A stretch of DNA of 64,000 nt from an uncultured Chthonomonadaceae bacterium (GTDB taxonomy: Bacteria; Armatimonadota; Chthonomonadetes; Chthonomonadales; Chthonomonadaceae): contig CAWIEK010000049.1 of assembly GCA_963835065.1 (NCBI GenBank), positions 96,001-160,000 on the forward strand, read 5' to 3'. Of this stretch, positions 1 through 64,000 are shown piece by piece. The notes beneath the pieces are model-generated. The model saw only the letters and a list, made by a program, of their open reading frames with translations, searched no databases and was not told where the DNA came from. The position numbers were made by a program, and so were the translations under genes. The number at the start of each line of letters is the position of its first letter. Position 1 is the stretch's first letter.

Positions 1-737
1 CGCCGACGATGACGTTGTTCTTGCTTTTGTCTCGGGTTCCCGGAAACGGCTGCTGTCCCCATAGATGGCAAACGGAATTCACGCTCCATGTAATATGATG
101 GCTGAGGAACAAGCGCACCATACCCGCCCACAAAAAGGCGTTCCAGCCGAAACACAGGGGCACGAACAGCCCGGCCAGCAGCCAGAAATAGCACGTGCGA
201 TGCACGAAACCGCGCGGCAGGCGTGTCGGCAGACTGGCAGGCTTTGCTGCTTACATGGATGGTATCGCGGAACAGCCAGCCGGTATGCGCGTGAAGCCAT
301 TGATAAATTTTTTCAAAGCGCATGCCCTCAAACCGGCGCGTGTGCGGCGAGTGCAGATCGTTTTCGCTGTCGCTGTGGGAATGGTGGTAGAGATGGTCAT
401 GCGCCCAGACAATCGGGGAACTCATTCCCGCAATCGCGCCTAAAATTAGCAGCGCGTATTGCACGACGGGATGCGCCTTGAACGCCTGATGGGTCAACAT
501 GCGATGGTAGCCTGCTGTGGTTCCGAGGTTTGTGAGGGAAGCGAGGACAAAAGCCAGGAGGGGATAGCCCCATGAAACATGGCCGCGCGTCAAAGCAATG
601 GCCGCATAAAAGGTCAGGCACGGCGGCGCGACAACCGCAAGAAACATTCCGATTTTTTCCAGTCCGGGACGCGACCTTGTTTTCAGCGTTGCACTTGGTA
701 TTTCGTTCCCAACCCTCGGCGTAACATGTAACCCCAT
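1..737 (-). CDS. Acyl-CoA (delta-9-type) fatty acid desaturase; 3' end outside window; +1 frameshift near 207-209
   Basis: Manual translation from ATG 737 gives His boxes YHRMLTH and DHLYHHSHSD..DLHSP. After removing one A at ~208 it continues AGMVRLFLSHHITWSVNSVCHLWG...SKNN. Not in the ORF track because it runs off the window. Confidence 0.85.
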   Translation of the reverse strand, partial: MGLHVTPRVGNEIPSATLKTRSRPGLEKIGMFLAVVAPPCLTFYAAIALTRGHVSWGYPLLAFVLASLTNLGTTAGYHRMLTHQAFKAHPVVQYALLILGAIAGMSSPIVWAHDHLYHHSHSDSENDLHSPHTRRFEGMRFEKIYQWLHAHTGWLFRDTIHVSSKACQSADTPAARFRASHVLFLAAGRAVRAPVFRLERLFVGGYGALVPQPSYYMEREFRLPSMGTAAVSGNPRQKQEQRHRR

Positions 738-927
738 ATTCTCAATGCTCTTTCTGTAAACAGGAAATAACGGCCATCAGTATGGCCGTCAATAGTGAAA
801 AACCAACCTGCGCATAAATGGCAGTAGTTTTATTCCTATAGGTAGAACTATCTGCCGCCAGATGTGGACACAGAGGTTTATACCTTCTTTTGTACGTATT
901 AAGACATATTTCGTCTGCAGCCTTTTT

Positions 928-2250
928 TCATACTCTGCCTTTTCTGACCCACTCTTCCCACCGTTTACCCAGCGTCACGCCCTGCGTTATGAGCGGGTCT
1001 TCCGTTTTGCCGACACGGGCGAGTTTCTGCGCGATCCATTCTTCCAAATCCGCTTCCATTTGCGCGGCTTGTTCGGGGAGCGTTTCCGCCAGATTGATGT
1101 TTTCTGCCGGGTCTGTGGTCAGGTCATAAAGTTCGCGCATCGGCTGTTGGTGATGGTCCGGCTGGCGGGACAGGATAAACTTGGCGTCGTTGGTTCGGCA
1201 GCACCATTTGCTTTGCCAGGTGCTTTCGCAGCAAATTACCTGTTTCCATCCGCCTTGTTCCGTTTGCCCCGTTGCAAGCGGCCATAAATCTTGCCCTTCC
1301 ATTCTCTCCGGCACGGACGCGCCGCAGGCATTGAGAAGCGTGGGCGCTAAGTCTAAATGTTGAACTATCGGCGCAATACTTGTACCCGGCGCGATTTTGC
1401 CCGGAAGCCGCATCAGCAGGGGTACATGAATTGTAGGGTCATACAGCCCGTGATGTTCAAAATAAATGTCATGCTCCGTCAGACTTTCGCCATGATCGCC
1501 CGTTACCACAACCAGCGTATCCTCGCTCAATCCCGTTGCGTCGAGAGTGTGCAGAATCTCGGCAACGCCATCGTCCACATGCCGAATCTCCGCGTCATAA
1601 AGCGAAGATACGTACTCGGCATCCGTAATCGGCCCCAACTTGTCGAACCACAAATCCCCGAACATGCCGTAAATGGGCTGCTTCTTCACAGCCTCGAAAC
1701 TGTGGAATTCGGGCGAAAAGGGGTCGCGTTCGGAAGGATAAAATGTCTGATAGCGCTTGGGCGGCGTGTAGGGCGTGTGTGGTTCCCAATAGTGCAGAAA
1801 CAGGAAGAACTTTTCCCGCGCATGTTCTTTCATCCAGGGAACGGCGCGGGCGTTGATTTCCTCACACGATACGAGCAGGCGCAGTTTATGCCGGAACGAG
1901 GGATTGATATAAAACTCGTACCCCCGCGCCAGCCAGGGCTTGATGTCGTACAAATTGTCCACAGCCGCCGTCGTATACCCGGCATTTTGCAGCAGTTCGG
2001 GCAGCACGGGAATTTTGCGGTCCAAATCCACCTGCCCGCCATGACAAACGATGTTGTGCGTAATCGGATGCAGGCCGGTATACATCGTAGTATGCGCGGG
2101 CGTGGTCGGTATCCCCGGCGCAAAGCAGCGTTCAAAGCGCGCGCCCTGACCGGCAAGCGCGTCCAGTGTCGGACTCGTTGCCTGTGGATAGCCATAGCAT
2201 CCCAACCGCGTTGCCCGCAGCGTGTCAATAACGATAAAGACAATGTTCAT
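928..2250 (-). CDS. Sulfatase-like / alkaline phosphatase superfamily hydrolase
   Basis: Motifs NIVFIVIDTLRA, TTPAHTTMYTG, LHYWEPHTPY, TGDHGE, ELYDLTTDPAE. Confidence 0.85.
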   Translation of the reverse strand: MNIVFIVIDTLRATRLGCYGYPQATSPTLDALAGQGARFERCFAPGIPTTPAHTTMYTGLHPITHNIVCHGGQVDLDRKIPVLPELLQNAGYTTAAVDNLYDIKPWLARGYEFYINPSFRHKLRLLVSCEEINARAVPWMKEHAREKFFLFLHYWEPHTPYTPPKRYQTFYPSERDPFSPEFHSFEAVKKQPIYGMFGDLWFDKLGPITDAEYVSSLYDAEIRHVDDGVAEILHTLDATGLSEDTLVVVTGDHGESLTEHDIYFEHHGLYDPTIHVPLLMRLPGKIAPGTSIAPIVQHLDLAPTLLNACGASVPERMEGQDLWPLATGQTEQGGWKQVICCESTWQSKWCCRTNDAKFILSRQPDHHQQPMRELYDLTTDPAENINLAETLPEQAAQMEADLEEWIAQKLARVGKTEDPLITQGVTLGKRWEEWVRKGRV

Positions 2251-2286
2251 GGGCCGTTATTTCGCAAATCTCTCTGAAAATCCTTT

Positions 2287-2402
2287 GCCTCCTTTGTCTT
2301 GAACCATGATTTTCAGGATTTTCAGGATTAGCATGATTGCGGATTCGCGTTCATCCTGGTAATCCACTAATCCTGAAAATCATGGTTCAAGACAAAGGAG
2401 GC
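2287..2402. repeat. Intergenic element with 34-bp perfect inverted repeats
   Basis: GCCTCCTTTGTCTTGAACCATGATTTTCAGGATT (2287-2320) and its exact reverse complement (2369-2402); internal TTTCAGGAT 9-mer repeat. Confidence 0.95.
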
Positions 2403-2410
2403 CTTGCGCA

Positions 2411-2440
2411 TTGACAATCGCAGACCGTTTGCGCTATCCT
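2411..2440 (+). promoter_or_regulatory. Putative sigma70 promoter
   Basis: TTGACA-N18-TATCCT upstream of the amidohydrolase pair. Confidence 0.5.
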
Positions 2441-2755
2441 TAACTCAACGTTAATTATGGCTGGAACATCGCCGCGCATATTCCTGCCCGCCGAGTTCCC
2501 TCACCATCAACCCATCTTCCCCAACGCTGCCGTTCGGAAGTACCTGCGAGTATGCGCCAACTACTCGTTGCCTGCGTTTCCATCAGTGTTTACTTCAGCA
2601 ACCTCGCCGTTGCGCTTTTGTCTTCATCCCTGTTTACCGTTTATGCCATCGTTCAGGAATCGGTATTTGTCGCAAGAATTGTTCTTGTCACAAAGATTGT
2701 TCTTGTAGTAGGAAGCGTTTCCATCACGGGACACCGCTTCGGGAGGTTACATCCA

Positions 2756-4573
2756 TTGAATAGACACGTTCTCGTCTTGCCGGGCCTGCTTTGCCTGCTG
2801 TCCGGCATGACCCTGTCCACAGCGCGGGCGCAGGCTCCATTCTCTTCGGTCAACAGCGTGTACGCGGTTGTCGGGGCGCGTATCGAAGTCGGCAACGGCA
2901 AAGTGATTGAAAAAGGAACCGTGCTTGTCCGTGACGGCATGATTGAGGCCGTCGGCGTGGACGTAAAAGTTCCGCCGGAAGCCGAAATCATCAAGGGCGA
3001 CGGCCTGACCGTGTACCCCGGCTTCATTGACGCCCATTCCACGCGCGGTCTCACTCTGCCTGACGCCCAGCCGACGCAGGACGTTGCGCCCGACATCAGC
3101 GCGGGCGCTCCCCCGTTCATGCGCGAAGCCAACCGCAAGGGAATTCGCCCCGAACTTCGCGCCGGGGATTACCTGACGCTGACGGACGAAATGATTCGCC
3201 CCGCCCGCGCCAGTGGCTTCACAACGGAAATGATTATGCCCACCGGGGGAACCATCAACGGCATGGGGACTCTGGTGAACTTGACGGGAATGCCGCGCCG
3301 TGACAGCATCGTGCGCCCGGATGTGGCGATGAACTTCACCTTCCGCACAACCGGAAGCGGCTACCCCGGCAGTCTGATGGGAATTCAGGCATTGACCCGG
3401 CAGACCCTCCTTGACGCGCAGTATTTCCAGATGGTGCAGACGGCGTTCACGCATGGCGGCAGCCACCGCCCGCCCGCCGACGAATCCCTGTCCGCACTCA
3501 TGCCCGTGCTGAACGGCTCGATGCCCGTTTTGTTTGATGCCGACAGCGAAAACGAAATCCGCCGCGCGATTCGCATGGCCGATGAGTTCAACTTGAAACT
3601 GATGCTGAGTGGCGGAACCGAAGCGTACAAAGCCCTGCCCGTCCTCTCGCAGCGCAAAATTCCCGTGATTGTCAGCCTCGACTTCGGGCAGGAACCGGGC
3701 GTCACCGCTCCTGCCGGTCAGGGCGGCGCACCCGGCGGCTTTGGCGCGGGCGGCGTTGGCGGACGTCCCGGCGGCTTCGGCAACCGACAGGGACGCGGCA
3801 ACCGCCAGCCCGGAGGCACTCCCGGCGCACCCGGTACTCCCGGCGTTCCCGGCGCGAATCCTCCTGCCGGTACTCCCCCCACAGCGCCCCCGCCTGCCGA
3901 TCCGCCCGCCGCGCAGCCCGCCGCCGTTCCCAATCCCGCCGCGCCCGCAACAACCGGGCAGGCGGAACCGAACAAGCCGGCCACCAACGAAAAACCCGGT
4001 CAGGATCAGGGCAAACCCGTGCCGCCCAAGCCGGACAAAGAAGACGCCGTGCCGCCGAACGCGAACCCCAATCAGGCCAACCGGCCCGTAGACCCCAACG
4101 CGCCGCCGAGCAGCACGGTCAACACCAGTAACACGGATGCTGAAGACACCGCCCTGCCGCCGCCCGTGCTGAAAGAGCGGCATCTCAAGTGGGAAGAAAA
4201 AGTCGCCAACGTCGGCATGTTGAGCAAAGCGGGTGTTCCCTTCGCGTTCACCACGAAAGGCAACCGCAGCCAGGCCGAATTCCTGACTAACCTGCGCCGC
4301 GCCATCACTGCGGGACTGCCCCGCGAAGCCGCCCTCCGCGCCCTCACCCTTGACGCCGCCCGACTGCTCGGCGTGGACAAGCAAATGGGAACGGTGGAAG
4401 TGGGCAAAGTGGCGGCGCTTGTCGTCATGTCCGGCGACTTCGTTCAGCCGACAACGCGGGTTCGCTACCTGTTCATAGACAAGAACAAATTCGAGCCGGA
4501 TCGCGATACCGGCCCGCTGCCCGCTCTGCCGCAGCGCCGCCGTCCCGCTGATGACAATGACGATAACGATTAA
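2756..4573 (+). CDS. Secreted amidohydrolase-family protein with degenerate metal site and a Pro/Gly-rich insertion
   Basis: TTG start after GGGAGG, signal-peptide-like N-terminus, YPGFIDAHS, GTVEVGKVAALVV. Confidence 0.8.
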   Translation: MNRHVLVLPGLLCLLSGMTLSTARAQAPFSSVNSVYAVVGARIEVGNGKVIEKGTVLVRDGMIEAVGVDVKVPPEAEIIKGDGLTVYPGFIDAHSTRGLTLPDAQPTQDVAPDISAGAPPFMREANRKGIRPELRAGDYLTLTDEMIRPARASGFTTEMIMPTGGTINGMGTLVNLTGMPRRDSIVRPDVAMNFTFRTTGSGYPGSLMGIQALTRQTLLDAQYFQMVQTAFTHGGSHRPPADESLSALMPVLNGSMPVLFDADSENEIRRAIRMADEFNLKLMLSGGTEAYKALPVLSQRKIPVIVSLDFGQEPGVTAPAGQGGAPGGFGAGGVGGRPGGFGNRQGRGNRQPGGTPGAPGTPGVPGANPPAGTPPTAPPPADPPAAQPAAVPNPAAPATTGQAEPNKPATNEKPGQDQGKPVPPKPDKEDAVPPNANPNQANRPVDPNAPPSSTVNTSNTDAEDTALPPPVLKERHLKWEEKVANVGMLSKAGVPFAFTTKGNRSQAEFLTNLRRAITAGLPREAALRALTLDAARLLGVDKQMGTVEVGKVAALVVMSGDFVQPTTRVRYLFIDKNKFEPDRDTGPLPALPQRRRPADDNDDND

Positions 4574-4613
4574 ACAAATTCTTCCTCTGTTGGTTTTCAG
4601 AAAGGAAAGATGA

Positions 4614-7412
4614 GTGAAAAACTCACGCTGGACACTGCCGCTCGGCTGCGCCCTTTTAACCGCGCAGCTCGGAGCGCAAACGCCCCAAACGCCCAATCAG
4701 GCTCCAAGAACACGCCCTGCCACCGCGCCCGGAACCCCGGCAGCGCGGCCACAGGGCAACGCAACCCTCAACCCTCAACCCTCAACCCCCAACTCGCCCG
4801 CCCTTGTGCAGACGATACTCGAACTGGACGCGGATCGAACACCATCCACCGTCACCAAGGGCAGCTGCCTGATTAAAAACGGGACGCTGCTGACGGTCAC
4901 GCACGGCAACATGCCCGGTACGGACATTCTGATTCAAAACGGCAAAATCGCGGCTATCGGCAAGAACCTGACCGCGCCTGCGGGCGTTGTGGTCATTGAC
5001 GCAACGGGCAAATGCGTGTCGCCGGGATTGATTGACGCCCACTCGCATATCGCGCTGGACTCCGTGAACGAGGGCAGCGATGCGATTACCGCCGAAGTGC
5101 GGATGCACGATGTCATTAATCCGCAGAGCATGTCCATCTATCGCGGCCTGTCGAATGGCGTCACGAGTTCGCTTCTGCTGCATGGCAGCGCCAACCCCAT
5201 CGGCGGGCAAAGCGTGGTCGTGAAGATGAAGTACAAGCGGCCTGTCGAGGAACTGATTGTGCCGGACGCGCCGCGCATGATCAAGTTCGCATTGGGTGAA
5301 AACGTCAAGCAGTCCAACGGCGGCGGCTTCAATCAGGGGCCGTCGCGGTTTCCCGGCACGCGCATGGGCGTCGAAGCCGTATACCGCCGCGCCTTTGCCG
5401 AAGCCGGGAAGTACAACGGATTGTGGAACAAGTACAATGCGGAAAAGAGCGGCAACCCCAACGCCCTGCCGCCCCGCCGCGACCTGCGGCTGGAAACCCT
5501 TGCCGACATTCTCAACGGCAAAATATGGGTGCAGTGCCACTCATATCGCGCCGACGAGATGCTGATGATGGTGCGACTAAGTCAGGAGTACCACTTCAAG
5601 CTGGTCTTTCAGCACGGTTTGGAAGCGTACAAAATCGCGCCCGAAATCGCCGCTGCGGGTGTGCAGGTATCCACGTTCGCGGATGCGTGGGCGTATAAGG
5701 AGGAAGCGTTCGACGCCATTCCCTACAACGCCGCGCTTTGCACCAAAGCGGGTATCGTCACCAGCGTCAACTCGGACAACACGGCGGGCACGTATCGCCT
5801 TAACATCGAAGCCGCCAACAGCATGAAGTACGGTGGCCTGACCGAAAACGAAGCCATCCGCCTTGTCACTCTCAACCCCGCGATGCAATTGGGCATTGAC
5901 AAGCGGGCGGGCAGTCTGGACGTGGGCAAGGACGGCGACATCACGATTTGGGACGGCCATCCCCTGAGCGTGTACTCCAAAGCCCGCATGACACTGGTGG
6001 AAGGCGAAGTTTTTTATCAGCGCAAAGACCCGTTCAGCATGGACAAGCAGGCGAACGCCAAAACCACGCTGGACGTTCATACCATCGAGCCGACCGTGCC
6101 GGCTGTGCCGCCCGTTCGCCGCGCCTATGCCATTGTGGGCGCGACGGTGCATCCCGTCTCCTCGCCGGACATTCTCAACGGCATGGTTGTGATTGAAGAC
6201 GGCAAAATCAAGGCGGTCGGCAAGAGCGTGGCGATTCCGTCCGGCGCGTATGTGGTTCACGCCAAGGGGATGCACGTGTATCCCGGCCTGATAGACGCGG
6301 GTTCCGAAGTGGGCTTGCAGGAAATCGAAAGCATCCGCGCGACCATTGACACATCCGAAAGCGGCGAATTCCAGCCCGACCTGCTGGCGGCAACCGCCGT
6401 CAACCCCGGCAGCGAGCATCTCGCCATTTCGCGGGGCAACGGCATTACGAGCGCGGCAGTGCGCCCGTCCGGCGGCACGATTGCCGGGCAGATCGGCATT
6501 ATTGACCTGGCAGGCTGGACCCCCGAACTGATGCGGGTGAAAAGCCCGGTGGCGCTGCAAATCAACTTCCCCGAAACGCAGCGCAATTCCCGCTTCGCCG
6601 CCTTCCTGACACCCGAACAGATGCAGCAGATACAGCAGCGGGACAGTGGCCGCGCCCGCTTATTGCGCGACTACTTCGACCATGCCAAACTCTACGCAAC
6701 CGCGCGTAAGCAGAACCCGACCGCCACGATGATCGAACCGTCGCTGGAAGCCATGACGCCCTATGTGATGGGCAAAGCGCCGATTATCTTCACGGTTTCC
6801 ACCGCGCAGGGGGCCAGGCGGGCAATCCAGTTTGCGGAAGATTTGGGGCTGAAAGCCATTCTTTCGGGTGGCCCGGACGTGTGGAAAGTGGCCGATCTGC
6901 TGGCAAAGAAGAAAGTGCCGTACATCTACAACATCCCCATCAATAACAGCATCAACGACATGCCCCCTGCCAACGATTACGACCCGACGGATACCCCGTG
7001 GACGGCTCCCGCCGTCTTGCAGCGGGCGGGCGTCAAGCTGTCGTTCGAGACCCTGAGCGCAGCCGAAGCCAAAAACTTGCCGCGTCAGGTGGGCATCATG
7101 TGCGCGTATGGCCTGCCCCGCGAAGCCGCCATCCGCGCCCTGACGCTGGACGCAGCCGAAACGCTGGGCGTCGCCGACAGCATGGGCAGTCTGGACGCGG
7201 GCAAACTGGCAAACATCATGATCACGGACGGCGACCCGCTGGAAGTGACCACCTGCGTCCACAACCTGTTCATCGCCGGCAAGCCGATCCTGCTGGAAAG
7301 CAAGCACACGCGCCTGTACGAACTCTACATGCAGCGTTTAGGCGAAACGTCCTCCCCCTCCCTCGCCCAAAAAACCAAAAAGCAGCCCTCCTCCGTCGGA
7401 GCCAGCCAGTAA
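4614..7412 (+). CDS. Secreted double-domain amidohydrolase-family protein
   Basis: Domain 1: SPGLIDAHSH, KFALGENVK, QCHSYR, FQHGLE, NSD. Domain 2: YPGLIDAGS, GSLDAGKLAN. Confidence 0.85.
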   Translation: MKNSRWTLPLGCALLTAQLGAQTPQTPNQAPRTRPATAPGTPAARPQGNATLNPQPSTPNSPALVQTILELDADRTPSTVTKGSCLIKNGTLLTVTHGNMPGTDILIQNGKIAAIGKNLTAPAGVVVIDATGKCVSPGLIDAHSHIALDSVNEGSDAITAEVRMHDVINPQSMSIYRGLSNGVTSSLLLHGSANPIGGQSVVVKMKYKRPVEELIVPDAPRMIKFALGENVKQSNGGGFNQGPSRFPGTRMGVEAVYRRAFAEAGKYNGLWNKYNAEKSGNPNALPPRRDLRLETLADILNGKIWVQCHSYRADEMLMMVRLSQEYHFKLVFQHGLEAYKIAPEIAAAGVQVSTFADAWAYKEEAFDAIPYNAALCTKAGIVTSVNSDNTAGTYRLNIEAANSMKYGGLTENEAIRLVTLNPAMQLGIDKRAGSLDVGKDGDITIWDGHPLSVYSKARMTLVEGEVFYQRKDPFSMDKQANAKTTLDVHTIEPTVPAVPPVRRAYAIVGATVHPVSSPDILNGMVVIEDGKIKAVGKSVAIPSGAYVVHAKGMHVYPGLIDAGSEVGLQEIESIRATIDTSESGEFQPDLLAATAVNPGSEHLAISRGNGITSAAVRPSGGTIAGQIGIIDLAGWTPELMRVKSPVALQINFPETQRNSRFAAFLTPEQMQQIQQRDSGRARLLRDYFDHAKLYATARKQNPTATMIEPSLEAMTPYVMGKAPIIFTVSTAQGARRAIQFAEDLGLKAILSGGPDVWKVADLLAKKKVPYIYNIPINNSINDMPPANDYDPTDTPWTAPAVLQRAGVKLSFETLSAAEAKNLPRQVGIMCAYGLPREAAIRALTLDAAETLGVADSMGSLDAGKLANIMITDGDPLEVTTCVHNLFIAGKPILLESKHTRLYELYMQRLGETSSPSLAQKTKKQPSSVGASQ

Positions 7413-7579
7413 GCGAAAACATGCGGGTCAACTGTTGTCGTGAGAACAGTTGGCACGCTGTGATATGCTGTTTGGATTTATCAGTCTCAAACCTAACGCA
7501 TGAAGATGATTTGCTGCTGTAGAGCGGCTTTCAAATACGAAACCTACAGAGTTTGTGAGTATTGGAGGATTTAGGAAAC

Positions 7580-8978
7580 GTGAAGAAGTTCGACCTCAAT
7601 ATGGAAAGCGTTTTGGAAGATTGGGAAGTTTTTCATGCACTTAGGGAAATTATTGCCAATGCGATAGACGAACAGGTGTTGACACGGACAGAGAATATTC
7701 GTATCTATAAGGACGAGCAGAATAAATGGCACATCCGAGATTTTGGTCGGGGGTTACGATACGAACACTTGACGCAAAATGAGAATCAGGAAAAACTCAA
7801 GCAGTCTAACCTCGTCATCGGTAAATTCGGCGTGGGTCTCAAGGACGCAATGGCTGTATTGAACCGTCATAACATAGGCGTTTTAATACAATCCCAGTAT
7901 GGCGACATAACGCTCGAAAGTTCCTCCAAACATGGTTTTGAGGACATAGTTACTCTACACGCTGTTATCGTCACCCCTTCTGATGCTCAGATTATCGGCA
8001 CGGAGTTTATCCTTGAAGGGGTCAAGGACAGTGACATTGAATATGCCAAAGAATTCTTTTTGTTGTTCTCAGACGAACAGTTATTAGAGAAAACTTCCTA
8101 TGGGCAAGTTCTACAGAAAGGTAATGACTATGCTCACATTTACATTAATGGTGTGCGGGTCGCCCAAGAGGACAATTTTCTCTTTTCCTACAACCTTACT
8201 TCGTTAACACAAACAATGCGCAAGGCACTCAACCGAGAGAGAACCCATGTAGGCAGAACCGCTTACACGGATCGTGTGAAAGCCATTTTGCTGGAGTGCA
8301 AGAGCAAGGCAGTAGCAGAACTATTGGCTATCGAACCTGAGCAAATATGAAACCGGGCAATGTCATGATGAATTAAACTGGATTGATGTTGCGGTTCATG
8401 CTTGCAAATTGCTAAATGCGACAGGCAAGGTCATCTTTCTCACATCAAGAGAACTTATCAATGCAAAGAATATGGTTGATCAAGCGGCTAATGAAGGTTT
8501 GAAAATTGTTATTGTTCCTGAGAATGTTAAACTGAAACTCCGAGGCTTAATAGACGTAAAAGGCAGTCCTGTACGGGATTTGGCCGAATTTATGGATGAG
8601 TGGAACAACAGTTTCGAATTCTCATTTGTCCCTGAAGACGCATTGACGGAAAGCGAAAAGGCAGTCTATTCCAAAACTGATAGTATACTCCAACTCGTGG
8701 GAGGCAAGCCAAGCAACGTAAAAGTAATATTGATTTCGGAAACAATGCGTGTAGACGTAGGGAGGTATCAAGAAGCGCTTGGAGTGTGGGAAGAAACCAG
8801 TCGGCGGGTAATTATCAAACGTTCTGAATTGCGAAGTCTCGAAGACTATGCAGCAGTGCTGCTTCATGAGATAGCCCATGCTATTAGTGGTGCATCTGAT
8901 GTCAGCAGAGAGTTTGAGCATCAGCTAACCATACTGTTAGGTAAGGTTGCTTCCAATGTGCTTCTTGGTGGTATCTGA
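7580..8978 (+). CDS. GHKL (HATPase_c) ATPase fused to a C-terminal HEXXH metallopeptidase-like domain; split by +1 frameshift near 8334
   Basis: ALREIIANAIDE (N box), IRDFGRG (G1), IGKFGVGLK (G2), GTEF; C-terminal LLHEIAHA. Removing one A in ATCGAACCTG joins ORFs 7562-8350 and 8409-8978 (..AIDLSKYETGQCHDELNWIDVAVHACKLLN..). Visibly AT-rich. Confidence 0.8.
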
Positions 8979-9034
8979 TGTATAATGAAGTAGGGCGAAG
9001 TCTTGCGCACTATTGCTTTCAGGAGACGAAAACC

Positions 9035-9250
9035 ATGGGTAACGCCTTTTCTGTAGAGCCAACAGATGAAGAAACCGCAAAAGTAGAGTTGGAATTGCAC
9101 TCCCTGTTTGCCGCAATGGATCGCATAGACGAACGGATTGCCAAAAACCAGCAGGAAACAGACCGCTTGAAAGCCAAAACAAAGACGAAACTCGCCCAAT
9201 TGAGGACACTCACTAACTACACTACTACTCACGCCGACGCGCCCGTATAG
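9035..9250 (+). CDS. Small coiled-coil hypothetical protein
   Basis: AGGAG RBS at 9021, ATG 9035; heptad-like MDRIDERIAKNQQETDRLKAKTK. Confidence 0.55.
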   Translation: MGNAFSVEPTDEETAKVELELHSLFAAMDRIDERIAKNQQETDRLKAKTKTKLAQLRTLTNYTTTHADAPV

Positions 9251-10014
9251 TGTTTGAGGCCAAAGCGCCAGAAGGCCGAGGCCAGCAGCACGGCGGCAGC
9301 GGAAATACCGACAGCGGCTAAGGCCGAAGACGTTCCCAGTTGCCCGGTGAACTCCTGCGCCGGAATGGTAATGATGAACGTGACGGGAATCACATACGTC
9401 AGCGCCCCGCGCAGCCATGCCGGGTAAATGTCAATCGGATAGCGCCCCGCCTCGAACGCCTGCCAGACGATCTGTTCGATGTTATCAATCTTCACGAACC
9501 AGAACGTCAGCGTGACCAGACACAGCCAGAACGCATACATGATGCCCGCGCCCGCAATCAGCGTCACGCCAAACGCAAGCCCCTGTCCTATCCCCACCGT
9601 CAGCGACAGTTTGCCCACCGTATACAGGCACAAGCCCATGCCGACCAGCACATTCGCCATTTGCCACACGTTGATGGTGCGAAACGAGGCGAGAAACTGC
9701 GAGGGAACCGGCTTCAGCAGCACAAAATCCAGCGTCCCATCCCGCACCTGCCCCATGACATTGCGCATGTTGGGCGCGACGACCATTTCAATCAGGCCGT
9801 TCATCAGATAGTACACGGCGATCAGCACCATCACCTGCGGAAACGTCCAGCCCTTGATGTTGCTCGTGTAGTTGAACGCGAGGCTCAGGCCACCAACAGT
9901 GGTAATCAGGCCAAGCAGACTGGCGATAATGCGCGTAAAGAAGTCCGCCCGGTACTCCATATCCGTTTGTACGCTGGTTCGGAAAAAGACCGCAAGCAAT
10001 TTGGCGTAGCGCAT
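9229..10014 (-). CDS. ABC-2 type permease (DUF990 family)
   Basis: MEYRADF, GTLDFVLLKP, GRYPIDIY, C-terminal GLKHYTGASA; multiple TM segments. Confidence 0.85.
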   Translation of the reverse strand: MRYAKLLAVFFRTSVQTDMEYRADFFTRIIASLLGLITTVGGLSLAFNYTSNIKGWTFPQVMVLIAVYYLMNGLIEMVVAPNMRNVMGQVRDGTLDFVLLKPVPSQFLASFRTINVWQMANVLVGMGLCLYTVGKLSLTVGIGQGLAFGVTLIAGAGIMYAFWLCLVTLTFWFVKIDNIEQIVWQAFEAGRYPIDIYPAWLRGALTYVIPVTFIITIPAQEFTGQLGTSSALAAVGISAAAVLLASAFWRFGLKHYTGASA

Positions 10015-10036
10015 AAAAAGCCTCTTCTGAACCTAC

Positions 10037-10162
10037 TGGCCGGGGATTGAAAATCCCCGGCACAAAAGGTCAAGCGTCCTGCAAACGCGGGAATTTGTGA
10101 ATCAAGCATCGCGTCTGAAAGACGCTTGATTTGTCCTGCCGGGGATTTTCAATCCCCGGCCA
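10037..10162. repeat. REP/REPIN-like element with 26-bp inverted arms, each itself palindromic
   Basis: TGGCCGGGGATTGAAAATCCCCGGCA (10037-10062) and its reverse complement (10137-10162); a single related copy at 37814-37836. Confidence 0.85.
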
Positions 10163-10176
10163 CAGACAGCAGACGT

Positions 10177-11236
10177 TCATTCGTCCGTCTCGCGGGCCGG
10201 TACAGGAGACGCAAGCCGCCGTGCTTCCTCCTGATAGCGGTTAAAGCCCAACTGCTGAAAGAGGGGAATAAGCCTGTCCAAGTTTACGGGTGAAACCTTT
10301 GCTGATTCCAGCGAGAACGGCAGGTCAGCGTCACGTTTCAGCGTCACCATTGCTTTCGAGAGCGGCAGGTAATCCCGCGCTTTTTCCAGATTTTCGCGCT
10401 TCTTGCCCTTGATCTGCTCCAGGTTTTCCAACACGCTTTCCATGCTGCCGAACTGCTGCACAAGCTGCGCGGCGGTTTTCAGGCCGATACCTTCCACGCC
10501 CGGCACGTTGTCTACGGTATCGCCCGTAAGCGCCATCACATCCACGACCTGCGCGGGCGTAATTCCCTTGTTGGCCTGTAATCCTGCCGCATCCAGCATC
10601 ACATCCGTATGCACATCGAAAAGCGTCACGCGGTCACAAATCAACTGCTCCAAATCTTTATCTTTGGATACCATGCGGATAGCAACATCGGGGTGCTGCG
10701 GATCGTCCAGCACCTGCTGCGCAAGCGTGGCGATGATGTCATCCGCTTCCAATCCCGACACCCCGATAATGGGGATGCCGAACGCCTGTATTACCTGAAA
10801 GATGCGGTCTATCTGAATCGTCAGGTCGTCGGGCGTGGCGCGGCGCGTTCCCTTGTACTCCACATAGCGTCCGGTTGCAATCGGCTCCGGCGGCATTTGC
10901 CCCAACGTTTCTTCCAGCCCGCCTCCCAATGGGTCTACCGGCTCCTGCTCCGTTTCTTCTCGGCGGACGGGCGGCAGGGAAAACCCCGCATTGCCCGGAT
11001 GCAGCATCAGGTACTGCAAATACAGTTCGTCCCGAAATGTCCTGCCCCGGCGCGTCAATGGCAACGGCAACATAATCCGGCTGAAACTTGGACAGCAGTT
11101 TCAGCAGCATACCCGTAAATCCGAACGTGGCATTGGTAGGTTCCCCGGTATCAGGGCTGAACATAGCCGTGCGAATCGCATAATAGGCGCGAAACACCTG
11201 CGCATAGCCATCAATAATGTAAAACGTTTTCGGCAT
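10177..11236 (-). CDS. Stand-alone 5'-3' exonuclease / flap endonuclease (PolI N-terminal-like); +1 frameshift near 11045-11048
   Basis: IIDGYAQVFRAYYA, TNATFGF, AIDAPG/RTFR, EYKGTR, EADDIIAT, SKDKDL, LTGDTVDNVPGVEGIGLKTA. Confidence 0.85.
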
Positions 11237-11529
11237 AGTTAAGGTTGTGTCCAATCAACGATGGGCAAGCCGGCAATACGGCAAAATGTGGGTACCGTAG
11301 TTTTGGTATCAACCATGTAATTCACGTTAGCAAACCCTCGCGCGCCTCGAACTACAGTGTTCATCGCTTCAGCGTCTTCCAGACTTGCGGACATCCTTGA
11401 TCGCCTGACGGCAGATTTGTACGCGCTTTCACCAAGTCCTGCCGCTACAGCAACAGACTTTGCGCTGTTTCTCAATGGCTAATCCTTGCCGGTTCGTACT
11501 GTGGTATAATTTCGCAGGCGCTTATCTCA

Positions 11530-11952
11530 ATGCCTGCCAATGATATTTACCATGACGCCTGTGTTCGTGCTCTGCAAAAGGACGGCTGGACGATCACGCA
11601 CAACCCGCTGACCATCACTGTCGGCAGACGAGACCTGCTTATAGACTTGGGCGCAGAGCGGATGCTGGCGGCAGAGCGCGAGAGCAGGCGTATCGCCGTA
11701 GAAATCAAGAGTTTCGTTAAACTATCGCCCGTTCAGGACTTGAAGGAAGCGCTTGGACAGTTTGTCCTCTATGAGGACGCTCTCGCTCGTTCCGAAAATC
11801 AGTCCGACCGCGTTCTGTATATGGCAATTCGTGAGGAAATCTATGATGATCTCTTTATGGAGCCGATTGGACAGATGCTGTTGGATAACAGGCGATTGCG
11901 TCTGATTGTTTTCGATGAAAATGAGGAGGTTCTTGTACGATGGATACCCTAG
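11530..11952 (+). CDS. xisH: XisH family protein
   Basis: MPANDIYHD..AL.KDGWTITH.PL, IDLGAE, IAVEIKSF, ALGQF; extended -10 TGTGGTATAAT at 11500-11510. Confidence 0.85.
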   Translation: MPANDIYHDACVRALQKDGWTITHNPLTITVGRRDLLIDLGAERMLAAERESRRIAVEIKSFVKLSPVQDLKEALGQFVLYEDALARSENQSDRVLYMAIREEIYDDLFMEPIGQMLLDNRRLRLIVFDENEEVLVRWIP

Positions 11953-12116
11953 CGCATTATCGTCAAATCATCCGCGAACGGCTGCTTCCGCTTGTAGAAC
12001 GGCGCTATGCCAACGCTGACATTACCAACGAGGCGGTATTCGATGAAGTCAATGACCGTTATCTGATTATGTCCGTTGGCTGTCAGGGGCGCTGCAAACG
12101 AGTACACGGCTGCTTG
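11940..12116 (+). pseudogene. xisI: XisI family protein, 3'-truncated
   Basis: MDTLAHYRQII..FDEVNDRYLIMSVG..RVHGCL, then the expected IHIDI..KIWIQ.DGTE half is not seen. Confidence 0.7.
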
Positions 12117-12334
12117 GCGCAACTCCAAGCGGGATATCATCATAACGGCTGTACGAATCCAGTCGTTCGCCACTTTCCAGCGCCTGACGGCACCTTATCA
12201 ACGGCGTCCGTACGAATCGCTGGAAGCAGCGCATCATCCCGCTCTGAGTAGCTCATCCGACATTCCTCCCTGCCTCTAATGCCGCTCTTCCTGATTGGTC
12301 AGGACAAGGCCGTAGGCTCAATTCCAGTGTTTCT

Positions 12335-13162
12335 TTACGCGCCCACTGCGGAATACTGCTTGATGCCGCTTGCCCACAGCAGGCGAAAGACAACAATGCC
12401 GATCACAAGCCAGACCACTTGCAGCGCGAAGCCGGGCAGAATTTGCGCAGACGGAACCCTGCCGAGCGCGAGTTCGACGGGAAACGCGCCCATGCCCCGA
12501 AACGGCGAGTAGATTGCCAGTACGCCTAACCATCCGGGCATCAAACTCAGGGGCGCAATGCGCCCCGACAGAAAACTGTCCAGCGTGAAATACAGTTGGT
12601 TGAGCGCTTCCACGCGGGTTGTCCAGAACGCGACGACGGCAAGGCTGTACTGCCACACATAGCGCATGATGCCGGCCAGCAGCAGGGCAGGTATGGACAG
12701 CAGCAGTCCCCACCCATTGTGCGGCAATGTGGGCTTGAACAAAAAGAACAGCAATGCCCACACCGGCAGCAGCATCACGCTGGTACACAACTTGAACGCG
12801 ATGTTGAACGCCACATCCGTATGAATGGGGTGCATCGGCTTGAGCAGGCGCGGCGACAGGTTGCCGTCCTTCACGCGGTACGCGAACTCAAAGGCGTCCC
12901 ACGACATTGTAAGATGCCCGAAAATCATAAATACGAGGAAATACGCGGCAAAGTCCGCCCGTCCATACGCCACGCCATTCGCGGCGTTCTGCACGGCCCC
13001 GCCCCGCGAAGCCGAAGCCGCTGACCAGACGGCCAGCGAAATCAACGGCCCCACAAAGCCCCATACCGCCCATATCAAAATGGCAAAGCGGTATTGCAGC
13101 ATGTTGGCAATCGCCATTTTCAGATTAGCGCGGTACACACTCAGCCAGTAACTCACCCGCAT
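12335..13162 (-). CDS. ABC-2 type permease (DUF990 family)
   Basis: LQYRF, VKDGNLSPRLLKP, FLSGRIAPL, C-terminal GIKQYSAVGA. Confidence 0.85.
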   Translation of the reverse strand: MRVSYWLSVYRANLKMAIANMLQYRFAILIWAVWGFVGPLISLAVWSAASASRGGAVQNAANGVAYGRADFAAYFLVFMIFGHLTMSWDAFEFAYRVKDGNLSPRLLKPMHPIHTDVAFNIAFKLCTSVMLLPVWALLFFLFKPTLPHNGWGLLLSIPALLLAGIMRYVWQYSLAVVAFWTTRVEALNQLYFTLDSFLSGRIAPLSLMPGWLGVLAIYSPFRGMGAFPVELALGRVPSAQILPGFALQVVWLVIGIVVFRLLWASGIKQYSAVGA

Positions 13163-13201
13163 CGCTCCTGTAGATAAAAGAAACAACAGACGTGAACGTC
13201 G

Positions 13202-13584
13202 TTACGCTTTTTTGGCGGCGCGTTTTTTGGGCGCGGGTAGGGTCAGGACGTAACGGACGCTTTTCTCCACCCAGGGCGTAAGTAATGCCGTGTCTTGCAG
13301 AAAACCGGCAGGAACTACCGCATACGACTTGCTGATGGGCGCATCCGGCTCGTATTGCAGCGGTTCTGCGCCTTCAATTTGCAGCAAGGCTTCCAATTCC
13401 GCTTGGGAAGTTTCAGCGCCAGCCCGCGATCCGACAGCGAGGCGAACATGCGTCCCTGCGCTTTGCCGCCGATGCCGCCGAACATGGCCTGAAACGTCAA
13501 TTCGGTGTCGGGGGCAAGGTTTTCCGCCGCCAGTTCCACGCGCTCCTGCAACATCGCCAGCCGCGCCCTCATTTCTTCTGTCAT
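13202..13584 (-). CDS. TfoX/Sxy N-terminal domain protein; 1-base frameshift near 13405
   Basis: QAMFGGIG..GRMFA..LALKL joined to EGAEPLQY..SYAVVP..WVEKS. Confidence 0.75.
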
Positions 13585-13613
13585 TGTTTGTATCCTTCTG
13601 GTATTTGTGTCGT

Positions 13614-14606
13614 TTATACTTTCGCTTCCTGAAAAACCTGATCTATGATTGCTTCGATGGATGGGTTTTCTACCGTCAAATCCAGCACGGGCAGTTCCGC
13701 GAGCAGGCGGGCGACAACAGGGGAGGTGTCGGCGCGAGGCAGGCGCAGCGTTACTTTTACACCCTCCTGCTCGGTCACTTCCCCATACTGCCCGGCGCGT
13801 TTGGCGCTGGCTTCATCCCCGACTTCCAGGCGCACGAGTTTGAACGGCGCAATTTTGTCGGTCAGGTCGGCTAATGCCCCGTCGTAAAGTAACGTGCCCT
13901 TGTGAATAACAATCACGCGCTTGCACAGGGCGGTAACATCGGCCATGTAGTGCGACGTGAGCAGAATCGTGGCTCCATGCTTCTCGTTGTGCGATTGGAT
14001 GAACTGCCGGATACGCCCCTGCATGGTCACGTCTACTCCAATCGTCGGCTCGTCCAGAAACAGGACTTGCGGACGGTGCAGCAGGGCGGCGCACAACTCG
14101 CACTTCATGCGCTCGCCCAACGACAATCCGCGCACCGGCTTTTTAATCAGGTCTTTCAGATCGAGCAGCGTCACGAGTTCGTCCAGTGTTTCCTCAAACT
14201 GCTTTGCCGGTATCTGGTAGATCGCCTGATTGACCAGAAACGAGTCCATTGCGGGAATATCCCACACCAGTTGGTTGCGGTTGCCCATGACCAGACTGAT
14301 GTTGCGAAGCAGGTCGGGCGAACGCTTCCACGGCACATGCCCCAAAACCCGCGCTTCGCCGCCGGTTGGATGCAGCAATCCCGCCAGCATTTTCAGCGTC
14401 GTGGTTTTGCCCGCGCCGTTCGGTCCCAAAAACCCGACGACTTCACCGGGACATACGGTAAACGACACGCCCTCCACCGCCTTGACTTCCTTGTATTTGC
14501 GCCGAAACAGGCTTTGCACGGACGCTTTTGTCCCGGCTTCGCGCTCATGGACGCGATACGTTTTTTGCAGGTTTTCCAGTTGGATTTGTGGATTGTTCAT
14601 CGGCAT
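13614..14606 (-). CDS. ABC transporter ATP-binding protein
   Basis: Walker A GPNGAGKTT, LSLGERMK, Walker B FLDEPT, TSH. Confidence 0.92.
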   Translation of the reverse strand: MPMNNPQIQLENLQKTYRVHEREAGTKASVQSLFRRKYKEVKAVEGVSFTVCPGEVVGFLGPNGAGKTTTLKMLAGLLHPTGGEARVLGHVPWKRSPDLLRNISLVMGNRNQLVWDIPAMDSFLVNQAIYQIPAKQFEETLDELVTLLDLKDLIKKPVRGLSLGERMKCELCAALLHRPQVLFLDEPTIGVDVTMQGRIRQFIQSHNEKHGATILLTSHYMADVTALCKRVIVIHKGTLLYDGALADLTDKIAPFKLVRLEVGDEASAKRAGQYGEVTEQEGVKVTLRLPRADTSPVVARLLAELPVLDLTVENPSIEAIIDQVFQEAKV

Positions 14607-15009
14607 AGGAGGAAACACTATTCTCCGGGAGCATTGTTCTCATGGTTCAAATGTGGAAAACGCCCGGAACACGCGCATAGCGAATATATCTGCCTGCTTA
14701 TTCGACAGGCCTTTACCGCTTTCCTGCCGAAAAGCAAAAAATATACGTCACTTTTTGATGACTAAATTTATCTGCTTGAATAGGAAGGATAGCCGCGAAT
14801 GAACGCGAATAAACGCGAATGGAGTTCTTGTTTCCAGACGATTGGAGCCACCTCGCGTATAGTATTCCTACATACATGAACCTGATCATGTGAAATAGGA
14901 TACAGCCGAATTAGAAATTGGAGGTTATAATTTTGGATAAGCGGCAGGGGAGGATGCTCTAATCTGTCTGCAATGTCGTTGGTTCGGGGCGATTTGCACA
15001 GGAGTTGTG

Positions 15010-15774
15010 ATGAACTATTTTGGCAATTGTGCCGCGCTGCTTGCGGCTTCCATTTGCGGCACATTGGCTTTGCTGTTTGTGGCGCGGCGGCTTCCCGTTG
15101 CCAACAAAGTGCGCGGCAACAATGACATCGTGGGCGTCTACTTCACCATCATTGGAACGGTTTACGCCATCATTTTGGCCTTCATGCTTGCCAGCGTGTG
15201 GACGCGCTTCGATCAGGCGCGTTCCCAGGCCGAGCAGGAAGCCGCCACCCTCGTCAACATCTACCGCTTATCCGACGGCCTGCCGGAAGCCAATCGCATT
15301 CCCTTACAGAAAGCCGTTCGAGATTATGCGGAAAATGTCATCCACCAGGAATGGCCGAGGATGCGCAGCGCTCAGTCCAGCCCGGAAATAAACGACCTGC
15401 ATCATCAACTCTGGCGTCTCACGCAGGCTATTGACCCGAAGACAAACCGCGATACCAACATTCATGCGCAGATGCTCCAGCAGTTGACCACGCTCGCCAC
15501 CCTGCGCCGCCTGCGCCTGCTTGCAAGCGACGGCGGCCTGCCGGACATTCTCTGGTTTGTGCTGATTGCGGGAGCCGCGCTGCTCGTCGGCATGACTGCC
15601 CTGTTCGGCGAAGAAACCTACGCCCACCACAGTTTCAAAGCCGTTCTGCTCACCACCACGCTCGTCCTCATCCTCTACGCCACGTGGGAAATAGATGGCC
15701 CCTTTTCCGGCAACATCACCGTCTCGCCCAAAGCCTTTGAGGAAGCGGTAAAGGTGTGCGATGAAATGAAGTAG
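15010..15774 (+). CDS. DUF4239 (bestrophin-like) membrane protein
   Basis: GTVYAIILAF..VW..F..A..EA..L, LRRLR, IDGPFSGNITVS. Confidence 0.75.
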   Translation: MNYFGNCAALLAASICGTLALLFVARRLPVANKVRGNNDIVGVYFTIIGTVYAIILAFMLASVWTRFDQARSQAEQEAATLVNIYRLSDGLPEANRIPLQKAVRDYAENVIHQEWPRMRSAQSSPEINDLHHQLWRLTQAIDPKTNRDTNIHAQMLQQLTTLATLRRLRLLASDGGLPDILWFVLIAGAALLVGMTALFGEETYAHHSFKAVLLTTTLVLILYATWEIDGPFSGNITVSPKAFEEAVKVCDEMK

Positions 15775-15787
15775 TAGGTGTCGGTGT

Positions 15788-16326
15788 TTAGGCATTCAGG
15801 TTAACCACCAAGACACAAAGTAAATATCCAGACCAGATGCGAAAAAGCCGGAAGGTTGTGTCAGGCGAGGCTACTTGCGGAAAGGAAGGAACCTGCGCAC
15901 CTTCGACCTGTGCAGGCGTGGAAGGATAAAACACGCGCTGACCGGCTGATTGGCGTATCAAGCGACGCACACGGTAAACTACTTCTTCCATATCCGCCGA
16001 CGAGCGAACCAAATCAATCGCCGCAATCTTCGTCAGACGCTGTAGAAACTGCGCCTCCTTAAAATCTACAACAACCAGCATCGGCAGCGAAGGCCGTTGC
16101 CGATTCAGTGCCTGAACCAGTTCAAGCGTGTCGGCATCGAAGCGCGTACAATCCCATAATACCACGTCTGGTTCGATGCGCTGTAGGGTTGTTGCCTGCG
16201 TATGCCGTACCCACGCTGTAGGCCGATAGTCAACATGAGCCTCCTGACAAAACTCCTCCAGCCCCTGCGCCCATCCTACATTATCGTCTACAACCATGAT
16301 TTAAGTGTTTTCGCTGCCTTCGCCAT
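15788..16326 (-). CDS. Receiver-domain (response regulator-like) protein; probable 1-base frameshift near 16300; C-terminus may be truncated
   Basis: MAKAAKTLK/IMVVDD..PDVVLWD..PMLVV; the last codons come from repeat sequence. Confidence 0.55.
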
Positions 16327-16471
16327 CCTCTTTCACTGACTTGGTTTTTTCTTATTCTACGGTGTTCTACCATAAATCGAGCAGCAAAATTCCTCTCCTG
16401 ACAGGAGCGAATTGCCGGGAGAGGAATCTGGAATGAGGCGCATTGATGATCGCAAACTTACGAACAACAAA

Positions 16472-17317
16472 CTACGGCCAAGGGAATGTGTCGCAGATGT
16501 TGCGGTCGGGGATGGGGTGATTGGGGTCGGTGTTGTCGGCGATGCCCGTGTTGGCGCAATCTGCATTGCCGTTGTCGCACATATCTGGGAAGAAGGGATA
16601 AGCGTTGATGAGTTTGCAGCCGGTCAGGTTCTTGCTTGTGCCGATGCTCTGGCCTTTCAGCCATTTGGCGTGGCCGTCGAAAAAGGTGGAATTCGAGCCT
16701 TCCAGATGCCGGTCGCCTGCAATACTCATCCGGTGGTACGTGGGGTAGTAATCGAAGTCGCCGTTGAATGGCTCAATCCAGCTATCCGTAATCGCTGTCG
16801 GAGTCGCGCCCGCCGTGACATCCCACTTGTCCGTCAGAATGATGGTTTCCGCAGGAAACTCTATTTGTGGCAGCGACAGGCCTTCCGCCGCGCGAATGGC
16901 AATGTACGAGCGTTTGATGGTTTTGGCGTTGTTCAGGTCGAGACTGAGCGCGGGCGAGGGGTCGCTCGGACACACCAATACCTGCAAGTTCTTCAAATAC
17001 GGCTGCAAGGCGTTCCACCACAAAGCGCGGTCATAATCGGCAGTGTCGCCCGCAGGGAACGCGGCTCCCGTGCGCGACAGCGTAGGCTTGCCCGGACTAT
17101 TGGCGCGAAAGAACAACTGCTCGTCATTGTCCTGCACGTACATCTGCGTGGCCGTGCCCATCTGCTTCTCGTTGGAAAGGCAGGTAATGGAACGCGCTTT
17201 TTCCCGCGCCTGCGCAAACACGGGAAACAGAATAGCCGCGAGAATCGCGACAATGGCGATCACGACGAGCAGTTCAATGAGCGTAAAAGCGCAAACATGA
17301 TTCCGATAAGAGCGCAT
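16472..17317 (-). CDS. DUF1559 prepilin-type N-terminal cleavage/methylation protein with H-X9-DG motif
   Basis: [53 protein letters not shown]. Confidence 0.9.
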
Positions 17318-17557
17318 GTCCTTTTTCCTCCACATAACTGAGAACATATTCCAACAGGTCCCAACAGGCGCGGCATTTGCGTTCGCAGGACGCTTGTACT
17401 TTCCTGCCGGGTACTTTCAGTACCCGGCCTAACCCGATAGGCTCACGAGAAACAAAAAGAGCCGAACAAGCCGAAAAAACCGAAACCTTTGCCCCACACA
17501 GCCGTCTAAACAGTAGAATAACGTCTACACAGTGACGAAGGCTGAAAGTTCGAGTTC

Positions 17558-17581
17558 CTATCAACTATCAACTATCAACTA
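17558..17581. repeat. Heptamer tandem array (CTATCAA)x3
   Basis: Read directly; same unit as at 55778-55857. Confidence 0.85.
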
Positions 17582-17797
17582 CTTACTCAGGAAGGGAGGT
17601 GCCAGTCCTATGTTCCCCTTCTCCCGTCCGCCCTGACGCTGCTGAGGTCACGACGCCTCACTCCTACAACCAGACACAACGAGACATCGGGCTGGAAGCG
17701 CTGCATTGCCAAGATTTCGACGCTGCCTCTACATATCATTTTTTCATCCTTCATCCTTTGCTTCCCGCCTGTTCGGGAAGGGATAGAGTTACAGTTC

Positions 17798-20700
17798 CTA
17801 ATCATCATCGTCGCGGGGCGCGGGGCCTTTGACGACATTGCAGGCGAGGGTGTACAGATGCGCCTGTGTCGCCTTGTACTGCGGGGCGTTGAGGTGGTGC
17901 TTGACGGCGGCGGCTTTGTGCAGGTCGTCGGCCTTCATGCTCAGGCGGGTGATGACGCCCAGGCGGTGGCTGTCACGATCCGGGCCGCTCAGGTCGAGGT
18001 TCTTCACCAGCGCCCAGATACGATGCCCTTCTGTCGTGGGCGTGTATTTCGCGATCCGCGTGAACTGGCTGCTATCGAGCGTGATGCCGTTGTAGGTCGG
18101 CTGGAACATATCGCGCATATCCGTTGCGAACAGGTCGCCCAGGTTGTTGGGCGGCAGGCCGAGCAGCAGTTCCTCCGTTTTCACGATAGAAGCCGTGCTG
18201 TAGTGCTGTTTCGCCAGGTAGCCCGGCTTGGCGTAGGGGCTGACAATGACAACCGGAGTCCGATGCTGATGGATGTGATCCAGCGTGGATTGCGCGTCGT
18301 CTACCGAAAAGATGATCGCGCTGCCCGTGCCATCGCCGCCTGTATCGGGATTGCTGTAGTACACGGAACTGTGCATAATGTGCTGAATAATCATGCCAAC
18401 CGCCACGTCGCCATCCGCCACTTGCTGCGGGGCCGTCGGTGACGCGATATTCGCAGCGCGCGTTCCCCCCGTATGCATATTGGGCACATAAATGTACAGG
18501 AATTGCGGCAATGTACCCGCCGCATTCATGCGGTCAAAATCCGCAATAAACTCGTTGGCGCGGCGCTGATCGGAAATGTTGAAGTTGTAGCCAGGGTAGC
18601 TTTGATCCAGGCGCGGCTCGCCGCTCCGATTGGTGGTTCCCACAACCGCCAGGCCGGGGTACGCCATGAAGAAGGACTGACCGACGCCATAAGGCCGCGC
18701 CTGCCCATTCGGACGATTGAACAGGGTATCCACGTCCCCCGCGTTCACAAGCGGATTAAAAATGGTCGGCGGGTTGTTGGTGGAAAGCGTGGGATAGCCC
18801 ATTTTACCGCTGGCCGGGTCGTTAAGCGTGGAGGGCGTACTGTCGCCCGTATCCGTGCCGATGATGCGGGCGGCTTCCAGGCCATACAGCTTGAAGTCAA
18901 CGCCGTTGCGGGCGGCATTATTATAAATGTAGCCGCTTTCGGGATAATCTTCCACATCAAAGTTTTTGTTGACCAACATGCCGCGCCCGCTTTTCACGAG
19001 CAGCGTTTTCTCCATGTAATCGGAGGCCGTTCCCGACGCGCAGAACTGATGGCCGGCATCCGACTCTTCTGAATCGGAGTAGTAGTTGACGCCGGTGGCG
19101 AAGGTTCGCGCCAGAATCTGGATGTTGGGCACAACGCCTGTAAACTGCGCGTTGGCGTGGATACCGCCATCGGGATTGTTGAACGTATTGCTTGCAAACG
19201 CGCCGAAGTGGGACTGGTTGCCTAAAAAAGAGTCGAACGTTTTGTTTTCGCCCAAAACAAAGAACACGTGCTTGATTTTGGCGGATGCACCCCCGCCTGC
19301 CGGCACGACGCTGGTATCCACGCTGTTGTGAAAGGCGAAGTTGTTGCCCAATACCGTCGTATTGTCAAGCGCAAGCGTGGTCAGGTCAATCTTCTGCGCC
19401 GTGCCGAAAATGTAGTTGCTGTCCGTAAACAACTCTACGCCCGTCGGGTTGTGCGTTCCGCTGACCGTCTTGGGATTGATGTCTTCGCCGATGCCTTTGG
19501 CGTTGATGACAAACAGGGTTTTGCCGTCCGCGCTGACGTTCACGCCCGTCGGATACCAGTCTGTTGGGATGCGTCCCAGCAGTTTCGGCTTTGTGGGGTT
19601 GCTCGTATCCAGTACGGCCACGCTGTTGATACCGGCTTCCGCGACATACGCGCGGGTGTTGTCCGGCGAAACCGCAATGGCGTTCGGGTACGCGCCATGC
19701 GCCTTATGCCGATCCCTCAGCGTGACGTTGACGGGAGCCAGGTTGAAGTCGCGCAGTCTGCGGCTGTTATTGACCACGATCAAGCCGATGCTGTCGTTGT
19801 TGGCCTTGCAGACATACAGGACTTCCTGCGTTCCCTTGCGCACAATGGCGGTTGCGCACGGGTGCGTATCGCCTACCAGATACAAAGGGTCAATGCCGAT
19901 GCGGTAGGCGGGATCGAAGCCGCCGGGCTGTCCCTGATAAACCGCGCCCAACAGAGTGGCATTCGCCGGATTGCCGCCGGGAATGGAAACGATGGAAATG
20001 GACGAGGTTTTCGGATTGGAGCCGGTCGCGCTGATGGGCGGCACGTAAAACCCGTCCGGCAGGTTCGGGATGCCAAGCGTATTAATAGGGTTGAGCGCAG
20101 TCAGGTCGCCATTACTGTCATAAGTCACATTGCCGAACTTGTACTCCGTTACGCCCCAGTTGGAAACCAGCACCTTGCTGCCGTCGCGGCTGACCGACAC
20201 GCCATACGGAAAATAGCCGACGGGAACCTGCTTGACAACCGTGTTCAGCGAGGTATCAATCACGGCCAGGCTGTTGTCGCCGTTGCAGGCGACATACAGA
20301 TAGCGCCCATCCGGGCTGAGGGCGGAACCGGCGGGAAAGGTGATCTTCGCGCCGCCCGTACTGTATCCGGCGGGACGGTAAATGACGGACGAGCCTACAG
20401 GAAAACTGGCCTGCGAACCGGGCGCAACCGTGTAGTTGGACACGTAATTCTGGTTTTTGGGCAGGATAGGTAAAATCGTGATGGCAGCGCCCCCGCTGAT
20501 AATACCGGCAGGGGAAATACTGAACGTCTTCACGCTTTGGCTTGGCCCGGCGGAAGCGTACAGCGCGTAGGGGCCATTGCCTTTCACCTGCAAGCCAATG
20601 TAAACCGGGCCGGCAGTGGCGATTTGCGACACAACAGTCATATCCGAAGTCCGCAGTACGGACAAGGAGTAGCCGCCGATATTGATGGCGCTTTGCAGCG

Positions 20701-21079
20701 AGGCCATGCCGCTGCCGCGCTCATCATCGTTGCTGGTAATCAGGTACTTGCCGTCCGGCGTCAAAATGGAGCCAAGTGGGTTCATGCCAATCTGCACAGT
20801 TTGTCCTGTCGGCGTCACCTTGCGGCCATTAGGCAAAATTCCGGCAAAGTAGCTTCCCAACTTGTTCGGACCGGCAAACAGTTCCGCGCCCGCGTACACG
20901 CCCGCCTCAGACGTGCCGGCAAGCGGCGTCGTGACCTGCCCCCAGTTTGTGGCATTAATCGTCTGCGCCTGCGCAAAGGCAACTGCCAGCGTAAGAGAAG
21001 TGGCTACGCCTGCGCAAGCCAGCCCCCTCAGCAAACGAGAATCCGCCGCAAGCAATGGCGTTCGACGTGGATATTTCAT
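17798..21079 (-). CDS. Secreted YVTN/YncE beta-propeller plus phosphoesterase (alkaline phosphatase-like) protein
   Basis: Signal peptide; propeller blades (SPDGRYLYVAC, VPVGYFPYGV); IKHVFFVLGENKTFD, ESDAGH, PNMHT, DDAQSTLDH. Confidence 0.85.
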   Translation of the reverse strand: MKYPRRTPLLAADSRLLRGLACAGVATSLTLAVAFAQAQTINATNWGQVTTPLAGTSEAGVYAGAELFAGPNKLGSYFAGILPNGRKVTPTGQTVQIGMNPLGSILTPDGKYLITSNDDERGSGMASLQSAINIGGYSLSVLRTSDMTVVSQIATAGPVYIGLQVKGNGPYALYASAGPSQSVKTFSISPAGIISGGAAITILPILPKNQNYVSNYTVAPGSQASFPVGSSVIYRPAGYSTGGAKITFPAGSALSPDGRYLYVACNGDNSLAVIDTSLNTVVKQVPVGYFPYGVSVSRDGSKVLVSNWGVTEYKFGNVTYDSNGDLTALNPINTLGIPNLPDGFYVPPISATGSNPKTSSISIVSIPGGNPANATLLGAVYQGQPGGFDPAYRIGIDPLYLVGDTHPCATAIVRKGTQEVLYVCKANNDSIGLIVVNNSRRLRDFNLAPVNVTLRDRHKAHGAYPNAIAVSPDNTRAYVAEAGINSVAVLDTSNPTKPKLLGRIPTDWYPTGVNVSADGKTLFVINAKGIGEDINPKTVSGTHNPTGVELFTDSNYIFGTAQKIDLTTLALDNTTVLGNNFAFHNSVDTSVVPAGGGASAKIKHVFFVLGENKTFDSFLGNQSHFGAFASNTFNNPDGGIHANAQFTGVVPNIQILARTFATGVNYYSDSEESDAGHQFCASGTASDYMEKTLLVKSGRGMLVNKNFDVEDYPESGYIYNNAARNGVDFKLYGLEAARIIGTDTGDSTPSTLNDPASGKMGYPTLSTNNPPTIFNPLVNAGDVDTLFNRPNGQARPYGVGQSFFMAYPGLAVVGTTNRSGEPRLDQSYPGYNFNISDQRRANEFIADFDRMNAAGTLPQFLYIYVPNMHTGGTRAANIASPTAPQQVADGDVAVGMIIQHIMHSSVYYSNPDTGGDGTGSAIIFSVDDAQSTLDHIHQHRTPVVIVSPYAKPGYLAKQHYSTASIVKTEELLLGLPPNNLGDLFATDMRDMFQPTYNGITLDSSQFTRIAKYTPTTEGHRIWALVKNLDLSGPDRDSHRLGVITRLSMKADDLHKAAAVKHHLNAPQYKATQAHLYTLACNVVKGPAPRDDDD

Positions 21080-21452
21080 CGCGATTGGTTTCTCCTTCTT
21101 CGGAAGTAAAGTTTTTAAGGGTGTTAGGGTTCTATGGTTTTAGGTGTTTGGTATTCAGACTTCCTATATTCCGTATTCCTGAATTCCGTCTTCCAACTTC
21201 TGCCTTCTAGCCCGTCTCTGCTTACCACTTCTCTAATAAGTGTACCTGTTGTAGCATTTTTGTTGTTAAGCGGGCATTAAGATGAGGTTAAATTGATGTT
21301 GAAGCAGGCGCGAAGACGAAAGTCTCGCATTTTCAGGCGCTGAATTTTCCGCAGGGCAGGAAATTGCCCTTGCCGCGTGGAAACATTCAGGCATCGGCAG
21401 AACGCAAATTTACGTTCTTGCGCGGCGAATTATCTACCTTCAGGAGAACACG

Positions 21453-22130
21453 ATGGCACGAACAGCATTAATCGTACATGGCGGATGGGAAGGGCACGAA
21501 CCCCGGCAGGTGGCGGAAGTCATTGACGAGCTTCTGCGCGGCAAGGGGTTTGAAACAGAAGTATCGGACACGCTCGACGCTTTCAAGGACGCGGAAAAAC
21601 TCATGGAATTGAGCCTCATCGTTCCCGTTTGGACAATGGGCAAAATTTCGGGCGAGCAGCTCAACCCGGTTGTCGCGGCGGTGAAAAACGGCGTAGGCAT
21701 CGGCGGCTGTCACGGCGGCATGTGCGACAGTTTCCGCGAAGCCACAGAATGGCAGTTTATGACGGGCGGGCAGTGGGTGTCCCATCCCGGCAACGCGGGC
21801 GTCACCTACCCGGTCCACATCACCGACCCGAACCACTTCATCACGCAGGGCACGTCGGATTTTCAGGTCACGTCGGAACAATACTATCTGCACACCGACC
21901 CCGGCAACAAAGTGCTGGCGACAACCCCGTTCCCCACACCCGGCGCGGACGGCCCGCATGTCACCAATGGCACGATTACCATGCCCGTCGTCTGGACCAA
22001 AATGTATGGGCAGGGGCGCGTGTTCTACTCGTCCATCGGCCACGTCGCCGCAACCGTCCTCGAACCCGACCCGCTTCGCCTGCTGACTCGCGGCCTGCTG
22101 TGGGCGGCCAAAGCGGAAGATGCGGCGTAG
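21453..22130 (+). CDS. ThuA domain protein (class I glutamine amidotransferase-like)
   Basis: GGWEGHEP, GGCHGGMCDSFR, GGQWVSHP, SEQYY, GRVFYSSIGH. Confidence 0.85.
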   Translation: MARTALIVHGGWEGHEPRQVAEVIDELLRGKGFETEVSDTLDAFKDAEKLMELSLIVPVWTMGKISGEQLNPVVAAVKNGVGIGGCHGGMCDSFREATEWQFMTGGQWVSHPGNAGVTYPVHITDPNHFITQGTSDFQVTSEQYYLHTDPGNKVLATTPFPTPGADGPHVTNGTITMPVVWTKMYGQGRVFYSSIGHVAATVLEPDPLRLLTRGLLWAAKAEDAA

Positions 22131-22292
22131 GTTGGTGGTTAGTGAATGGTGGTTGGTGGTTGGCAGATTGCGTTTATGATTGTGCGGCAACGCAATCATG
22201 GGCTGCTGCCCGTCCATGCCGGCAGTTGGATATGCCGGCTTGAGCGGTATGGCTTACGTAATACGGAAACTGTTTGGTAAAGGAGTGGGTGC

Positions 22293-23495
22293 ATGGCCGC
22301 AACCTACATTGAGAAAGAAGTGGAGCGCGTCAATCGCAATTTGATGCTTGTCAACGGGGGCATTTTGGCATTGTTCGCGCTGTTTTTTGCGTTTATGATG
22401 CTTGGCGGCGTAATGAGACAGCGTTCCCATGAACAACTTCAGGCTTACGGCGCGGCGCACAGCGCCAATGCGATTTACAGGCAGCCTGCCGCGCTTGACA
22501 GTTCCCATCCGACCCGCATCAGCGCGGCAGAAGTGGCGTCAACGCAGCGTTTGGAAGAACTGGCGGGACATGCCGTTACGTTTTCCGACCCACAGGCGCA
22601 AAACCTGATGTTTCCCGTATGGAACTTTATGGGCAGGGTAACCGGCAAAAACAAGCCGCATATCCCCCCGTACTATCACGTCAGCAGCGCCGGTGGGAAA
22701 TTGCTGCTGATTTTACCTGACAAATCGGAGGCAGGCACGACCTTTACGGGCGTGATTCGGCCCCTGGCAGACGTAGATTTCAACGCCGTTCACCCGGCGC
22801 TGATGGCGCGCGGTTTTCAGCAGGAATTGCAGCCCTTTATTTTGGATTGCCTGTCCCTTTCGCCTCCCGACGGCGCAGCGCCCTTGCCTGTCGTGATGCA
22901 TCCGGTGGGAAATGGGGGGCGAGGGTTCCCCTCGTATGTGGTCGTGTTTGGGCTGTTGGCCACTTTATGCGGCTGGAATGTCGTAAAAGCGTTCAAGCGC
23001 ATTAAAAGCCCGCTGACGCATCCCATTTATACGAAGCTGGCGCAGTACGGCTCGCCCCCGGATTTAGTCCGCGCTATCGAAGCCGAGCGGCAGGCCGGCG
23101 TTACGGTTCTCGCCCCGGCGCAATTCATCTATTCGTGGATGCTGATTCCCTCGTTTTGGAGCCTGGACGTGGTTCCTCTGGATCAACTCGCGTGGGTTTT
23201 CAAGATGGTTACTTTCGTCAACTTCATTCCCATGATGTTCAGCCTGCGCGTTTTGGATCGTGAGGGCAAAGGCCATCCCATTTCTACAAGTGACGCGCAG
23301 ATGACCCGCATCATGGACTACATTGGGCAGGTGCGCCCCTGGGTCATGCTGGGGTACAGCCGCGAACGGCGCGACCTTTTTTCGTGTGACCGCGCCCGCT
23401 TTCTCGCGGAAATAGACGCTCGCCGCCGGCAGTTTCAGCCTGTGCCTATGCCTGCGCCGGTTCCGCTTTCCGGCTATCCTGCGCCACGTCCATGA
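22293..23495 (+). CDS. Hypothetical membrane protein
   Basis: 400-aa ORF with AAGGAG RBS and several TM segments. Confidence 0.7.
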   Translation: MAATYIEKEVERVNRNLMLVNGGILALFALFFAFMMLGGVMRQRSHEQLQAYGAAHSANAIYRQPAALDSSHPTRISAAEVASTQRLEELAGHAVTFSDPQAQNLMFPVWNFMGRVTGKNKPHIPPYYHVSSAGGKLLLILPDKSEAGTTFTGVIRPLADVDFNAVHPALMARGFQQELQPFILDCLSLSPPDGAAPLPVVMHPVGNGGRGFPSYVVVFGLLATLCGWNVVKAFKRIKSPLTHPIYTKLAQYGSPPDLVRAIEAERQAGVTVLAPAQFIYSWMLIPSFWSLDVVPLDQLAWVFKMVTFVNFIPMMFSLRVLDREGKGHPISTSDAQMTRIMDYIGQVRPWVMLGYSRERRDLFSCDRARFLAEIDARRRQFQPVPMPAPVPLSGYPAPRP

Positions 23496-23696
23496 AGAAG
23501 GGACACCGAATAGGCTATGAACACACATCAGCACACAGCCATCCGCGCAATCTTGGTGGTTGGTGCTTGGTCGCAGTTGATTAGTGTTCGGGACGGAATG
23601 TGCTACTATAATAACTGGAAATCTCGCCACGAAGGTGAGGCCGTTCCGGCTAAGTTCTTAGCTGGGCGTCTGACAACGGTAACACAGGAGTAGGCT

Positions 23697-24087
23697 ATGC
23701 AGCTTCAAATCAGATCGGTTATGGGCAAAGCAGGCGCGCGAAACGGTTTTGCGCTCATCGAACTGCTTGTCGTGATTGCCTTGATTGCGGTGTTGAGCGC
23801 GGGACTGTATACTTTCTACGCGGGGCGCAGCAACGGCAAGCCGGGATCGAAAAAGACGCCGCTGGATGTTACGTATGACAGCGTATGCCTCCAAAAATCT
23901 GGTCAGCGTCCGGCAGTGCATCAAAGCGGAAGAAGCCACGGATGAGGAAAAGCACCCCGCCGCCCTGACCGCTATCAAGTCACTGACTCCCGACCTGCGC
24001 GCCTGTCCCGTCGGCAAAGAGCCTTACGTCTATGACCCGCAAACCGGAGAAGTGCATTGCGTTCATCCGGGGCATGAAAAATACTGA
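23697..24087 (+). CDS. Small prepilin-type (pilin/pseudopilin-like) protein; +1 frameshift in the A-run near 23893-23897
   Basis: [17 protein letters not shown]; removing one A gives VCLQNLVSVRQ..CPVGKEPYVYDP..HCVHPGH. Confidence 0.8.
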
Positions 24088-24091
24088 AGAT

Positions 24092-24192
24092 GGTATTCAG
24101 GTGTTCGGGAATACAAAAGTACCGAACTTTACTTTACGGCAACTATACTGGCTGAACACCTGAACACCTGAACACCTGAATACCTGAATACC
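24092..24192. repeat. Inverted octamer arrays, GGTATTCAGGTGTTC / (CTGAAYAC)x5
   Basis: Read directly; related units at about 31630-31660 and 39201-39225. Confidence 0.85.
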
Positions 24193-24202
24193 CTCCTCAA
24201 CT

Positions 24203-25564
24203 ATGTTCAAGAAAATTCTGATTGCCAATCGGGGCGAAATTGCCGTTCGCATTATCCGCGCCTGCAAGGAACTGAAAGTAAAAACGGTTGCGGTTCACTC
24301 GACGGCGGATTCCAATTCACAGCATGTTCATCTGGCGGATGAGGCTGTGTGCATCGGGCCACCGCCGCCACGCGATAGCTACCTGAATGATGTCAATATC
24401 ATCAGCGCGGCGCTGATTACGGGCGCGGAAGCGATTCATCCCGGCATCGGGTTTTTGTCGGAGCGGGCCAGTTTCGCGGAAGCCTGCGAAGCGCATGAGC
24501 TGAAGTTCATTGGGCCGTCGGCTGCCGTAATGGAGCGGATGGGCGATAAATCGGTGGCGCGGGAAACCATGCGTGCGGCGGGCGTTCCCGTTGTGCCCGG
24601 CTCCAACGGGCCATTAGAAACGGTAGAAGAAGCGCAGGAATTTGCCCGCAAAATCGGGTTTCCCCTGCTCATCAAGGCGGCGCTTGGTGGAGGCGGCAGA
24701 GGGATTCGGCTGGTTCAAAACGAGGAGGAACTGCCGCGCCAATTCGATATGGCGCGGACGGAAGCCGCCTCTTCGTTCGGCAAGCCGGATGTGTACATGG
24801 AAAAGTTTGTCGAGGAACCGCGCCACGTCGAAGTGCAGATTCTGGCGGACGAACACGGGCATATCGTCCATCTGGGCGAACGCGAATGTTCCATCCAAAA
24901 CCTGCGGCATCAAAAAATCATCGAAGAGTCGCCCTGGGAAAAAATGCCCAACGGCCTGCGTAATAAAATGGGGGATGCGGCAATACGGGCGGCAAAGGCG
25001 ATAGGCTACGCCAACGCGGGAACCGTTGAATTCCTGGTGGACGCCAACCATGATTTTTACTTCATGGAGATGAACAAGCGGCTGCAGGTGGAACACTGCG
25101 TAACCGAAATGGTCACGGGTATTGATTTGGTGAAGCAGCAACTGCGGATTGCATCGGGAGAAAAACTGGCGTTCGGGCAACGGGATATTCGCTGGGAAGG
25201 CCATGCCATCGAGTGCCGCATCAACGCCGAAGACCCCGACCGCAACTTCGCGCCGAGCGCGGGGCGCATTGACCGGGTGGTATTGCCGGGCGGGTATGGC
25301 GTTCGCGTGGATACCCACATCACCGCCGGGTACGAAGTGCCACCTTATTATGATCCCCTGCTGGCAAAAATCATCGTGTGGGACAAAGACAGAGTCGGCG
25401 CGATTGCCCGGATGCAGCGCTGTTTGCAGGAAACCGAGATTACCGGGGTGAAAACTAACATCGCGCTGCAATTGAAAATACTTGCCAACGCTTTTTATCG
25501 GCGCGGCGAACTGTCCACCGACTTTTTACAGCGCCGCATCATTGACGGCAACAACGGCAAATGA
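24203..25564 (+). CDS. accC: Acetyl-CoA carboxylase biotin carboxylase subunit
   Basis: KILIANRGEIAVR, GGGGRG, RECSIQ, RLQVEH, YYDPLLAK. Confidence 0.95.
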   Translation: MFKKILIANRGEIAVRIIRACKELKVKTVAVHSTADSNSQHVHLADEAVCIGPPPPRDSYLNDVNIISAALITGAEAIHPGIGFLSERASFAEACEAHELKFIGPSAAVMERMGDKSVARETMRAAGVPVVPGSNGPLETVEEAQEFARKIGFPLLIKAALGGGGRGIRLVQNEEELPRQFDMARTEAASSFGKPDVYMEKFVEEPRHVEVQILADEHGHIVHLGERECSIQNLRHQKIIEESPWEKMPNGLRNKMGDAAIRAAKAIGYANAGTVEFLVDANHDFYFMEMNKRLQVEHCVTEMVTGIDLVKQQLRIASGEKLAFGQRDIRWEGHAIECRINAEDPDRNFAPSAGRIDRVVLPGGYGVRVDTHITAGYEVPPYYDPLLAKIIVWDKDRVGAIARMQRCLQETEITGVKTNIALQLKILANAFYRRGELSTDFLQRRIIDGNNGK

Positions 25565-25644
25565 AATAATCTTTGTGTTGATTACATGGGATGGCAACGT
25601 ATAAAGGCGCAAGCGGCTAGTTCGTACCCAACGGAGGTAATTGT

Positions 25645-25962
25645 GTGCTTAGGCTTGGCGACTTGACCCCCGATGAAATCGCGCGTCTTCAGCAAATTGC
25701 TAATGAATACGGTACACCAATTGGCGTGTTCGGCAGCGCCGCGCGTGGGACTCGCAGAGGGGTCGGAACAAGTCTCCCACTTGGCAAAGGACCGGGTACG
25801 CGCAGCGATATTGATCTTGGTATACCAGGACACATGCGAGGCGGGCCAATGGAAGAGGCTCTTAATGGAGAGTTCGGGCCTGACATTGATGCACATGGTA
25901 TTTTGAGCTACTTCCCACCCAAAGGCGCGAACGAAATCGAAATAACGCCCGATGAGGGATAA
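25645..25962 (+). CDS. Nucleotidyltransferase-motif protein resembling an orphan polymorphic-toxin C-terminal domain
   Basis: VFGSAARG..SDIDL motif; GGAGGT RBS before GTG; lies in an AT-richer insert. Confidence 0.55.
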   Translation: MLRLGDLTPDEIARLQQIANEYGTPIGVFGSAARGTRRGVGTSLPLGKGPGTRSDIDLGIPGHMRGGPMEEALNGEFGPDIDAHGILSYFPPKGANEIEITPDEG

Positions 25963-26092
25963 TTGTTGACAAGCAGTATCTTTGCGCTTTGTCGAATTTT
26001 AAAATGTAAGCACACGACTGAGCAAAGCAGTTTTTAATCTCATGCTCAAATAAAGTGCAAAGATTCTGTACAATGAGTAAGGAACGGCAAAG

Positions 26093-26497
26093 ATGAAAAA
26101 CAACTTTGTTGACAAAGAATATCCGACGCGCGGCATTGATGGCAAGCTGACAGGAGAACGGACGGTGATCAGGTATGCTTCCGATGGCAAAGAGGCTGCG
26201 CGTTTTGGTTATGACGCTTCGGGGCAGGAAACATTTCGTCAGTCTGTTACCTGTAGCGAAAACGACAAAGGGCTTGAAAAAACGGTGTCTACGTTCCGCC
26301 CCGATGGTTCCCTATTACAGAAATCTATCACGTATTTTAATAAAGAAGGGGAAATTTCCGAAATTCTCACAGTAGATGCTGGCGGTAAAGTGTTGGATCG
26401 ACAAGTCTATACTTATTCGCACAACATGGTTGCCTACTCTCATTTTGATGAAACAGAACGGCTAATCGAGGTATGGTCACGCTGCATTAAAAGTTGA
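26093..26497 (+). CDS. Hypothetical beta-rich repeat protein, candidate immunity protein
   Basis: AT-rich; repeated Y/F-x-x-x-G hairpin units (RYASDG, GYDASG, TFRPDG, YFNKEG). Confidence 0.55.
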   Translation: MKNNFVDKEYPTRGIDGKLTGERTVIRYASDGKEAARFGYDASGQETFRQSVTCSENDKGLEKTVSTFRPDGSLLQKSITYFNKEGEISEILTVDAGGKVLDRQVYTYSHNMVAYSHFDETERLIEVWSRCIKS

Positions 26498-26500
26498 AGG

Positions 26501-26803
26501 ATGGGGCAACAGGAATCGCGCATGTTCGTATATACGCAGGAAAACATTCAAACTCGTTCGCAGCTCAAGCAGATCGTCAATCTGGCGCAGTGTAGCCATG
26601 TCACCATTCTGCTGTCGGACAAGCATTACATTATTGCGCACTTCGGCAAGGAGGAGCGGGTTCCACTGGCAAAAGCCGACACCCTGCCGGAAGCGGAAGG
26701 GCTGCTGCGCCTGATTTTGCAGTCTATGGAAAATCAAGCGCGGACGCTTGATTTGACCGAACCTAACATTGAGGGGATGCGTCGGGCGCTGATGCCCCGC
26801 TAA
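26501..26803 (+). CDS. Hypothetical protein
   Basis: 100-aa ORF with host-like codon usage, co-oriented with neighbours. Confidence 0.6.
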   Translation: MGQQESRMFVYTQENIQTRSQLKQIVNLAQCSHVTILLSDKHYIIAHFGKEERVPLAKADTLPEAEGLLRLILQSMENQARTLDLTEPNIEGMRRALMPR

Positions 26804-26828
26804 TTTCTCAACATTTCTGAAAAGAACT

Positions 26829-28175
26829 ATGGAGATGAAGAAAATGCGAATAGCTCACATCGGAGTGTTTGCCGGTTTGCTGGCGGTTGGTTTGCCCGCG
26901 ATTGCGCCAATGCAGGCGCAGGCGGCGGAACCTCGCGCCGGACGCGCGCCCCGCAAGGTTTCGCCGTTCTTCCTGAAAGACAATGACCGCGTGGTGTTTT
27001 ACGGCGACAGCATCACGGATCAGCGCCTGTATACCACGTACATTGAAAGCTACTGCGTGACGCGGTTTCCCAAGAAGAACCTGACCTTTGTTCATTCGGG
27101 GTGGGGCGGGGATCGGGTAACGGGCGGCGGCGGCGGGCCGATTGATTTGCGCTTGCAGCGCGACGTACTGCCGTACAAGCCTACGGTCGTAACGATCTGC
27201 CTGGGCATGAACGATGCCAGTTACCGGGCATTCGACCAAAATATTTTCAACACGTATGTGAGCGGCTACCGGCATATCATCGAAACCCTGCAAAAGCAAT
27301 TGCCGGGTGTCCGCCTGACCCTGCTCACCGCTCCCGCTTATGACGATGTGACGCGCGCGCCGGGCTTTGCGGGCGGCATTAACAGTACGCTGGTGGCCTA
27401 TGGCGAGGCCGTCCGGCAGCTTGGGCAGGAGTACAACATTCCGGTTGCCGATACGAACGCGCCCCTTGTGGCTGTTCTGAGCCGCGCAAACACGCTCAAT
27501 CCCCAGGTGGCCTCGAAAATCATTCCTGACCGCGTTCATCCGCAGCATGGCGGGCATTTGATTATGGCGGCTGCCGTACTTAAGGCCTGGAACGCTCCGG
27601 CAACCGTTGCCGACATTGAAATCAACGCGCCAAATGGACAGGTGGAGCGCGCGGAAAATACCCGTATTTCCAGTGTCACGACGGGCGGCGACAAACTCAG
27701 TTTCACGGAATTGGATAACACGCTGCCCTGGCCGCTGGACCGCGACCCGGAGCGGGATGCGGATACGCAAGTCGCCCTGGCTGTAACCGACACCGAACAA
27801 GACTTGAACCGCTATATGCTCAAAGTGACCGGCTTGAAAGCAGCGCGCTACCAATTGGCGGTAGATGGCAAGGCGCTGGGAACCTTTGCAAGCAGTGATT
27901 TAGCGAACGGCATTGATCTTGCAATGCTGAACGGCCTGCCCGCCAATGAGCAGGCGCGTCTTGTCCTGGGCGTGACGCGCAAGCACAACGACCTGCATTT
28001 CCGCAAGTGGCGTCAGGTGCAGTTGGCTGATAAGCGTAAAGGAATTGATGACGTACCCGCCGATGTTCGCGCCCAAATGGACGCGCTGGACGCGCAGGAA
28101 GCCGACGCTGTGAAAGAACAACGCGCCCTGTTAGCGCCCCGCCCCCATCGCGTGGAACTGACGCCGGAAGCGTAG
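26829..28175 (+). CDS. Secreted SGNH/GDSL hydrolase
   Basis: Signal peptide; FYGDSIT, GWGGD, GMND, DRVHP. Confidence 0.9.
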   Translation: MEMKKMRIAHIGVFAGLLAVGLPAIAPMQAQAAEPRAGRAPRKVSPFFLKDNDRVVFYGDSITDQRLYTTYIESYCVTRFPKKNLTFVHSGWGGDRVTGGGGGPIDLRLQRDVLPYKPTVVTICLGMNDASYRAFDQNIFNTYVSGYRHIIETLQKQLPGVRLTLLTAPAYDDVTRAPGFAGGINSTLVAYGEAVRQLGQEYNIPVADTNAPLVAVLSRANTLNPQVASKIIPDRVHPQHGGHLIMAAAVLKAWNAPATVADIEINAPNGQVERAENTRISSVTTGGDKLSFTELDNTLPWPLDRDPERDADTQVALAVTDTEQDLNRYMLKVTGLKAARYQLAVDGKALGTFASSDLANGIDLAMLNGLPANEQARLVLGVTRKHNDLHFRKWRQVQLADKRKGIDDVPADVRAQMDALDAQEADAVKEQRALLAPRPHRVELTPEA

Positions 28176-28177
28176 GG

Positions 28178-28303
28178 AAAGGATGAAGGATGAAGGATGA
28201 ATTTAGGGAACAGGAAACAGGGGACAGGGAACAGAACTCCCGAATACCGAATACCGAACACCCAACACCGCCTTTATCCTTCATCCTTCATCCTTCATCC
28301 TTT
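28178..28303. repeat. Nested inverted heptamer arrays (GGATGAA)n...(TTCATCC)n
   Basis: 24-bp perfect inverted repeat at 28178-28201 and 28280-28303, enclosing GGGAACA-like and CCGAATA-like heptamer arrays. Confidence 0.9.
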
Positions 28304-29626
28304 GCAGAAATTGATTCCGCCCGTGAGGACGAATTCGATACCGTTCTGGAAGTGATGTGCGCCGCGTTTGAATTGCCGTATCAGGTGGCTCGACCTGTCT
28401 TTTATGCCGATCCTTACTTTGACGCGGAAAACAAGCGGGTTTTGCGCGTGGATGGCAAAATTGTATCGTGCCTGACGATTACTTCGGCGCGGTGTCAGGT
28501 GGGCAAAACGGTGCTGCCCATTGCCGGGATTTCGGGCGTGGCGACGCTGCCGGAGCATCAGCGCAAAGGCTATGCAAGCCGCTTGATTGTGGAAACGCTG
28601 CACACGCTGCGCGAACGCGGGGTTGCGCTTGCGGGATTATTCCCGTATGATTACGCTTACTATCGCCGGTTGGGTTGGGAAACGGCCAGTGTCGGCTATG
28701 CTTTTGCCATCGCTCCTGTCAACCTGCCTTCTTACTCTGAAGCTGCCGGAGTGCAAACCGCCGCTCCCGAACACTGGTCAGCCCTTGCAGAGTTGTACAA
28801 TAATTCTTCGGAATCATGGACACTGCGGGCTACACGGGATGAAAAACGCTGGCGATATGTACAGGATCGGGTTGCGAGCGCATGTGTGTATGTTCATGTG
28901 GCGGAAACCGGTGAAACTGTCGAGGGGTACTTGCTGTATGATATACAGCCGGGGCGGGTGCAGATTGGCGCGACGGATCTGGAGCAGCCTCCTGTTTTGC
29001 GCGTGATGGAGTTTTGCGCAAGCACCCTACGGGCGCGGCGCGGATTGTTAGGGCATCTTGCTTTACAGCGTCAGGTGGGCAGGATCGAATATGTCACTAC
29101 GCCACAGCAATTAGAAGCGGTAGGGTTGATGGGACTGTCTTGCCCGAAGGGAATAGACGGACCGTTTGCGCAGATCACGCTTACGCCCTCGTTAATGCTT
29201 CGGGCAGTGGATTTCGCGCGGATTATAGAATCTTTGCGCGTCAATTGGGACGGTTTTGCAGGCGAAATCCTCCTGTCGCTGAAAGATGAACTGCTTGCGC
29301 CCGACAGCGCGAACGTACTGATCAGCGGGGATGGCACAGGATTGCCGAATGTTGTGAATGTCTCCGAAACGAGCGCAGGGGAACGTCTGCCGGGAGAGCG
29401 CAACCCGGCGTCCTTGCCCAATCAGGAAACGGCGGAAAATAAAGCGGAATTAGCGCGCGTGGAGGGCAATGTCGGCGCCTGGTCGCAGGTTCTGGTGGGG
29501 CATGTCAGTGGCGACGATTCCTGCGCGATGGGCTGTCTGCAAGCCTCTGCGCCTGTCGCGGCTGCGCTTGCCGGACAACTCTTTCCTGCCCGTTTTCCGT
29601 TTCTGCCAGTTCCCGATCACTTTTGA
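28190..29626 (+). CDS. GNAT acetyltransferase, Eis-like; first ~38 aa derive from repeat sequence
   Basis: GISGVATLPEHQRKGYAS, LFPYDYAYYRRLGWE, C-terminal DHF. Confidence 0.85.
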   Translation: MKDEFREQETGDREQNSRIPNTEHPTPPLSFILHPSSFAEIDSAREDEFDTVLEVMCAAFELPYQVARPVFYADPYFDAENKRVLRVDGKIVSCLTITSARCQVGKTVLPIAGISGVATLPEHQRKGYASRLIVETLHTLRERGVALAGLFPYDYAYYRRLGWETASVGYAFAIAPVNLPSYSEAAGVQTAAPEHWSALAELYNNSSESWTLRATRDEKRWRYVQDRVASACVYVHVAETGETVEGYLLYDIQPGRVQIGATDLEQPPVLRVMEFCASTLRARRGLLGHLALQRQVGRIEYVTTPQQLEAVGLMGLSCPKGIDGPFAQITLTPSLMLRAVDFARIIESLRVNWDGFAGEILLSLKDELLAPDSANVLISGDGTGLPNVVNVSETSAGERLPGERNPASLPNQETAENKAELARVEGNVGAWSQVLVGHVSGDDSCAMGCLQASAPVAAALAGQLFPARFPFLPVPDHF

Positions 29627-29729
29627 TTTGTTGTTGACTTGTGGTTGACTTTGTGGCTTCGCTGATAACCAGACGGCGTTTTAAGCGTCTGTATCTGTTG
29701 AAGTTTTCTTTTGAAAGGAATATCGCGTT

Positions 29730-31595
29730 ATGATTCGTGCCGCCTGTCTTCGCGCTTTCGCGCTGCTTCTCCTGGCCGCAGCAGGCAGTTGGGGAGGGGA
29801 CGCCAAAGCGGAGCAGCCGGAACCTACTGGTTCTAACAAGCAGGCTGAGGTGAAAGTTGTGTCCGCAGCCCCTGCGCTTCAAGCCCCTGCCGCACAGCCT
29901 GCGCCCGCGGTGGGACAGGCGGGAACTCCCGCTGCCGGGCAATCTGCCCCGGCTGCCAATGGAACGAGCGGCGTAATTCTGCCTGCAAACGCTTTTCAAA
30001 CGCCTGCGCAATTGCAGTACAACATTCCGCGCACTCCGGTATTAGGGGGCGTGGTTGATCTGGATTTGAGCAAGCCTTTGTCGCTGGATCGCGCCATTCG
30101 TATCGGCCTGTTGCGGCAAAACTCCATTGCCATTGCGCAAACGCAAATTGATGTCGCCCGCAATCGGCTGGTACAGGCGCGCTCTACCTACTTTCCACAG
30201 GTGACGCCCAGTTTTCAGTATCAATCCACCGTGACGCCCGGACGCCGCACGATTGTCGGTACCTCAACTCCAACAGGAACCACGTCGGGCGTAACGAGCG
30301 CTGCGGGCCTTTCCCGGCAGGCAGGCGGCGGCACGTCAACGGGCAGCGATCCGGGAACGGGTTCCAGCCTGCCCGGAGGTACGGGGACAGGCAACGGAAC
30401 GGGTACGGGAACCGGCACAGGCACAGGGTCAACGACCGGCACGGGTACAGGAACCGGAAGCACCGGGACGGGCACGGGTACAGGAACCGGTACGGGGCAA
30501 ACAGTCGTTATCGGCTCCAATGTGTCCGAAAGCCGCACGGAACTGCTGACAGCGTCACAAAACATTTATGATTCGGGCAAGCGCGAGGCCAATGTGGGGC
30601 AGGCAAGGCGCAATGTGTTCGCGGCGGAGTTCGGTGTGGGCGACACACGCCAAATAGTGGTTCTGAACGTCACCCAAAGCTACTACAATCTGCTGCGCTT
30701 CCGGGAACTGGTTCGGGTTCAGGAAGAAAGCGTTCGCCGCGCGCAAACCACGCTGGAAGCCATACAAGCGCAAGTGCTGGCGGGTACAGCCGCGCAAAGC
30801 GATACCTTACAGGCGCAGTCCGACCTTGCCAACGCGCGCATCAATCTGCTGTCCGCGCAAAACGATGTGCGAAATGGGGAAGCAACGCTCAAAAACGTGA
30901 TGGGCGTTATCGCTTCGCAGCCGCTGGTTCTCGCCGATGAATTTATTCCCACGCCCGACCCTACGCCCGACCCGACGACCATTGACGGCTACACTCAGAT
31001 CGCCTTTGCGAACCGCTTCGATCTGAGGCAGCAGCAGGAAAATATCTTTGCGCAGGGCTACAACGTGCGGATCGCTCGCATCAACAACGGCGTTCAGGTG
31101 AATGCAAGCGTCAACGAAGGTTATCAATTAAACCCGGACGCGGGCGAAGTGCGTTCGTTTGTGGTGGCGTTCTCTTATCCGTTGTTTGACGCCGGGAACA
31201 CGCGCTCTGCCGTGCGGGAAACACAGGCGCAATTGGAGCAGCAGCGCCGCACTCTGGATCAATTGCAGCAGAACGTTCGCCTGGACATCGAACAGTCGTA
31301 CAACACGCGCGAACTGGCGCGGCTGCGCGTGGGCGCGGCCAATCTCGCGGTGCAGGCGGGGCAGGTGAACTTCAATGCCGCGCTGGAAAAGCAACGCAAC
31401 GGCCTTGTCAACATTCTGGATGTGATCAACGCCGAAGTTCAGCTCGTCAACGCGCAGGTTTCGCAGGTGCAGGCGATTTATGACTTTTATGTCGCCGACG
31501 CGCAACTGCGCCGGAATACGGGCCAGAATGACCCGGATTATATTCCCAACGTGCCGGGCAACAAGCCGCCTCGTAGGGAATTCACAAGGAAGTAA
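29730..31595 (+). CDS. TolC-family outer-membrane efflux protein with a Gly/Thr-rich insertion
   Basis: LSLDRAI, ARSTYFPQV, VTQSYYNLL, SYPLFDAG, GLVNILDVINAE. Confidence 0.85.
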   Translation: MIRAACLRAFALLLLAAAGSWGGDAKAEQPEPTGSNKQAEVKVVSAAPALQAPAAQPAPAVGQAGTPAAGQSAPAANGTSGVILPANAFQTPAQLQYNIPRTPVLGGVVDLDLSKPLSLDRAIRIGLLRQNSIAIAQTQIDVARNRLVQARSTYFPQVTPSFQYQSTVTPGRRTIVGTSTPTGTTSGVTSAAGLSRQAGGGTSTGSDPGTGSSLPGGTGTGNGTGTGTGTGTGSTTGTGTGTGSTGTGTGTGTGTGQTVVIGSNVSESRTELLTASQNIYDSGKREANVGQARRNVFAAEFGVGDTRQIVVLNVTQSYYNLLRFRELVRVQEESVRRAQTTLEAIQAQVLAGTAAQSDTLQAQSDLANARINLLSAQNDVRNGEATLKNVMGVIASQPLVLADEFIPTPDPTPDPTTIDGYTQIAFANRFDLRQQQENIFAQGYNVRIARINNGVQVNASVNEGYQLNPDAGEVRSFVVAFSYPLFDAGNTRSAVRETQAQLEQQRRTLDQLQQNVRLDIEQSYNTRELARLRVGAANLAVQAGQVNFNAALEKQRNGLVNILDVINAEVQLVNAQVSQVQAIYDFYVADAQLRRNTGQNDPDYIPNVPGNKPPRREFTRK

Positions 31596-31720
31596 GGGTT
31601 GGTAGGGTGTTAGGGTTTTAGGTGGTTACGGTGTTCAGGTGTTCAGATGTTCGGGTATTCAGGGATTGGGCTTGTCTCTAATGCCTAATGCCTAATATCT
31701 AATATCTTGCCTCTAATGCC
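31596..31720. repeat. Degenerate 7/8-mer arrays (GGTGTTCA-type, then CTAATGC-type)
   Basis: Begins immediately after the TolC stop codon. Confidence 0.7.
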
Positions 31721-31789
31721 TTTTCAGAAACGATGCCGGAAGTATGTCGGCTTATGTCACGTGCGCAGCGCGCAAAGGAGATTCAGCAG

Positions 31790-32548
31790 ATGCAGCGAGC
31801 AAACAAGAGCATGATTTGTGCGGGAATGGTGTTGGCGGTTGGGGTGATGGTGAGCAGCGTAAGCCAGGCGCAACCGCCCGCGCCTCCTGCCGGCGGGCCG
31901 GGTGGCGCGCCTGGGATGCGTCCGGGGGGTGGCCCTGGCGGACCAGGCGGGCCTGGAGGTGGCGACTTCCGCAAGTGGATGGAGGAGCATCGCAACGTGA
32001 TGAGCGTTGGCAGGAAACTGCGCGGCGTGGCAGAACTGAACAAAGCCCCGGATACCAAACTGAACAAGCAGCAGTCAGCGAAAATGCTGGCGATTATCAA
32101 CGCCTGGAAGAGCAAGCCAAGCATGTCCGAGGATCAGGCGAAGAGCGTGGACGGACAGATCACGGCCTTGCTGAATGATAAGCAGCGCAAGCAGTTGGAA
32201 GCGCAGCGGGGCGGGTTTGGCGGGGGCGGCGGGCGTAATGGCGGCGGTATGCGTCCGGGTGGTCCGGCAATGGCGGGCGCTCCAGGAGGTATGCGTCCAG
32301 GCGGACCTGGCGGCCCCGGCGCTCCCAATCCCGGTGGCGCGGGCGCTCCGCGTGGCGCAGGCGCTCCCGGTGGCCCTGGCGGTATGCGCCCCGGCGGTGG
32401 ACCGGGTGGCGGTGGCGGACGCATGGCTTTCACGATGCCGAAAACCATCAACCCCCTGAATCCGAGTACCATGTCCGGTCGGATGCAGGAGCGCAACAAA
32501 AAGAGCCTCGCGGATTTCACCGCCGAGTTGCAGAAGCAGGCGAAGTAG
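31790..32548 (+). CDS. Secreted Gly/Pro-rich hypothetical protein
   Basis: AAAGGAG RBS, signal peptide, helical core LNKQQSAKMLAII..LLNDKQRKQL. Confidence 0.75.
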   Translation: MQRANKSMICAGMVLAVGVMVSSVSQAQPPAPPAGGPGGAPGMRPGGGPGGPGGPGGGDFRKWMEEHRNVMSVGRKLRGVAELNKAPDTKLNKQQSAKMLAIINAWKSKPSMSEDQAKSVDGQITALLNDKQRKQLEAQRGGFGGGGGRNGGGMRPGGPAMAGAPGGMRPGGPGGPGAPNPGGAGAPRGAGAPGGPGGMRPGGGPGGGGGRMAFTMPKTINPLNPSTMSGRMQERNKKSLADFTAELQKQAK

Positions 32549-32556
32549 GTTGAGGG

Positions 32557-32635
32557 GAGAAATGATGAATGATGAATGATGAGTGATGAATGGAATTCTG
32601 CTTCATCATTCATCACTCAGCACTCATCATTTCTC
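32557..32635. repeat. Inverted heptamer arrays (AATGATG)n / (CATCATT)n
   Basis: Read directly; fills the intergenic gap. Confidence 0.85.
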
Positions 32636-32650
32636 AACAACGGAGTTACC

Positions 32651-33400
32651 ATGCCGGATACCATCATCGAGGTCATCAACGCTACAAAAGTGTATAAGAT
32701 GGGCAAAATGGAAGTGCGGGCGCTGCGGGGCGTGTCGGTTTCCATTGCGCGGGGCGAGTTTGTGGCGATTATGGGGCCTTCGGGTTCGGGCAAATCCACG
32801 TTTATGAACATGATCGGCTGTTTGGACAAGCCGACGCAAGGCTCGTACAAACTGGATGGCATTGAAGTCGCTGTTTTGAACGACAATCAGTTGGCGGAAA
32901 TTCGGAACCGCAAAATCGGCTTTGTGTTCCAAACCTTCAACTTGCTGGCGCGTACAACCGCGCTGCGAAACGTGGAATTGCCGATGCTTTACAGCAATGC
33001 GCGTAACCGCGTACAGGTGGCAAAGCAGGCGCTTGCGATTGTCGGTTTGCAGGATCGCATGGATCATAAGCCCAATGAGCTTTCCGGCGGACAGCAGCAG
33101 CGCGTCGCAATCGCCCGCGCCTTAGTCAACGATCCGCCGATTATTTTTGGCGACGAACCGACCGGAAATCTGGACACGCGCACCAGCGAAGAAATCATGG
33201 CGATTTTTCAGCGCCTGCACAGCGAAGGCAAAACCGTTGTGATTGTCACGCACGAACAGGATATTGCCGACCACGCCGAGCGCATCATCCGCTTCAAAGA
33301 TGGGAAAGTAATCGCCGACGAGCGCGTCCAAAACCGCCACAACGCGGAAGTGGAACTTGCCAAATTGGATGCGTTGCGGGAAGAGGCGGAAAGTATTTAA
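32651..33400 (+). CDS. ABC transporter ATP-binding protein (MacB/LolD-like)
   Basis: [36 protein letters not shown]. Confidence 0.92.
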
Positions 33401-33639
33401 ATACTTTCCGCCGTATTCACATCGAAATGATCCGTGCGCTCTTTGGGGTCGAAGGTGGCGCAGTGGGCCATGCCGTTGACGAGAGCGACATCAATGGAGC
33501 CTGCGTAGCAGCGGCGGGCTTTGTTGAAGCGGCAGATGGTGACGGCGCACTCGCCCACGTAAGAGTCGGTTTCCTGTTCGGTTTGATCGGCCTGGAGCGG
33601 TTTGTCGTCTGTAAGGTCGGCGCTAATTGCGTTTGTCAT
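33397..33639 (-). CDS. DUF1540-like Cys-rich small protein
   Basis: [22 protein letters not shown] pattern; GGAGG RBS. Confidence 0.65.
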
Positions 33640-33685
33640 CGGGGCATCCTCCGGGTAAATTGATGCAGTTCAGACAAAACCTGCG

Positions 33686-34000
33686 TTGGGATTGTTCCGA
33701 GACATTAGGCCGGTGAATAATGGTATATTAAAGAAGGACTGGAAAGAAGAGCAGGATGTGGAACTGCGGCAGTGGGAAGAAAGGCGGCGGGCGATGAATT
33801 GGGCACAGCGAATCGGTATGCTGGTTTTACGCCTCGCATTGACTGCAGGCGTGACCGCGCTGTTGCTCTGGCTGCCTGACCCCGCGCCGGACGAAACGCT
33901 GCGATTGAAAAACGCGATTGTAGTTCTTGTCGCGATTGTGACAGCCGGCAAACTGATCGCGGATACATTCTTTTATGATCGCTACGCAGGAAAATTGTAA
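33686..34000 (+). CDS. Small two-TM hypothetical membrane protein
   Basis: Two hydrophobic segments; C-terminal GKLIADTFFYDRY. Confidence 0.6.
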   Translation: MGLFRDIRPVNNGILKKDWKEEQDVELRQWEERRRAMNWAQRIGMLVLRLALTAGVTALLLWLPDPAPDETLRLKNAIVVLVAIVTAGKLIADTFFYDRYAGKL

Positions 34001-34107
34001 AGTTACCTCACTGGATGGCGTCCATTTATGGACACCCTCTCCTGGGCGCTCGTTCCTTGCTAGGAGAGGGGCTTAGTATAGCGAAATGGTTGCTTGCAGT
34101 CTGCACA

Positions 34108-34587
34108 TTATATTGGTTGTAGCAATTTTGGCGGCAGAAGCCATTGCAGTACCCCTCGGTTCGGCTCCACGCGGTCGGCTTCGACGTAGGCGAGACAAGC
34201 GGTTTTCATCTCGCAAACTCCCCCGGTAAGACGTTCGATGATCTCGCTCAAGTCCGGCTCATGCCCGACGAAAAGTAAGGCGGCATTGGCATGGTGCGCG
34301 GCGCACAGGGTTTGCAGGTCGCCCATGCCAAACTTCGCTGATGCCAACTCCGGCGCTTCCTTCAGGCAAGAAGACAAGTCAAGACCTTTTGCAATGATTT
34401 CCGCCGTTTCAAAGGCGCGAGGGTAGGGACTGGCGTAAATGGCGTCAAAGCGCGTTTCCAGAGATTTGAGCCGGGCGGCAAGCGCGGACGCATCGGCAAT
34501 ACCGCGCTGCACCAACTTGCGCTCCCGATCCGGCTTGCTGCCCGTATATTCTTCCGCTTTGCCGTGCCGCAAAAAGTACAGGCGCAT
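34108..34587 (-). CDS. sixA: Phosphohistidine phosphatase SixA
   Basis: LYFLRHGKAE, R.L..RG, SPYPRAFETA, VGHEPDL. Confidence 0.85.
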   Translation of the reverse strand: MRLYFLRHGKAEEYTGSKPDRERKLVQRGIADASALAARLKSLETRFDAIYASPYPRAFETAEIIAKGLDLSSCLKEAPELASAKFGMGDLQTLCAAHHANAALLFVGHEPDLSEIIERLTGGVCEMKTACLAYVEADRVEPNRGVLQWLLPPKLLQPI

Positions 34588-34633
34588 CGCAGTACCTCAT
34601 TAAATTGGGGGTGAAGTGAAATAGCGTTTATGA

Positions 34634-34675
34634 AATGACAAAGAGCGATGCCTCGGCGCATCGCTCTTTGTCATT
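34634..34675. repeat. 18-bp-stem hairpin (REP-like or terminator)
   Basis: AATGACAAAGAGCGATGC-N6-GCATCGCTCTTTGTCATT. Confidence 0.7.
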
Positions 34676-34782
34676 ATGGATTGGGCGCAAAATGCTGCAA
34701 CAAGCGTTGAAAGGGCTTGTTTTGACACGATGCTCAACAGATGTAGGCTGTTTTGGCTGGTTTCCGTAGGTATATTCGGCGG

Positions 34783-35103
34783 TCACTCTTCTACAGACAG
34801 GTTCGGAATGGCGTTTAGATTTTCCAGCGCGTGGTGAAAATCGCGCATTTCTTCCAGTGTAATGCCGCCCATGCCGGAGAACTGTTTCTTCTCGCCCTCC
34901 GTCACGTCGCTGGTGTTTTCCCGCAGCAGGCTGTCTTCCCACTCGTCCTGCTTGACAAAGTGTTCGCCCAATTTCTTGCACCGTGAGCAGCGAAACTTAA
35001 TATACACGTAACTGGGGCCGATCTGCCGGACATACATCCCCTGCTGCATCACATCGCGGCGCAAAATGCGCTGACCACAATGGCACTTCAGGCTGGTCTT
35101 CAT
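34783..35103 (-). CDS. Hypothetical Zn-ribbon protein
   Basis: GGAGG RBS; CHCG..RCSRC. Confidence 0.7.
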   Translation of the reverse strand: MKTSLKCHCGQRILRRDVMQQGMYVRQIGPSYVYIKFRCSRCKKLGEHFVKQDEWEDSLLRENTSDVTEGEKKQFSGMGGITLEEMRDFHHALENLNAIPNLSVEE

Positions 35104-35248
35104 GCCGTTAAACCTCCGTACCGCTGCACAATACTCCGATATTCGAAAGTTTGAGCTTCGCGGTCGCGCCACGCAACATTAATGGGCGTATTTTGTTTTG
35201 TGTCAAGGACGGGTTTCCCACGTTCTCAACAGCTATATTATACCATAA

Positions 35249-35368
35249 GTAGGGATTAGGGATTGGGGATTAGGGATTAGAAGATATACACTTTCTATAC
35301 ATTCTTCCTGCCTCACGGATAGAGTTGCCTCTGCATGCCTGTCCTAATCCCCAATCCCTAATCCCTAC
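35249..35368. repeat. Inverted heptamer arrays (AGGGATT)n; 26-bp perfect inverted repeat overlapping the dgt stop codon
   Basis: 35249-35274 versus 35343-35368. Confidence 0.9.
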
Positions 35369-36483
35369 ACGAAGTCGCTTGGCCGCATGCCGCGCGGCAC
35401 GAAGTGGCCTTCAAAGCGGGACACGGCGTAGCGGTCGGTCATGCCGGCGATGAAGTCGCAGACGTGGACGGCGCGTTCGGCCGTGGGCAGGGCGCACAGG
35501 GCTTTGTTGCCGTTCATCAGTTCCGGGTGTTCCATGTACAGGCGGAACAGGAAGCGAATCACATGCTGCGACTTGCGCAAATCCTGATTGCCCGTTGCCG
35601 CATTCCAGTACACGCGCTCGAACATAAATTCCTTTAAGCGGTCGGTAGCCTCACCAATCGGCGGCGACATATCTACAACCGGATTGCCCGCGCTGTGCGT
35701 CACAATGTCAATTACCATATTGGCGATGCGCTCAGAATGGGAATGTCCGAGAGTTTCCAGTTCGCGGCGCGGCAAGTCATGCGGCTTGATGACTCCGGCG
35801 CGGAGGGCGTCGTCAATGTCGTGGTTGATGTAGGCTACCCTGTCGGCGATACGGACGGCCTTGCCTTCCAACGTTTGGGCGCGTTCCTCTGAGGTGTCAG
35901 AAAGGTCTTTGCGGCCCTTGCTGTGGTGGGCAATGCCGTCGCGCACTTCCCATGTCAGGTTCAGGCCGCGCGGCGCATGGGGAGGGTTGGGCGCGTCCGG
36001 TTCAAAGGTTTCGCCCGTGCCGTATTCCAGCCATTCCACAACGCGCAGGCTTTGGTCATAGTGGCGGAAGGAGGCGGACGGCACGAACTCGCGGAGGGCG
36101 GCGTCAAGGGCTTCCTCGCCCGCGTGTCCGAAGGGGGGATGGCCTAAATCGTGGGCAAGGGCAATGGCTTCCGTGAGGTCTTCGTTGAGTTGTAAGGCGC
36201 GGGCAATGGTGCGGGCGATTTGCGAAACTTCCAGCGTGTGCGTCAGGCGCGTTCGGTAGTGGTCTTCTTCGGGATCAATGAACACCTGCGTTTTGTGTTT
36301 CAGGCGGCGAAAGGCTTTGGAGTGGAGGATGCGGTCCCGGTCACGCTGAAACGCGGTGCGAACCGGGTCGGGCGTTTCAGGACGGACACGGCCCTGCGAC
36401 AACGCGGATTTGGCCGCCCATTCCGCAAGGGAGTGGATTTCCCATTGTTCCTGTCGTTCGCGGGGTGTCTGTCCCGAATTCAT
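35365..36483 (-). CDS. dgt: Deoxyguanosinetriphosphate triphosphohydrolase
   Basis: RTAFQRDRDRILHSKAFRRLKHKTQV, RTRLTHTLEV, HDLGHPPFGHAGE, DFIAGMTD. Confidence 0.93.
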   Translation of the reverse strand: MNSGQTPRERQEQWEIHSLAEWAAKSALSQGRVRPETPDPVRTAFQRDRDRILHSKAFRRLKHKTQVFIDPEEDHYRTRLTHTLEVSQIARTIARALQLNEDLTEAIALAHDLGHPPFGHAGEEALDAALREFVPSASFRHYDQSLRVVEWLEYGTGETFEPDAPNPPHAPRGLNLTWEVRDGIAHHSKGRKDLSDTSEERAQTLEGKAVRIADRVAYINHDIDDALRAGVIKPHDLPRRELETLGHSHSERIANMVIDIVTHSAGNPVVDMSPPIGEATDRLKEFMFERVYWNAATGNQDLRKSQHVIRFLFRLYMEHPELMNGNKALCALPTAERAVHVCDFIAGMTDRYAVSRFEGHFVPRGMRPSDFV

Positions 36484-37791
36484 GCCTGCTCCCCAATCGC
36501 CTGTAACTTGTTCAGCAATACGCGCAAGGGCAGCGCAAGGTTCGCGCTGTCGGAAATATGGACGCGCTGCGCGTTGTGAAAACGGGCAAAGCGCGTCAGG
36601 CCGCGCAGCAGGGCTTGTTCAAACGCCGGATTATGCGCTGTTTCTTCCCGTTCCAGCCAGAAGCCTTCCACAATCAACGTTTTAGTTTTGCGCTCCATGC
36701 GAAACGCCATGCGGCCTGCCAGAACGTCACCGAACAGGATGGGCAGGGTGTAGTAGCCCCATTTGCGAATTGCGGCAGGCTTGTAAACTTCCCACACGTA
36801 CTCAAAATCGAACAGGGAGGCAAGTCGGGCGCGATCCCAAATTACATTATCGAGCGGCGCAAGGAAGGTCACTTCTTCATCCGTAGTGGTTTCAACAGTC
36901 TGCCATGCTGTGGGGATTGCGCCGTCCAGCAAGGTTTGCAGCAGGGGCATATCTTCGGCGGGCAGGTAACAGGGTTCTCGAACGCCCTCCACATTGATGC
37001 AGGCAAGTACGCCTTCCTTAACAAGCGCGTTCAGCTTTGAAGTGGCGGTTCTGGCGGCAATGCGCTGGTGCTGCATCAGGGTAGCGCGTCGCGCCCATTC
37101 CGCGCTCGTGCCCAACCCAAGATCGCGCATGGCCTTCAACGCAAAGAACCGCTCGGCAGCCTCTTCAGAAGGTATTGGTTCGGAAACAGGAACGCCTGCC
37201 TGCTCTCTATTGTTTACGTGACACTGCGCGGTGACATTGTGCGCCAGATCGAAGACGCGCTCAAAATTGCGGCGATGGTGCGTCATAACCTGCCCGCTCA
37301 GATACAGATGGTAGAGTGCCTTGCTGGTGTCCTTGACCACGTTGAAGCCGCCGGGAACGCGCTCGCGGTTGGCAAAGTCCCGATTGGCAAGGGGACCGCG
37401 TTGCGCGAGTTCGTCCAGAACGTGCTTGTGGACAGTCTGCGCTTTTTCTTCCGCAGGGGAAAGATGCCGGTGTAATCGCCGCATAACCGTTTGGAAGTAG
37501 GGCAGGTCAGCGATGGGATACAGCATCAGGATGGTTCCATAATCAAAGAACAGCCGCTCCTGATAGCACAGCTCGTTGAGGCAGGCGGGCGCGATAGTCT
37601 TGTACGCGGGCAAAGAGCGTCAGGTCATGGCTGCGGGCAATGATGCTGATGGTGTCTACTTGTATGCACTCGGACGCGCAAATCGCCTGCGCCACGCCTG
37701 CTTTACCCGCATATCGTCGTCCCGGCCACAATCCCTGCCGCCCCAAAACGAAACGCCGCGCCGTCTGCTTGCTGATAGTCCCTGTACTCAT
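36480..37791 (-). CDS. YcaQ/AlkZ-like winged-helix DNA crosslink glycosylase; +1 frameshift near 37590
   Basis: CIQVDTISIIARSHDL, FLAPLDNVIWDR, FDFEYVWEVYKP..RKWGYYTLPIL. Confidence 0.85.
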
Positions 37792-37936
37792 GAAATTAGT
37801 TTAGCACACCTGAGCCGGGGATTGAAAATTCCCGGCAACAGACAACCCTAAACCAAGTGATTGCCTTTAATTTGAAACGCGCTCCAGTCAAGCAGAATCT
37901 AAAGGAAAATGAAGGGCAGTTATCGAACTTGGATGT

Positions 37937-39166
37937 ATGGACGACAAGAACATGGTGACATTGGAAGGTATACGGGCGGCGTATGTGGAGGTTCGCAAGG
38001 CCGTGCATCATACGCCTGTTTTGACGTGCCGAAGCGTTGCGGAGCGGATTGGCATTGCGCCCGAAGAACTGCTGCTGAAAATGGAAAACACGCAGCGCAC
38101 GGGCAGCTTCAAGATTCGGGGCGCGTACCATCGGCTGTCAAACTTGTCTGCAGCAGAAAAAGGGGCGGGCGTGGTTGCGGCAAGCGCGGGGAATCATGCG
38201 CAGGGCGTTGCGCTTGCGGCCCGTCTGACAGGAATTGCGGCGATGGTTTTTATGCCGGAATTTGCCAGCATCGCCAAGATACAGGCGACCCGGCGTTATG
38301 GCGCGGAAGTGGTGCTGGGCGGGCGTAATTTCGATGAGGCTGTGACAGCGGGGAAAGCGCGGGCGCTGGAAACCGGCGCGACGTTTGTTTCCGCTTACGA
38401 TGACGACGGCATTATTACGGGGCAGGGGACGTGCGGGCTGGAAATCGTGGAAGATGTGCCGGACGTGGAAAACGTTTTAATTTGCGTGGGTGGCGGCGGG
38501 CTGTTCAGCGGCGTGGCGACTGTGATACGCGCCCTGCGCCCCAATGCGCGTATCATCGGCGTACAGGCGGCGGGAGCGCCGTCTGCGGTTGAGTCGTGGA
38601 AGGCGGGCAGGCTGCTGCCGCGTGGCGAAGTGCAGACCATTGCGGACGGCGTGGCGATTAAAGCTCCAAGCGAACGCACGTTTGGGTACATCCAAAAATA
38701 TGCCGACGACATGGTGACGGTGGAAGACAGCGATATTGCCCATGCCATGCTGCTGTTGTTGGAGCGGAATAAAACGGTTGTAGAACCGGCGGGCGCGGTA
38801 GGCGTGGCGGCATTGCTGGCGGGCAAGGTGCAGCTGAAAGGCCGAACCGTCGTGACAGTTTCGGGTGGCAATGTAGACGCTAAGTTTCTGGCGGATTTGA
38901 TTGAGCGCGAAATGATACGCGCCAATCGCTACCTGCACTTCTTTACCGCCGTTTCCGATAAACCGGGCGGACTGGCGGGTCTGCTCGAATTGCTGGCGGA
39001 ACTGCGCGGTAACATCATCTCCATCACGCACAACCGCATCAGCCCCTCGGTTCCGCTCGGACGAACGGGCGTGGAAGTGCTGCTGGAAGTGCGCGACAGC
39101 GACCACATTGCGCTGGTACGGGAAGGATTGAAGCAGCGGAATTATCGTTTTGAGGTGCTGGATTAA
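37937..39166 (+). CDS. ilvA: Threonine ammonia-lyase with C-terminal ACT domain
   Basis: KMENTQRTGSFKIRGA, SAGNHAQG, VGGGGL, SGGNVD, DKPGGL. Confidence 0.9.
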   Translation: MDDKNMVTLEGIRAAYVEVRKAVHHTPVLTCRSVAERIGIAPEELLLKMENTQRTGSFKIRGAYHRLSNLSAAEKGAGVVAASAGNHAQGVALAARLTGIAAMVFMPEFASIAKIQATRRYGAEVVLGGRNFDEAVTAGKARALETGATFVSAYDDDGIITGQGTCGLEIVEDVPDVENVLICVGGGGLFSGVATVIRALRPNARIIGVQAAGAPSAVESWKAGRLLPRGEVQTIADGVAIKAPSERTFGYIQKYADDMVTVEDSDIAHAMLLLLERNKTVVEPAGAVGVAALLAGKVQLKGRTVVTVSGGNVDAKFLADLIEREMIRANRYLHFFTAVSDKPGGLAGLLELLAELRGNIISITHNRISPSVPLGRTGVEVLLEVRDSDHIALVREGLKQRNYRFEVLD

Positions 39167-39304
39167 CTACCTCATTCCCACCTCTGCTTTGTAGCAGGGG
39201 GTGTTCAGGTATTCAGGTGTTCGGGCGAGTCAATATAGCCCGGTGAACGCAGTTCATAGCATCCTCTCCCACTATTGGGAGAAGGAAGAAGGATGGAGAA
39301 GATT

Positions 39305-39994
39305 ATGGCGGCGTACCCGCAGGTGGTTGTGTTTGATGTTTTTGAAACGCTGTTTTCCATGAAGAGTTTGGTTCCGCGTCTTGGCGAGTTAGGCTTGCCG
39401 CCCGAAGCGCTGCCGATGTGGTACGGCAGGACGCTGCGGGACGGCTTTGCCCTCGCGGCTGCCAATGCGTATGCGCCCATGCAGGATGTGGCGCAGGCGG
39501 CGTTGGAGGTGATACTGGCGGATCACGGCAAGCCGGCGACGGGCGTAGAAAAGGTGATGGCGGGCTTGAGCGAACTGGCTGCGGAAACGGATGTCGAACC
39601 GGCGTTTCAACTGCTGGATGCGCAAAATGTGCGTATCTTCCTGCTGTCTAACGGCAGTCAGGCAAACACGCTGGCTTTGCTGCAAAAGGCGGGGCTGGAT
39701 GTTTACGTGGAGAAAATTATATCGGTAGATGATATTCAGTGCTGGAAGCCGCGCCGGGAAATCTATTTGCATGTGGCGACGGCAGCAGATGTGGAGCCTG
39801 CCCACATCGCCCTTGTCGCCGCCCATGCGTGGGATGTGCAGGGCGCGATGCGGGCGGGATTGACGGGCGGATGGGTCAAGCGGGAGGAGCTAATGTATTC
39901 TCCCGCGATGCAGGCGCCGGATGTGCAGGGAAATACGCTTGTGGAAACGTGTCAGGGTCTGCTTGAACTCCCCCATGCGCCAACAGCCTCGTGA
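39305..39994 (+). CDS. Haloacid dehalogenase type II family hydrolase
   Basis: VFDVFETL, LSNG, WKP, VAAHAWDVQGA. Confidence 0.85.
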   Translation: MAAYPQVVVFDVFETLFSMKSLVPRLGELGLPPEALPMWYGRTLRDGFALAAANAYAPMQDVAQAALEVILADHGKPATGVEKVMAGLSELAAETDVEPAFQLLDAQNVRIFLLSNGSQANTLALLQKAGLDVYVEKIISVDDIQCWKPRREIYLHVATAADVEPAHIALVAAHAWDVQGAMRAGLTGGWVKREELMYSPAMQAPDVQGNTLVETCQGLLELPHAPTAS

Positions 39995-40106
39995 AATGGA
40001 TCAAGGTTTATGCGAACTCCCCCATTTGCAACAATTCCATAAAACAGAAGAACGCAGCCGGTATGCAGCGTACAAGCGCTACATGCCAAAATTGAAGGAG
40101 ATTAAC

Positions 40107-41261
40107 ATGCGAAGGGGAGTTTCATTTCTCACAGCGCCTGTGCCGCTGTGCCTGCTTGTATTGGGAGTTTTCGGCAGTCTGGCAGGGTGTGGGAGTGGCA
40201 GCTACACAACGCCTTATCACTCCCACGCCGGTGCCCTTGCCTGCGGATGCCACCTATAACACATCGGTACGCTCTGCCGGGTACACGATTACGGATTTGG
40301 GGCCGGGAAAGGTTGCGGCCATCAACAAGAGCGGACAGGTGCTGGGAAGCAATCGGCACACCTATCTGTGGACCAATGGCAGCCGTCACTACCTCGGAAT
40401 TCTGGCAAGCGATAAGGGCGGCAGTGAGGCGATCTCTCTCAACGATAGCGGGCAGGCATTGGGCGTGTCTTACGGGAACCCTCCGTATCCCGAACTAGGG
40501 CCGGGTCCCTCGCATCTATTCGTGTGGCAAAACGGCGCGTTCACGCGGATCGGGGATGATTCGGCAAACATCCAGTATGCGGCGTATAAAATCAACAATG
40601 CGGGGCAGGTCTTGCTCTCGTTTTCCGACTACCCTATGAGCGCGGTCAGTGAACTGTGGCAAGACGGCAACATCACGCCCATTTCTGATAATCGGTAAAA
40701 GCGGCAAGCCTCTTACGTTGGGCAGCATCAACAATCGCGGCGATATTATTGGAGGCGGATCGGATTCGCCGGACGTTTTTCAGGCCAACCCGGTTCCTGC
40801 GTCGCAGTTACCTGATTCAGAACGGGCAGGCGACGGAGTTAGGCTTTCTGCCGGACCGCCCGCAGACCGGCGCGCAATTCATCAACGACAACGAACAAAT
40901 TGTCGGCGTCGGCTTCCCCTATGATGTTAATGACCCGAACCTTCCCCCGCAGCCTTTCGTGTGGCAGAATGGGCAACTGACAGTGCTGAAAGGGCTTGGC
41001 GGGGATTTCGTGATGAACGGCCTGAACAATCCGGGGCAGATTGTCGGATGGATTCAGGACACCTCCATAGCGCGGCGGTTCGCCTTTCGGTATGACTTGA
41101 ACACGCAAACGCTGGTTGACCTTGACGCGACGGTCGGAAAATCGGCAGGCTGGCAACTGGAAAGCGCGACAGCCATCAACGACGCGGGGCAGATTGTTGG
41201 GGAGGGACAACACAACGGCCAGTCCCGCAGTTACCTGCTCACGCCGCTGTCGGGTGGCTGA
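40107..41261 (+). CDS. Lipoprotein with HAF-type extracellular repeats; three +1 frameshifts near 40214, 40683 and 40797
   Basis: Lipobox LAGC; repeats AINKSGQV, LNDSGQAL, INNAGQV, INNRGDII, INDNEQIVG, AINDAGQIVG. Confidence 0.75.
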
Positions 41262-41277
41262 CAATGTGAGTGTTGGG

Positions 41278-41433
41278 AACATCGTTCAAATAAGAGTTTG
41301 TAGGGGCACAACATGTTGTGCCCGCGTTTCTAAACCATGCCAGCCGCGCGTTATAGGAAGAGGACACAACATGTTGTGTCCCTACTACGCCATTGTTTTT
41401 GAGATGAGAATCGTCTTATTTGAACGGTATTGG
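41278..41433. repeat. GTAG-type REP doublet (REPIN/MITE-like)
   Basis: GTAG-GGGCACAACATGTTGTGCCC...GGACACAACATGTTGTGTCC-CTAC; ends CGTTCAAATAAG / CTTATTTGAACGGTATTG. Confidence 0.85.
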
Positions 41434-41452
41434 TTCTAACACCGAACACCAA

Positions 41453-43645
41453 CTATTTTGCCAGATACTCTAATAAACGCTGCTGCGCGTTGACGCGGTG
41501 CTGGCCGGGGGCGGGGCGACGGCGGTTGTAGTGCCCTTCCGCGTTCAAATCCCATGACTGCTGGTTGTCTTCGAGCAGGAGTTGCAGCACGTCATAGCGC
41601 AGGGTACGGCGTATCTCCTCGCTGATGACGGGAACCACGACTTCCACGCGCCGATCTAAATTGCGCGACATCCAATCCGCGCTGCCAAAATAAATTTCCT
41701 CATTGCCGCCGTTGCGGAAATAGAAGATGCGGCTGTGTTCCAGAAACCGGCCCACAATGCTCATCACGCGAATGTTTTCCGACAGTTGCGGGACGCCGGG
41801 ACGCAGGCAGCACATGCCGCGAATAATCAAATCTATTTGGACGCCCATTTGCGACGCGGCGTACAGAGATTTTATCAGCGAGGGGTCGGTCAGGGCGTTC
41901 ATTTTGGCGATGATGCGGCCCGGATTTTCGGGCGTGTGCTTTTCCGCTTCGCGCTCGATCATATCCTGCAAGCGGTGGCGCAGGGTGATGGGCGCAACCA
42001 AAAACGCGCGATATTGTTCCTGCCGCGCATACCCGGTAAGGAAATTGAACAGGTCGGTGGCGTCCATGCCGAACTGGGGAGCGCAGGTCAGGATGCCCAC
42101 ATCCGTATACACGGTTGCGGTTTTGGGGTTGTAGTTGCCCGTGCCGATGTGCAGATACCGGCGCAGACCTTCCTCTTCGCGGCGTACCACAAGGGTTACT
42201 TTGGAGTGGGTTTTCAGGCCGACTAGCCCGTAAACGACGTGAACGCCCGCTTTTTCAAGCTGCTTGGCCCACGTAATGTTGTTGGCCTCGTCAAAACGGG
42301 CTTTTAACTCTACAAGACACGCGACTTGCTTGCCGTTGTCCGCCGCTTCGATCAGGGCGGGCAAAATGGGCGAGTCGCCACTGGTACGGTACAGGGTGTG
42401 CTTGATTGCCAGCACGTTCGGGTCGTTGGCGGCTGCCCGCAGAAAATCCGTTACGCTGCCGAACGATTGATAGGGATGGTGCAGCAGAATGTCCTGCTTG
42501 CGAATGGCCGCGAAAATATCGGTTGTGTTGCGCAGGGCGGGCGTAATGGCAGGCACGAACGGCGCGTCGCGCAGGGCGGGCACGTCAATCCCGGTGAGCG
42601 GCATCAGGTCGCCGGGATGCAACATACCGTCGAGCGTGTAAACTTCATGTTCCGGCACTTCCAGTTCTTCAATCAAACGTCGGCGCAGGTTGTCCGGCAT
42701 CGCGCGGGCGAGTTCCAGACGCTCAATTTCCCCAAAACGGCGCTTGGCAAGCTCTTCCTCAATCATTTCCAGCAGATCATCGGCGGCGTCTTCCTGTAGT
42801 TCAAGGTCGGCGTTGCGGGTCAGGCGGAACGGATAGCAGGCGCGTACTTCCATGCCTGCAAACAGCCTGCCGATGTGCGCGGCGATCACTTCTTCCAGCA
42901 GAACGAATTTCCACGGCGCTCCCACAACGGGAACAAGGCGGGGCAGGGCGGGCTTGGTGGGAACCTTGACGCGGGCAAAATGATCCTGATGGGTGCGCGG
43001 GTCATGCACCACGACGGCAAGGCTGAGGCTGAGGTTGGAAATGTAGGGAAACGGATGGCCGGGGTCTACGGCAAGCGGTGTCAGTACGGGAAACACTTCG
43101 CTTTCAAAATACATTTCCAGCCGCTGTTTTTCGGGTTCGGAAAGCGTATCATAACCGACAAGCCGCACGTCATGCTCCGCGAGACGTGGCAGCAGGTCTT
43201 GAAGGCAGTGGTACAGCGTGGCAAGCTGCGGCTGAAGTTTCTTCTGTATGGCTTCCAAACGCCGAACAATCGTGCGCGGCGTAGCCGGACGTCCCGTAGT
43301 TTCATCGGAACGCTCACGCATCCCCGGCACGTGAATCATAAAAAACTCGTCCAGATTGTTGCTGTAGATGGCGAGAAACTTTAAGCGTTCGAGCAGGGGA
43401 TGGTTGGTATTGAGGGCTTCGGATAGGACGCGGGCGTTGAAGTCCAGCCAGCTTAGTTCGCGGTCAAAGAACAACTGTTGTTTCACGCTGAGAGCGGTTG
43501 TAATCGCGTGTTTTGTGCTGACAGCGGCAGCCGCCGCGCGGCGCGCATGGTTTTTAGAACGTGGAGTTGCGGGAACATCAACAGAAGTTTCGGTTTCGGG
43601 CGAAGCGGAAGAAGTCTGTGGAAAAGCGGACGTGGGTTCCTGCAT
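41453..43645 (-). CDS. ppk1: Polyphosphate kinase 1
   Basis: RELSWLDFNARVL, NLDEFFM, ILLHHPYQSF, VELKARFDE, KTHSK, GRFLEHSR, SADWMSRNL. Confidence 0.97.
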   Translation of the reverse strand: MQEPTSAFPQTSSASPETETSVDVPATPRSKNHARRAAAAAVSTKHAITTALSVKQQLFFDRELSWLDFNARVLSEALNTNHPLLERLKFLAIYSNNLDEFFMIHVPGMRERSDETTGRPATPRTIVRRLEAIQKKLQPQLATLYHCLQDLLPRLAEHDVRLVGYDTLSEPEKQRLEMYFESEVFPVLTPLAVDPGHPFPYISNLSLSLAVVVHDPRTHQDHFARVKVPTKPALPRLVPVVGAPWKFVLLEEVIAAHIGRLFAGMEVRACYPFRLTRNADLELQEDAADDLLEMIEEELAKRRFGEIERLELARAMPDNLRRRLIEELEVPEHEVYTLDGMLHPGDLMPLTGIDVPALRDAPFVPAITPALRNTTDIFAAIRKQDILLHHPYQSFGSVTDFLRAAANDPNVLAIKHTLYRTSGDSPILPALIEAADNGKQVACLVELKARFDEANNITWAKQLEKAGVHVVYGLVGLKTHSKVTLVVRREEEGLRRYLHIGTGNYNPKTATVYTDVGILTCAPQFGMDATDLFNFLTGYARQEQYRAFLVAPITLRHRLQDMIEREAEKHTPENPGRIIAKMNALTDPSLIKSLYAASQMGVQIDLIIRGMCCLRPGVPQLSENIRVMSIVGRFLEHSRIFYFRNGGNEEIYFGSADWMSRNLDRRVEVVVPVISEEIRRTLRYDVLQLLLEDNQQSWDLNAEGHYNRRRPAPGQHRVNAQQRLLEYLAK

Positions 43646-43721
43646 AAACGTTGTTGCTCCTCACCAAAAACGCGGTTGGGATTGCAAGGGGTAGATCGCC
43701 ATGCGTCACCGTAGAAAATTA

Positions 43722-45131
43722 TTAGGAAGTTGCCGTTTCTTCCATTTGCCAGCGCGTGTCACGGCGCGACGGAGCAGCAGAGCGTATAAGGCCAAGCGCC
43801 TGCGCCAGATCATGGGGCGTGTTGCCGACTGCGCGTAAGTCCAAACCGGACGAAACGCGCGCTTCTTCCAAAGTTACGTCATCCAGAAACAAAACGTCGT
43901 CACGCAGGCAAATTTTAGGGATGTAAACCGTTTGGTGGCAGCCAGGAAAGTTTTTCAGGTGCGCCAAAATATCCTGCGCGGTGAGCAGGCCGGCAATATG
44001 TATGTCGCCACCGAAAAAGTCGTTTTTCACGACGCATACATTGATATTGACGCCCTCAATGCGATTCAATCGGTCGGCAAACGCCTGCACATGCTGCGCG
44101 GGCATTTCCGCCGTAACCAGCGTAGCTTCAATGGAAATGGGAACGCGGATTGGCAGGCGCAAACCGGTGCGCTTCGCGTCATCCAAAAACAGGCGAATGG
44201 TTCCGATGCCATCTTCCAATTGCGGGAAATCTTCGTAGTGGGAGCGGGGCGGCACATCCTGACCGGCAATGTGATACCACTCGTCGGCAAGCCATGCGAA
44301 GCGCGTACCAATCATGGTGTTAAACCGCTTTGCATGATCGTTGACGCGGGCAATCATTTCGCGGGCGTAGTCGCGCTCTACATGCGACAGTTGAGGCAGG
44401 CGTTCACGAAAGCGGGTCATGCCGACGGGCACAATGGCGACGGACTGTACGCCCGCGCGTTTTTCGGTCAGGGCGCGGTGTTCCGCAATCAGTTCTTCCA
44501 GCGTGTTGTCCAGATTCGCGCCGTCGTTCAGGCCGGGACACAGGACAATCTGCGCGTGAACATCAATGCGATTGTCGGCCAGTTCGCGTATCTGCGGCAA
44601 AATAGGCGTCGGCGTTTTGCGGCCCAGCAGGATTTGGCGCAATTCGGGGTTGGTGGCATGAACGGAAACATACAGGGGCGATAAGCGCTGTTCCAGAATA
44701 CGCGCCCATTCCTCATCGGAAAGATTGGTCAGCGTGACATAGTTGCCGTGCATGAAGGACAGGCGAAAATCATCGTCCATCAAATACAGCGACTTGCGCA
44801 TTTTCTTCGGCTGCTGATGAATGAAGCAAAACACGCACTTGTTTTTGCACGTATGAACGCGGTCTCCCAAATCATGCTCAAAACTCAATCCTAAATCAGC
44901 GTCCACGCGCTTCTGCGCATCCACGCTCAACGTTTCGCCATTGCGCAGGAGCGTAAGCCGCAGTTTCACGTCCGAACTGTGAAAGCGATAATCCAGAATG
45001 TCTAAAATAGACCTGCCATTGATTTGTTGCAGCAAATCCCCAACGCAAACGCCCGCGCGCTCTGCCGGGCTGCCGGGTTCTACTGCGGTGACAATCAAGG
45101 CATTAACGTTTTTGAGGAAAATTTCAGACAT
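43722..45131 (-). CDS. DUF512 protein (N-terminal PDZ plus radical-SAM-like Fe-S domain)
   Basis: VEPGSPA, CKNKCVFCFIHQ, DDDFRLSF.HGNYVTLTN, QLEDGIG. Confidence 0.88.
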   Translation of the reverse strand: MSEIFLKNVNALIVTAVEPGSPAERAGVCVGDLLQQINGRSILDILDYRFHSSDVKLRLTLLRNGETLSVDAQKRVDADLGLSFEHDLGDRVHTCKNKCVFCFIHQQPKKMRKSLYLMDDDFRLSFMHGNYVTLTNLSDEEWARILEQRLSPLYVSVHATNPELRQILLGRKTPTPILPQIRELADNRIDVHAQIVLCPGLNDGANLDNTLEELIAEHRALTEKRAGVQSVAIVPVGMTRFRERLPQLSHVERDYAREMIARVNDHAKRFNTMIGTRFAWLADEWYHIAGQDVPPRSHYEDFPQLEDGIGTIRLFLDDAKRTGLRLPIRVPISIEATLVTAEMPAQHVQAFADRLNRIEGVNINVCVVKNDFFGGDIHIAGLLTAQDILAHLKNFPGCHQTVYIPKICLRDDVLFLDDVTLEEARVSSGLDLRAVGNTPHDLAQALGLIRSAAPSRRDTRWQMEETATS

Positions 45132-45181
45132 GACGAGGCTATTGTACCGAATACGCGGCTTGGAAAAGCAAATACGGGAAA

Positions 45182-45544
45182 GAATAAACCACGGGGAACA
45201 CGGGGAACACGGGGGAGGAGAGGGGAAGAAAAGAAGAAGAAAAGAAGAGGAGAAATAAACCGCGAAATACACGAACCAAGACGAAAAAAGGAAAATACAA
45301 AAAGATCAAACCACGGATGAAACGGATGAACACGGATAGGAGCATCGAAAGCCAACTCGTTCTTGTTATCAATCCTATTTAATCCTGAAAATCCTTTTAA
45401 TCCTGTCTATTCTCTTATGTCTTTTTCCCTTTGTCCTCTTTTCGTTTATTTCGTGTATTTCGCGGTTCCCATTCTCCTCTTCTTCTTTTCTTCTTTTCTT
45501 CCCCTCTCCTCCCCCGTGTTCCCCGTGTTCCCCGTGGTTTATTC
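45182..45544. repeat. ~363-bp nested inverted-repeat element built from 9-mer arrays
   Basis: Outer ~57 bp perfect inverted repeat (GAATAAACCACGGGGAACACGGGGAACACG...), continuing imperfectly to ~120 bp; overlaps the rsmA stop codon. Confidence 0.92.
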
Positions 45545-46429
45545 CTCTTCAAGGTTGGCCAGGCGGGCGAATTCTTCGAGGGACAGGGTTTCGCCCCGGC
45601 GGTTGCCGTCTATGCCGGCGCGGGCAAGGAGGGCTTCGACGCGGGCGCGGTCATCCATGCCGAAGCCCAGGCTGAAGGAAGCGGGGGCGCGGAGCAGGGC
45701 GTTGAGGAGGGTTTTGCGGCGCTGCGCGAAGGATGAGCGGACGATGTTGAAAAAGCGTTGCTCGTCGCGGACGGCGATAGTTCCGGGAACCATCGGGTCA
45801 AGGGCGAGAATGGCGGAGCCGACTTCGGGCGGCGGCAGAAAAACCGTGCGCGGAACCGTGCCGACGATTTCAGGATGCGTGTGGTACTGAACGTAAACCG
45901 ACATCGCGCCATAATCGTCACTGGCGGCGCGGGCGACGGCGCGGTTGGCGAACTCGTGCTGCACGAGCAGAACGATGCGCCGTAAGCGGCTTTTGTGTTC
46001 TATGAGACGTTCCAGAATGGGCGTGGTGATGTAATAGGGGATGTTAGCGACCACAATGCCGGGTTTATCGCCAAAAGCCGCATCAAATAACGGCCCGGTG
46101 CTGTCTTTTTGCAGGAAATCCGCGAATACCAGGCGAACATTGGGAGTGTTGGCGGTCAGTTCGCGCAAAACGGGTTCAAGATGGCGGTCTATTTCCACGG
46201 TTGTCACCGAGGGTGAAACGGCAGCGAGGGCGAGCGTGAGCGCGCCCAGGCCGCCGCCGATTTCCAGAACCGGCTCGTGGGGCTGAAGGTCCGCCGCCCG
46301 CACGATCCGATCCAGAGTGTTGCGATCCACAAGAAAATTCTGCCCCAAGCGTTTTTGTGGGCGTAGCCCATGCGCTTGCAGCAGTTCGCTGGCCTGTTTG
46401 GGTGATACCGGGTCTAGGGTCATGGGCAT
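45539..46429 (-). CDS. rsmA: 16S rRNA adenine dimethyltransferase
   Basis: KRLGQNFL, VLEIGGGLG, EID, VANIPYYIT, FLPPPEV, FAQRRKTL. Confidence 0.95.
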   Translation of the reverse strand: MPMTLDPVSPKQASELLQAHGLRPQKRLGQNFLVDRNTLDRIVRAADLQPHEPVLEIGGGLGALTLALAAVSPSVTTVEIDRHLEPVLRELTANTPNVRLVFADFLQKDSTGPLFDAAFGDKPGIVVANIPYYITTPILERLIEHKSRLRRIVLLVQHEFANRAVARAASDDYGAMSVYVQYHTHPEIVGTVPRTVFLPPPEVGSAILALDPMVPGTIAVRDEQRFFNIVRSSFAQRRKTLLNALLRAPASFSLGFGMDDRARVEALLARAGIDGNRRGETLSLEEFARLANLEEE

Positions 46430-46537
46430 TAGGCATCAGGCATCAGGCATCAGGAAAGGATTAGTCGTTCCCTCTACTTTGTTGTGACCATTAGATAGAA
46501 CGACATTCCTAATGCCTAATATCTAATGCCTAATGCC
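46425..46537. repeat. Inverted heptamer arrays (GGCATYA)n / (CCTAATG)n
   Basis: One arm abuts the 3D-gene stop; the other contains the rsmA ATG. Confidence 0.85.
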
Positions 46538-47251
46538 TTAATCCAGAATATGTACGCGCACGTGCTTCATGTCTTTGACATTTTTCACATCGTGCTGCGA
46601 GTCAATGGCGAGATCAATGCGGCTGCCTTTGATGGCTCCGCCCGTGTCGGCGGCGACGGCGTAACCGTAACCTTCGATGAACAGGCGCGTACCAAGCGGC
46701 ATGAAATGGGGGTCTACGGCCACCACGCCGTAACCTGCCAAAATGCCCGTATAGGTGCGCCCATGATCGTTGCTGCCATCATGGTAGGGATCGTACCACG
46801 TCGCGTTCATCACGACGACGCGCCGACCTGAGAAATAACCGCGCGAGGAAAGCTGCGTTGACCGCCCTTCCTCAATGACTTCGGGACGCGATTGTTTGAG
46901 AATACGGGAACTGACGGCATTGCGCCGCAATTCCGTGCCGTCTGCGCGGCTGGAAACCTGATAGACGACTTCCTTGACACCGTTGACGCCGGGGCGCGTG
47001 GTGCGACTGGTTCCGCTCCGCAGTTGGAACGTGGATTTCCTTAAGGTGGAGTAAGGAATCGGACTGCGCTGCACGACTTTGCGCGTAACCGACGCGGTTG
47101 AAGCAAATTCCGCCGGTTGCGTGTGGGTCGTACTTTGGGGGCTGCCCGTTTGCCGGGGCGCTCCCGCCAGAGTGGTCGCCAGGGTCAGAGAACCGAGAGC
47201 AACCAGTCCTGCGGCAAGCGTTTGCGCGCGGACAGTGGAGATGTAGGACAT
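46538..47251 (-). CDS. G5 plus 3D domain cell-wall protein (YabE/Sps-like)
   Basis: AAAGGAGG RBS; G5 (PGVNGVKEVVY..EVIEEG); 3D (VVAVDP..PLGT..DTGGAIKGSRIDL). Confidence 0.88.
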   Translation of the reverse strand: MSYISTVRAQTLAAGLVALGSLTLATTLAGAPRQTGSPQSTTHTQPAEFASTASVTRKVVQRSPIPYSTLRKSTFQLRSGTSRTTRPGVNGVKEVVYQVSSRADGTELRRNAVSSRILKQSRPEVIEEGRSTQLSSRGYFSGRRVVVMNATWYDPYHDGSNDHGRTYTGILAGYGVVAVDPHFMPLGTRLFIEGYGYAVAADTGGAIKGSRIDLAIDSQHDVKNVKDMKHVRVHILD

Positions 47252-47452
47252 AGAACGTCCTCCTTTCCGTTTCCGAATCTGTTGAGACACCGTTCGGATG
47301 CCTGTTGACTGTGGCGGACCTCCTTGGATCGCTTGAGTGAGACACGGCGCATTAAATTGCTGTTGCCGTATAGAAGTGAAACACGCGGCCAGCGTGTGTT
47401 GCCAATGCCCGGCTGCGTCCAGAATGGTTTGGTTTGCCATTGGACACGGGGC

Positions 47453-47481
47453 AGTGTACAGCGCACAGAGCGAAATGTCAA
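47453..47481 (-). promoter_or_regulatory. Sigma70 promoter for the G5/3D-rsmA unit
   Basis: TTGACA-N17-TACACT on the minus strand. Confidence 0.65.
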
Positions 47482-47824
47482 CCCGTTGAAGATGTTGCTG
47501 CATCGGGTAAGCAGGCGCTTTCTGCAACCTTCTGCCAGACGTTGCCCCTTTCTGGCAAATATGCACACGTAAAAAATCGCCAAAAATAAGCGCAAAAAGT
47601 TTTCGAATGAGTTCCGCATGGAGGGGCTGACGCTTAGTAATGGAACATGCGTCTACTGTTTGTGGTAGAATAAAAGTGGTTCTATCAACGCGCAGGTACA
47701 TGGAAAAAATAAAAATGCAGCGCTTTCCGCTTTTGAGTGGAAGGGCGGAGTGCTTTGTATAGCGAGTGTTGTAGGGTTGTCTCTTATGCGGAAGGACTGT
47801 CTTAACCGCAGGGAAAGGAAACCG

Positions 47825-48592
47825 ATGAGAAAAGAATTTTTGGTTGAGCGGCAGGGGAAAACTTTCTGTTTATACGCGGGCTTGCTCAGTTTAGCGCACG
47901 AGCAGGGGCTGAAATCCATCATAACCGAGTTGGTGCAGATACCGAATGAGAACAACAATCGCGTGGCGATCTGCACAGCGAAGGTGACATTGGAAAAAGA
48001 CGGCGTACTGCGGGAATTTCATGGCATTGGCGATGCCGCTCCCAATAACGTCGCGCCTGCGATGCAAACTTGTTTGATACGGCTGGCCGAGACGCGCTCC
48101 AAAGCCCGCGCCTTGCGAGATGCGGTCAACATCGGCATGGCGGCGCTGGAAGAACTCAGCGACGATGATATTTATGAGGGAGCGCCGGAGCGTGGGTATT
48201 CTACGACGCCGCGCAGCATGCGGCAAACGCCTGCGCGCGTTCCTGCCGCCAATGGCTTTAGCAATGGCAATGGGAACGGCGGGCGGGCTGAAGTCAATGC
48301 GCCTCGCGTGGAAAGCGCGGTCACGCCCCTGAAGCCTGCGCCCATAATCAAGAACGCGGAGCCGACGCCCATTCCCGCCGAAATGCGCAATCCGCTTGCC
48401 AATCCGGTGACGGACCCGCAAATGGAGGCGATTCGCAGCCTGTGCCGACGACGCAGCATTGACGTGGATGCGGCGGCAAAGGATAAATTCGCTGTCGAAG
48501 CGCTGTCGGCGCTGACGCAGGCGCAGGCCAGCGATCTGATTAAGATGCTTCAAGCGGAAGCATCCAATGGCAGGTCGGCAGCGGCGGCGTAA
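47825..48592 (+). CDS. Conserved hypothetical protein, possible Rad52/RecT-like single-strand annealing fold
   Basis: YAGLLSLAH, FHGIGDA, RLAETRSKARALRDA; low-complexity linker and helical C-terminal domain. Confidence 0.55.
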   Translation: MRKEFLVERQGKTFCLYAGLLSLAHEQGLKSIITELVQIPNENNNRVAICTAKVTLEKDGVLREFHGIGDAAPNNVAPAMQTCLIRLAETRSKARALRDAVNIGMAALEELSDDDIYEGAPERGYSTTPRSMRQTPARVPAANGFSNGNGNGGRAEVNAPRVESAVTPLKPAPIIKNAEPTPIPAEMRNPLANPVTDPQMEAIRSLCRRRSIDVDAAAKDKFAVEALSALTQAQASDLIKMLQAEASNGRSAAAA

Positions 48593-48650
48593 TCCTTAAC
48601 CCGGTGGAGATGAGAGTCGGGAAGGGATTGTTTCACATCATGCCGAATAG

Positions 48651-48690
48651 TTCCTTACTCAAGAACGCTTTTGCCTTCTTGAGTAGGGAA
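48651..48690 (+). terminator. Stem-loop, probable terminator
   Basis: TTCCTTACTCAAGAA...TTCTTGAGTAGGGAA. Confidence 0.5.
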
Positions 48691-48733
48691 TTACTGCGTT
48701 TGGACGGGCGATTTTTCGCATTGGGATAAAATT

Positions 48734-49928
48734 GTGGACTCAACGGAACAGGACGGGACGCGGAGGATACTGGCGGGCAGGATGGCGGATGCGCAGGGTG
48801 AGCGAAGCCGCATGGCTGTCTCAGTCGCTAATGGCAAAATCGTCAGTTTGGAGCCATGGAACGACGCGACACAGGGCGGAACCGGGCGATCTGGATGCCC
48901 GCGATGCGCTGCTGCTGCCGGGGTTTATTGATATTCATATACATGGCGGAGCAGGGCGGTATGTGATGGAAGGCACGGAGGACGCGCTGACGGGGATTGC
49001 TTCGCATTTAGCGACGCATGGCGTTACCGGCTTTTTGGCAACTACTGTCACCGCGCCGTGGGAACAGCAGGCGCAGGCGCTTGCCACAACCGCCCGAATG
49101 ATGTCAGCGCAAACGAGCAGAAACGCGAACGATGCTTTAGGCGCGCGGATTTTGGGCTGTCATCTGGAAGGGCCGTACATCAATCCGAAGCGAAAAGGAG
49201 CGCAGCCGGAGCAGTTTGTGCGCCTGCCGGATGTGGCGGAACTGGAACACTGGTGCGGTGACAATTTGAGCGCGGTTCGCGTGGTCACACTTGCGCCGGA
49301 AATGCCGGGCGGGCTGGAACTGACGCGGTTTCTGGCAGGACGCGGGATTGTGCCCTCTATCGGGCATACAGACGCGACTTACGCGCAGATGGAAGCGGCG
49401 ATTGATGCCGGGGCGCGGCACGTCACGCACTGCTTCAATGCCATGCGTCCCTTAGAGGGACGCGAACCGGGCGTCGTGGGCGCAACATTCGCGCGCCCGG
49501 AACTGACGGCGGAATTGATCTGGGACAACATTCACGTTCACCCGTCAAGCTGCCGCGCCTTGATAAACGCGAAAACAGCGGAGCGCGTAATCTTGATTTC
49601 AGACGGCATACCGGGCGCGGGCATGGGCGACGGGTACCAATTCTCGCTTGGCGACTTGAAGATTGTCGTCAACGAAGGCTCCGCGCGCCTGCCGGATGGA
49701 ACCCTCGCCGGCAGCGTACTGACATTGGAAAAGGCGTTCGCCAACGCCACCCCCTTTTCCCTGCCCGAACGCGCCCGCATGACTTCCTACAACGCGGCAG
49801 TCGCGCTTGGATTAGGACACCGCAAAGGACTATTGCGCCCCGGCTACGATGCCGATTTAGTCCTTCTAAATGCGGATGGCAGCGCGCGGGAGACGATTGT
49901 TTTAGGGGAAGTAGTCAGAAGACAGTAG
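48734..49928 (+). CDS. nagA: N-acetylglucosamine-6-phosphate deacetylase; +1 frameshift near 48874
   Basis: PGFIDIHIHG, CHLEGPY..KGAQ, TLAPE, IGHTDA, THCFNAM, LAGS. Confidence 0.9.
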
Positions 49929-50039
49929 TCAGTAGTCAGTAGAAATGCCTGTCTACTCAGATCTGTGTTGTAAAGTAAAACTTTGCTGGTATGAGGCTAC
50001 TGACTACTGACTACTGTCTTCTGACTACTTCCCCTAAAA
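49900..50039. repeat. 43-bp perfect inverted repeat with a (GTAGTCA)n core, overlapping both convergent stop codons
   Basis: 49900-49942 versus 49997-50039. Confidence 0.95.
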
Positions 50040-50349
50040 TTTATCCGTCTCCACCTGTAAGCGAATCTGGCGCAGGATGTTGGCGGCGCGTTCGCAGGAC
50101 TTCAGAGGAACCGGTGTAGGCGATGGCTCTGCCGCGCGTATGGGCTTCCAGCATGATCTGTTCGCAGCGGGGCGCGTCGTAGCCGGTGGCTTTTTGCAGT
50201 TGAGAACTTACTTCATCGAAGCCGTGAAAGTCGTCATTGTAGAGAATCACGACGTAAGGGCCATCATCGTCAGCTACGTCCTGCTCCTCACGTCCCGGCA
50301 GAACGCGCTCTTCAATAAACGGTTCGGCAACCTCCGCATTGGCGGGCAT
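50034..50349 (-). CDS. clpS: ClpS-like adaptor protein; +1 frameshift near 50097
   Basis: YVVILYNDDFHGFDEV, IMLEAHTRGRA; corrected C-terminus CERAANILRQIRLQVETDKF*. Confidence 0.8.
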
Positions 50350-50478
50350 TGTGGTTTCTCCTTTAGAACAGGCAGATAAGATAGCGTCGAGTTTTAAGTA
50401 ACAAGGGTGTGGAAACAACGTCTCTTTTAGTATAGATTAGTCTTTGTAGAATTGTCAAGCATCAGAAGAGGAGTAGAT

Positions 50479-51567
50479 ATGCCGGAAAAAAATTACAGCA
50501 AGGTTTGCCTTCAAGAAGACGTCGCGCCGAACCGGCGTGACTTTCTGCGAACAGTAGGGCAGGCTGTCGGGGGCATCGCGCTTGGAAGCGCATTGGCGGG
50601 CGCGACATCGGCGTTTGCGCAGGACAAGGCCGCCGTTGCGCTGACGGCGGGCGCAAAGCCCATTCAGGCGGAAACGCTGGTGAAAACGCTGTTTGACAGC
50701 CTGACGCCCGAACAAACCGCGCAGGTGTGCATGCCCTGGGAACACGCCAAACGCAGCATGGTGCAGGCCAACTGGGGCATTGTGAAAACCAACATCGGCC
50801 AGCAATTCAATGCGGACCAGCAGGAGATGATACGGGGTATTCTGCGCGGCCTGACGACCGAGGAGTGGTATCCCAAAATCACAAAGCAAATGGAAGGCGA
50901 TGCGGGCGGGCTGCAAAACTATTATGTGGCGCTGTTCGGAACGCCCAAGTCCGGCAAGTTTGAGTTCGTGCTGACCGGGCGGCATGTGACGCTGCGCGCG
51001 GACGGACATTCCGACCAGAACGCGGCGTTCGGCGGGCCGATCTTCTACGGCCATGCCGTGAAAGAAACAGAAAACCCGGACCATGCAGGCAACATCTACT
51101 GGCAGCAGTCCGTAAAGGCAAACGCCGTGTTCAGTGCGCTGGACGGCAAGCAGCGCGCGGTTGCACTGCTGGACAAAGCGCCGGAGGAAAGCAAGATAGA
51201 TTTGCAGGGCGCAAATGGAATGTTCCCCGGCATTGCGATTGGCGAACTGGCGCGGGATCAAAAGGCGCTGGTGAAATCCGTGATGCGCGATCTGCTGTCA
51301 CCGTACCGCCCCTCCGACGCCGATGAAGCGATGCGCGACATTGCGGCCAATGGCGGGCTGGACAAAGTGCATCTGTCGTTTTACAAGCAGGACGACCTGG
51401 GCAATGACGGCGTGTGGGACATCTGGCGGCTGGAAGGGCCGGGCTTGGTGTGGCATTTCCGGGGAGCGCCGCATGTGCATACCTGGGTGAATGTCGTCAA
51501 GGATGCCGAAACTCTCGGACGCGCATACGTAAAGTTGGCGGACGGCGCTGCATGTAATGTTTTGTAG
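50479..51567 (+). CDS. DUF3500 protein with Tat signal; true stop probably 51532 if G51508 is an error
   Basis: NRRDFLR; YYVALFGTP, GRHVT, GGPIFYGH, WRLEGP..FRGAPHVH. Confidence 0.8.
   Translation: MPEKNYSKVCLQEDVAPNRRDFLRTVGQAVGGIALGSALAGATSAFAQDKAAVALTAGAKPIQAETLVKTLFDSLTPEQTAQVCMPWEHAKRSMVQANWGIVKTNIGQQFNADQQEMIRGILRGLTTEEWYPKITKQMEGDAGGLQNYYVALFGTPKSGKFEFVLTGRHVTLRADGHSDQNAAFGGPIFYGHAVKETENPDHAGNIYWQQSVKANAVFSALDGKQRAVALLDKAPEESKIDLQGANGMFPGIAIGELARDQKALVKSVMRDLLSPYRPSDADEAMRDIAANGGLDKVHLSFYKQDDLGNDGVWDIWRLEGPGLVWHFRGAPHVHTWVNVVKDAETLGRAYVKLADGAACNVL
51359..51532 (+). repeat. Direct repeat copy 1 (3' end of the DUF3500 gene)
   Basis: Aligns to 52625-52797 with 11 substitutions and 1 indel. 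Confidence 0.95.
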
Positions 51568-51748
51568 GGGCGCAATTTATTGCGCCCTTTGTCATGCTTG
51601 CGCCCTTCATCTTGATTACTGCGCCCTCACAAGGCGGCGGTAGTCTCTCAGTTGCGGTAGATTGTGAGCGTGAGGCGCATATTATAGGCGTGTGGTAGAT
51701 TGCGGGCGTGATGCATCACCGCCGGTACACATTATTTGAACGGTATTG
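51564..51748. repeat. GTAG-type REP element with TTGAACGGTATTG end
   Basis: GTAG-GGGCGCAATTTATTGCGCCC; terminal motif shared with the 41278 and 56830 elements. Confidence 0.7.
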
Positions 51749-51751
51749 CTC

Positions 51752-52162
51752 TTAACCTCTTGTAGTCGCCAGATCGGATGATTTACGAACGGAGTGTGGC
51801 TTGGCGTTGCCGGATGCAGACACGCGAGTAATGTTTGCCACCGTCACACCGCGTTGTTCGGAATTCGCGGCAGGAGTAACGACAATCTGAACGTTGCAGC
51901 CCAGCGCGTTCAGGAACCTTAACAGGCGGTCATAGGTAAAGTGTGTCAACTGCCCACGCCTGATAGCCGAAATTTTGGATTGGGCCGTACCGAGCAATGT
52001 CGCTGCTTGAGTTTGTGTTAAACCCTGTTCGCGGATCAAGCGCGTAATTTCAATCGCTAAATCGGTTTTTGCCAGTTCTTCCTCCGCGTCAGGGATGGCA
52101 AGGTCGGCAAAGACGTTGCTGGAAGATTTTTCAAACGTAACGTTCTCGCTAGTGTTGCTCAT
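51752..52162 (-). CDS. XRE-family HTH antitoxin (HigA-like)
   Basis: SSNVFADL..K..L..I..GLTQTQAA.LLG..QSKIS..RLLRFLNALG. Confidence 0.85.
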   Translation of the reverse strand: MSNTSENVTFEKSSSNVFADLAIPDAEEELAKTDLAIEITRLIREQGLTQTQAATLLGTAQSKISAIRRGQLTHFTYDRLLRFLNALGCNVQIVVTPAANSEQRGVTVANITRVSASGNAKPHSVRKSSDLATTRG

Positions 52163-52593
52163 TGCTTTCCTTCTTGCTTTTGCTCGGCCTGCTCATAATG
52201 CGCGGCATAGTGGGCTTTTGCGGCTTGCAGGCGGGTTTTTACAAGTTCAATATCTGATTGTGGCGTCGCAATACCGGATTTGGACTTCTTCATAAAAACG
52301 TGCAGCACATACACGGCCTTTTCAAATTTAGCTGCATATACGCACCGGTAAGTGTCACCATCATTACTCACGCGCAGTTTCATTACTTCGCTGGCTGACG
52401 AACCCTCTGCCGGGGTCGCGCCTTCCGGCGTTTCGCGCTTCTGTACCTGCCGCAACTGAAAACCGAACCGGCGGCGTACCGATTCCGGCATTTCAAGCAT
52501 TTCGGAACGGGAACCCGAAGCAAACTGAAGTTCCTTATCTGCTGGAGGTATCAACGGTATAGGAACTACGGTTTCGGAACGTTTTTTCCTCAT
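52159..52593 (-). CDS. RelE/ParE-superfamily toxin (HigB/Gp49-like)
   Basis: GFQLRQVQ, TYRCVY, VYVLHVFMKKSKSGIATP.SDIEL..RL; ATGA overlap with the antitoxin, toxin-first order. Confidence 0.85.
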   Translation of the reverse strand: MRKKRSETVVPIPLIPPADKELQFASGSRSEMLEMPESVRRRFGFQLRQVQKRETPEGATPAEGSSASEVMKLRVSNDGDTYRCVYAAKFEKAVYVLHVFMKKSKSGIATPQSDIELVKTRLQAAKAHYAAHYEQAEQKQEGKQ

Positions 52594-52624
52594 AGCTTAT
52601 TATACCAAATAAGTAATAAATTTA

Positions 52625-52797
52625 TGGACAAAGTGCATCTGTCGTTCTACAAGCAGGACGACTTGGGCAATGACGGCGTGTGGGACATCTGGCGTTTGGA
52701 AGGGCCGGGTTTGGTGTGGCATTTCCGGGGAGCGCCGCATGTGCATACCTGGGTGAACGTCGTCAAGGATGCCAAGTTGTCGGACGCCCATACGTAG
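52625..52797 (+). repeat. Direct repeat copy 2 (detached DUF3500 3' end; in-frame ATG at 52624 gives a 57-aa ORF)
   Basis: MDKVHLSFYKQ...KDAKLSDAHT*. Confidence 0.95.
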
Positions 52798-52830
52798 AGT
52801 TTACATTTACAGCAGTCTTGATTGCCGTGA

Positions 52831-52871
52831 AGAAACCGCGCCTCGAAGGTACACTTCGAGGCGCGGTTTCT
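52831..52871. terminator. 18-bp-stem hairpin, probable bidirectional terminator
   Basis: AGAAACCGCGCCTCGAAG-GTACA-CTTCGAGGCGCGGTTTCT. Confidence 0.7.
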
Positions 52872-52902
52872 ATAGGAGGCTGAGGGTAGTCTTGAAGAAG
52901 GA

Positions 52903-53169
52903 CTACTTGGTGGCTTTGGAGCCGACGCCGCCGTCCGCAGGTCCATTGAAGTTCGGGTTGATGCCGATTGTCGCGCCGCCACCGGAGGAAGGGGCGGCAG
53001 CGTCTTTCTTCGCCGGATTATCGGAGGTGGTTGTACCGGTCGCCGGCGTGGTTGCCGCAGGCGTTGTGGTTCCACTGCTCGATGAGTCCGTATCGCTTTT
53101 GCCGCCACAGCCGATCATCGCGACACTGACAATCCCACACAAGAGCAAAGCAAAGATGCGAGTTTTCAT
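52903..53169 (-). CDS. Small lipoprotein downstream of a DUF1559 gene
   Basis: MKTR..AMIGC lipobox; Ser/Thr/Pro-rich. Confidence 0.75.
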   Translation of the reverse strand: MKTRIFALLLCGIVSVAMIGCGGKSDTDSSSSGTTTPAATTPATGTTTSDNPAKKDAAAPSSGGGATIGINPNFNGPADGGVGSKATK

Positions 53170-53171
53170 GG

Positions 53172-54029
53172 TTACGGTCCTGTTACCCACTGGTAGACGG
53201 TCTTGTCGGTCTGCTTGAGCTGGCTCGAGGGAAGCGTTTTGCTCCAGTTGGTTCCCACTGCCGCTTGACCGGGCTGAATGAACTTGACATGTCCGTCGGC
53301 AAAGGCGCAGTTGGCGTTGCCGGATTTGCGCAGGGTCACGCTGCCCGTGAGGTTGCCGGACTCGTAATCCTTAAGCCCGGATGTATTCTGCCAGAAGCCG
53401 CCCGTACCCCAGTTGTCGAAGCAGTAGGGAACGATGGACGCGCAATCCGGCGGATCTACGGTGACCAGGGTCGCAACAGTACCGGCGCCATACCACCAGA
53501 ATTGGTTGCCGAAATCGCCATAGCCCGCGTGACCGGCAAGCATGATCAAAGTGGAGGGACGCGCCAGCGTTGCCAGAGCAGCCGGAACGCGCGGCCAGGG
53601 GTTTTTGCTTGTGTCGCTACTGGGGCTGAGCGCCGTATAGTTGTATCCATACTGCGTCAGGTACGGCCACCAGGAGCTTGCCGGGGAAAAGGAGCCGGCA
53701 ATGGGCGCGCCCAGAGGATCGCCGAAGATTTGGACGTTCTTCTCATAGGGCAGAATGTTCCATGCCCAGGTAGTAACGGCCTGTCCGCCCAGGTTGATGG
53801 GACCCTGAACGCCCCAGTTCATGTCCTGGACAAAGGTTTCATCGTAGTCCTGCACGTACATCAGGACACCGAGGGACTGCTGGCGCAGGTTGCTCTGGGA
53901 GCTTGTGCCGCGCGCCGCTTGCCGCGCTTGGGCGAAGACCGGGAACAGAATGGCTGCCAGGATCGCGATAATGGCGATCACGACGAGCAACTCAATCAGT
54001 GTAAAACCTGACTGAAATTTTCGTTTCAT
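53172..54029 (-). CDS. DUF1559 prepilin-type protein (H-X9-DG variant with Lys for His)
   Basis: [45 protein letters not shown]. Confidence 0.9.
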
Positions 54030-54462
54030 GATTTCTCTCCGTTAGGTGAATGGTTTGTTAGGTCAAACCAGAAGGATAGCGTATGAGAAGCGAACACAAT
54101 TTAGGGGCAGGGCTGAAATATGGAAAATTATGAAATAGTTCAGTGAACGCACATTCAGGCTGCCTGTAGTCTAGCAATCACCTTCTTTCACAAATTGAAC
54201 AGTTTAACATGCGTTCCGTTTCTAAAACGAAAATACCACGCAACAAGAGAAACGCTCAAGGAAATGTTTGTGAGTTTCTCGCTTGCGTGGCTGCATCGCC
54301 TGCAATGTCTGTCTGTCTTATGTGAGGTATTATCCCGGAAATAGGCTCAAATGTCAAGGGCTATTATCGAAGTTGGCACAAAATTTATGAAATTTGTACT
54401 AAATCCACGTATGAAGCTCTTTACAATCGTATTTTTAGGCTTTGGAGGTTATCAGAGCGTTG

Positions 54463-55128
54463 TCAAAGGGAGGATGGAAAGTGACGGCGCTGCCACCATG
54501 CTGCGTCAAATGTTTCTAATAGCCTGCCTACTTCGCAGAGCGGCAGCCCAACAACATTGAAAAAATCGCCGTCAAAACTTTCGATGAAAGGAGCCGCATA
54601 ACCTTGCGCGCCATACGCCCCGGCTTTATCGCGCGGCTCTCCTGTAGCGATGTAGTCGAGGATCATGGCTTCGGAAAGCGGACGGAAGCGGACGCGCGTA
54701 CACACGGCAGACGTGACATGGGGCGCGCTCCAGTCGTTGCGGCCTGCGGTCAGGATTGCGACGCCGGTATACACCCGATGCGTTCGCCCGGACAACTGCT
54801 GTAACATGCGCAAAGCATCCCGGTCATCGGCAGGCTTGCCCAGAGGAACGCCCCACTCCGAATCGTCGGGCGTGACAAGCGTATCCGCGCCAAGCACCAG
54901 CCCACCTGTCACGCGGCTTGCCACTTCCTGCGCCTTATTCGCGGCAAGCTGCATGACGTAAGCAGGCATGTCAATGGGAACAACAGGAGACGGCGGCTCC
55001 TCATAGCGGCTGGGCACGACTGTGAAAGGCAAGCCAAGCAGCGCAATCAGTTCCCTCCGTCGCGGCGACGCCGAAGCCAATATCAACCCCGGCTCAATTG
55101 CCGTCCGTTTGACTTCTTCATCCTTCAT
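54463..55128 (-). CDS. maf: Maf-family nucleotide pyrophosphatase
   Basis: LILASASPRRREL, LGADT, GKP, DKAGAYGAQ, NVVGLP. Confidence 0.93.
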   Translation of the reverse strand: MKDEEVKRTAIEPGLILASASPRRRELIALLGLPFTVVPSRYEEPPSPVVPIDMPAYVMQLAANKAQEVASRVTGGLVLGADTLVTPDDSEWGVPLGKPADDRDALRMLQQLSGRTHRVYTGVAILTAGRNDWSAPHVTSAVCTRVRFRPLSEAMILDYIATGEPRDKAGAYGAQGYAAPFIESFDGDFFNVVGLPLCEVGRLLETFDAAWWQRRHFPSSL

Positions 55129-55143
55129 CCTTCATCCTTCATT
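55117..55143. repeat. (ATGAAGG)n array on the minus strand between the ANTAR-gene stop and maf
   Basis: Four ATGs 7 nt apart (55142, 55135, 55128, 55121). Confidence 0.9.
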
Positions 55144-55144
55144 C

Positions 55145-55723
55145 TTAAATCAAATCCGCCGCCGTGATGATACTTTGCGCGATTTCGCGCATTTTCTTGT
55201 TCTGATTCCGCGCCTGGAAATGAATGCGCTTGAAGGCTTCTTCTTCGCTCATACGATGGCGATCCATGAGAATGCCTTTGGCGCGCTCGATCAGTTTGCG
55301 TGTTTCCAGCGTTTCCTTCAGCTCATCAATTTCTTTGGTTTGATTCATAATCTGCCGGAAGCGGCGAACGGCCATTTCCAGCGCGGGGGCCAGGTCTTCC
55401 TTGCGAAACGGCTTCATGAGGTACGCAAGCGCGCCCGTATCGCTGGCCTGCTCCACCAGTTCCTGTTCGTTAAAACTGCTGAGGAACAGAATGGCGCAGG
55501 GGGTTTCGTTGAGGATGCGGCGCGCAGCCTCAATGCCGTCCATCACGGGCATTTTGATGTCCATGATAATCACGTCGGGCTTGTGGATGCGCGCGGCTTC
55601 AATGGCCTGTGCGCCGTCGCCTGCTTCCGCAATGACAACATGGCCCAGTTTTTCCAAACGCGCCCTAATAATGGTGCGGGTGAGCTGCTCGTCTTCTGCA
55701 ATGACTGCTTTTAAGGGTTCCAT
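55145..55723 (-). CDS. REC-ANTAR response regulator (PdtaR-like)
   Basis: IAEDE, IMDIKMP, MKPF; LETRKLIERAKGILM..EEEAF. Confidence 0.92.
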   Translation of the reverse strand: MEPLKAVIAEDEQLTRTIIRARLEKLGHVVIAEAGDGAQAIEAARIHKPDVIIMDIKMPVMDGIEAARRILNETPCAILFLSSFNEQELVEQASDTGALAYLMKPFRKEDLAPALEMAVRRFRQIMNQTKEIDELKETLETRKLIERAKGILMDRHRMSEEEAFKRIHFQARNQNKKMREIAQSIITAADLI

Positions 55724-55777
55724 AAACTCTATGCTCCTACATCATGGCGCAGTGGGGCTTTACCGCTTGTGCCTGCT

Positions 55778-55857
55778 AAGTTGATAGTTGATAGTTCGTA
55801 GTTGATAGGAATGCAGGAGCTAGGAACTATCAACTATCAACTATCAACTATCAACTT
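55778..55857. repeat. Inverted heptamer arrays (AGTTGAT)n / (CTATCAA)n
   Basis: Read directly. Confidence 0.9.
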
Positions 55858-56005
55858 CCTGGCGCAAACCCCTCCACCTTCCTGACTTCTTGATCCAGGC
55901 AAAAAGGACTATTGAAGAGAGTAGTTTGCCGGTGACTTCTTAATTACGCGCCGTTGGCAAAAATTCCTGCATTGTTCCCGATTTTTGTGGCAGTCTTGAA
56001 AATAG

Positions 56006-56047
56006 CCCTCATCCCCAGCCTTGTCTCCCCAATTTGGGAGAAAGGGA
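56006..56047. repeat. CCCTC..TCTCCC-N-GGGAGA..GGG REP-like hairpin
   Basis: Related degenerate copies at about 34035-34071 and 39262-39286. Confidence 0.5.
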
Positions 56048-56111
56048 GGCGCTTTTCATGCGCAAAGGGACGCGAAGCGCATGAAGATTGTACACAAAAG
56101 AAAAAATATAC

Positions 56112-56149
56112 AAAAAGGACGTAAGGAACTGAGGTAGTTCCTTACGTCC
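56112..56149 (-). terminator. Intrinsic terminator of the KGG gene
   Basis: 14-bp stem GGACGTAAGGAACT/AGTTCCTTACGTCC followed by T5 on the minus strand. Confidence 0.75.
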
Positions 56150-56190
56150 CATCGCGCTTGAATTTTTGTTTGCTGCCAGGTGGAAATAGT

Positions 56191-56496
56191 TTAGCGGCTG
56201 CGGTCGCCCACTGTGGCGACTTCGCCGCGAGATTGTCCGCCCTTGCGTCCAATATCGGCCATGTGCTGACGGTCGCGGGAAACGGCTTCGCCCCCCTTAC
56301 GCCCGATAGCGGCCATGTGTTCGCGGTCACGCGCCACTTTCTGGCCTCCTTTACGCCCGGCTTCGGCATGGCCTTCCGGGTTTCCGTGCCAGCCGCGCCC
56401 GCCTGCGTCCTGCTGAGAGGATTCATGCTCACGCGCCTGTGTCTCTGTGTCCTGCGGGGAAGCGGTATTCGCGCTTGGTGTTCGTTTCGCTGCCAT
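56191..56496 (-). CDS. KGG-repeat general stress protein
   Basis: AGGAG RBS; three GRKGG repeats (DREHMAAIGRKGG). Confidence 0.88.
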   Translation of the reverse strand: MAAKRTPSANTASPQDTETQAREHESSQQDAGGRGWHGNPEGHAEAGRKGGQKVARDREHMAAIGRKGGEAVSRDRQHMADIGRKGGQSRGEVATVGDRSR

Positions 56497-56829
56497 TGCT
56501 GCTGCTCCTGTATTGCGTGGTGCCGGATACGTTCGTTTACCGTCGAGAGTAAACTGCAAGTGGAAGGCTGCGGGCAGGACAGCGGCGGAAACATGAGATA
56601 TGAGGAACAAAATCGTAAACGTTTAGCGGACAGTCCGATGTTCCGCCGTGATTGCCTGCGCAAGCATCCCGCTTTCGGTGCAAGGACGGCCTTAACAGGC
56701 GGCTTGTTCCTGAAAAAAGCGCGGCTATCGTGTAAATTTTCGGCAGTTTACATCCGCCTACAGGTTTGTATGGCACGGTGGCGTAATGGGAATCCAGTAT
56801 TTGCGCGGGGATAAAATAAGTAAGCATTC

Positions 56830-56981
56830 GTAGGGACACAACATGTTGTGTCCTCCTGCGGCAGCGTGTCCTCCTGCGGCAGCGTGTCCTCCTGCGGGGA
56901 TAGATGAGAACGCGGGCACAATATTACCAATGTGGACACAACATGTTGTGTCCCTACGAACGCTGTTTTGAACGGTATTGG
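56830..56981. repeat. GTAG-type REP doublet with an internal 18-bp tandem repeat
   Basis: GTAG-GGACACAACATGTTGTGTCC...GGACACAACATGTTGTGTCC-CTAC; nearly three copies of GTGTCCTCCTGCGGCAGC; ends TTGAACGGTATTGG. Confidence 0.85.
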
Positions 56982-57050
56982 GGTTAAAACGCATACAGCA
57001 GCAAACCGTGAGAAATTTGCTGCTGTATGCGATGCTTGGTTCAAGAGGTA

Positions 57051-59378
57051 CTAGCGTCGCGGGCGGAAACGAGCCTTGGGCACGTCGTCGCCTTCCTCTT
57101 CTTCGGGCGGCGCTTGCGGCTGTGGTTCCGGGCGCGGGGCGCGGTCACGGTCGTTGAAGCGCGGGCCGCCTCTGTCGCCGCCCCTGTCGCCACCCCGGTC
57201 ACGGTCGCCGAAGCGTCCGCCACCACCCCCGCTGCCACGATCATTGCGGTCGCGGGGCGGGCGTCCATCATCCGGGCGCTTTGCCATGTTCGCGTCGAAG
57301 GGCTGATCCAGATTGATGGCCGACAGGTTGATGCGTCCCTGCTGATCCACTTCGATAACGCGCACCTGTATCTCGTCGCCCACTTTGACGGCTTCTTCGG
57401 GACGGCGCACGGGCGGGTTTTTCAAATGGCTGACATGAACCAGTCCTTCGCGTCCGGGCATGATTTCCACGAATGCGCCCATGCCGATAAGCCGGGTTAC
57501 TTTACCCGTGAACAGGCCGCCCACTTCCATTTCGCCGACCATGCCCAGGATGATGTCGGCTGCGCGCCGGCCCGCTTCCTGATCCACTGCGGCGATAAAG
57601 ATTTTGCCGTCCTGCTGAATGTCAATCTGCGCGCCCGTATCCGCCGTGATCTTCTTGATCATCTTGCCGCCCGGGCCGATGACTTCGCCGATGCGCTCAG
57701 GATTGATGACGATGGTGAAGATGGAAGGCGCGTACTTGCTCAGGTGTTCGCGGGGCGCGGCAAGGGCATCCGTGATTTTGCCCAGGATGTGCAGCCTGCC
57801 GATGCGGGCCTGTTCCAGCGCCTGCACCATGACTTCGCGGGGTAGCCCCTGAATTTTGCAGTCCAGCTGAATGGCGGTCACGCCGTCAGCCGTTCCGGCC
57901 ACTTTGAAGTCCATGTCGCCCGAAAAGTCTTCCATGCCCTGAATGTCGGAAAGCACGGCAAACTTGTCATCCAGCGTCATCAAGCCCATAGCGATACCGG
58001 CAACCGGAGCGGAGATTTTCACGCCCGCGTCCATCAGCGCAAGCGTGGAACCGCATACGGACGCCATAGACGTAGAGCCGTTGGATTCCAGCACTTCGCT
58101 TTGCAGCAGCATGGCGTAGGGGAATTCTTCCGTGGGCGGGAGTACGGGAACCAGGGCGCGCTCTGCCAATGCGCCGTGTCCGATTTCGCGCCGTCCCGCG
58201 CCGCGCAGGGGGCGCACTTCGCCAACGGAATAGGGCGCGAAGTTGTAGTAGTGCATGTACTGCTTCTTCTCGTCCACTTCCAGATTGTCCACAACCTGCG
58301 CTTCGCTGGTCGCGCCCAATGTCAGGCACGTCAGGACTTGCGTTTGACCGCGCGTGAACAAGCCCGTGCCGTGTACGCGGGGCAATAAACCGACTTCGCA
58401 GGTAATAGGACGAATCTCGTCTACCTTGCGGCCATCGGGACGAATGCCTTCCTCAATGATGAGGGCGCGAATCTGGTGCTTGATGGCTTTTTCCGCGGCA
58501 TCGGCAATGTCGCTCTTCTGCTCGGGAAATTCCGCCAGTAGCTGCGCGACGATTTCTTTCTTCAGGTCGCCGATAGCCGATTCGCGGGCGGCTTTGTCCG
58601 GGTTCTGAATGGTGGCGCGGATGTTAGCGTCCATCTGGTCGTGGATGGCCTGCATAATGGCTTTGTCGGGCAGATGAAGCGTGACTTCCATCTTTTGAAC
58701 GCCTACTTTTGTCGCCAATTCCTCCTGCATATCGCACTGCAGGCCGATCACTTCATGGGCAGCGTCAATGGCGTTCATCAGGTCGGTTTCATTGACGAAG
58801 TTGGTTCCGGCTTCGATCATCAAGACCGCTTTTTTGGTTCCCGCAACCACTAAATCCATGTCCGACTCGCCCAATTCGGCAAGCGTGGGGTTCATAATCA
58901 GCTTGCCGTCCACGCGCCCGACCCGCACGGCTCCGATGGGACCGCCGAAGGGAATGTTGGATACGGTCAGGGCGGCGCTGGCGGCAACCATAGCGAGGGT
59001 ATCGGAAAGGTTGTCGGCATCCACGCTGAGGGGCAGGGCGATCACTTGAACGTCATTGCGCATACCATCGGGGAACAGGGGACGCAGCGGGCGGTCAATC
59101 AAACGGGACGTCAGGACGGCTTTTTCGGAGGGCTTGCCGCCGCGCTTGACAAAGCCGCCGGGGATTTTGCCGACTGCGTACTTGCGCTCTTCGTAGTCGC
59201 AGGTAAGGGGGAAGAAATCAATACCCAAGCGGGGTTCCTGGCTCATGGTGGCGGTCGCCATAACAATGGTTTCGCCCTGATACAGCCAGACCGCGCCGTT
59301 GGCCTGCTTGGCGACTTTGCCCGTTTCCAGGCGCAAAGTCCGTCCGGCCAATTCACGCTCGACGGTGATAGACAACAT
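57051..59378 (-). CDS. pnp: Polyribonucleotide nucleotidyltransferase (PNPase)
   Basis: ETGKVAKQANGAV, RLIDRPLRPLF, RREIGHG, ESNGSTSMASVC, GDMDFKVAGT; KH and S1 domains. Confidence 0.98.
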   Translation of the reverse strand: MLSITVERELAGRTLRLETGKVAKQANGAVWLYQGETIVMATATMSQEPRLGIDFFPLTCDYEERKYAVGKIPGGFVKRGGKPSEKAVLTSRLIDRPLRPLFPDGMRNDVQVIALPLSVDADNLSDTLAMVAASAALTVSNIPFGGPIGAVRVGRVDGKLIMNPTLAELGESDMDLVVAGTKKAVLMIEAGTNFVNETDLMNAIDAAHEVIGLQCDMQEELATKVGVQKMEVTLHLPDKAIMQAIHDQMDANIRATIQNPDKAARESAIGDLKKEIVAQLLAEFPEQKSDIADAAEKAIKHQIRALIIEEGIRPDGRKVDEIRPITCEVGLLPRVHGTGLFTRGQTQVLTCLTLGATSEAQVVDNLEVDEKKQYMHYYNFAPYSVGEVRPLRGAGRREIGHGALAERALVPVLPPTEEFPYAMLLQSEVLESNGSTSMASVCGSTLALMDAGVKISAPVAGIAMGLMTLDDKFAVLSDIQGMEDFSGDMDFKVAGTADGVTAIQLDCKIQGLPREVMVQALEQARIGRLHILGKITDALAAPREHLSKYAPSIFTIVINPERIGEVIGPGGKMIKKITADTGAQIDIQQDGKIFIAAVDQEAGRRAADIILGMVGEMEVGGLFTGKVTRLIGMGAFVEIMPGREGLVHVSHLKNPPVRRPEEAVKVGDEIQVRVIEVDQQGRINLSAINLDQPFDANMAKRPDDGRPPRDRNDRGSGGGGGRFGDRDRGGDRGGDRGGPRFNDRDRAPRPEPQPQAPPEEEEGDDVPKARFRPRR

Positions 59379-59852
59379 ATTCTCCTGAGTGAGTGGCGCG
59401 AAACTACAGGCGTGTTGTCCCGCCTAAAGCCGTCTTCGCCGACATCCGAATCAAAAGAAACGGCTGCCGCAATGCGGCGAGCGCAAGCCGGGACAACCAC
59501 CAACCTATTTAGTTCCTGCCGCAAGTGAGCAAAGACAGTCGGCATTCCGAGATGATTGCAGGAGACTGACAAGGGAAGATAGGGGTCAGGGAAAACGGAC
59601 AGAATCCGCTTACCCTGAACCCTGCGTTCATGTCAGGCGTGGCTGCGTTTGAATGGTAGCCGACTGTCGGGCGGGCGCAATGCGATTGGCAAAGACGCCC
59701 TTACAATTTGTCTGAACACGGAAAATGAAATGTTTGGTGTTGAGCCTTATATATTAAGGGTAAGGTTCAAACGTGTTCAGGCGGTACGATAAAACTTGGA
59801 CAAGCGAAACAGCAAGAAAATCTAAGCCGCACAGCGCAAAGGCTGTGTGAAC

Positions 59853-60128
59853 TTAGATTTTGCTGCGAATGTTCAGCTTGCCGACCAGAGCGCGGTAGCG
59901 ATCAATGTCCGTAGCAACCAGATACGACAGCATCCGTTTGCGGCGTCCAACCATCATAAACAATCCCCGGCGGGAGTGATGATCGTGCTTGTGTTCGCGC
60001 AGGTGATCGGTCAGTTGGTTGATGCGGGCGGTCAGCAAAGCGACCTGCACTTCCGGGGAACCGGTGTCGGTTTCGGTCAGCGCATTGCCGGTAATCACGG
60101 TTTTCTTAAAATCTTTCTTCAGCGGCAC
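59853..60128 (-). CDS. rpsO: 30S ribosomal protein S15
   Basis: [29 protein letters not shown]. Confidence 0.97.
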
Positions 60129-60161
60129 TCGAAAAACCTCCTTTTGAGCCTAATACTACAC

Positions 60162-60190
60162 AGTTTAGCATAGTTTCAAAGAGAAGTCAA
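60162..60190 (-). promoter_or_regulatory. Sigma70 promoter of rpsO
   Basis: TTGACT-N17-TAAACT with extended -10 TG. Confidence 0.65.
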
Positions 60191-60233
60191 AGCGGCAAGG
60201 CATATTTATTCACTCGGCTTGCCGAAGACGACG

Positions 60234-61112
60234 TTAAGGACAGGCGTTGGAGCGCGTAAGCCGAACGGAATGGGAAAAGGCGGAGGCAGTAAGGGGAACA
60301 GGGAGGCGAGGAGGATGTAGCAGCGGTGTGGAGCCGGAAGCGGGAAGCAGAAACGAGGCGGGTGTCAGGCGAATGGCCCGTTTTGAGGCGGAAGTGGATA
60401 ACAGGGAAGCCGAGTAAGCGGAATTGTCAGGCATCCTGTTAAAAGGATTCACGGATACGGAACCGGGTACGGCGATACTTCTGCGCCCGTTGCTGTAACC
60501 GAGCCAGTAACTCGACCATAAGGAGGTAATCACGGCGACCAATCCGGCTATTCCGGTGGCGAAGCGCATCCATCGGGTGCGGGCGTGTACGCGGTGCGCG
60601 GCAAAGGCGACGGCTTCTACGGGCACGGACGGCAGGGCGTCCATGATGTTGTCTACGGCAGCTTCAAAGTGTAAGGACGACGGGAGCGGCGTACTCTCAC
60701 GCCACTCCCGCTCTATGGTTTCATCAACTGTTGACATGGCTTCCAAAATCTCGGCGCAATGGGGGCATTGTTTCAGGTGCGCGCCGACAAGTCGGGTCTG
60801 ATCGGAATCCAGTTCGCCATCGAGATACGCGGATAGATTTGCCGCGATAAAGTTGCAGCCTTGTGCTTCCATGTCGGTGTCCTGCAGCGAGCGTGTCCCG
60901 GCTGGAAAAAACGCGGGATCGCTGAAAAAGGATTTATCGCCGCCTGCCAAAAGGACAGACGGCGAATAAGGTTGATGTTGTGTCGGGTTGGAAGGCGCGT
61001 CATAGGACGCGCCCGGCGTCGTCGCGGTCTGCGGCTGGCGCTTGCTATTATGGTCTTCGTCACGGGTGACAAAGGCGTTATTGGCGTTTTTACCAAAGTT
61101 GCGGTTTAACAT
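60234..61112 (-). CDS. Zinc-finger (zf-HC2) transmembrane anti-sigma factor
   Basis: C....LSAYLDGEL..HLKQCPHC; one TM segment; overlaps the sigma stop codon. Confidence 0.85.
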   Translation of the reverse strand: MLNRNFGKNANNAFVTRDEDHNSKRQPQTATTPGASYDAPSNPTQHQPYSPSVLLAGGDKSFFSDPAFFPAGTRSLQDTDMEAQGCNFIAANLSAYLDGELDSDQTRLVGAHLKQCPHCAEILEAMSTVDETIEREWRESTPLPSSLHFEAAVDNIMDALPSVPVEAVAFAAHRVHARTRWMRFATGIAGLVAVITSLWSSYWLGYSNGRRSIAVPGSVSVNPFNRMPDNSAYSASLLSTSASKRAIRLTPASFLLPASGSTPLLHPPRLPVPLTASAFSHSVRLTRSNACP

Positions 61113-61678
61113 TCTACAGCCTCTTGCAGGGCTTCTCGCAGGCGCGCTCGTCCCCGGTGCAGCCACGACCGCACGCTGTTGACGGGAACGCCCATGAGTT
61201 CTGCGATTTCCTCGTATGTCATGCCTTCCAGCAGGCGCATACCCAAAGCGGCGCGCTGCTGGGGCGGCAGAAAATCCAGTGCGGTTTGTACGCGGGCGCG
61301 CTCTTCGGCGCGCAGAAAGCGCTCTTCAGGGTCGTCTTCCAGCGACGCGGGTAGGGTTTCGGCCATCAGGTCAATGGAGTACGACGTTTTGGAAGCGCGG
61401 GCGGTTGCCGTTTGCGTCCGGTTCAGGCAGTGGTTGACCGTCAGGCGGCGCAGCCACGCCCCGAACGCGCCCCGGCCCGCGAATTGGCCCAGCGCTTCGT
61501 ACACGCGCACAAACACTTCCTGCGTGGCGTCTTCCGCGTCGTCCGCGTTGCGCAGGATGCTGCGGCACAAGCGAAAAACGCCGGTGTAGTGCCGTTCCAC
61601 CAGTACGCGGAAAGCCGCGCGATCACCCGTCAGGGTGCGCGCTACCAGCTTTTCGTCGGTTGGAATGTGAGACATCAT
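61106..61678 (-). CDS. ECF RNA polymerase sigma factor
   Basis: DAEDATQEVF, FGAWLRRL..N, TYEEIAELMG..SVRSWLHRGR. Confidence 0.92.
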   Translation of the reverse strand: MMSHIPTDEKLVARTLTGDRAAFRVLVERHYTGVFRLCRSILRNADDAEDATQEVFVRVYEALGQFAGRGAFGAWLRRLTVNHCLNRTQTATARASKTSYSIDLMAETLPASLEDDPEERFLRAEERARVQTALDFLPPQQRAALGMRLLEGMTYEEIAELMGVPVNSVRSWLHRGRARLREALQEAVEC

Positions 61679-62125
61679 CGTTTCGCCTGCCGTTTCCGTC
61701 AGCTTGCAGCAATTGTCGAGAGATCAGGAAGGGTATTCCTGCGTGGGTGTATGGGAAAAGGTTGTTGCCCCTAATCACCGTCGCGCCAACGTCTGCAGCC
61801 GCTCCTGCACCCCTTGACAGAGCTGCTGCGCGGAAAGTTGCAGCGCATGACAAAGATTTTATAATTTCTTTTTGAGGGGAATTTAGCGCGTTGGTATGTT
61901 GGCGCGACGGGCTGAACCCTACACCAATGTCTCAACGTTGAGAAACCTTTTCTGCAAGTTCTGCGCTGCCAACAACCTACCCGTGTGGTATACTATGCTT
62001 ACGAAGCGCTATTCCCATTGCTGGCTGCCGGAATGTTGTGTTGAGTGACAAAATCGCGCGTTTGACTGAAGTACGCGCAGTCTGATTTTGTCGCTTTGAA
62101 CATTTCGGACACAGGAACTCTTTCG

Positions 62126-63118
62126 ATGACCGCAACCACTTTTGAATCTTCCTTGGAATCCACATTAGAATCTTCACGGTTGACCTCGCCTTTAGAGATC
62201 GGCCTGGAAACCGAAGCCACCGAACCAACTGTCGCCGTTCCCGCAGAAACGTTTGTTTATCTGAACGGCAAGGTTGTGCCGAAATCCGATGCCCGCGTGT
62301 CTATTTACGATCATGGATTTTTGTACGGGGATGGCGCGTTTGAGGGTATCCGGGTTTATGAGCGGAATATCTTTCGCCTGGTTCCGCATCTGGAGCGCTT
62401 GTTCCGGTCCTGCAAGGCGCTGCACATTGATTTGGGCATGAATTTGGCGCAAATGCAGGCGGCGGTTGTTTCCGTTGTTCGCGCCAACAGGCTTCAGGCA
62501 GGGTATATCCGCCTGAGCGTATCGCGCGGAGTAGGGCTTGGGCTTGATCCGAGCCATTTGCGCGGAAGCGCAACGGTGGTGATTTCTACCGAGCAATTGC
62601 GCCTGTACCCGGAGGAATTGTACGAGCGCGGCCTGGACGTGATTACCGCGAGTACGCGCGTTCCGCCGGCTGTGTGCCTTGATCCGCAGGTAAAATCTCT
62701 GGGCCGCTACATTAATAACATCAACGCCAAAATGGAAGCGAACCGGGTGGGCGCGGGCGAAGCCCTGATGCTGAACATGCAGGGCAACGTAGCCGAAGCG
62801 ACGGGAGACAATCTCTTTTTGGTGAAGGACGGCGAACTGACCACGCCGCCGACCAGCGAGGGCGCGTTGCCCGGAATTACGCGGCAGGCCGTGATGGACC
62901 TCGCAAAAGATTTAGGCTACACCTGCCGACAATCTATCACAACCTTATATGATGTTTATAATGCAGACGAAGCGTTTTTGACGGGAACGGCAGCAGAAGT
63001 CATTCCAATGATTACCTGCGACGCCAGAGCCATTGGCGACGGCAAGCCGGGTAAAATCACGGAACGCATTATTGCCGCGTTTCGAGAATTGACGCTGACC
63101 GATGGGGTGCGCGTGTGA
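62126..63118 (+). CDS. ilvE: Branched-chain amino acid aminotransferase
   Basis: DHGFLYGDGAFEGIR, QVKSL, EATGDNLF, LPGITR, EAFLTGTAAEV. Confidence 0.93.
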   Translation: MTATTFESSLESTLESSRLTSPLEIGLETEATEPTVAVPAETFVYLNGKVVPKSDARVSIYDHGFLYGDGAFEGIRVYERNIFRLVPHLERLFRSCKALHIDLGMNLAQMQAAVVSVVRANRLQAGYIRLSVSRGVGLGLDPSHLRGSATVVISTEQLRLYPEELYERGLDVITASTRVPPAVCLDPQVKSLGRYINNINAKMEANRVGAGEALMLNMQGNVAEATGDNLFLVKDGELTTPPTSEGALPGITRQAVMDLAKDLGYTCRQSITTLYDVYNADEAFLTGTAAEVIPMITCDARAIGDGKPGKITERIIAAFRELTLTDGVRV

Positions 63119-63130
63119 CCATGCAACACG

Positions 63131-63161
63131 AAAACGACACTCGTTCCTGAGTGTCGTTTTT
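63131..63161 (+). terminator. Intrinsic terminator after ilvE
   Basis: AAAACGACACTC-GTTCCT-GAGTGTCGTTTTT. Confidence 0.75.
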
Positions 63162-63539
63162 GTTGAGGCTTTGCGCAGCCCTCAACCTCCTATTCCTTCT
63201 GCTGAAAATCCGGCGAGAGGGTAGCAAATTACTCAAAAAAGTGAACGCTGGTGGTGAGGCTGCAGTTTTGAAACCTGTTCGTAGGAGCGGGGCGCGAATT
63301 GTGAAATAGGCCAATCGAGAGGAACTTTTCCTCCTGCGATTCGACTAATAGATAGTATCTGTCAGACATTGCACAAAATTCCTTCCAATCGTTTGCGCGA
63401 GTTGGGAAATCACAGGAAACTATTTGTAGCGGTTGTTTGTGTCGGCATCAACGGGTGATCACAGCTTCCACCAATTCTTTTGTTCGCATGCGCGGCCTGA
63501 GAGGATTGCCGGGAGATTGTCAAGGAAGGACGAAGGACC

Positions 63540-64000
63540 ATGTGGCAGCGGTTTACAGAGCGGGCGCGGCGGGTGGTATTCTTCGCTCAGGAAGAAGCCG
63601 GCCGTCTGGGCGAGAACTACGTTTCCACCGAGCATCTCTTACTCGGACTGGTGCGTGAAAACGACAGCGTAGCGGCGCGTATTTTGGATCGCATGGGCGT
63701 GTCATTGGGACGCATCCGCAGCGAGATTGAGCGGCAGGTGACGCGGGGTGACGGGCGGTTGGGGCAGGACATGCAGTTGACGCCCCGCGCAAAGCGCGTG
63801 ATTGATCTGGCGTATGACGAAGCGCGGCAGTTGAGCAATAACTACATCGGCACGGAGCATCTGCTGCTCGGCCTTATCCGCGAGGGTGAGGGACTGGCGG
63901 GGCGCGTGCTGGCGAAATTGGGCGTTGAACTGGAGCGGACGCGCCGCGAAGTGATGGCGCTGCAGGACAACGACAGCGGGATGCAGGCTCCGGCAAGTGG
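63540..64000 (+). CDS. clpC: ClpC-type ATP-dependent Clp protease subunit, N-terminal part (runs off window)
   Basis: Manual translation MWQRFTERARRVVFFAQEEA..TEHLLLGL..TPRAKRVI..YIGTEHLLLGL (two Clp_N repeats). Confidence 0.85.
   Translation, partial: MWQRFTERARRVVFFAQEEAGRLGENYVSTEHLLLGLVRENDSVAARILDRMGVSLGRIRSEIERQVTRGDGRLGQDMQLTPRAKRVIDLAYDEARQLSNNYIGTEHLLLGLIREGEGLAGRVLAKLGVELERTRREVMALQDNDSGMQAPAS

Follow-up and report, generated by a model that had tools for sequence, protein, structure and literature searches.

The window analyzed here, a stretch of 64,000 nucleotides from the genome of an uncultured Chthonomonadaceae bacterium, contains a gene of a real, mobile and uncharacterised protein family that is solidly associated with defence. 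Its members, referred to below as GHL-proteases, join a predicted N-terminal GHL ATPase to a predicted C-terminal zinc protease domain.

The split gene and its low-GC islet

The GHL-protease gene resides in an islet of deviating composition. GC content drops from about 0.60 to 0.41–0.45 at approximately position 7420, right after the stop codon of an amidohydrolase gene (7412), and is back up by approximately 9000–9230. Bases 7414–9228 have 43.7% GC vs. 57.0% for the genome, a value as low as this occurring in only 0.2% of 8,793 1.8-kb windows. The islet is single-copy in the genome, and GC3 amounts to 0.50 and 0.40 in the two halves of the split gene and to 0.78 in the upstream amidohydrolase. 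The abrupt compositional shift pointed out in the original prediction is thus real, but the description of the insert as AT-rich goes too far: 44% GC is low for the host, not strongly AT-rich. The surroundings are of a housekeeping type and include, besides the amidohydrolase, genes encoding an ABC-2 permease and a 5′-3′ exonuclease. Neither terminal repeats nor a target duplication nor an integrase were found at the islet, and a promoter and terminator scan gave no excess over shuffled sequence. Since the flanking amidohydrolase and permease genes lie far apart in both same-genus genomes, an empty site is not demonstrable. An inverted repeat with 17-nt arms and a 2-nt loop (7423..7458), located at the left margin of the islet just 3′ of the amidohydrolase stop, is possibly the terminator of the upstream gene. 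Elsewhere in the window, xisH is followed by xisI (11530–12251); the match of the encoded XisI covers no more than the first 62 of 110 positions of the profile, and XisI appears to be truncated or frameshifted.

The N-terminal part of the GHL-protease gene (7580..8350, plus strand) begins with a GTG start preceded by GGAGG/AGGA and forms a 256-aa frame. The C-terminal part follows in the +1 frame (8316..8978, plus strand) and encodes a helical/beta linker and then a Wss1/SprT-like minigluzincin domain at approximately 8610–8975. What divides them is a single extra base at position 8334 of the plus strand. The proposal that removal of one A at about this position restores a frame of approximately 465 codons is supported: reading through, with an X at the break, yields a protein of 465 aa with which single-ORF homologs of 59–70% identity align over 98–100% of the length. 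A 151-nt contig of sequencing run X1, which may not be the source sample (window 8243–8394; depth 3; one other letter differs), is devoid of base 8334, and its gap falls where the homologs require it; the single-ORF homologs are unbroken across this position. In addition, frameshifts in this assembly split 7 out of 109 well-conserved G001 orthologs (45,270 aa covered), corresponding to a background probability of about 7% for a gene encoding 465 aa. These three grounds make an assembly error the probable cause of the break, and we consider an intact gene in the living cell quite probable. A programmed frameshift is not favoured, given the continuous homologs, the X1 contig and the lack of a slippery run. 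One of the seven split orthologs is the 5′-3′ exonuclease gene located approximately 2 kb away (10177–11234, minus strand), which carries a frameshift near 11045 relative to the intact G001 copy.

The 71-aa ORF that follows (9035–9250, plus strand) was rightly described as having a ribosome-binding site of its own (GGAG), yet the suggestion that it encodes a substrate or partner of the protease did not hold. It starts 56 bases past the GHL-protease stop on the same strand and is part of a unit (8976..9250, plus strand) that we attribute to the host lineage and that includes a TATAAT box at 8981–8986. Homologs of the ORF were found in none of the 95 GHL-protease loci and in 7 of 40 relatives, all without the GHL-protease gene, where the copies are usually the first gene of a 59-aa plus 114-aa pair. 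Five further copies of the unit are present in this genome, four of them with the second gene. DNA likeness to the relative locus L099 begins at 8976, at the GHL-protease stop codon, includes the TATAAT box and ends at about 9193; the second gene is missing here. Hence, a common cassette was rejected on the basis of the separate TATAAT, the multicopy host-lineage family and the point where the L099 likeness starts, and the ORF is a separate host-lineage unit unrelated to the GHL-protease gene. Searches of Pfam, NCBIfam, PADLOC and PHROGs returned nothing meaningful for the 71-aa product, and its Atlas scores were at chance level (0.80 or less). The unit of 59 aa and approximately 114 aa, both products being coiled-coil-like and arranged in a TA-like layout, occurs at window 9035–9250, in L099–L109 and on contigs C2, C12, C16, C50 and C57 of genome G000; it is unannotated and scattered in the host family, with up to four matches per relative.

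Domain architecture of the GHL-protease

All four elements of the anticipated GHKL set (EIIANAID, DFGRG, GKFGVG, and GTEF) are present in the N-terminal frame at 7580–8350. On the plus strand, the ATPase motifs of the window protein map to 7646–7660 (E23/N27), 7739 (DxGxG), 7820 (GxFGxG), and 7997 (GT). The Pfam HATPase_c_3 match is weak (E 3e-5), and the family profile aligns with the N box and G1 of GyrB. Among 113 diverse homologs the ATPase motifs are invariant or nearly so, with E25, N29, D56, and R221 being strictly invariant. R221 is the arginine of LNRE in the S5-type transducer, where it presumably plays a role. An AlphaFold2 model of the intact homolog P0005, built on the alignment of 113 sequences (pLDDT 93.4), was compared with known structures. 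Its residues 7–262 resemble GRP94 (Z 12.5), T6 topoisomerase II (11.6), MORC2 (11.5), ParE (11.5), and MutL (10.5), and the alignment runs through the transducer of MutL, ParE, MORC2, and GRP94. In Foldseek searches with the homolog model, Hsp90s were the top PDB matches, while the viral library returned uncharacterised phage proteins followed by rIIA. By these fold matches, the N-terminal part is predicted to be a GHL ATPase of the Bergerat fold with an S5-like transducer. Only a linker of approximately 85 residues separates the transducer from the protease fold.

The predicted LLHEIAH zincin motif is found in the +1 frame, which is open from 8316 to 8978. Judged by conservation, the key residues of the C-terminal domain (plus strand) are HEIAH (8865–8879), an Asp (8898–8900), and a Glu (8916–8918). 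Sequence-based searches gave a weak Pfam SprT-like match (E 0.02); in a profile comparison with the PDB, Wss1 ranked first, but with an E of 0.35. Residues 351–463 of the P0005 model resemble Wss1 with Z 9.4. When folded alone (pLDDT 93.9), the C-terminal domain of the window protein likewise had Wss1 as its best match (Z 9.4, rmsd 2.9, 106 of 122 residues aligned), followed by Schizosaccharomyces pombe Wss1 (8.0), YbeY (8.0), SPRTN (7.9), and proabylysin (7.5). A Z of 9.4 is a moderate value, archaeal minigluzincins and the RNase YbeY lie no more than 2 units below it, and Foldseek reported no match for this domain at E ≤ 0.001. The domain is thus best described as a minigluzincin fold and a predicted Wss1-like zinc protease. 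Structure comparisons of the models therefore agree with the originally proposed fusion of a GHKL ATPase to an HEXXH zincin, including the order of domains: a GHL ATPase with its transducer comes first and the Wss1-like domain second.

HExxH is present in 105 of the 113 homologs, and in 104 it is combined with D(+7) and E(+13); in the 84 locus-derived sequences, H, E, H and the downstream D and E are invariant (84/84). A histidine at H+6, the position of the third zinc ligand of Wss1, occurs in only 3/113, and the absence of the third His makes the metal site non-canonical. The conserved Asp of the family aligns with the Asp that follows this His of Wss1 (E 0.35). Asp or Glu can serve as the third zinc ligand in zincins, according to the available text of a published description (PMC3890501), so a working zinc site in the C-terminal domain is plausible; the third ligand may be acidic, i.e., the Asp at H+7 or the Glu at H+13. 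Eight homologs (P0159, P0193, P0198, P0226, P0227, P0239, P0244, and P0255) keep the GHL motifs and have lost HExxH, forming a natural pseudo-protease branch like Tiamat, a system discussed below.

Family distribution and gene neighbourhoods

A total of 5,231 of the 7,999 scored candidates match the 465-aa protein. The 120 matches listed cover 95–100% of it, are nearly all 59–70% identical and mostly 455–495 aa long, and all (120/120) carry PF25856; one 772-aa tandem form among them shows 48% identity. By full-length homology to these PF25856 carriers, the protein is assigned to Pfam PF25856 (MPN635_N), the family name being taken from the Atlas output. The eponymous gene of Mycoplasma pneumoniae, mpn635, is mentioned in the literature found here only as a non-essential gene deleted together with mpn633-638, and a full-text search for MPN635/PF25856 retrieved no characterisation beyond this deletion. 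Longer homologs add TPR, Sel1, LRR, KTSC, zinc-ribbon, TerD or methylase domains. Three tandem forms of 772–823 aa (P0007, P0124, and P0150) contain two GHKL modules and then one protease domain, and recall sacsin-type repeats.

Single-ORF homologs number in the thousands in bacteria and archaea, and intact copies exist in cultured Bacillus, Paenibacillus, and Salinibacter. An exact-pattern scan of species-representative genomes detected at least 376 coding stretches, of which the best 80 were kept; these come from DPANN and other archaea, Acidobacteriota, Chloroflexota, Bacteroidota, and Bacillota. Mobile copies comprise 15 viral-contig loci and 13 plasmid records, and one distant match (24%) was found among 50,697 records of cultured phages. 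The gene is absent from all 40 close relatives of the host and present in 1 of 300 other genomes of its phylum. In the tree, archaeal and bacterial sequences interleave, and the rows nearest to the window protein are archaeal as well as from Chloroflexota/Acidobacteriota. A single clade of the window protein with L062 and L200, candidate copies of the same lineage, was rejected (p-AU 0.006); the window protein with L200 alone was not (p 0.08; long branch). The scarcity of the gene in the phylum, its absence from close relatives and the interleaved tree bear out the original prediction of horizontal acquisition, and the window copy is supported as a horizontally acquired single gene.

To describe the gene context, ORFs of at least 120 aa were called within 2.5 kb of the GHL-protease gene in 95 loci. 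Pfam was scanned at E ≤ 1e-9 with 294 of the 322 neighbour cluster representatives, the 28 omitted being those of viral loci, and labels were assigned by hand and spread by BLAST cluster. Within 2.5 kb, 21 of the 80 genome loci contain restriction-modification (RM), CRISPR or other named defence genes (RM in 14), and nine contain a PF10107 gene pair. Mre11-Rad50 genes were labelled in seven loci; two of the seven have identical GHL proteins, and for these two the label combines BLAST clustering with weak ATPase matches. RmuC genes occur in six loci, mobile-element genes in ten and TA genes in five, and in 33 of the 80 no neighbour was labelled as defence, nuclease, TA or mobile. As a control we used taxon-matched 5-kb windows located 5–10 kb upstream, for 32 of 46 eligible loci. 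Restriction/defence genes were found at 11/32 loci in the proximal 2.5 kb vs. 3/32 distally, and the three nuclease partners (Mre11-Rad50, the PF10107 pair, and RmuC) at 8/32 vs. 0/32. On the tree, the partner labels are dispersed, with 9, 6, and 6 changes, which indicates that the links recur and do not descend from one island.

Individual mobile copies have similar company. On a Salinibacter plasmid the gene is positioned between hsdS and hsdR, the sole case inside a type I operon; other plasmid copies are found near coiA and sbcCD, near Piwi and PLD genes, or near genes for a helicase, an exonuclease and OLD. In seven viral contigs, forming two near-identical groups, it comes after a repressor gene and a small ImmA-type or unknown gene, and an integrase gene is visible downstream in five of them. 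These copies (L086–L088, L092–L094, and L096) thus lie in the lysogeny module of temperate phages, a slot typical of accessory genes expressed by lysogens. No conserved antitoxin or regulator adjoins the GHL-protease gene. PADLOC recognised neither half of the split gene nor three intact homologs, and NCBIfam gave nothing above cut-off for the halves. Of the original proposal of a defence system, the defence context of homologs is therefore what stood: they occur next to RM and other defence genes in excess over the distal control, and no PADLOC model matches. The link of the GHL-protease family to defence is solid. In the window itself no RM gene adjoins, and the gene stands alone among housekeeping genes.

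The PF10107 neighbours form a tandem pair that has N-terminal Cys motifs and a coiled coil (L050:4746–5755; also L008, L039, L043, L044, L049, L052, L053, L059, and L120–L199). Both genes belong to PF10107, a PD-(D/E)xK family like RmuC according to the available part of a published classification (PMC3424549). One paralog retains D..E/D-x-K, while the other has no E-x-K; judged by these motifs, the pair has the appearance of a separate heterodimeric nuclease module, with one active and one inactive paralog, distributed in archaea and bacteria. PADLOC gave no match for it. A metagenome scan with the second gene yielded at least 446 relatives, of which the best 80 were kept. The GHL-protease gene adjoins the pair in 16 of these 80 loci (two near-identical), in both gene orders, and in 7 of 23 loci with long flanks (16/23 being without it); both fractions are upper estimates, since the ranking favours query-like sequences and the query came from GHL-adjacent copies. 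Six of the 16 loci fall in the lower half of the list of 80. Among these best 80, the GHL-protease gene is the commonest neighbour of the pair, the next cluster occurring in seven loci. This association is previously undescribed. The pair is absent from the genome studied here, where only one weak single match was found, on another contig.

Possible roles and relation to known systems

Tentatively, and with somewhat less than even confidence, we regard the window protein as a horizontally acquired, likely ATP-gated protease serving as a defence accessory to nucleases. In GHL proteins, the N-terminal clamp closes on ATP and the substrate is kept within the dimer's lumen, as outlined in the available text of a recent preprint (bioRxiv 10.64898/2026.09.30.754977), and Wss1 is described, in the accessible part of its report, as a DNA-activated protease of DNA-protein crosslinks (PMC4559962). 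Taken together with the DNA-cutting or DNA-resecting partners, the GHL clamp and the Wss1 action are most simply read as those of an ATP-gated protease that would strip or cut DNA-bound proteins. The GHL module would form a dimer clamp closing on ATP and holding DNA or a protein-DNA complex; the protease domain would cut the bound protein, supposedly a DNA-bound foreign one; and the stripped DNA would become open to the partner nucleases. The dimer clamp, the DNA dependence and the foreign target are proposed here by analogy. As the gene is alone in this genome, its product would act alone or with unlinked nucleases. Against this reading count the missing third His, the 8 of 113 homologs without HExxH, the moderate Z, the 33 of 80 loci whose neighbours received no label, the housekeeping surroundings of the window copy, the absence of a PADLOC match, the lack of an obligatory partner, and the split state of the window copy.

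A less probable, indeed unlikely, alternative is that the GHL module binds a phage protein in the manner of Hsp90, whereupon the protease cuts a host protein and the infected cell arrests; the nucleases would then be mere co-residents of the same islands. Consistent with this are the solo occurrence here and in many loci, the prophage copies placed in the repressor-integrase stretch as an accessory-gene slot, and Hsp90 as the top whole-chain fold match. C-terminal TPR, Sel1 or LRR fusions, found in 5 of 48 longer homologs scanned, also suggest protein recognition. However, almost all partners that recur are enzymes that cut DNA or act on DNA ends, the PF10107 link is reciprocal and tight, and an adjoining antitoxin or regulator is not conserved.

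It is also conceivable, and in our view improbable, that the C-terminal domain cuts no protein and only binds metal or substrate, a role also suggested for the Wss1-like fold of Tiamat, with a paraMORC-like ATP clamp looping DNA or remodelling restriction/nuclease complexes. MORC and paraMORC proteins were proposed to act in this way in RM operons, as far as the accessible text of that study goes (PMC2292703), and the corresponding fold of Tiamat has no HExxH in the preprint's available description. The missing third His and the branch of 8/113 homologs that keeps the GHL motifs without HExxH point in the same direction. Yet, the invariance of H, E, H and the downstream D and E in all 84 locus-derived sequences speaks against this possibility, as a dead enzyme would be unlikely to keep the general-base Glu fixed.

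About as improbable is a role in repair or self-maintenance and not in defence, i.e., removal of enzymes trapped on DNA (methyltransferases, topoisomerases, integrases or relaxases) on behalf of the host or a mobile element, like that of eukaryotic Wss1/SPRTN with Mre11-Rad50. The Wss1/SPRTN fold, the DNA-activated crosslink proteolysis by Wss1 and the Mre11-Rad50, methyltransferase and integrase genes adjoining homologs would be in line with it, but the extreme patchiness and cross-domain shuffling of the family fit conflict genes better and mpn635 is non-essential in M. pneumoniae. Finally, a two-gene system in which the protease has the 71-aa product as its substrate, inhibitor or partner, and for which the position of the ORF 56 bases past the stop on that strand might argue, is very improbable in view of its absence from all 95 GHL loci, its presence in GHL-free relatives (7/40) and in five more copies in this genome, and the L099 likeness that starts at the GHL-protease stop codon with a TATAAT of its own.

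Among known systems, the GHL-protease most resembles Tiamat and the paraMORCs; it is no member of the former and, judged by published descriptions, probably none of the latter. With Tiamat (TmtA) and the Tiamat-like, NO VEIN and sacsin proteins, as presented in the available text of the preprint (bioRxiv 10.64898/2026.09.30.754977), it shares an N-terminal GHL ATPase with a transducer and a Wss1-like fold further along, as well as defence-island and type I RM contexts with helicase, nuclease and methylase neighbours. According to the same text, an anti-phage role has been shown for few GHL ATPases; it adds that effectors can come in trans and that a metallopeptidase is often found at the end of ATPase-DUF3684 fusions. 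In contrast to Tiamat as described there, the GHL-protease is only 465 aa long, has no DUF3684, TPR-like repeats or Fold B, and ends with the zincin helix instead of a fused PD-(D/E)xK (DUF3883) nuclease; HExxH is kept in its family and missing from the Wss1-like fold of Tiamat. Neither the halves nor the three intact homologs matched a Tiamat model in PADLOC, and no DUF3684 or TPR Pfam match was found in the middle region.

Prokaryotic MORC and paraMORC1-5 proteins, as portrayed in the accessible text of PMC2292703, are alike in their GHKL plus S5 module and their sporadic lateral spread in bacteria and archaea; their neighbourhoods are linked to RM and include methylases, Vsr, Z1, AIPR, and SF2 helicases. 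Their C-termini are RE-fold nucleases, TIR or unnamed extensions, and the words "peptidase", "protease", and "HEXXH" do not appear in the accessible main text of that study. The GHL-protease family, unlike paraMORCs, has no fixed SF2 helicase partner and is set apart by the published descriptions. In our check for MORC-type RM neighbourhoods, 14 of the 80 loci had an RM gene at a distance of up to 2.5 kb, a type I operon was seen once, and most loci, including the one in the window, had neither. As for Wss1/SPRTN and archaeal minigluzincins (available parts of PMC4559962 and PMC3890501), they provide the best fold match to the C-terminal domain and share HExxH and, at corresponding positions behind it, G..D and F. 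The GHL-protease differs from Wss1/SPRTN, as far as described there, in the missing third His ligand, the absence of SUMO, ubiquitin or Cdc48 motifs, a fused ATPase that is GHL and not AAA+, and its prokaryotic and mobile nature.

In the literature searched, no prokaryotic GHL protein turned up that carries an intact Wss1-like protease; machine-predicted defence tables or preprint supplements may list the family. More speculatively, and on balance we think it unlikely to hold in full, the GHL-protease might be a compact equivalent of Wss1/SPRTN in prokaryotes, equipped with a GHL motor of its own; as an ATP clamp, it would grip DNA and proteolyse the proteins bound to it. Together with the PF10107 pair, it would then constitute an undescribed three-gene anti-phage system of archaea and Acidobacteriota, a catalytically live, split counterpart of Tiamat with its dead Wss1-like fold and fused PD-(D/E)xK nuclease.

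Since the window copy is solo and split, the value of the finding lies in the family and its link to the nuclease pair. A family of approximately 465-aa proteins with copies in cultured hosts offers a small handle on a possible use of ATP-coupled proteolysis of DNA-bound proteins in prokaryotic defence or repair, and it bears on the past role of the dead Wss1-like fold in Tiamat and NO VEIN.

Follow-up and report, generated by a model that had tools for sequence, protein, structure and literature searches.

In the window (the whole 64,000-nucleotide stretch analysed here), tandem arrays of short words are recognized as complementary pairs, single arms and composites of non-complementary arms. 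An AATGATG/CATCATT pair with a short loop (32561..32631; fold z -7.6) sits between a stop codon and the start of an ABC ATPase gene. An AGGGATT/AATCCCT pair (35250..35367; fold z -8.0), whose two arms mirror the same deviant unit, lies at the stop of a minus-strand HD-domain gene, and a GGCAT(C/T)A/CCTAATG pair (46425..46538; fold z -5.7) takes up the space separating a G5/3D-domain gene from an rRNA dimethylase gene; positions 46305-46537 are matched without differences by a 233-nt contig of run X1. The 8-mer pair at 24092..24192 (fold z -6.8), which consists of a short G-type arm and a C-type arm of five CTGAAYAC copies and has a spacer resembling the family spacer, finishes 10 nt 5' of the biotin carboxylase start (24203). 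An AGTTGAT/ATCAACT pair with a 16-nt loop is found at 55779..55856 (fold z -9.3). Between the convergent amidohydrolase and clpS genes, the AGTAGTC/GACTACT pair at 49899..50040 forms an unbroken 44-bp stem (fold z -14.7); its left arm, at 49905, has 37 consecutive bases in common with an arm of the four-helix-bundle cassette of contig C8, and the pair is the gene-less counterpart of that cassette.

Nested arms are found at 28179..28302, where an outer GGATGAA/TTCATCC pair encloses non-complementary GGGAACA and CCGAATA arrays and the left arm holds the ATG of a frame that continues into a GNAT gene, and at 45187..45540, a Russian-doll element in which the outer 9-mer pair (CACGGGGAA) contains two further pairs and a centre of non-complementary 9-mer arms, 9-mer arms being the type that encloses GxxExxY genes. 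Composites without complementarity exist at 21117..21212 (degenerate; a G-type 8-mer arm, then C-type 7-mer arms; fold z -0.9) and at 31596..31716 (a C-type CCTAATG array preceded by two G-type 8-mer arrays), the latter beginning at the stop of an outer-membrane efflux gene. Single arms on the plus strand are a C-type CTATCAA x3.4 arm (17558..17581), just 5' of the ribosome-binding site of a different high-copy repeat, a G-type GGTTGGT x4.9 arm (22130..22163; fold z +0.4), which begins at the stop codon of a ThuA-like gene, and a partial G-type 8-mer arm, GGTGTTCA x2.9 (39200..39222). A partial TTCATCC arm lies at 17743-17758. On the minus strand, a GGATGAA arm (55116..55146) bridges the stop of an ANTAR response regulator gene and the start of a Maf gene. 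A C-type array of CAACCCT x4.6 (4762..4793, plus strand) is in frame in an amidohydrolase gene (4614-7412), where it occupies a low-complexity N-terminal linker; the G001 orthologue has no array. This array and the nested 9-mer element had been overlooked in the sequence-only reading. An Rfam scan of the window gave no match.

All of the arrays cited in that earlier reading were found, with small offsets (the GTAGTCA arm begins near 49910; 24092 is the start of the G-rich arm, and the CTGAAYAC arm lies at 24152-24192). Its statement that arrays are usually paired, however, holds for about half: complementary pairs were found at 24092, 28179, 32561, 35250, 46425, 49905 and 55779, single arms at 17558, 22130 and 55117, and composites at 21120 and 31596/31678. 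Genome-wide, 966 of 2,673 arrays have a strictly complementary partner at most 200 nt away.

The 8.0-Mb genome contains 1,330 exact arrays of period 7 and 119 of period 8 (at least three copies), whereas 2 Mb of a fifth-order Markov control contained none of either. Chance is thereby ruled out. Each of periods 5, 6 and 9-16 gave at most 32 exact arrays; period 4 gave 163, approximately the expected number. In total, about 2,670 arrays make up about 1,700 elements with inward-facing repeat units of 7-9 bases, counts that include about 0.27 Mb of duplicated haplotype sequence in an assembly 92% complete. The words fall into a limited set of families, and most of the dozens of words are unable to form quadruplexes. 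An assembly artefact was ruled out by the same architecture in the sister species (G002) and by the exact match of an independent contig. The relatives were sampled over 160 kb (G001), 1.94 of about 7.5 Mb (G002), 100 kb (G005) and 80 kb (G013).

A typical element is about 117 bp long, with two 31-bp arms of four to five words each and a 56-bp spacer; arm lengths cluster at 23-33 nt. The polarity is fixed, the G-rich arm leading in 483 of 485 close inverted pairs and in all 89 of those in G002. Commonly, the element begins at a stop codon and finishes just before a start codon. The claim that arms lie at gene ends was upheld: by the gene calls made in the present analysis, the share with an outer edge at -15 to +20 nt from a same-strand stop is 25.9% for the 2,568 arrays and 4.4% for the controls (5,000 random intergenic positions), and the share with an edge near a start is 17.2% against 5.7%. 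Apart from operon gaps, 173 elements exist in divergent gaps and 315 inside genes. Spacers derive from a single ancestor, as diverged copies, in 66 of 85 elements of the AGTAGTC/GGTAGAC type and in 24 of 35 of the GGTGTTCA type; in three large families spacer homology is weak or absent (8/71, 7/27 and 14/47), which counts against a cassette origin. No target-site duplication was found (the longest word common to the outer flanks averages 3.64, and 3.63 in the control), and stems show no general excess of extension into the host flanks (at least 6 bp in 3.0% versus 1.5%), the 49899 stem being an exception. Nesting runs from outer to inner arms: among GGCC elements, outer arm pairs with outer arm in 8 of 21, and the crossed first-with-first arrangement was never seen.

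The window itself has no cargo gene, but elsewhere in the genome every four-helix-bundle (TIGR02436, Avd-like) gene and every GxxExxY gene, three of each, lies inside the same arms, the arms of three of these six being degenerate and judged by eye; these cassettes lie between protein genes. Of 80 homologues drawn from many phyla, 61 are likewise surrounded by an inverted repeat, as compared with 3 of 76 control windows. The period is 7 in 46 of 49 homologues of the C8 type and 8-9 in 56 of 60 of the C33 type, and word similarity climbs from 0.55 to 0.80 with protein identity. The word tracks the protein subfamily across phyla (the subfamily tree was made by a quick method from few columns), although such a match can come from shared descent rather than binding, since both travel together. 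Six GxxExxY loci in G001 and G002 comprise four with inward 9-mer-type arms and two irregular ones.

Some observations count against the cassettes as the source. Only 23% of arrays are within one mismatch of the word of a resident four-helix-bundle cassette (random words, 4.4%), the largest families, CTATCAA, CCTAATG and GGATGAA, have no cassette in the 92%-complete assembly, and G005 has a cassette, yet no arrays in its 100-kb sample. Among 29 cargo candidates from a census by single arms, only the three four-helix-bundle genes and a short, doubtful ORF were convincing; the others look like ordinary genes between elements. Neither cargo family is a known recombinase, and no cutting or joining enzyme was found. 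The four-helix-bundle protein matches the Avd profile weakly, below the cut-off, and its closest solved relatives, 2GSC and 2RLD in the PDB, both have five chains; with GxxExxY, a PDB search gave no relative and an Atlas search PDDEXK_3 clusters only. A DDE-like transposase ORF inside one 9-mer element of G002 is a candidate secondary insertion. Of the four Y1 transposase matches, one of them RAYT-like and below the cut-off, none has enclosing arrays within 900 nt, and one has a lone array at a distance of 469 nt. The genome has two reverse transcriptases, one group II-like beside CRISPR-like repeats and one retron-like. RAYT and the reverse transcriptases were rejected as partners, having no arms around them.

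The occupied sites are reused. Of 116 sites that are occupied here, 63 hold an element in the sister species too; of 196 sites that are unoccupied here, 16 do (odds ratio 13, p 3e-19). Part of this difference may reflect which gaps tolerate an insert. Where both species have a clear hairpin, the word differs at 66 of 78 sites, and the spacers are then no more alike than controls; at 52 of 164 orthologous sites the sister species has no element. For the window loci, G002 has another 8-mer family at 24092..24192, the outer pair only at 28179..28302, another family at 32561..32631, a TAGGGAG-type element at 35250..35367, a shorter 9-mer element at 45187..45540, a related 8-mer family at 49899..50040 and no such element at 46425..46538. 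The idea that relatives might hold cargo between the arms failed in the window (no cargo gene in 12 site comparisons with two relatives) but succeeded elsewhere in the genome, where five orthologous or allelic sites differ between a four-helix-bundle gene and an empty element, no element or a MazF-like pair. The C8 cassette is missing at the orthologous sites in G002 and G001, and the C33 cassette has an empty 9-mer element as its orthologous replacement. Conversely, one G002 cassette corresponds to an empty 9-mer element here and another to a MazF-like toxin-antitoxin pair. The C25 cassette has an empty AGGCATT element at its allelic site, with flanks 97.8% identical. Thus the same arms surround cargo genes, and filled, empty and absent states of one site are seen, in agreement with the mobile-cassette and empty-site proposal. 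The DNA contigs of runs X1-X3 and X6 were short pieces with repeat-driven joints and gave no usable insertion or excision event.

On balance, the arrays are probably the arms of small hairpin elements that replace, or nest in, one another at fixed sites, likely as DNA-level passengers of four-helix-bundle and GxxExxY cassettes. The elements would be non-autonomous and gene-less, and are likely read by the cargo proteins. The notion of a structure-recognising system fits the differing words between loci, but the limited word families tracking the cargo subfamily indicate reading of sequence as well as of structure. The Avd-like protein might bind the four to five words of an arm, thereby setting both word and arm length; an existing hairpin would be the preferred target, with the newcomer landing in its loop or replacing it; GxxExxY (of the PD-(D/E)XK family) or a host enzyme may cut; and host repair would then copy the element in. 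A more specific scheme, possible though rather unlikely, is a class of mobile DNA that needs no transposase. Every Avd-like or GxxExxY subfamily would recognise a 7-, 8- or 9-base word of its own, with one subunit for each word, and would install or rewrite word-armed hairpins where hairpins already stand. If so, the passage of cassettes would leave empty elements behind in successive waves, and a protein-to-word recognition code, a source of heptamer repeats in many bacteria and a steady supply of new protein loops would be at hand.

It is unlikely that no dedicated machinery exists, with arms arising and changing in place by replication slippage, hairpin-templated repair copying arm onto arm, and the small genes being surviving passengers. 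Deviant bases are indeed mirrored between the two arms of an element in 23% of cases (109 of 466), as against 7% when arms of separate elements are compared, single-unit length changes are seen between haplotypes, and target duplication is absent; moreover, the spacer is still clearly related in four of seven cargo-free allelic changes, which fits rewriting in place better than replacement. Slippage, however, leaves unexplained the universal G-first polarity, the homologous spacers at dozens of unrelated sites, the word class tied to protein subfamily across phyla, the precise gain and loss of whole cassettes and the concentration of arm lengths at 23-33 nt. Ordinary gaps between haplotypes diverge too (6 of 80 rows, versus 3 of 26 rows with elements), so that faster-than-background change of the elements is not supported.

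More doubtful still is Avd-like rewriting, in which a four-helix-bundle protein and a polymerase or reverse transcriptase re-synthesise the element in situ, with an error-prone spacer and new arms bearing the word of the visiting cassette. It draws on the Avd homology, on the bimodal allelic identity (58 of 66 pairs at 0.85 or above, eight at 0.76 or below) and on the C61 and C36 alleles, whose flanks are 99.3% identical while the arms belong to different families and the spacers are related but heavily changed (score 59.5, reached by 0 of 419 other spacers). A distant allele imported by short-tract recombination may account for that pair as well, and the spacers have no adenine bias (A 0.66, T 0.72, G 0.63, C 0.65), neither reverse transcriptase is enclosed by arms, and spacer orientation is random to transcription (29 versus 28). 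That the hairpins are host RNA signals (RNase III sites like that of the 23S rRNA intervening sequence, mRNA stabilisers or translation-coupling spacers) selected between operon genes, akin to the RNA-processing alternative of the sequence-only reading, is very improbable, for despite the strong predicted stems at paired loci (z -5.7 to -14.7), the stop-to-start placement with a Shine-Dalgarno word downstream of the right arm (289 of 426) and a cargo family first named from rRNA intervening sequences (PMC10053308), arm-arm mismatches on the transcript strand do not favour G-U (95 versus 128 A-C), spacers are randomly oriented, elements exist also in divergent gaps (173) and genes (315), genes are almost never split (2 of 153) and 52 of 164 orthologous sites have no element in the sister species. 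A secondary RNA effect can coexist with the hairpin-cassette explanation.

Dispersed tandem heptamers in several word families, as in the cyanobacterial STRR repeats, are also found here. As in MITEs, the elements have terminal inverted repeats, a non-coding core and a high copy number, but without target-site duplication or ends common to an autonomous transposase-encoding element. The intervening sequences of 23S rRNA are excised from the transcript by RNase III. According to PMC10053308, the protein family in those sequences includes the Avd of diversity-generating retroelements (PF05635/cd16375); the four-helix-bundle ORF inside a long stem is common to both systems, but the sites here are operon gaps and protein loops, not rRNA genes, and, as opposed to such retroelements, there is no linked reverse transcriptase or adenine-specific change. 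REPINs, moved in trans by RAYT transposases, are inverted doublets with hundreds of copies per genome and singlets as decay products (Bertels and Rainey 2011, PMC3116915); inverted doublets with conserved ends and a variable, drifting spacer are likewise seen here, although REP ends are short palindromes by the RAYT gene and the present ones are tandem word arrays enclosing no Y1 transposase.

Heptamer repeats are over-represented in many bacterial genomes, and the accessible parts of PMC4692102 and PMC4679880 offer no mechanism of origin. GGGAATC and GGGGA(C/T)T heptamers in Xanthomonas and Nostoc were read there as sequences of a single word family that form G-quadruplexes and are conserved in their positions, with no link made to mobile elements (Rehm et al. 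2015, PMC4692102). The present elements, by contrast, exchange words at orthologous sites, nest, enclose cargo genes and include 315 copies in frame. TAACTGA direct repeats of Beggiatoaceae, Cyanobacteria and Bacteroidetes are single arms of one word with a proposed translational role, and four-helix-bundle and GxxExxY genes are not among the candidates in the part of the paper available (MacGregor 2015, PMC4679880). The repeats are thus already in print for Xanthomonas, Nostoc and Beggiatoaceae, but no open-access paper was found that links them to four-helix-bundle or GxxExxY cassettes, which are a likely source of the long-unexplained 7-base repeats of bacteria. The genome connects heptamer repeats with two gene families that are widespread but have no known function, and it offers matched pairs (protein subfamilies whose words have 7 and 8 bases, respectively, and allelic sites in the filled and the empty state); should the proteins prove to read the words, the old repeat puzzle and both orphan families would be explained together.

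The elements alter loops of essential enzymes and stop-start spacing at hundreds of loci. The 315 mid-gene elements keep to the reading frame of their proteins, ValS and MetG among them, and selection inside genes would retain only stop-free, hydrophilic G-then-C remnants. Of 94 GC elements inside genes, 81 are mosaics without complementarity, and their persistence therefore cannot depend on a hairpin. Intron-like splitting of genes was ruled out, since a single G002 ORF spans the gap in 2 of 153 cases with an element, compared with 63 of 353 element-free gaps; unlike introns or self-excising mRNA elements, the present ones do not interrupt genes with stops or frameshifts. A valS frameshift on contig C43 was set aside as an assembly or strain error, because the C69 copy lacks it and many split genes lie away from elements; a single-sequence fold of ValS had a pLDDT of 41. 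Rickettsia palindromic elements (about 150 bp) encode a conserved peptide in frame in housekeeping genes and are presumably translated, according to the review PMC10969869. Both types insert in conserved genes and leave the reading frame open, but each Rickettsia family has one conserved palindrome and peptide, whereas word-array mosaics here vary by species at the same loop. Against G002 ORFs, 52 of 62 mid-gene elements are open in frame and the other 10 were scored as frameshifts; valS, metG and ddl are examples of conserved genes with such an in-frame insertion.

All of the arrays listed in the sequence-only reading of the window are present, and periods of 7 and 8 dominate genome-wide, other periods being scarce. 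The 8.0-Mb host genome assembly (G000) contains 1,330 period-7 and 119 period-8 exact arrays of at least three copies, and a 2-Mb Markov control contained none of either kind. With mismatches tolerated, the whole genome yielded 2,185, 415 and 174 arrays of periods 7, 8 and 9, respectively; once overlaps were merged and weak 9-mers removed, a total of 2,673 arrays was grouped into 1,726 elements. Thirteen detected elements lie in the window, and all large contigs carry 7–18 per 64 kb. About 0.27 Mb of the assembly consists of near-duplicate haplotype contigs. Judging by its N-methylation/DUF1559 genes, the host probably belongs to Armatimonadota.

Each paired element is composed of a G-rich (G-type) arm and a C-type arm around a spacer, and the G-rich arm comes first in 483 of 485 inverted pairs (arms at most 200 nt apart). 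The same-genus sister genome, G002, showed this polarity as well (89 vs 0), and multi-array elements have the GC order 607 times and the CG order twice. The median length of a paired element is 117 nt, with an arm-length peak at 30–33 nt and a spacer of 56 nt. A stop codon marks the left arm's outer edge, and 10–20 nt separate the end of the right arm from a downstream start codon; the placement at gene boundaries first noticed in the window was thus confirmed, with 43% of arrays near a stop or start versus 10% of controls, as scored on gene calls made in this analysis. A deviant base in one arm has its mirror image in the partner arm of the same element in 23% of cases; across elements the figure is 7%. 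In two families most spacers derive from one family ancestor and have since diverged (66/85 and 24/35), and in three others such common descent is hardly detectable. Element flanks show no target duplication. At 22170-22215, a separate palindrome comes after a single G-type arm; G002 carries palindromic repeats of another family there and also at 31596.

The genome encodes six cargo genes, three of the four-helix-bundle family (PF05635/TIGR02436) and three of the GxxExxY family, and inward-facing arms flank all six, those of three being recognizable only by eye. The four-helix-bundle cassettes, named for their contigs, have the words AGTAGTC (C8), GGGAACA (C25) and AAAAGGAG (C33). Contigs C25 and C37 are haplotypes with 97.8% identical flanks, one holding the cassette and the other an empty element of another word, and the limits of the exchange are a stop codon and the next start codon. 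The C8 cassette is absent from G002 and from another compared genome, G001, where 22–33 bp remain, and in G002 the place of the C33 cassette is taken by an empty 9-mer element. Conversely, the site of one G002 cassette is occupied in the host by an empty 9-mer element, and that of another by a MazF-like pair accompanied by a single arm. A stretch of 37 bases is common to the window arm at 49905 and the C8 cassette's left arm. The proposal that the window arrays are empty sites of mobile cassettes is supported, and the earlier interpretation as a whole is upheld in part. Filled, empty and absent states exist elsewhere in the genome; none of the 12 comparisons recovered for window sites showed cargo. 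The G002 orthologue of the host site C67:6537 contains a 448-residue DDE-like transposase ORF (family assigned by eye) within a 9-mer-armed element.

In the 1.94 of about 7.5 Mb covered by the comparison with G002, elements were found there in 63 of 116 gaps occupied in the host versus 16 of 196 unoccupied ones. G002 has an element at 105 of 164 orthologous intergenic sites, none at 52 and a long insert at seven. Sites with two clear hairpins share the word in six cases, differ by one base of it in six and have different words in 66, and spacers at the different-word sites are no more alike than controls. Within the assembly, 58 of 66 duplicated-region pairs are at least 85% identical and eight are at most 76%. 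In four of seven cargo-free allelic changes the spacers are related beyond any other spacer, some of these scores being possibly inflated by residual arm sequence. Ordinary gaps in these duplicated regions diverge about as often, so that a faster divergence rate for elements is unsupported. Multi-array elements are nested, outer arms pairing with outer arms (in the window at 28179 and 45187), and the nesting order between families is directional (for example, 17 vs 2 and 11 vs 1), as expected if newcomers enter the loops of older elements. The haplotypes C47 (at 33500) and C55 differ by an insert of 93 bp with what looks like a 10-bp direct repeat at its ends; this conventional MITE-like element has no relation to the arrays.

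Elements also occur inside genes: 315 lie at least 100 nt from either end of a called gene, and on the sense strand the G-type arm always comes ahead of the C-type. Words in stop-containing forms are nearly absent from them, and their peptides are hydrophilic (mean -1.40 versus +0.69 for the reverse strand). Judging from the open frames, these elements are probably translated. Because the gene caller sees only open frames, gene splitting was tested separately and was not evident, as a single G002 ORF was matched across two of 153 gaps with elements versus 63 of 353 element-free gaps; this frequency of splits away from elements suggests that many split genes in the G000 assembly are indel errors. 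ValS has two inserts, both at loops variable across the family; G001 has other modules at the two sites, and the compared genomes G164 and G003 each have them at a single site. Inserts are found in metG and ddl too, and 36 of 62 orthologous loops in G002 have array inserts, usually with different words. At 28190-28310, a nested element contributes an ATG in frame with a GNAT domain and about 38 codons before it; the element-like extension that G001 has at this upstream position is a different one.

Of 80 C8-protein homologues, drawn from many phyla, 61 are flanked by an inverted repeat versus three of 76 control windows, and a word was obtained at 137 of 185 loci whose gene is intact. C8-like loci have period 7 in 46 of 49 cases, all in a single class around AGGAGTC, and C33-like loci have period 8–9 in 56 of 60. 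Word similarity goes up with protein identity, from 0.55 to 0.80, among the 112 proteins left after removal of those more than 85% identical, as related by a quick tree only. This match may represent either binding or shared descent. GxxExxY genes have mostly 9-mer arms; G001, where GxxExxY has six matches and PF05635 none, has six 9-mer versus three 7-mer arrays in a 160-kb sample. A simple resident-driver model is disfavored, since just 23% of arrays come within one mismatch of the word of a cassette in the genome.

We lean towards non-autonomous hairpin elements with existing elements as their targets: a newcomer would land in the loop of an older element, and cassette proteins would recognize the elements. 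Two solved four-helix-bundle relatives have five chains each, which may fit the 4–5 words per arm, and GxxExxY proteins belong to the PD-(D/E)XK family, with many transfers. A system that uses no transposase and has a protein-to-word code is conceivable but doubtful. Slippage plus arm-to-arm repair seems unlikely, and Avd-like rewriting in place more unlikely still. A host RNA signal is the least probable. Spacer orientation relative to transcription is symmetric (29 vs 28) and arm mismatches comprise 95 G-U and 128 A-C, which points to the DNA level rather than to a selected mRNA stem. RAYT-like and reverse-transcriptase genes were rejected as partners of the hairpin elements, being present in the genome yet outside arms. 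They include a RAYT-like gene (L344), a group II-like reverse transcriptase adjoining, by eye, a Cas1-like ORF and CRISPR-like repeats (L345, C49:679500-684500), and a retron-like reverse transcriptase (L346, C50:50500-55500).

Rehm et al. described heptamer repeats with a four-unit preference, convergent pairing and a position after stops (PMC4692102), and MacGregor described heptamers close to starts and raised the possibility of a mobile binding protein (PMC4679880). Published accounts also present REPINs as doublets moved in trans (PMC3116915), RPEs as in-frame palindromes (PMC10969869) and a link between PF05635 and Avd (PMC10053308). The host elements resemble REPINs and MITEs in their working, but have neither target duplication nor a cognate transposase. 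An open-access search found no link of the repeats to the four-helix-bundle or GxxExxY families. The present genome contributes the exchange of filled and empty alleles, the match between word and subfamily, the statistic on site reuse and the negative tests.

Other repeats were also recognized. Pieces of another high-copy repeat, matching dozens of places in five relatives, lie at 17100-17300 and 17540-17750, and the single arm at 17558 is directly upstream of its apparent ribosome-binding site. A low-complexity Gly-Thr repeat of period 12–18 at 30381-30496, in an outer-membrane efflux gene, is unrelated to the heptamers. G002 has GTAG-tagged palindromes, in frame within genes and at some array-element sites. 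Contigs from several sequencing runs pile up at 53934-54009 and 51563-51719, which suggests further short repeat families.

Follow-up and report, generated by a model that had tools for sequence, protein, structure and literature searches.

A toxin-antitoxin pair between silently diverged copies of a DUF3500 gene end: probable gain by homologous recombination in an uncultured Chthonomonadaceae bacterium

Campbell-type insertion-duplication is known from laboratory suicide vectors, and for prophage e14 and phage 21 at the icd gene of Escherichia coli a figure of 165 bp is familiar. A passage of PMC3240628 describes an E. coli conjugation assay in which truncated molecules that had recircularised entered by single crossover in 56 of 60 events, giving duplications of 109-950 bp. 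Integration of e14 or phage 21 duplicates the 3' end of icd and leaves the length of the open reading frame unchanged, as stated in part of PMC3603311, while a section of PMC5361080 sets out a model for the arrays of displaced, 'orphan' 3' ends at Rhs, CDI and T6SS effector-immunity loci. In the present work we analysed a window of 64,000 nucleotides from contig CAWIEK010000049.1 of an uncultured Chthonomonadaceae bacterium (assembly GCA_963835065.1), in which a toxin-antitoxin (TA) pair lies between two copies of the 3' end of a DUF3500 gene (Table 1).

Table 1. Coordinates of the features at the DUF3500 locus, numbered from the first letter of the window.
Feature	Position	Strand	Description
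DUF3500 gene as assembled	50479..51567	+	ATG at 50479; start in ORF list TTG at 50452; PF12006, E 8e-20
Copy 1 of repeat	51359..51532	+	174 nt; last 57 codons and stop of the intact gene; extra G at 51508
Spacer and REP-like repeats	51533..51751		28-nt spacer, then dispersed repeats
Antitoxin gene	51752..52162	-	136 aa, XRE-type HTH_37; PF13744, E 5e-24, profile positions 1-79 of 80
Toxin gene	52159..52593	-	144 aa, Gp49/DUF891, RelE/HigB-like; PF05973, E 4.3e-20, profile positions 2-89 of 90
AT-rich stub	52594..52624	-	31 nt, GC 0.16, toxin start to copy 2; outer edge is novel joint J2 (52624/52625)
Copy 2 of repeat	52625..52797	+	173 nt; 5'-truncated DUF3500 3' fragment with its own TAG stop
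Terminator-like hairpin	52831..52871		native, 3' of DUF3500; between the convergent DUF3500 and small lipoprotein genes

The direct repeat (family D1) was recovered both by pairwise alignment and by a repeat finder, its copies being spaced 1266 nt apart. Homology between the copies sets in sharply at TGGACAAAG and extends to 4 nt past the stop codon, from where the sequences 3' of the two copies are unrelated. The copies agree at 162 of 173 positions. They differ by 11 substitutions, of which 8 are transitions and 3 transversions, copy 1 additionally has an extra G at 51508, and the longest run identical in both copies is 47 nt. As assembled, the DUF3500 reading frame continues to a C-terminal end of KDAETLGRAYVKLADGAACNVL before its stop at 51567. 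Discounting the extra G gives a native-type stop at 51530-51532, and both copies then read DKVHLSF...KDAKLSDAHT up to the stop codon. DUF3500 orthologues were found in 10 relatives, and the closest of these (G002) likewise terminates in KDAKLSDAHT. The alignment thus confirmed the original prediction of 11 purely synonymous substitutions plus an extra G, with the same protein end encoded twice. The extra G is missing from the matching contigs of metagenome runs X1 and X2, and its CC[G]AAA context is shared with recA, the sole copy of which reads frameshifted in the assembly. CCGAAA was sought genome-wide as a systematic assembly error by ORF merging, GC3 phase and codon-score frameshift windows, of which the first two proved too unspecific, and none of the three gave an enrichment of CCGAAA (40 against 31 expected; 6 against 4.6).

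Every one of the 10 codons that differ between the copies is synonymous, the TAA/TAG stops included. When 11 neutral changes (8 transitions, 3 transversions) were simulated, an all-synonymous outcome arose in 0 of 2,000,000 trials, and an analytic estimate for such a set was ~5e-7; chance is excluded as the source of the synonymous-only pattern. Polarisation with G002, G001 and G021 placed derived changes on both copies. Neutral decay thus fails to explain the divergence, and both copies were therefore working alleles that derive from different lineages. This upholds the earlier arguments that silent divergence speaks against duplication followed by decay, and that a functional replacement end came from a related allele, in so far as both copies evolved as working gene ends. 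A diversity-generating retroelement was also considered and rejected, since the interval contains no reverse transcriptase family and A is involved at only 2 of the 11 differing sites.

The only sizeable reading frames between the copies are those of the Gp49/DUF891 toxin and the HTH_37 antitoxin, arranged toxin-first, with the ATG of the antitoxin overlapping the TGA of the toxin (ATGA, 52159-52162). By family match and gene order they form a type II HigBA-like module, for which growth arrest by the toxin and its neutralisation by the antitoxin are predicted, and none of the NCBIfam and PADLOC models matched the toxin. The ORF list and Pfam searches also bore out the expectation that nothing but a REP-like element and an intact toxin-first pair would be found between the copies. 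The REP-like part comprises a multi-copy hairpin unit at 51561-51606, present at at least 36 other places in the genome (40 of 99 candidates scored), and a second repeat family at 51653-51761 with matches of 76-84%. Within the AT-rich stub, TGGTATAAT at 52607-52599 on the minus strand, 5 nt before the toxin ATG, was read by eye as a candidate extended -10-like box. A consensus promoter scan of 51300-53000 that required both hexamers returned 0 sites, so this box is a reading by eye. Downstream of copy 2, the strong hairpin that had been predicted was recovered (inverted repeat I5), with 18-nt arms that are 100% complementary and a 5-nt loop, and the 88-nt stretch containing it folds at -43.4 kcal/mol (z = -6.85).

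Relatives of the toxin were found at 39 loci in other genomes and metagenomes, and at 31 of these an antitoxin match lies no more than ~70 nt past the toxin match. The nearest TA relatives outside the genome share 57% protein identity in the genome collection, at a locus of a Capsulimonadaceae MAG, and 67% in the metagenomes; run X2 carries the TA stretch 52011-52243 at ~95% identity. The cassette is single-copy in the genome, and a scan with the toxin revealed no near-identical cassette in the genome or metagenome collections. None of the 39 related loci has a DUF3500 neighbour. Direct repeats of 59-147 nt flank 5 of the 39, among them locus L041, where the TA pair and one additional gene lie between duplicates of the final 75 nt of a hydrolase gene. 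Genome G001 has a distant TA homologue at another locus, the toxin of which is apparently truncated, and this homologue was uninformative.

An insertion-free form of the DUF3500 end, which the original prediction had proposed to look for in related genomes, was found in a ~95% identical relative, on a contig from a public metagenome (run X1) where the DUF3500 stop leads directly into the hairpin context of copy 2. This contig (1604 nt) aligns to 50400-51492, with 52 differences over 1093 nt, and then skips 1266 nt to 52759-52871. Its joint passes from copy 1 at any point within 51492-51507 to copy 2 at 52759-52774, an ambiguity of only 15 nt, and its tail (...TAG AGTTTA) has the context of copy 2 with the hairpin present. 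The X1 and X2 contigs derive from metagenomes, belong to other strains and serve only as proxies for the native allele; the sequencing runs contained only small shares of the words (0.15 at best, and 0.07), and runs X3 and X4 added nothing at the locus. In G002 and G001 the DUF3500 gene is followed by a REP and/or a hairpin and by the same downstream DUF1559 gene, with no TA pair. A REP ~30 nt past the DUF3500 stop also occurs in G002, where an analogous hairpin follows it, and in the contig of run X2. The spacer and REP that follow the stop of copy 1 thus resemble the native region downstream of DUF3500 in other lineages, which favours a piece of a related strain's chromosome, rather than an autonomous element, as the donor.

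The alleles within the repeat were compared with the two proxy contigs. Of the six left sites (51381-51492), X1 agrees with copy 1 at 5 of 6 and with copy 2 at 1 of 6, and X2 agrees with copy 1 at 4 of 4 and with copy 2 at 0 of 4. The five right sites are only weakly informative, with copy 2 matching X1 and X2 at 3 of 5 each, and copy 1 at 2 of 5 and 1 of 5; the right end of copy 1 agrees with G002 at all five. From these proxies, the left part of copy 1 and the right end of copy 2 look native-like and the left 134 nt of copy 2 look foreign. As the left-site matches run in opposite directions, the two copies look like reciprocal hybrids. An X1-like recipient and one uniformly diverged donor, joined by a single crossover, would fit this mosaic as judged from two proxy contigs and weak right sites, although site 51397 contradicts the pattern, and recombination within the population could also generate such mosaics. 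The single crossover foreseen in the original prediction is thus in keeping with the alleles, as an exchange inside the repeat. Its further view of copy 2 as the displaced original end was upheld only in part, since the downstream context of copy 2 is native but its left 134 nt differ from X1 at 5 of 6 sites and from X2 at 4 of 4.

A genome-wide screen for cargo between duplicated gene ends, also proposed at the outset, was positive at no fewer than 12 loci, including recA, dnaA, a uvrA-like gene and galT. The cargo at these loci consists of TA or defence genes, including TA pairs, Septu, HEC-01 and Tiamat-like genes. Eleven loci could be aligned up to the stop codon, and an additional one on C5 is cut by the contig end. 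Across 10 loci, 80 of 101 differing codons were synonymous; C37 was excluded from this count owing to an indel that shifts the frame count. The stop codons of the two copies differ at 7 of the 11 aligned loci, as they do between orthologues, and at 8 of 11 loci the GC content of the cargo is at least 0.03 below that of the flanks. Repeat lengths vary among the loci, the PPDK locus on C63 carries two stacked 3' fragments, and the same architecture also occurs in unrelated public assemblies. The 3' end of recA was considered as a conserved att hot spot and this was rejected, as it is single in all four relatives with a full match (G001, G002, G021 and G009).

In agreement with the expected lack of an integrase or transposase, ORF and Pfam analysis of the 1.27-kb insert revealed no recombinase or transposase family, and none of the 69 ORFs in and beside the cargo of the other loci is a tyrosine or serine recombinase. 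The whole genome encodes 6 PF00589 and 2 PF00239 genes, and a distance of ~65 kb around each of the 12 loci is free of them. On the contig of the window, ~285 kb separate the locus from the closest PF00589 gene; the PF00239 genes are on other contigs. A recombinase may nevertheless act on the cassette in trans. Comparison of four junction classes over 11 loci gave no shared k-mers (k = 6-8) beyond those of shuffled sequences. ComEC was found in the genome, whereas Ku and DprA gave no match, which carries little weight in a genome that is 92% complete; with only ComEC present, there is no specific support for end-joining or natural transformation.

We consider it probable that the TA pair was gained from a relative through ordinary homology-driven recombination, either by a Campbell-type single crossover or by a one-ended homologous exchange combined with an illegitimate join. 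Most likely, a circularised fragment of chromosome entered by one Campbell-type crossover, although the final product of both routes is identical and they are therefore indistinguishable from the sequence. The donor chromosome would have carried DUF3500, spacer, REP and TA pair in this order, and a fragment bounded by codon ~298 of DUF3500 and a point 31 nt upstream of the toxin start would have been circularised, or joined illegitimately, to create joint J2. A RecA-type homologous exchange inside the 3' end of DUF3500, between 51492 and 51511, would then have rebuilt an intact gene and, by either route, left a 5'-truncated copy of the gene end downstream. The TA pair would be the cargo, and through addiction it would select against losing the cassette by recombination between the repeats. 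The analysis encountered no donor genome, no excised circle and no second insertion site.

A different origin could be envisaged as a site-specific islet, either a remnant or a trans-mobilised passenger (CIME-like), the integrase of which would target the 3' end of DUF3500 and which would carry a replacement gene end. TA modules often outlast the rest of an island that decays, and the homology stops just past the stop codon, both of which speak for such an islet. So does the topology, which is that of icd, with a duplicated 3' end and an ORF of unchanged length (PMC3603311, in part). However, neither the insert nor the 69 ORFs at the other loci include an integrase, only six tyrosine and two serine recombinase genes, none nearby, would have to serve at least 12 different targets, and the junctions are without a shared core motif. 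In addition, the mosaic puts the exchange ~134 nt inside the repeat, so that the element would be carrying 134 nt of unneeded homology, and the single 3' end of recA in the full-match relatives shows that this is not a conserved att hot spot; an islet of this kind is thus unlikely. A self-propagating, recombinase-free TA cassette, which would leave through its repeats as a 1266-bp circle, spread among strains, re-enter DUF3500 by crossover and be retained by the TA pair, would have mechanics identical to those of the favoured one-off gain. It draws on the footprint being frequent in the genome and on the related TA loci that lie between direct repeats, L041 included. Against it stand the single copy of the cassette here and the lack of a near-identical copy in the collections, the spacer and REP beside copy 1, which look like ordinary chromosomal DNA of a relative, and the X1 contig with the skip, which with its 52 upstream differences belongs to a different strain and is not an excision product. 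A one-off acquisition accounts for all the observations, and we regard self-propagation as improbable. The enzyme-free integrating TA element of the original prediction therefore holds for the missing integrase and the fitting crossover, but its self-propagation found no support in a single-copy cassette with relatives only 57-67% identical. A broader and in our judgement doubtful proposal is that TA and defence islets carrying gene ends form a recombinase-free mobile class. The last 30-110 codons of the host gene would act as an 'attachment arm', RecA would excise circles that pass from strain to strain, re-entry by single crossover would regenerate the gene and the cargo would select against loss, making this a main route of defence-gene turnover in several phyla.

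The simplest route to a direct repeat around an insert would be an event in situ, that is, a local tandem duplication or a long target-site duplication upon insertion of the TA pair, followed by decay or gene conversion. Such an event predicts mostly non-synonymous change in the dead copy, in contrast to the 11 of 11 synonymous changes seen, which moreover fall on both lineages. As the downstream sequences of the copies are also unrelated from 4 nt past the stop, and the stop codons differ at most of the aligned loci (7 of 11), we hold this origin to be extremely improbable. An assembly artefact, in which two strain haplotypes of the DUF3500 end were stitched in tandem, has to be weighed in a 71-contig assembly with 3.7% contamination, in which contig segments C8 and C20 are 98.65% identical over 16 kb and the only recA gene has an implausible frameshift. 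The inner junctions, however, between stop and spacer-REP and between promoter stub and TGGACAAAG, are unique and must exist in real molecules, and with no identical run beyond 47 nt the copies can be told apart. The architecture recurs, moreover, at the other loci with differing repeat lengths and in unrelated assemblies, so that an artefact is very unlikely.

In the literature we found no account of a general natural pattern in which integrase-free TA or defence cassettes lie between synonymously diverged duplications of gene ends. If the favoured reading of acquisition from a relative is true, a large share of the small accessory modules of this lineage (among them TA pairs, Septu, HEC-01 and Tiamat-like genes) entered without the enzyme of a mobile element, through homologous recombination anchored in conserved gene ends, including those of recA, dnaA and a uvrA-like gene. 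The footprint, an intact gene followed by cargo and by a 3' fragment that has diverged at synonymous sites and has a stop codon of its own, is simple to screen for; it would date and orient single gene-transfer events and show which allele accompanied the cargo. It might likewise account for 'defence islets' that occupy fixed positions yet lack an integrase, and it calls for caution in annotation, where such 3' fragments should be taken neither for paralogue pseudogenes nor for att sites.

The locus compares most directly with Campbell-type insertion-duplication, with which it shares a homologous segment directly duplicated around heterologous DNA, native outer flanks, an empty site in relatives, a gene that remains whole if its 3' end is part of the segment, and independence of a dedicated recombinase. 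The repeat of 173 bp is also within the 109-950 bp given in the relevant passage of PMC3240628. In contrast to that assay, the present event took place in nature, in a soil bacterium that is uncultured and Armatimonadota-like, and its circular intermediate is deduced, and the donor would be a diverged relative, so that the copies differ at synonymous sites. With homology-facilitated illegitimate recombination and the orphan arrays, the locus has in common a conserved upstream anchor, cargo that arrives with a fresh gene end, an old end displaced downstream, and the possibility of stacking, as at the PPDK locus. In contrast to the Rhs, CDI and T6SS arrays, however, the target is the ordinary DUF3500 gene (elsewhere recA, dnaA, a uvrA-like gene and galT) instead of a polymorphic toxin, a TA pair or defence system takes the place of the immunity gene as cargo, and both ends encode identical 57 residues. 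As with e14 and phage 21 at icd, the differences in the duplicated 3' end are mostly silent and the incoming DNA supplies a working end, but those elements have their own tyrosine integrase and a short core, whereas here there is no integrase and the exchange would lie deep inside the repeat. The module itself is unremarkable and resembles other HigBA-type type II modules in its toxin-first order, ATGA overlap, matching Pfam families and a pairing conserved in relatives.

The 3' end of the DUF3500 gene occurs twice, as a direct repeat with a spacing of 1266 nt recovered both by pairwise alignment and by a repeat finder, and the two copies enclose the toxin-antitoxin (TA) pair as originally seen. 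Copy 1 and copy 2 are identical at 162 of 173 positions; the differences are 11 substitutions and, in copy 1, an additional G (51508). The homology starts abruptly at TGGACAAAG and ends 4 nt past the stop codon. Once the extra G is dropped, the two copies specify an identical 57-residue sequence ending in KDAKLSDAHT*, which is the native DUF3500 end because the gene of the closest relative, G002, terminates in the same way; as assembled, the ORF continues as far as 51567 and its last 22 residues are different. All 10 differing codons, TAA/TAG among them, are synonymous. The identical peptides, the purely silent substitutions and the hairpin downstream of copy 2, all read beforehand from the sequence alone, were thus confirmed, the 88-nt stretch containing the hairpin folding at -43.4 kcal/mol (z -6.85).

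The extra G stands in the context GCC[G]AAAC and is missing from X1 and X2, two public metagenome runs with contigs from other strains that match the locus. The only recA of the source genome (G000, in which the window is C49:96001-160000) is likewise split between two frames, since compared with G002 it has one G too many, at CCC[G]AAATC (C54:62737-62741; loci L075, L087 and L088). The similar context in the two genes suggests that the G in DUF3500 may be an assembly error, and the one in recA may have the same cause or reflect a true frameshift; genome-wide tests of G000 gave no enrichment of the extra-G context.

The insert between the copies holds what had been noted, REP-like elements and a toxin-first HigBA-type pair, and family searches found no recombinase or transposase families in it. 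The antitoxin start overlaps the toxin stop as ATGA, and an antitoxin likewise follows the toxin in 31 of the 39 related loci found in other genomes and in metagenomes. A candidate TGGTATAAT box, read by eye, lies in the AT-rich stub 5 nt before the toxin ATG; a two-hexamer promoter scan over 51300-53000 returned 0 sites. The TA genes have a GC content of 0.51 against 0.57-0.60 in the flanks, and their best matches outside G000 reach only 57% (a Capsulimonadaceae MAG) and 67% identity. Within G000 the cassette occurs once, alongside one paralogue at 43%. Further upstream, between an amidohydrolase-like ORF and clpS, lies a perfect 43-nt inverted repeat of 7-nt AGTAGTC-like units with a 54-nt spacer.

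Features of the DUF3500 locus (window positions), and target genes, cargo and repeats at other loci
Feature	Position	Description
Inverted repeat	49900-49942 / 49997-50039	upstream
Copy 1	51359-51532	3' end of DUF3500 gene
Spacer		28 nt, directly after copy 1
REP-like unit	51561-51606	at least 36 other places in G000
REP-like unit	51653-51761	second repeat family
HTH_37 antitoxin	52162..51752
Gp49/DUF891 toxin	52593..52159
AT-rich stub		31 nt, GC 0.16, between toxin start and copy 2
Copy 2	52625-52797	downstream fragment with own stop
Hairpin	52831-52871
DUF3500	C49	TA pair of the window
AcrB-type pump	C5	ParDE, cut by contig end
UvrA-like	C31	PIN/VapBC-like pair
TIM-barrel enzyme	C37	Septu PtuA/PtuB
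RecA	C54	HNH + TmtA-like
GalT	C65	MerR + type IIG fragments
DnaA	C68	7.7 kb
Lactate permease	C20 (second copy C8)	nuclease-like gene
Caspase-WD40 gene	C11	HEC-01
Subtilase	C42	two small genes
AcrB-type pump	C63	three genes
FkbM methyltransferase	C60	one gene
Dikinase-type ends (L094)	C63:128133-128315, 130056-130368, 133701-134041
Shared segment	C8:384-17792 and C20:16370-32853
YD/Rhs repeats	C1:8949-9275/13746-14072; C3:98703-99221/103667-104186
Hydrolase ends	L041:3815-3889 / 5336-5410
Non-coding repeat	L053:519-665 / 1646-1791
TA homologue (L028)	G001:C2:5442417-5445485

An empty DUF3500 site, which had been proposed as a check in relatives, was found in the X1 contig (biocrust metagenome, 1604 nt), which aligns to 50400-51492 (1093 nt, 52 differences), skips exactly 1266 nt and resumes at 52759-52871. 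Its tail, AAA CTG TCT GAC GCC CAT ACG TAG AGTTTA, is a single gene end followed by the downstream sequence of copy 2 and the hairpin; the contig is from a different strain, and an excision product is ruled out. In G002 and G001, both of the same genus, the TA pair is absent and the downstream DUF1559 gene is kept, and past the DUF3500 stop G002 has about 30 nt, a REP-like unit and a terminator hairpin. In the X2 contig (188 nt) the gene end is followed by a diverged version of the spacer and by the REP found after copy 1, and the TA stretch 52011-52243 is present in X2 at about 95% identity. Each of the two downstream contexts is therefore native to some lineage, the lone hairpin behind copy 2 as well as the spacer and REP behind copy 1.

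The proposed genome-wide screen for TA pairs between duplicated gene ends proved productive, as at least 12 loci of G000, partly with TA cargo, carry the footprint of an intact gene, cargo right after its stop and a 5'-truncated end copy with its own stop. Self-BLAST of G000 was filtered for direct repeats of 80-800 nt in at most two copies, one of them in a long ORF, which took the repeat pairs from 140 to 75 and then to 28 before inspection. Over 10 loci, with C37 excluded since an indel upsets its frame count, the copies differ in 101 codons, 80 of them synonymously; the stop codons of the two copies are unlike in 7 of 11 aligned loci, and at 8 of 11 the cargo has a GC content lower than that of the flanks by 0.03 or more.

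Other repeats were also observed in G000. On C63, a pyruvate phosphate dikinase-type 3' end is present three times, as the intact gene and two downstream fragments (97% and 91% identical), and the cargo blocks carry related genes of 177-185 aa, one in each, that belong to no known family; this looks like two stacked insertions. About 16 kb, including the lactate-permease locus and its displaced fragment, is common to C8 and C20 at 98.65% identity, which reflects heterogeneity among strains or else a segmental duplication in the recent past; the nuclease-like cargo gene on C8 is broken by an IS-like insertion. The 327-520-nt repeats in YD/Rhs-repeat genes on C1 and C3, with their downstream fragments, are classic orphan-tip arrays of polymorphic toxin loci.

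Outside G000, direct repeats of 59-147 nt flank 5 of the 39 related TA loci. In L041, from a deltaproteobacterial MAG, a related TA pair and one further gene lie between two copies (90.7% identity) of the final 75 nt of an alpha/beta-hydrolase gene, the same footprint in another phylum. The metagenome contig L053 has a 147-nt non-coding direct repeat (98.6%) around a related TA pair, ending in a terminator-like hairpin and T-run, possibly a duplicated small RNA gene end. An unrelated locus of G001 carries a distant homologue of the cassette TA pair, its toxin ORF apparently truncated at the N-terminus.

In-situ duplication of the gene end followed by decay is scarcely credible, given that the divergence is all-synonymous, an outcome seen in 0 of 2,000,000 simulations with 8 transitions and 3 transversions randomly placed (analytic estimate about 5e-7), and that derived states, polarised with the related genomes G002, G001 and G021, are found on both copies. 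The earlier argument that silent divergence speaks against ordinary duplication and decay therefore stood, and both copies were working gene ends that evolved under selection in separate lineages. The 11 sites were also tabulated against X1, X2 and three outgroups. At the six left sites (51381-51492) copy 1 agrees with X1 at 5/6 and X2 at 4/4, and copy 2 at 1/6 and 0/4; at the five right sites (51511-51532) copy 1 agrees with X1 at 2/5 and X2 at 1/5, and copy 2 with each at 3/5. On the left the empty allele of X1 thus matches copy 1, and on the right it is marginally closer to copy 2. The right end of copy 1 equals G002 at 5/5 sites. The original assignment of copy 2 as the old end and copy 1 as the imported one does not fit this mosaic, a comparison that is weak on the right side, has a contrary site at 51397 and is based on two metagenome contigs. 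The simplest account would be one exchange within 51492-51511, in which the recipient was X1-like and the donor allele, uniformly diverged from it, consisted of the left part of copy 2 and the right part of copy 1. Such a reciprocal hybrid is the prediction of a Campbell-type single crossover.

We consider homology-driven gain of the TA pair from a related strain the probable origin. The donor fragment of that strain's chromosome would have begun near codon 298 of DUF3500, included the spacer, the REP and the TA pair, and reached 31 nt upstream of the toxin start; once circularised, it would have undergone a single crossover with the resident DUF3500. Alternatively, a homologous join at one end would have accompanied an illegitimate join at the other. 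DUF3500 would be regenerated with copy 2 left behind, and the TA pair would penalise later loss through recombination between the repeats. Ku and DprA were not found in the G000 assembly (8.0 Mb, 71 contigs, 92% complete); ComEC was. A truly self-propagating cassette, whose mechanism overlaps this homology-driven gain, is doubtful, and an assembly artefact very unlikely. As to a site-specific islet, recombinases of the tyrosine or serine families were found in 0 of 69 ORFs in and beside the cargo of the other loci; an IS transposase of the rve type is located outside the recA repeat. The 6 PF00589 and 2 PF00239 genes of G000 are all more than about 65 kb away from each of the 12 loci, the nearest on the window's contig being about 285 kb from the window locus. 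No shared 6- to 8-mers beyond shuffles were found at four junction classes of 11 loci, and the 3' end of recA is single in 4 of 4 relatives with a full match. A site-specific islet therefore seems improbable, and a single site-specific system behind these loci is unlikely.

Our literature search returned no account that describes, as a general pattern in nature, integrase-free TA/defence islets between gene-end duplications with synonymous divergence. Of 60 events in an E. coli assay built to detect homology-facilitated illegitimate recombination, 56 proved instead to be single crossovers by truncated molecules that had recircularised, with 109-950-bp duplications (PMC3240628). For T6SS effector-immunity arrays and Rhs loci, the model proposed is that the 3' end of the gene is displaced and its old version persists as an orphan (PMC5361080), and prophage integration at icd duplicates the 3' end of the gene and leaves its length unchanged (PMC3603311).
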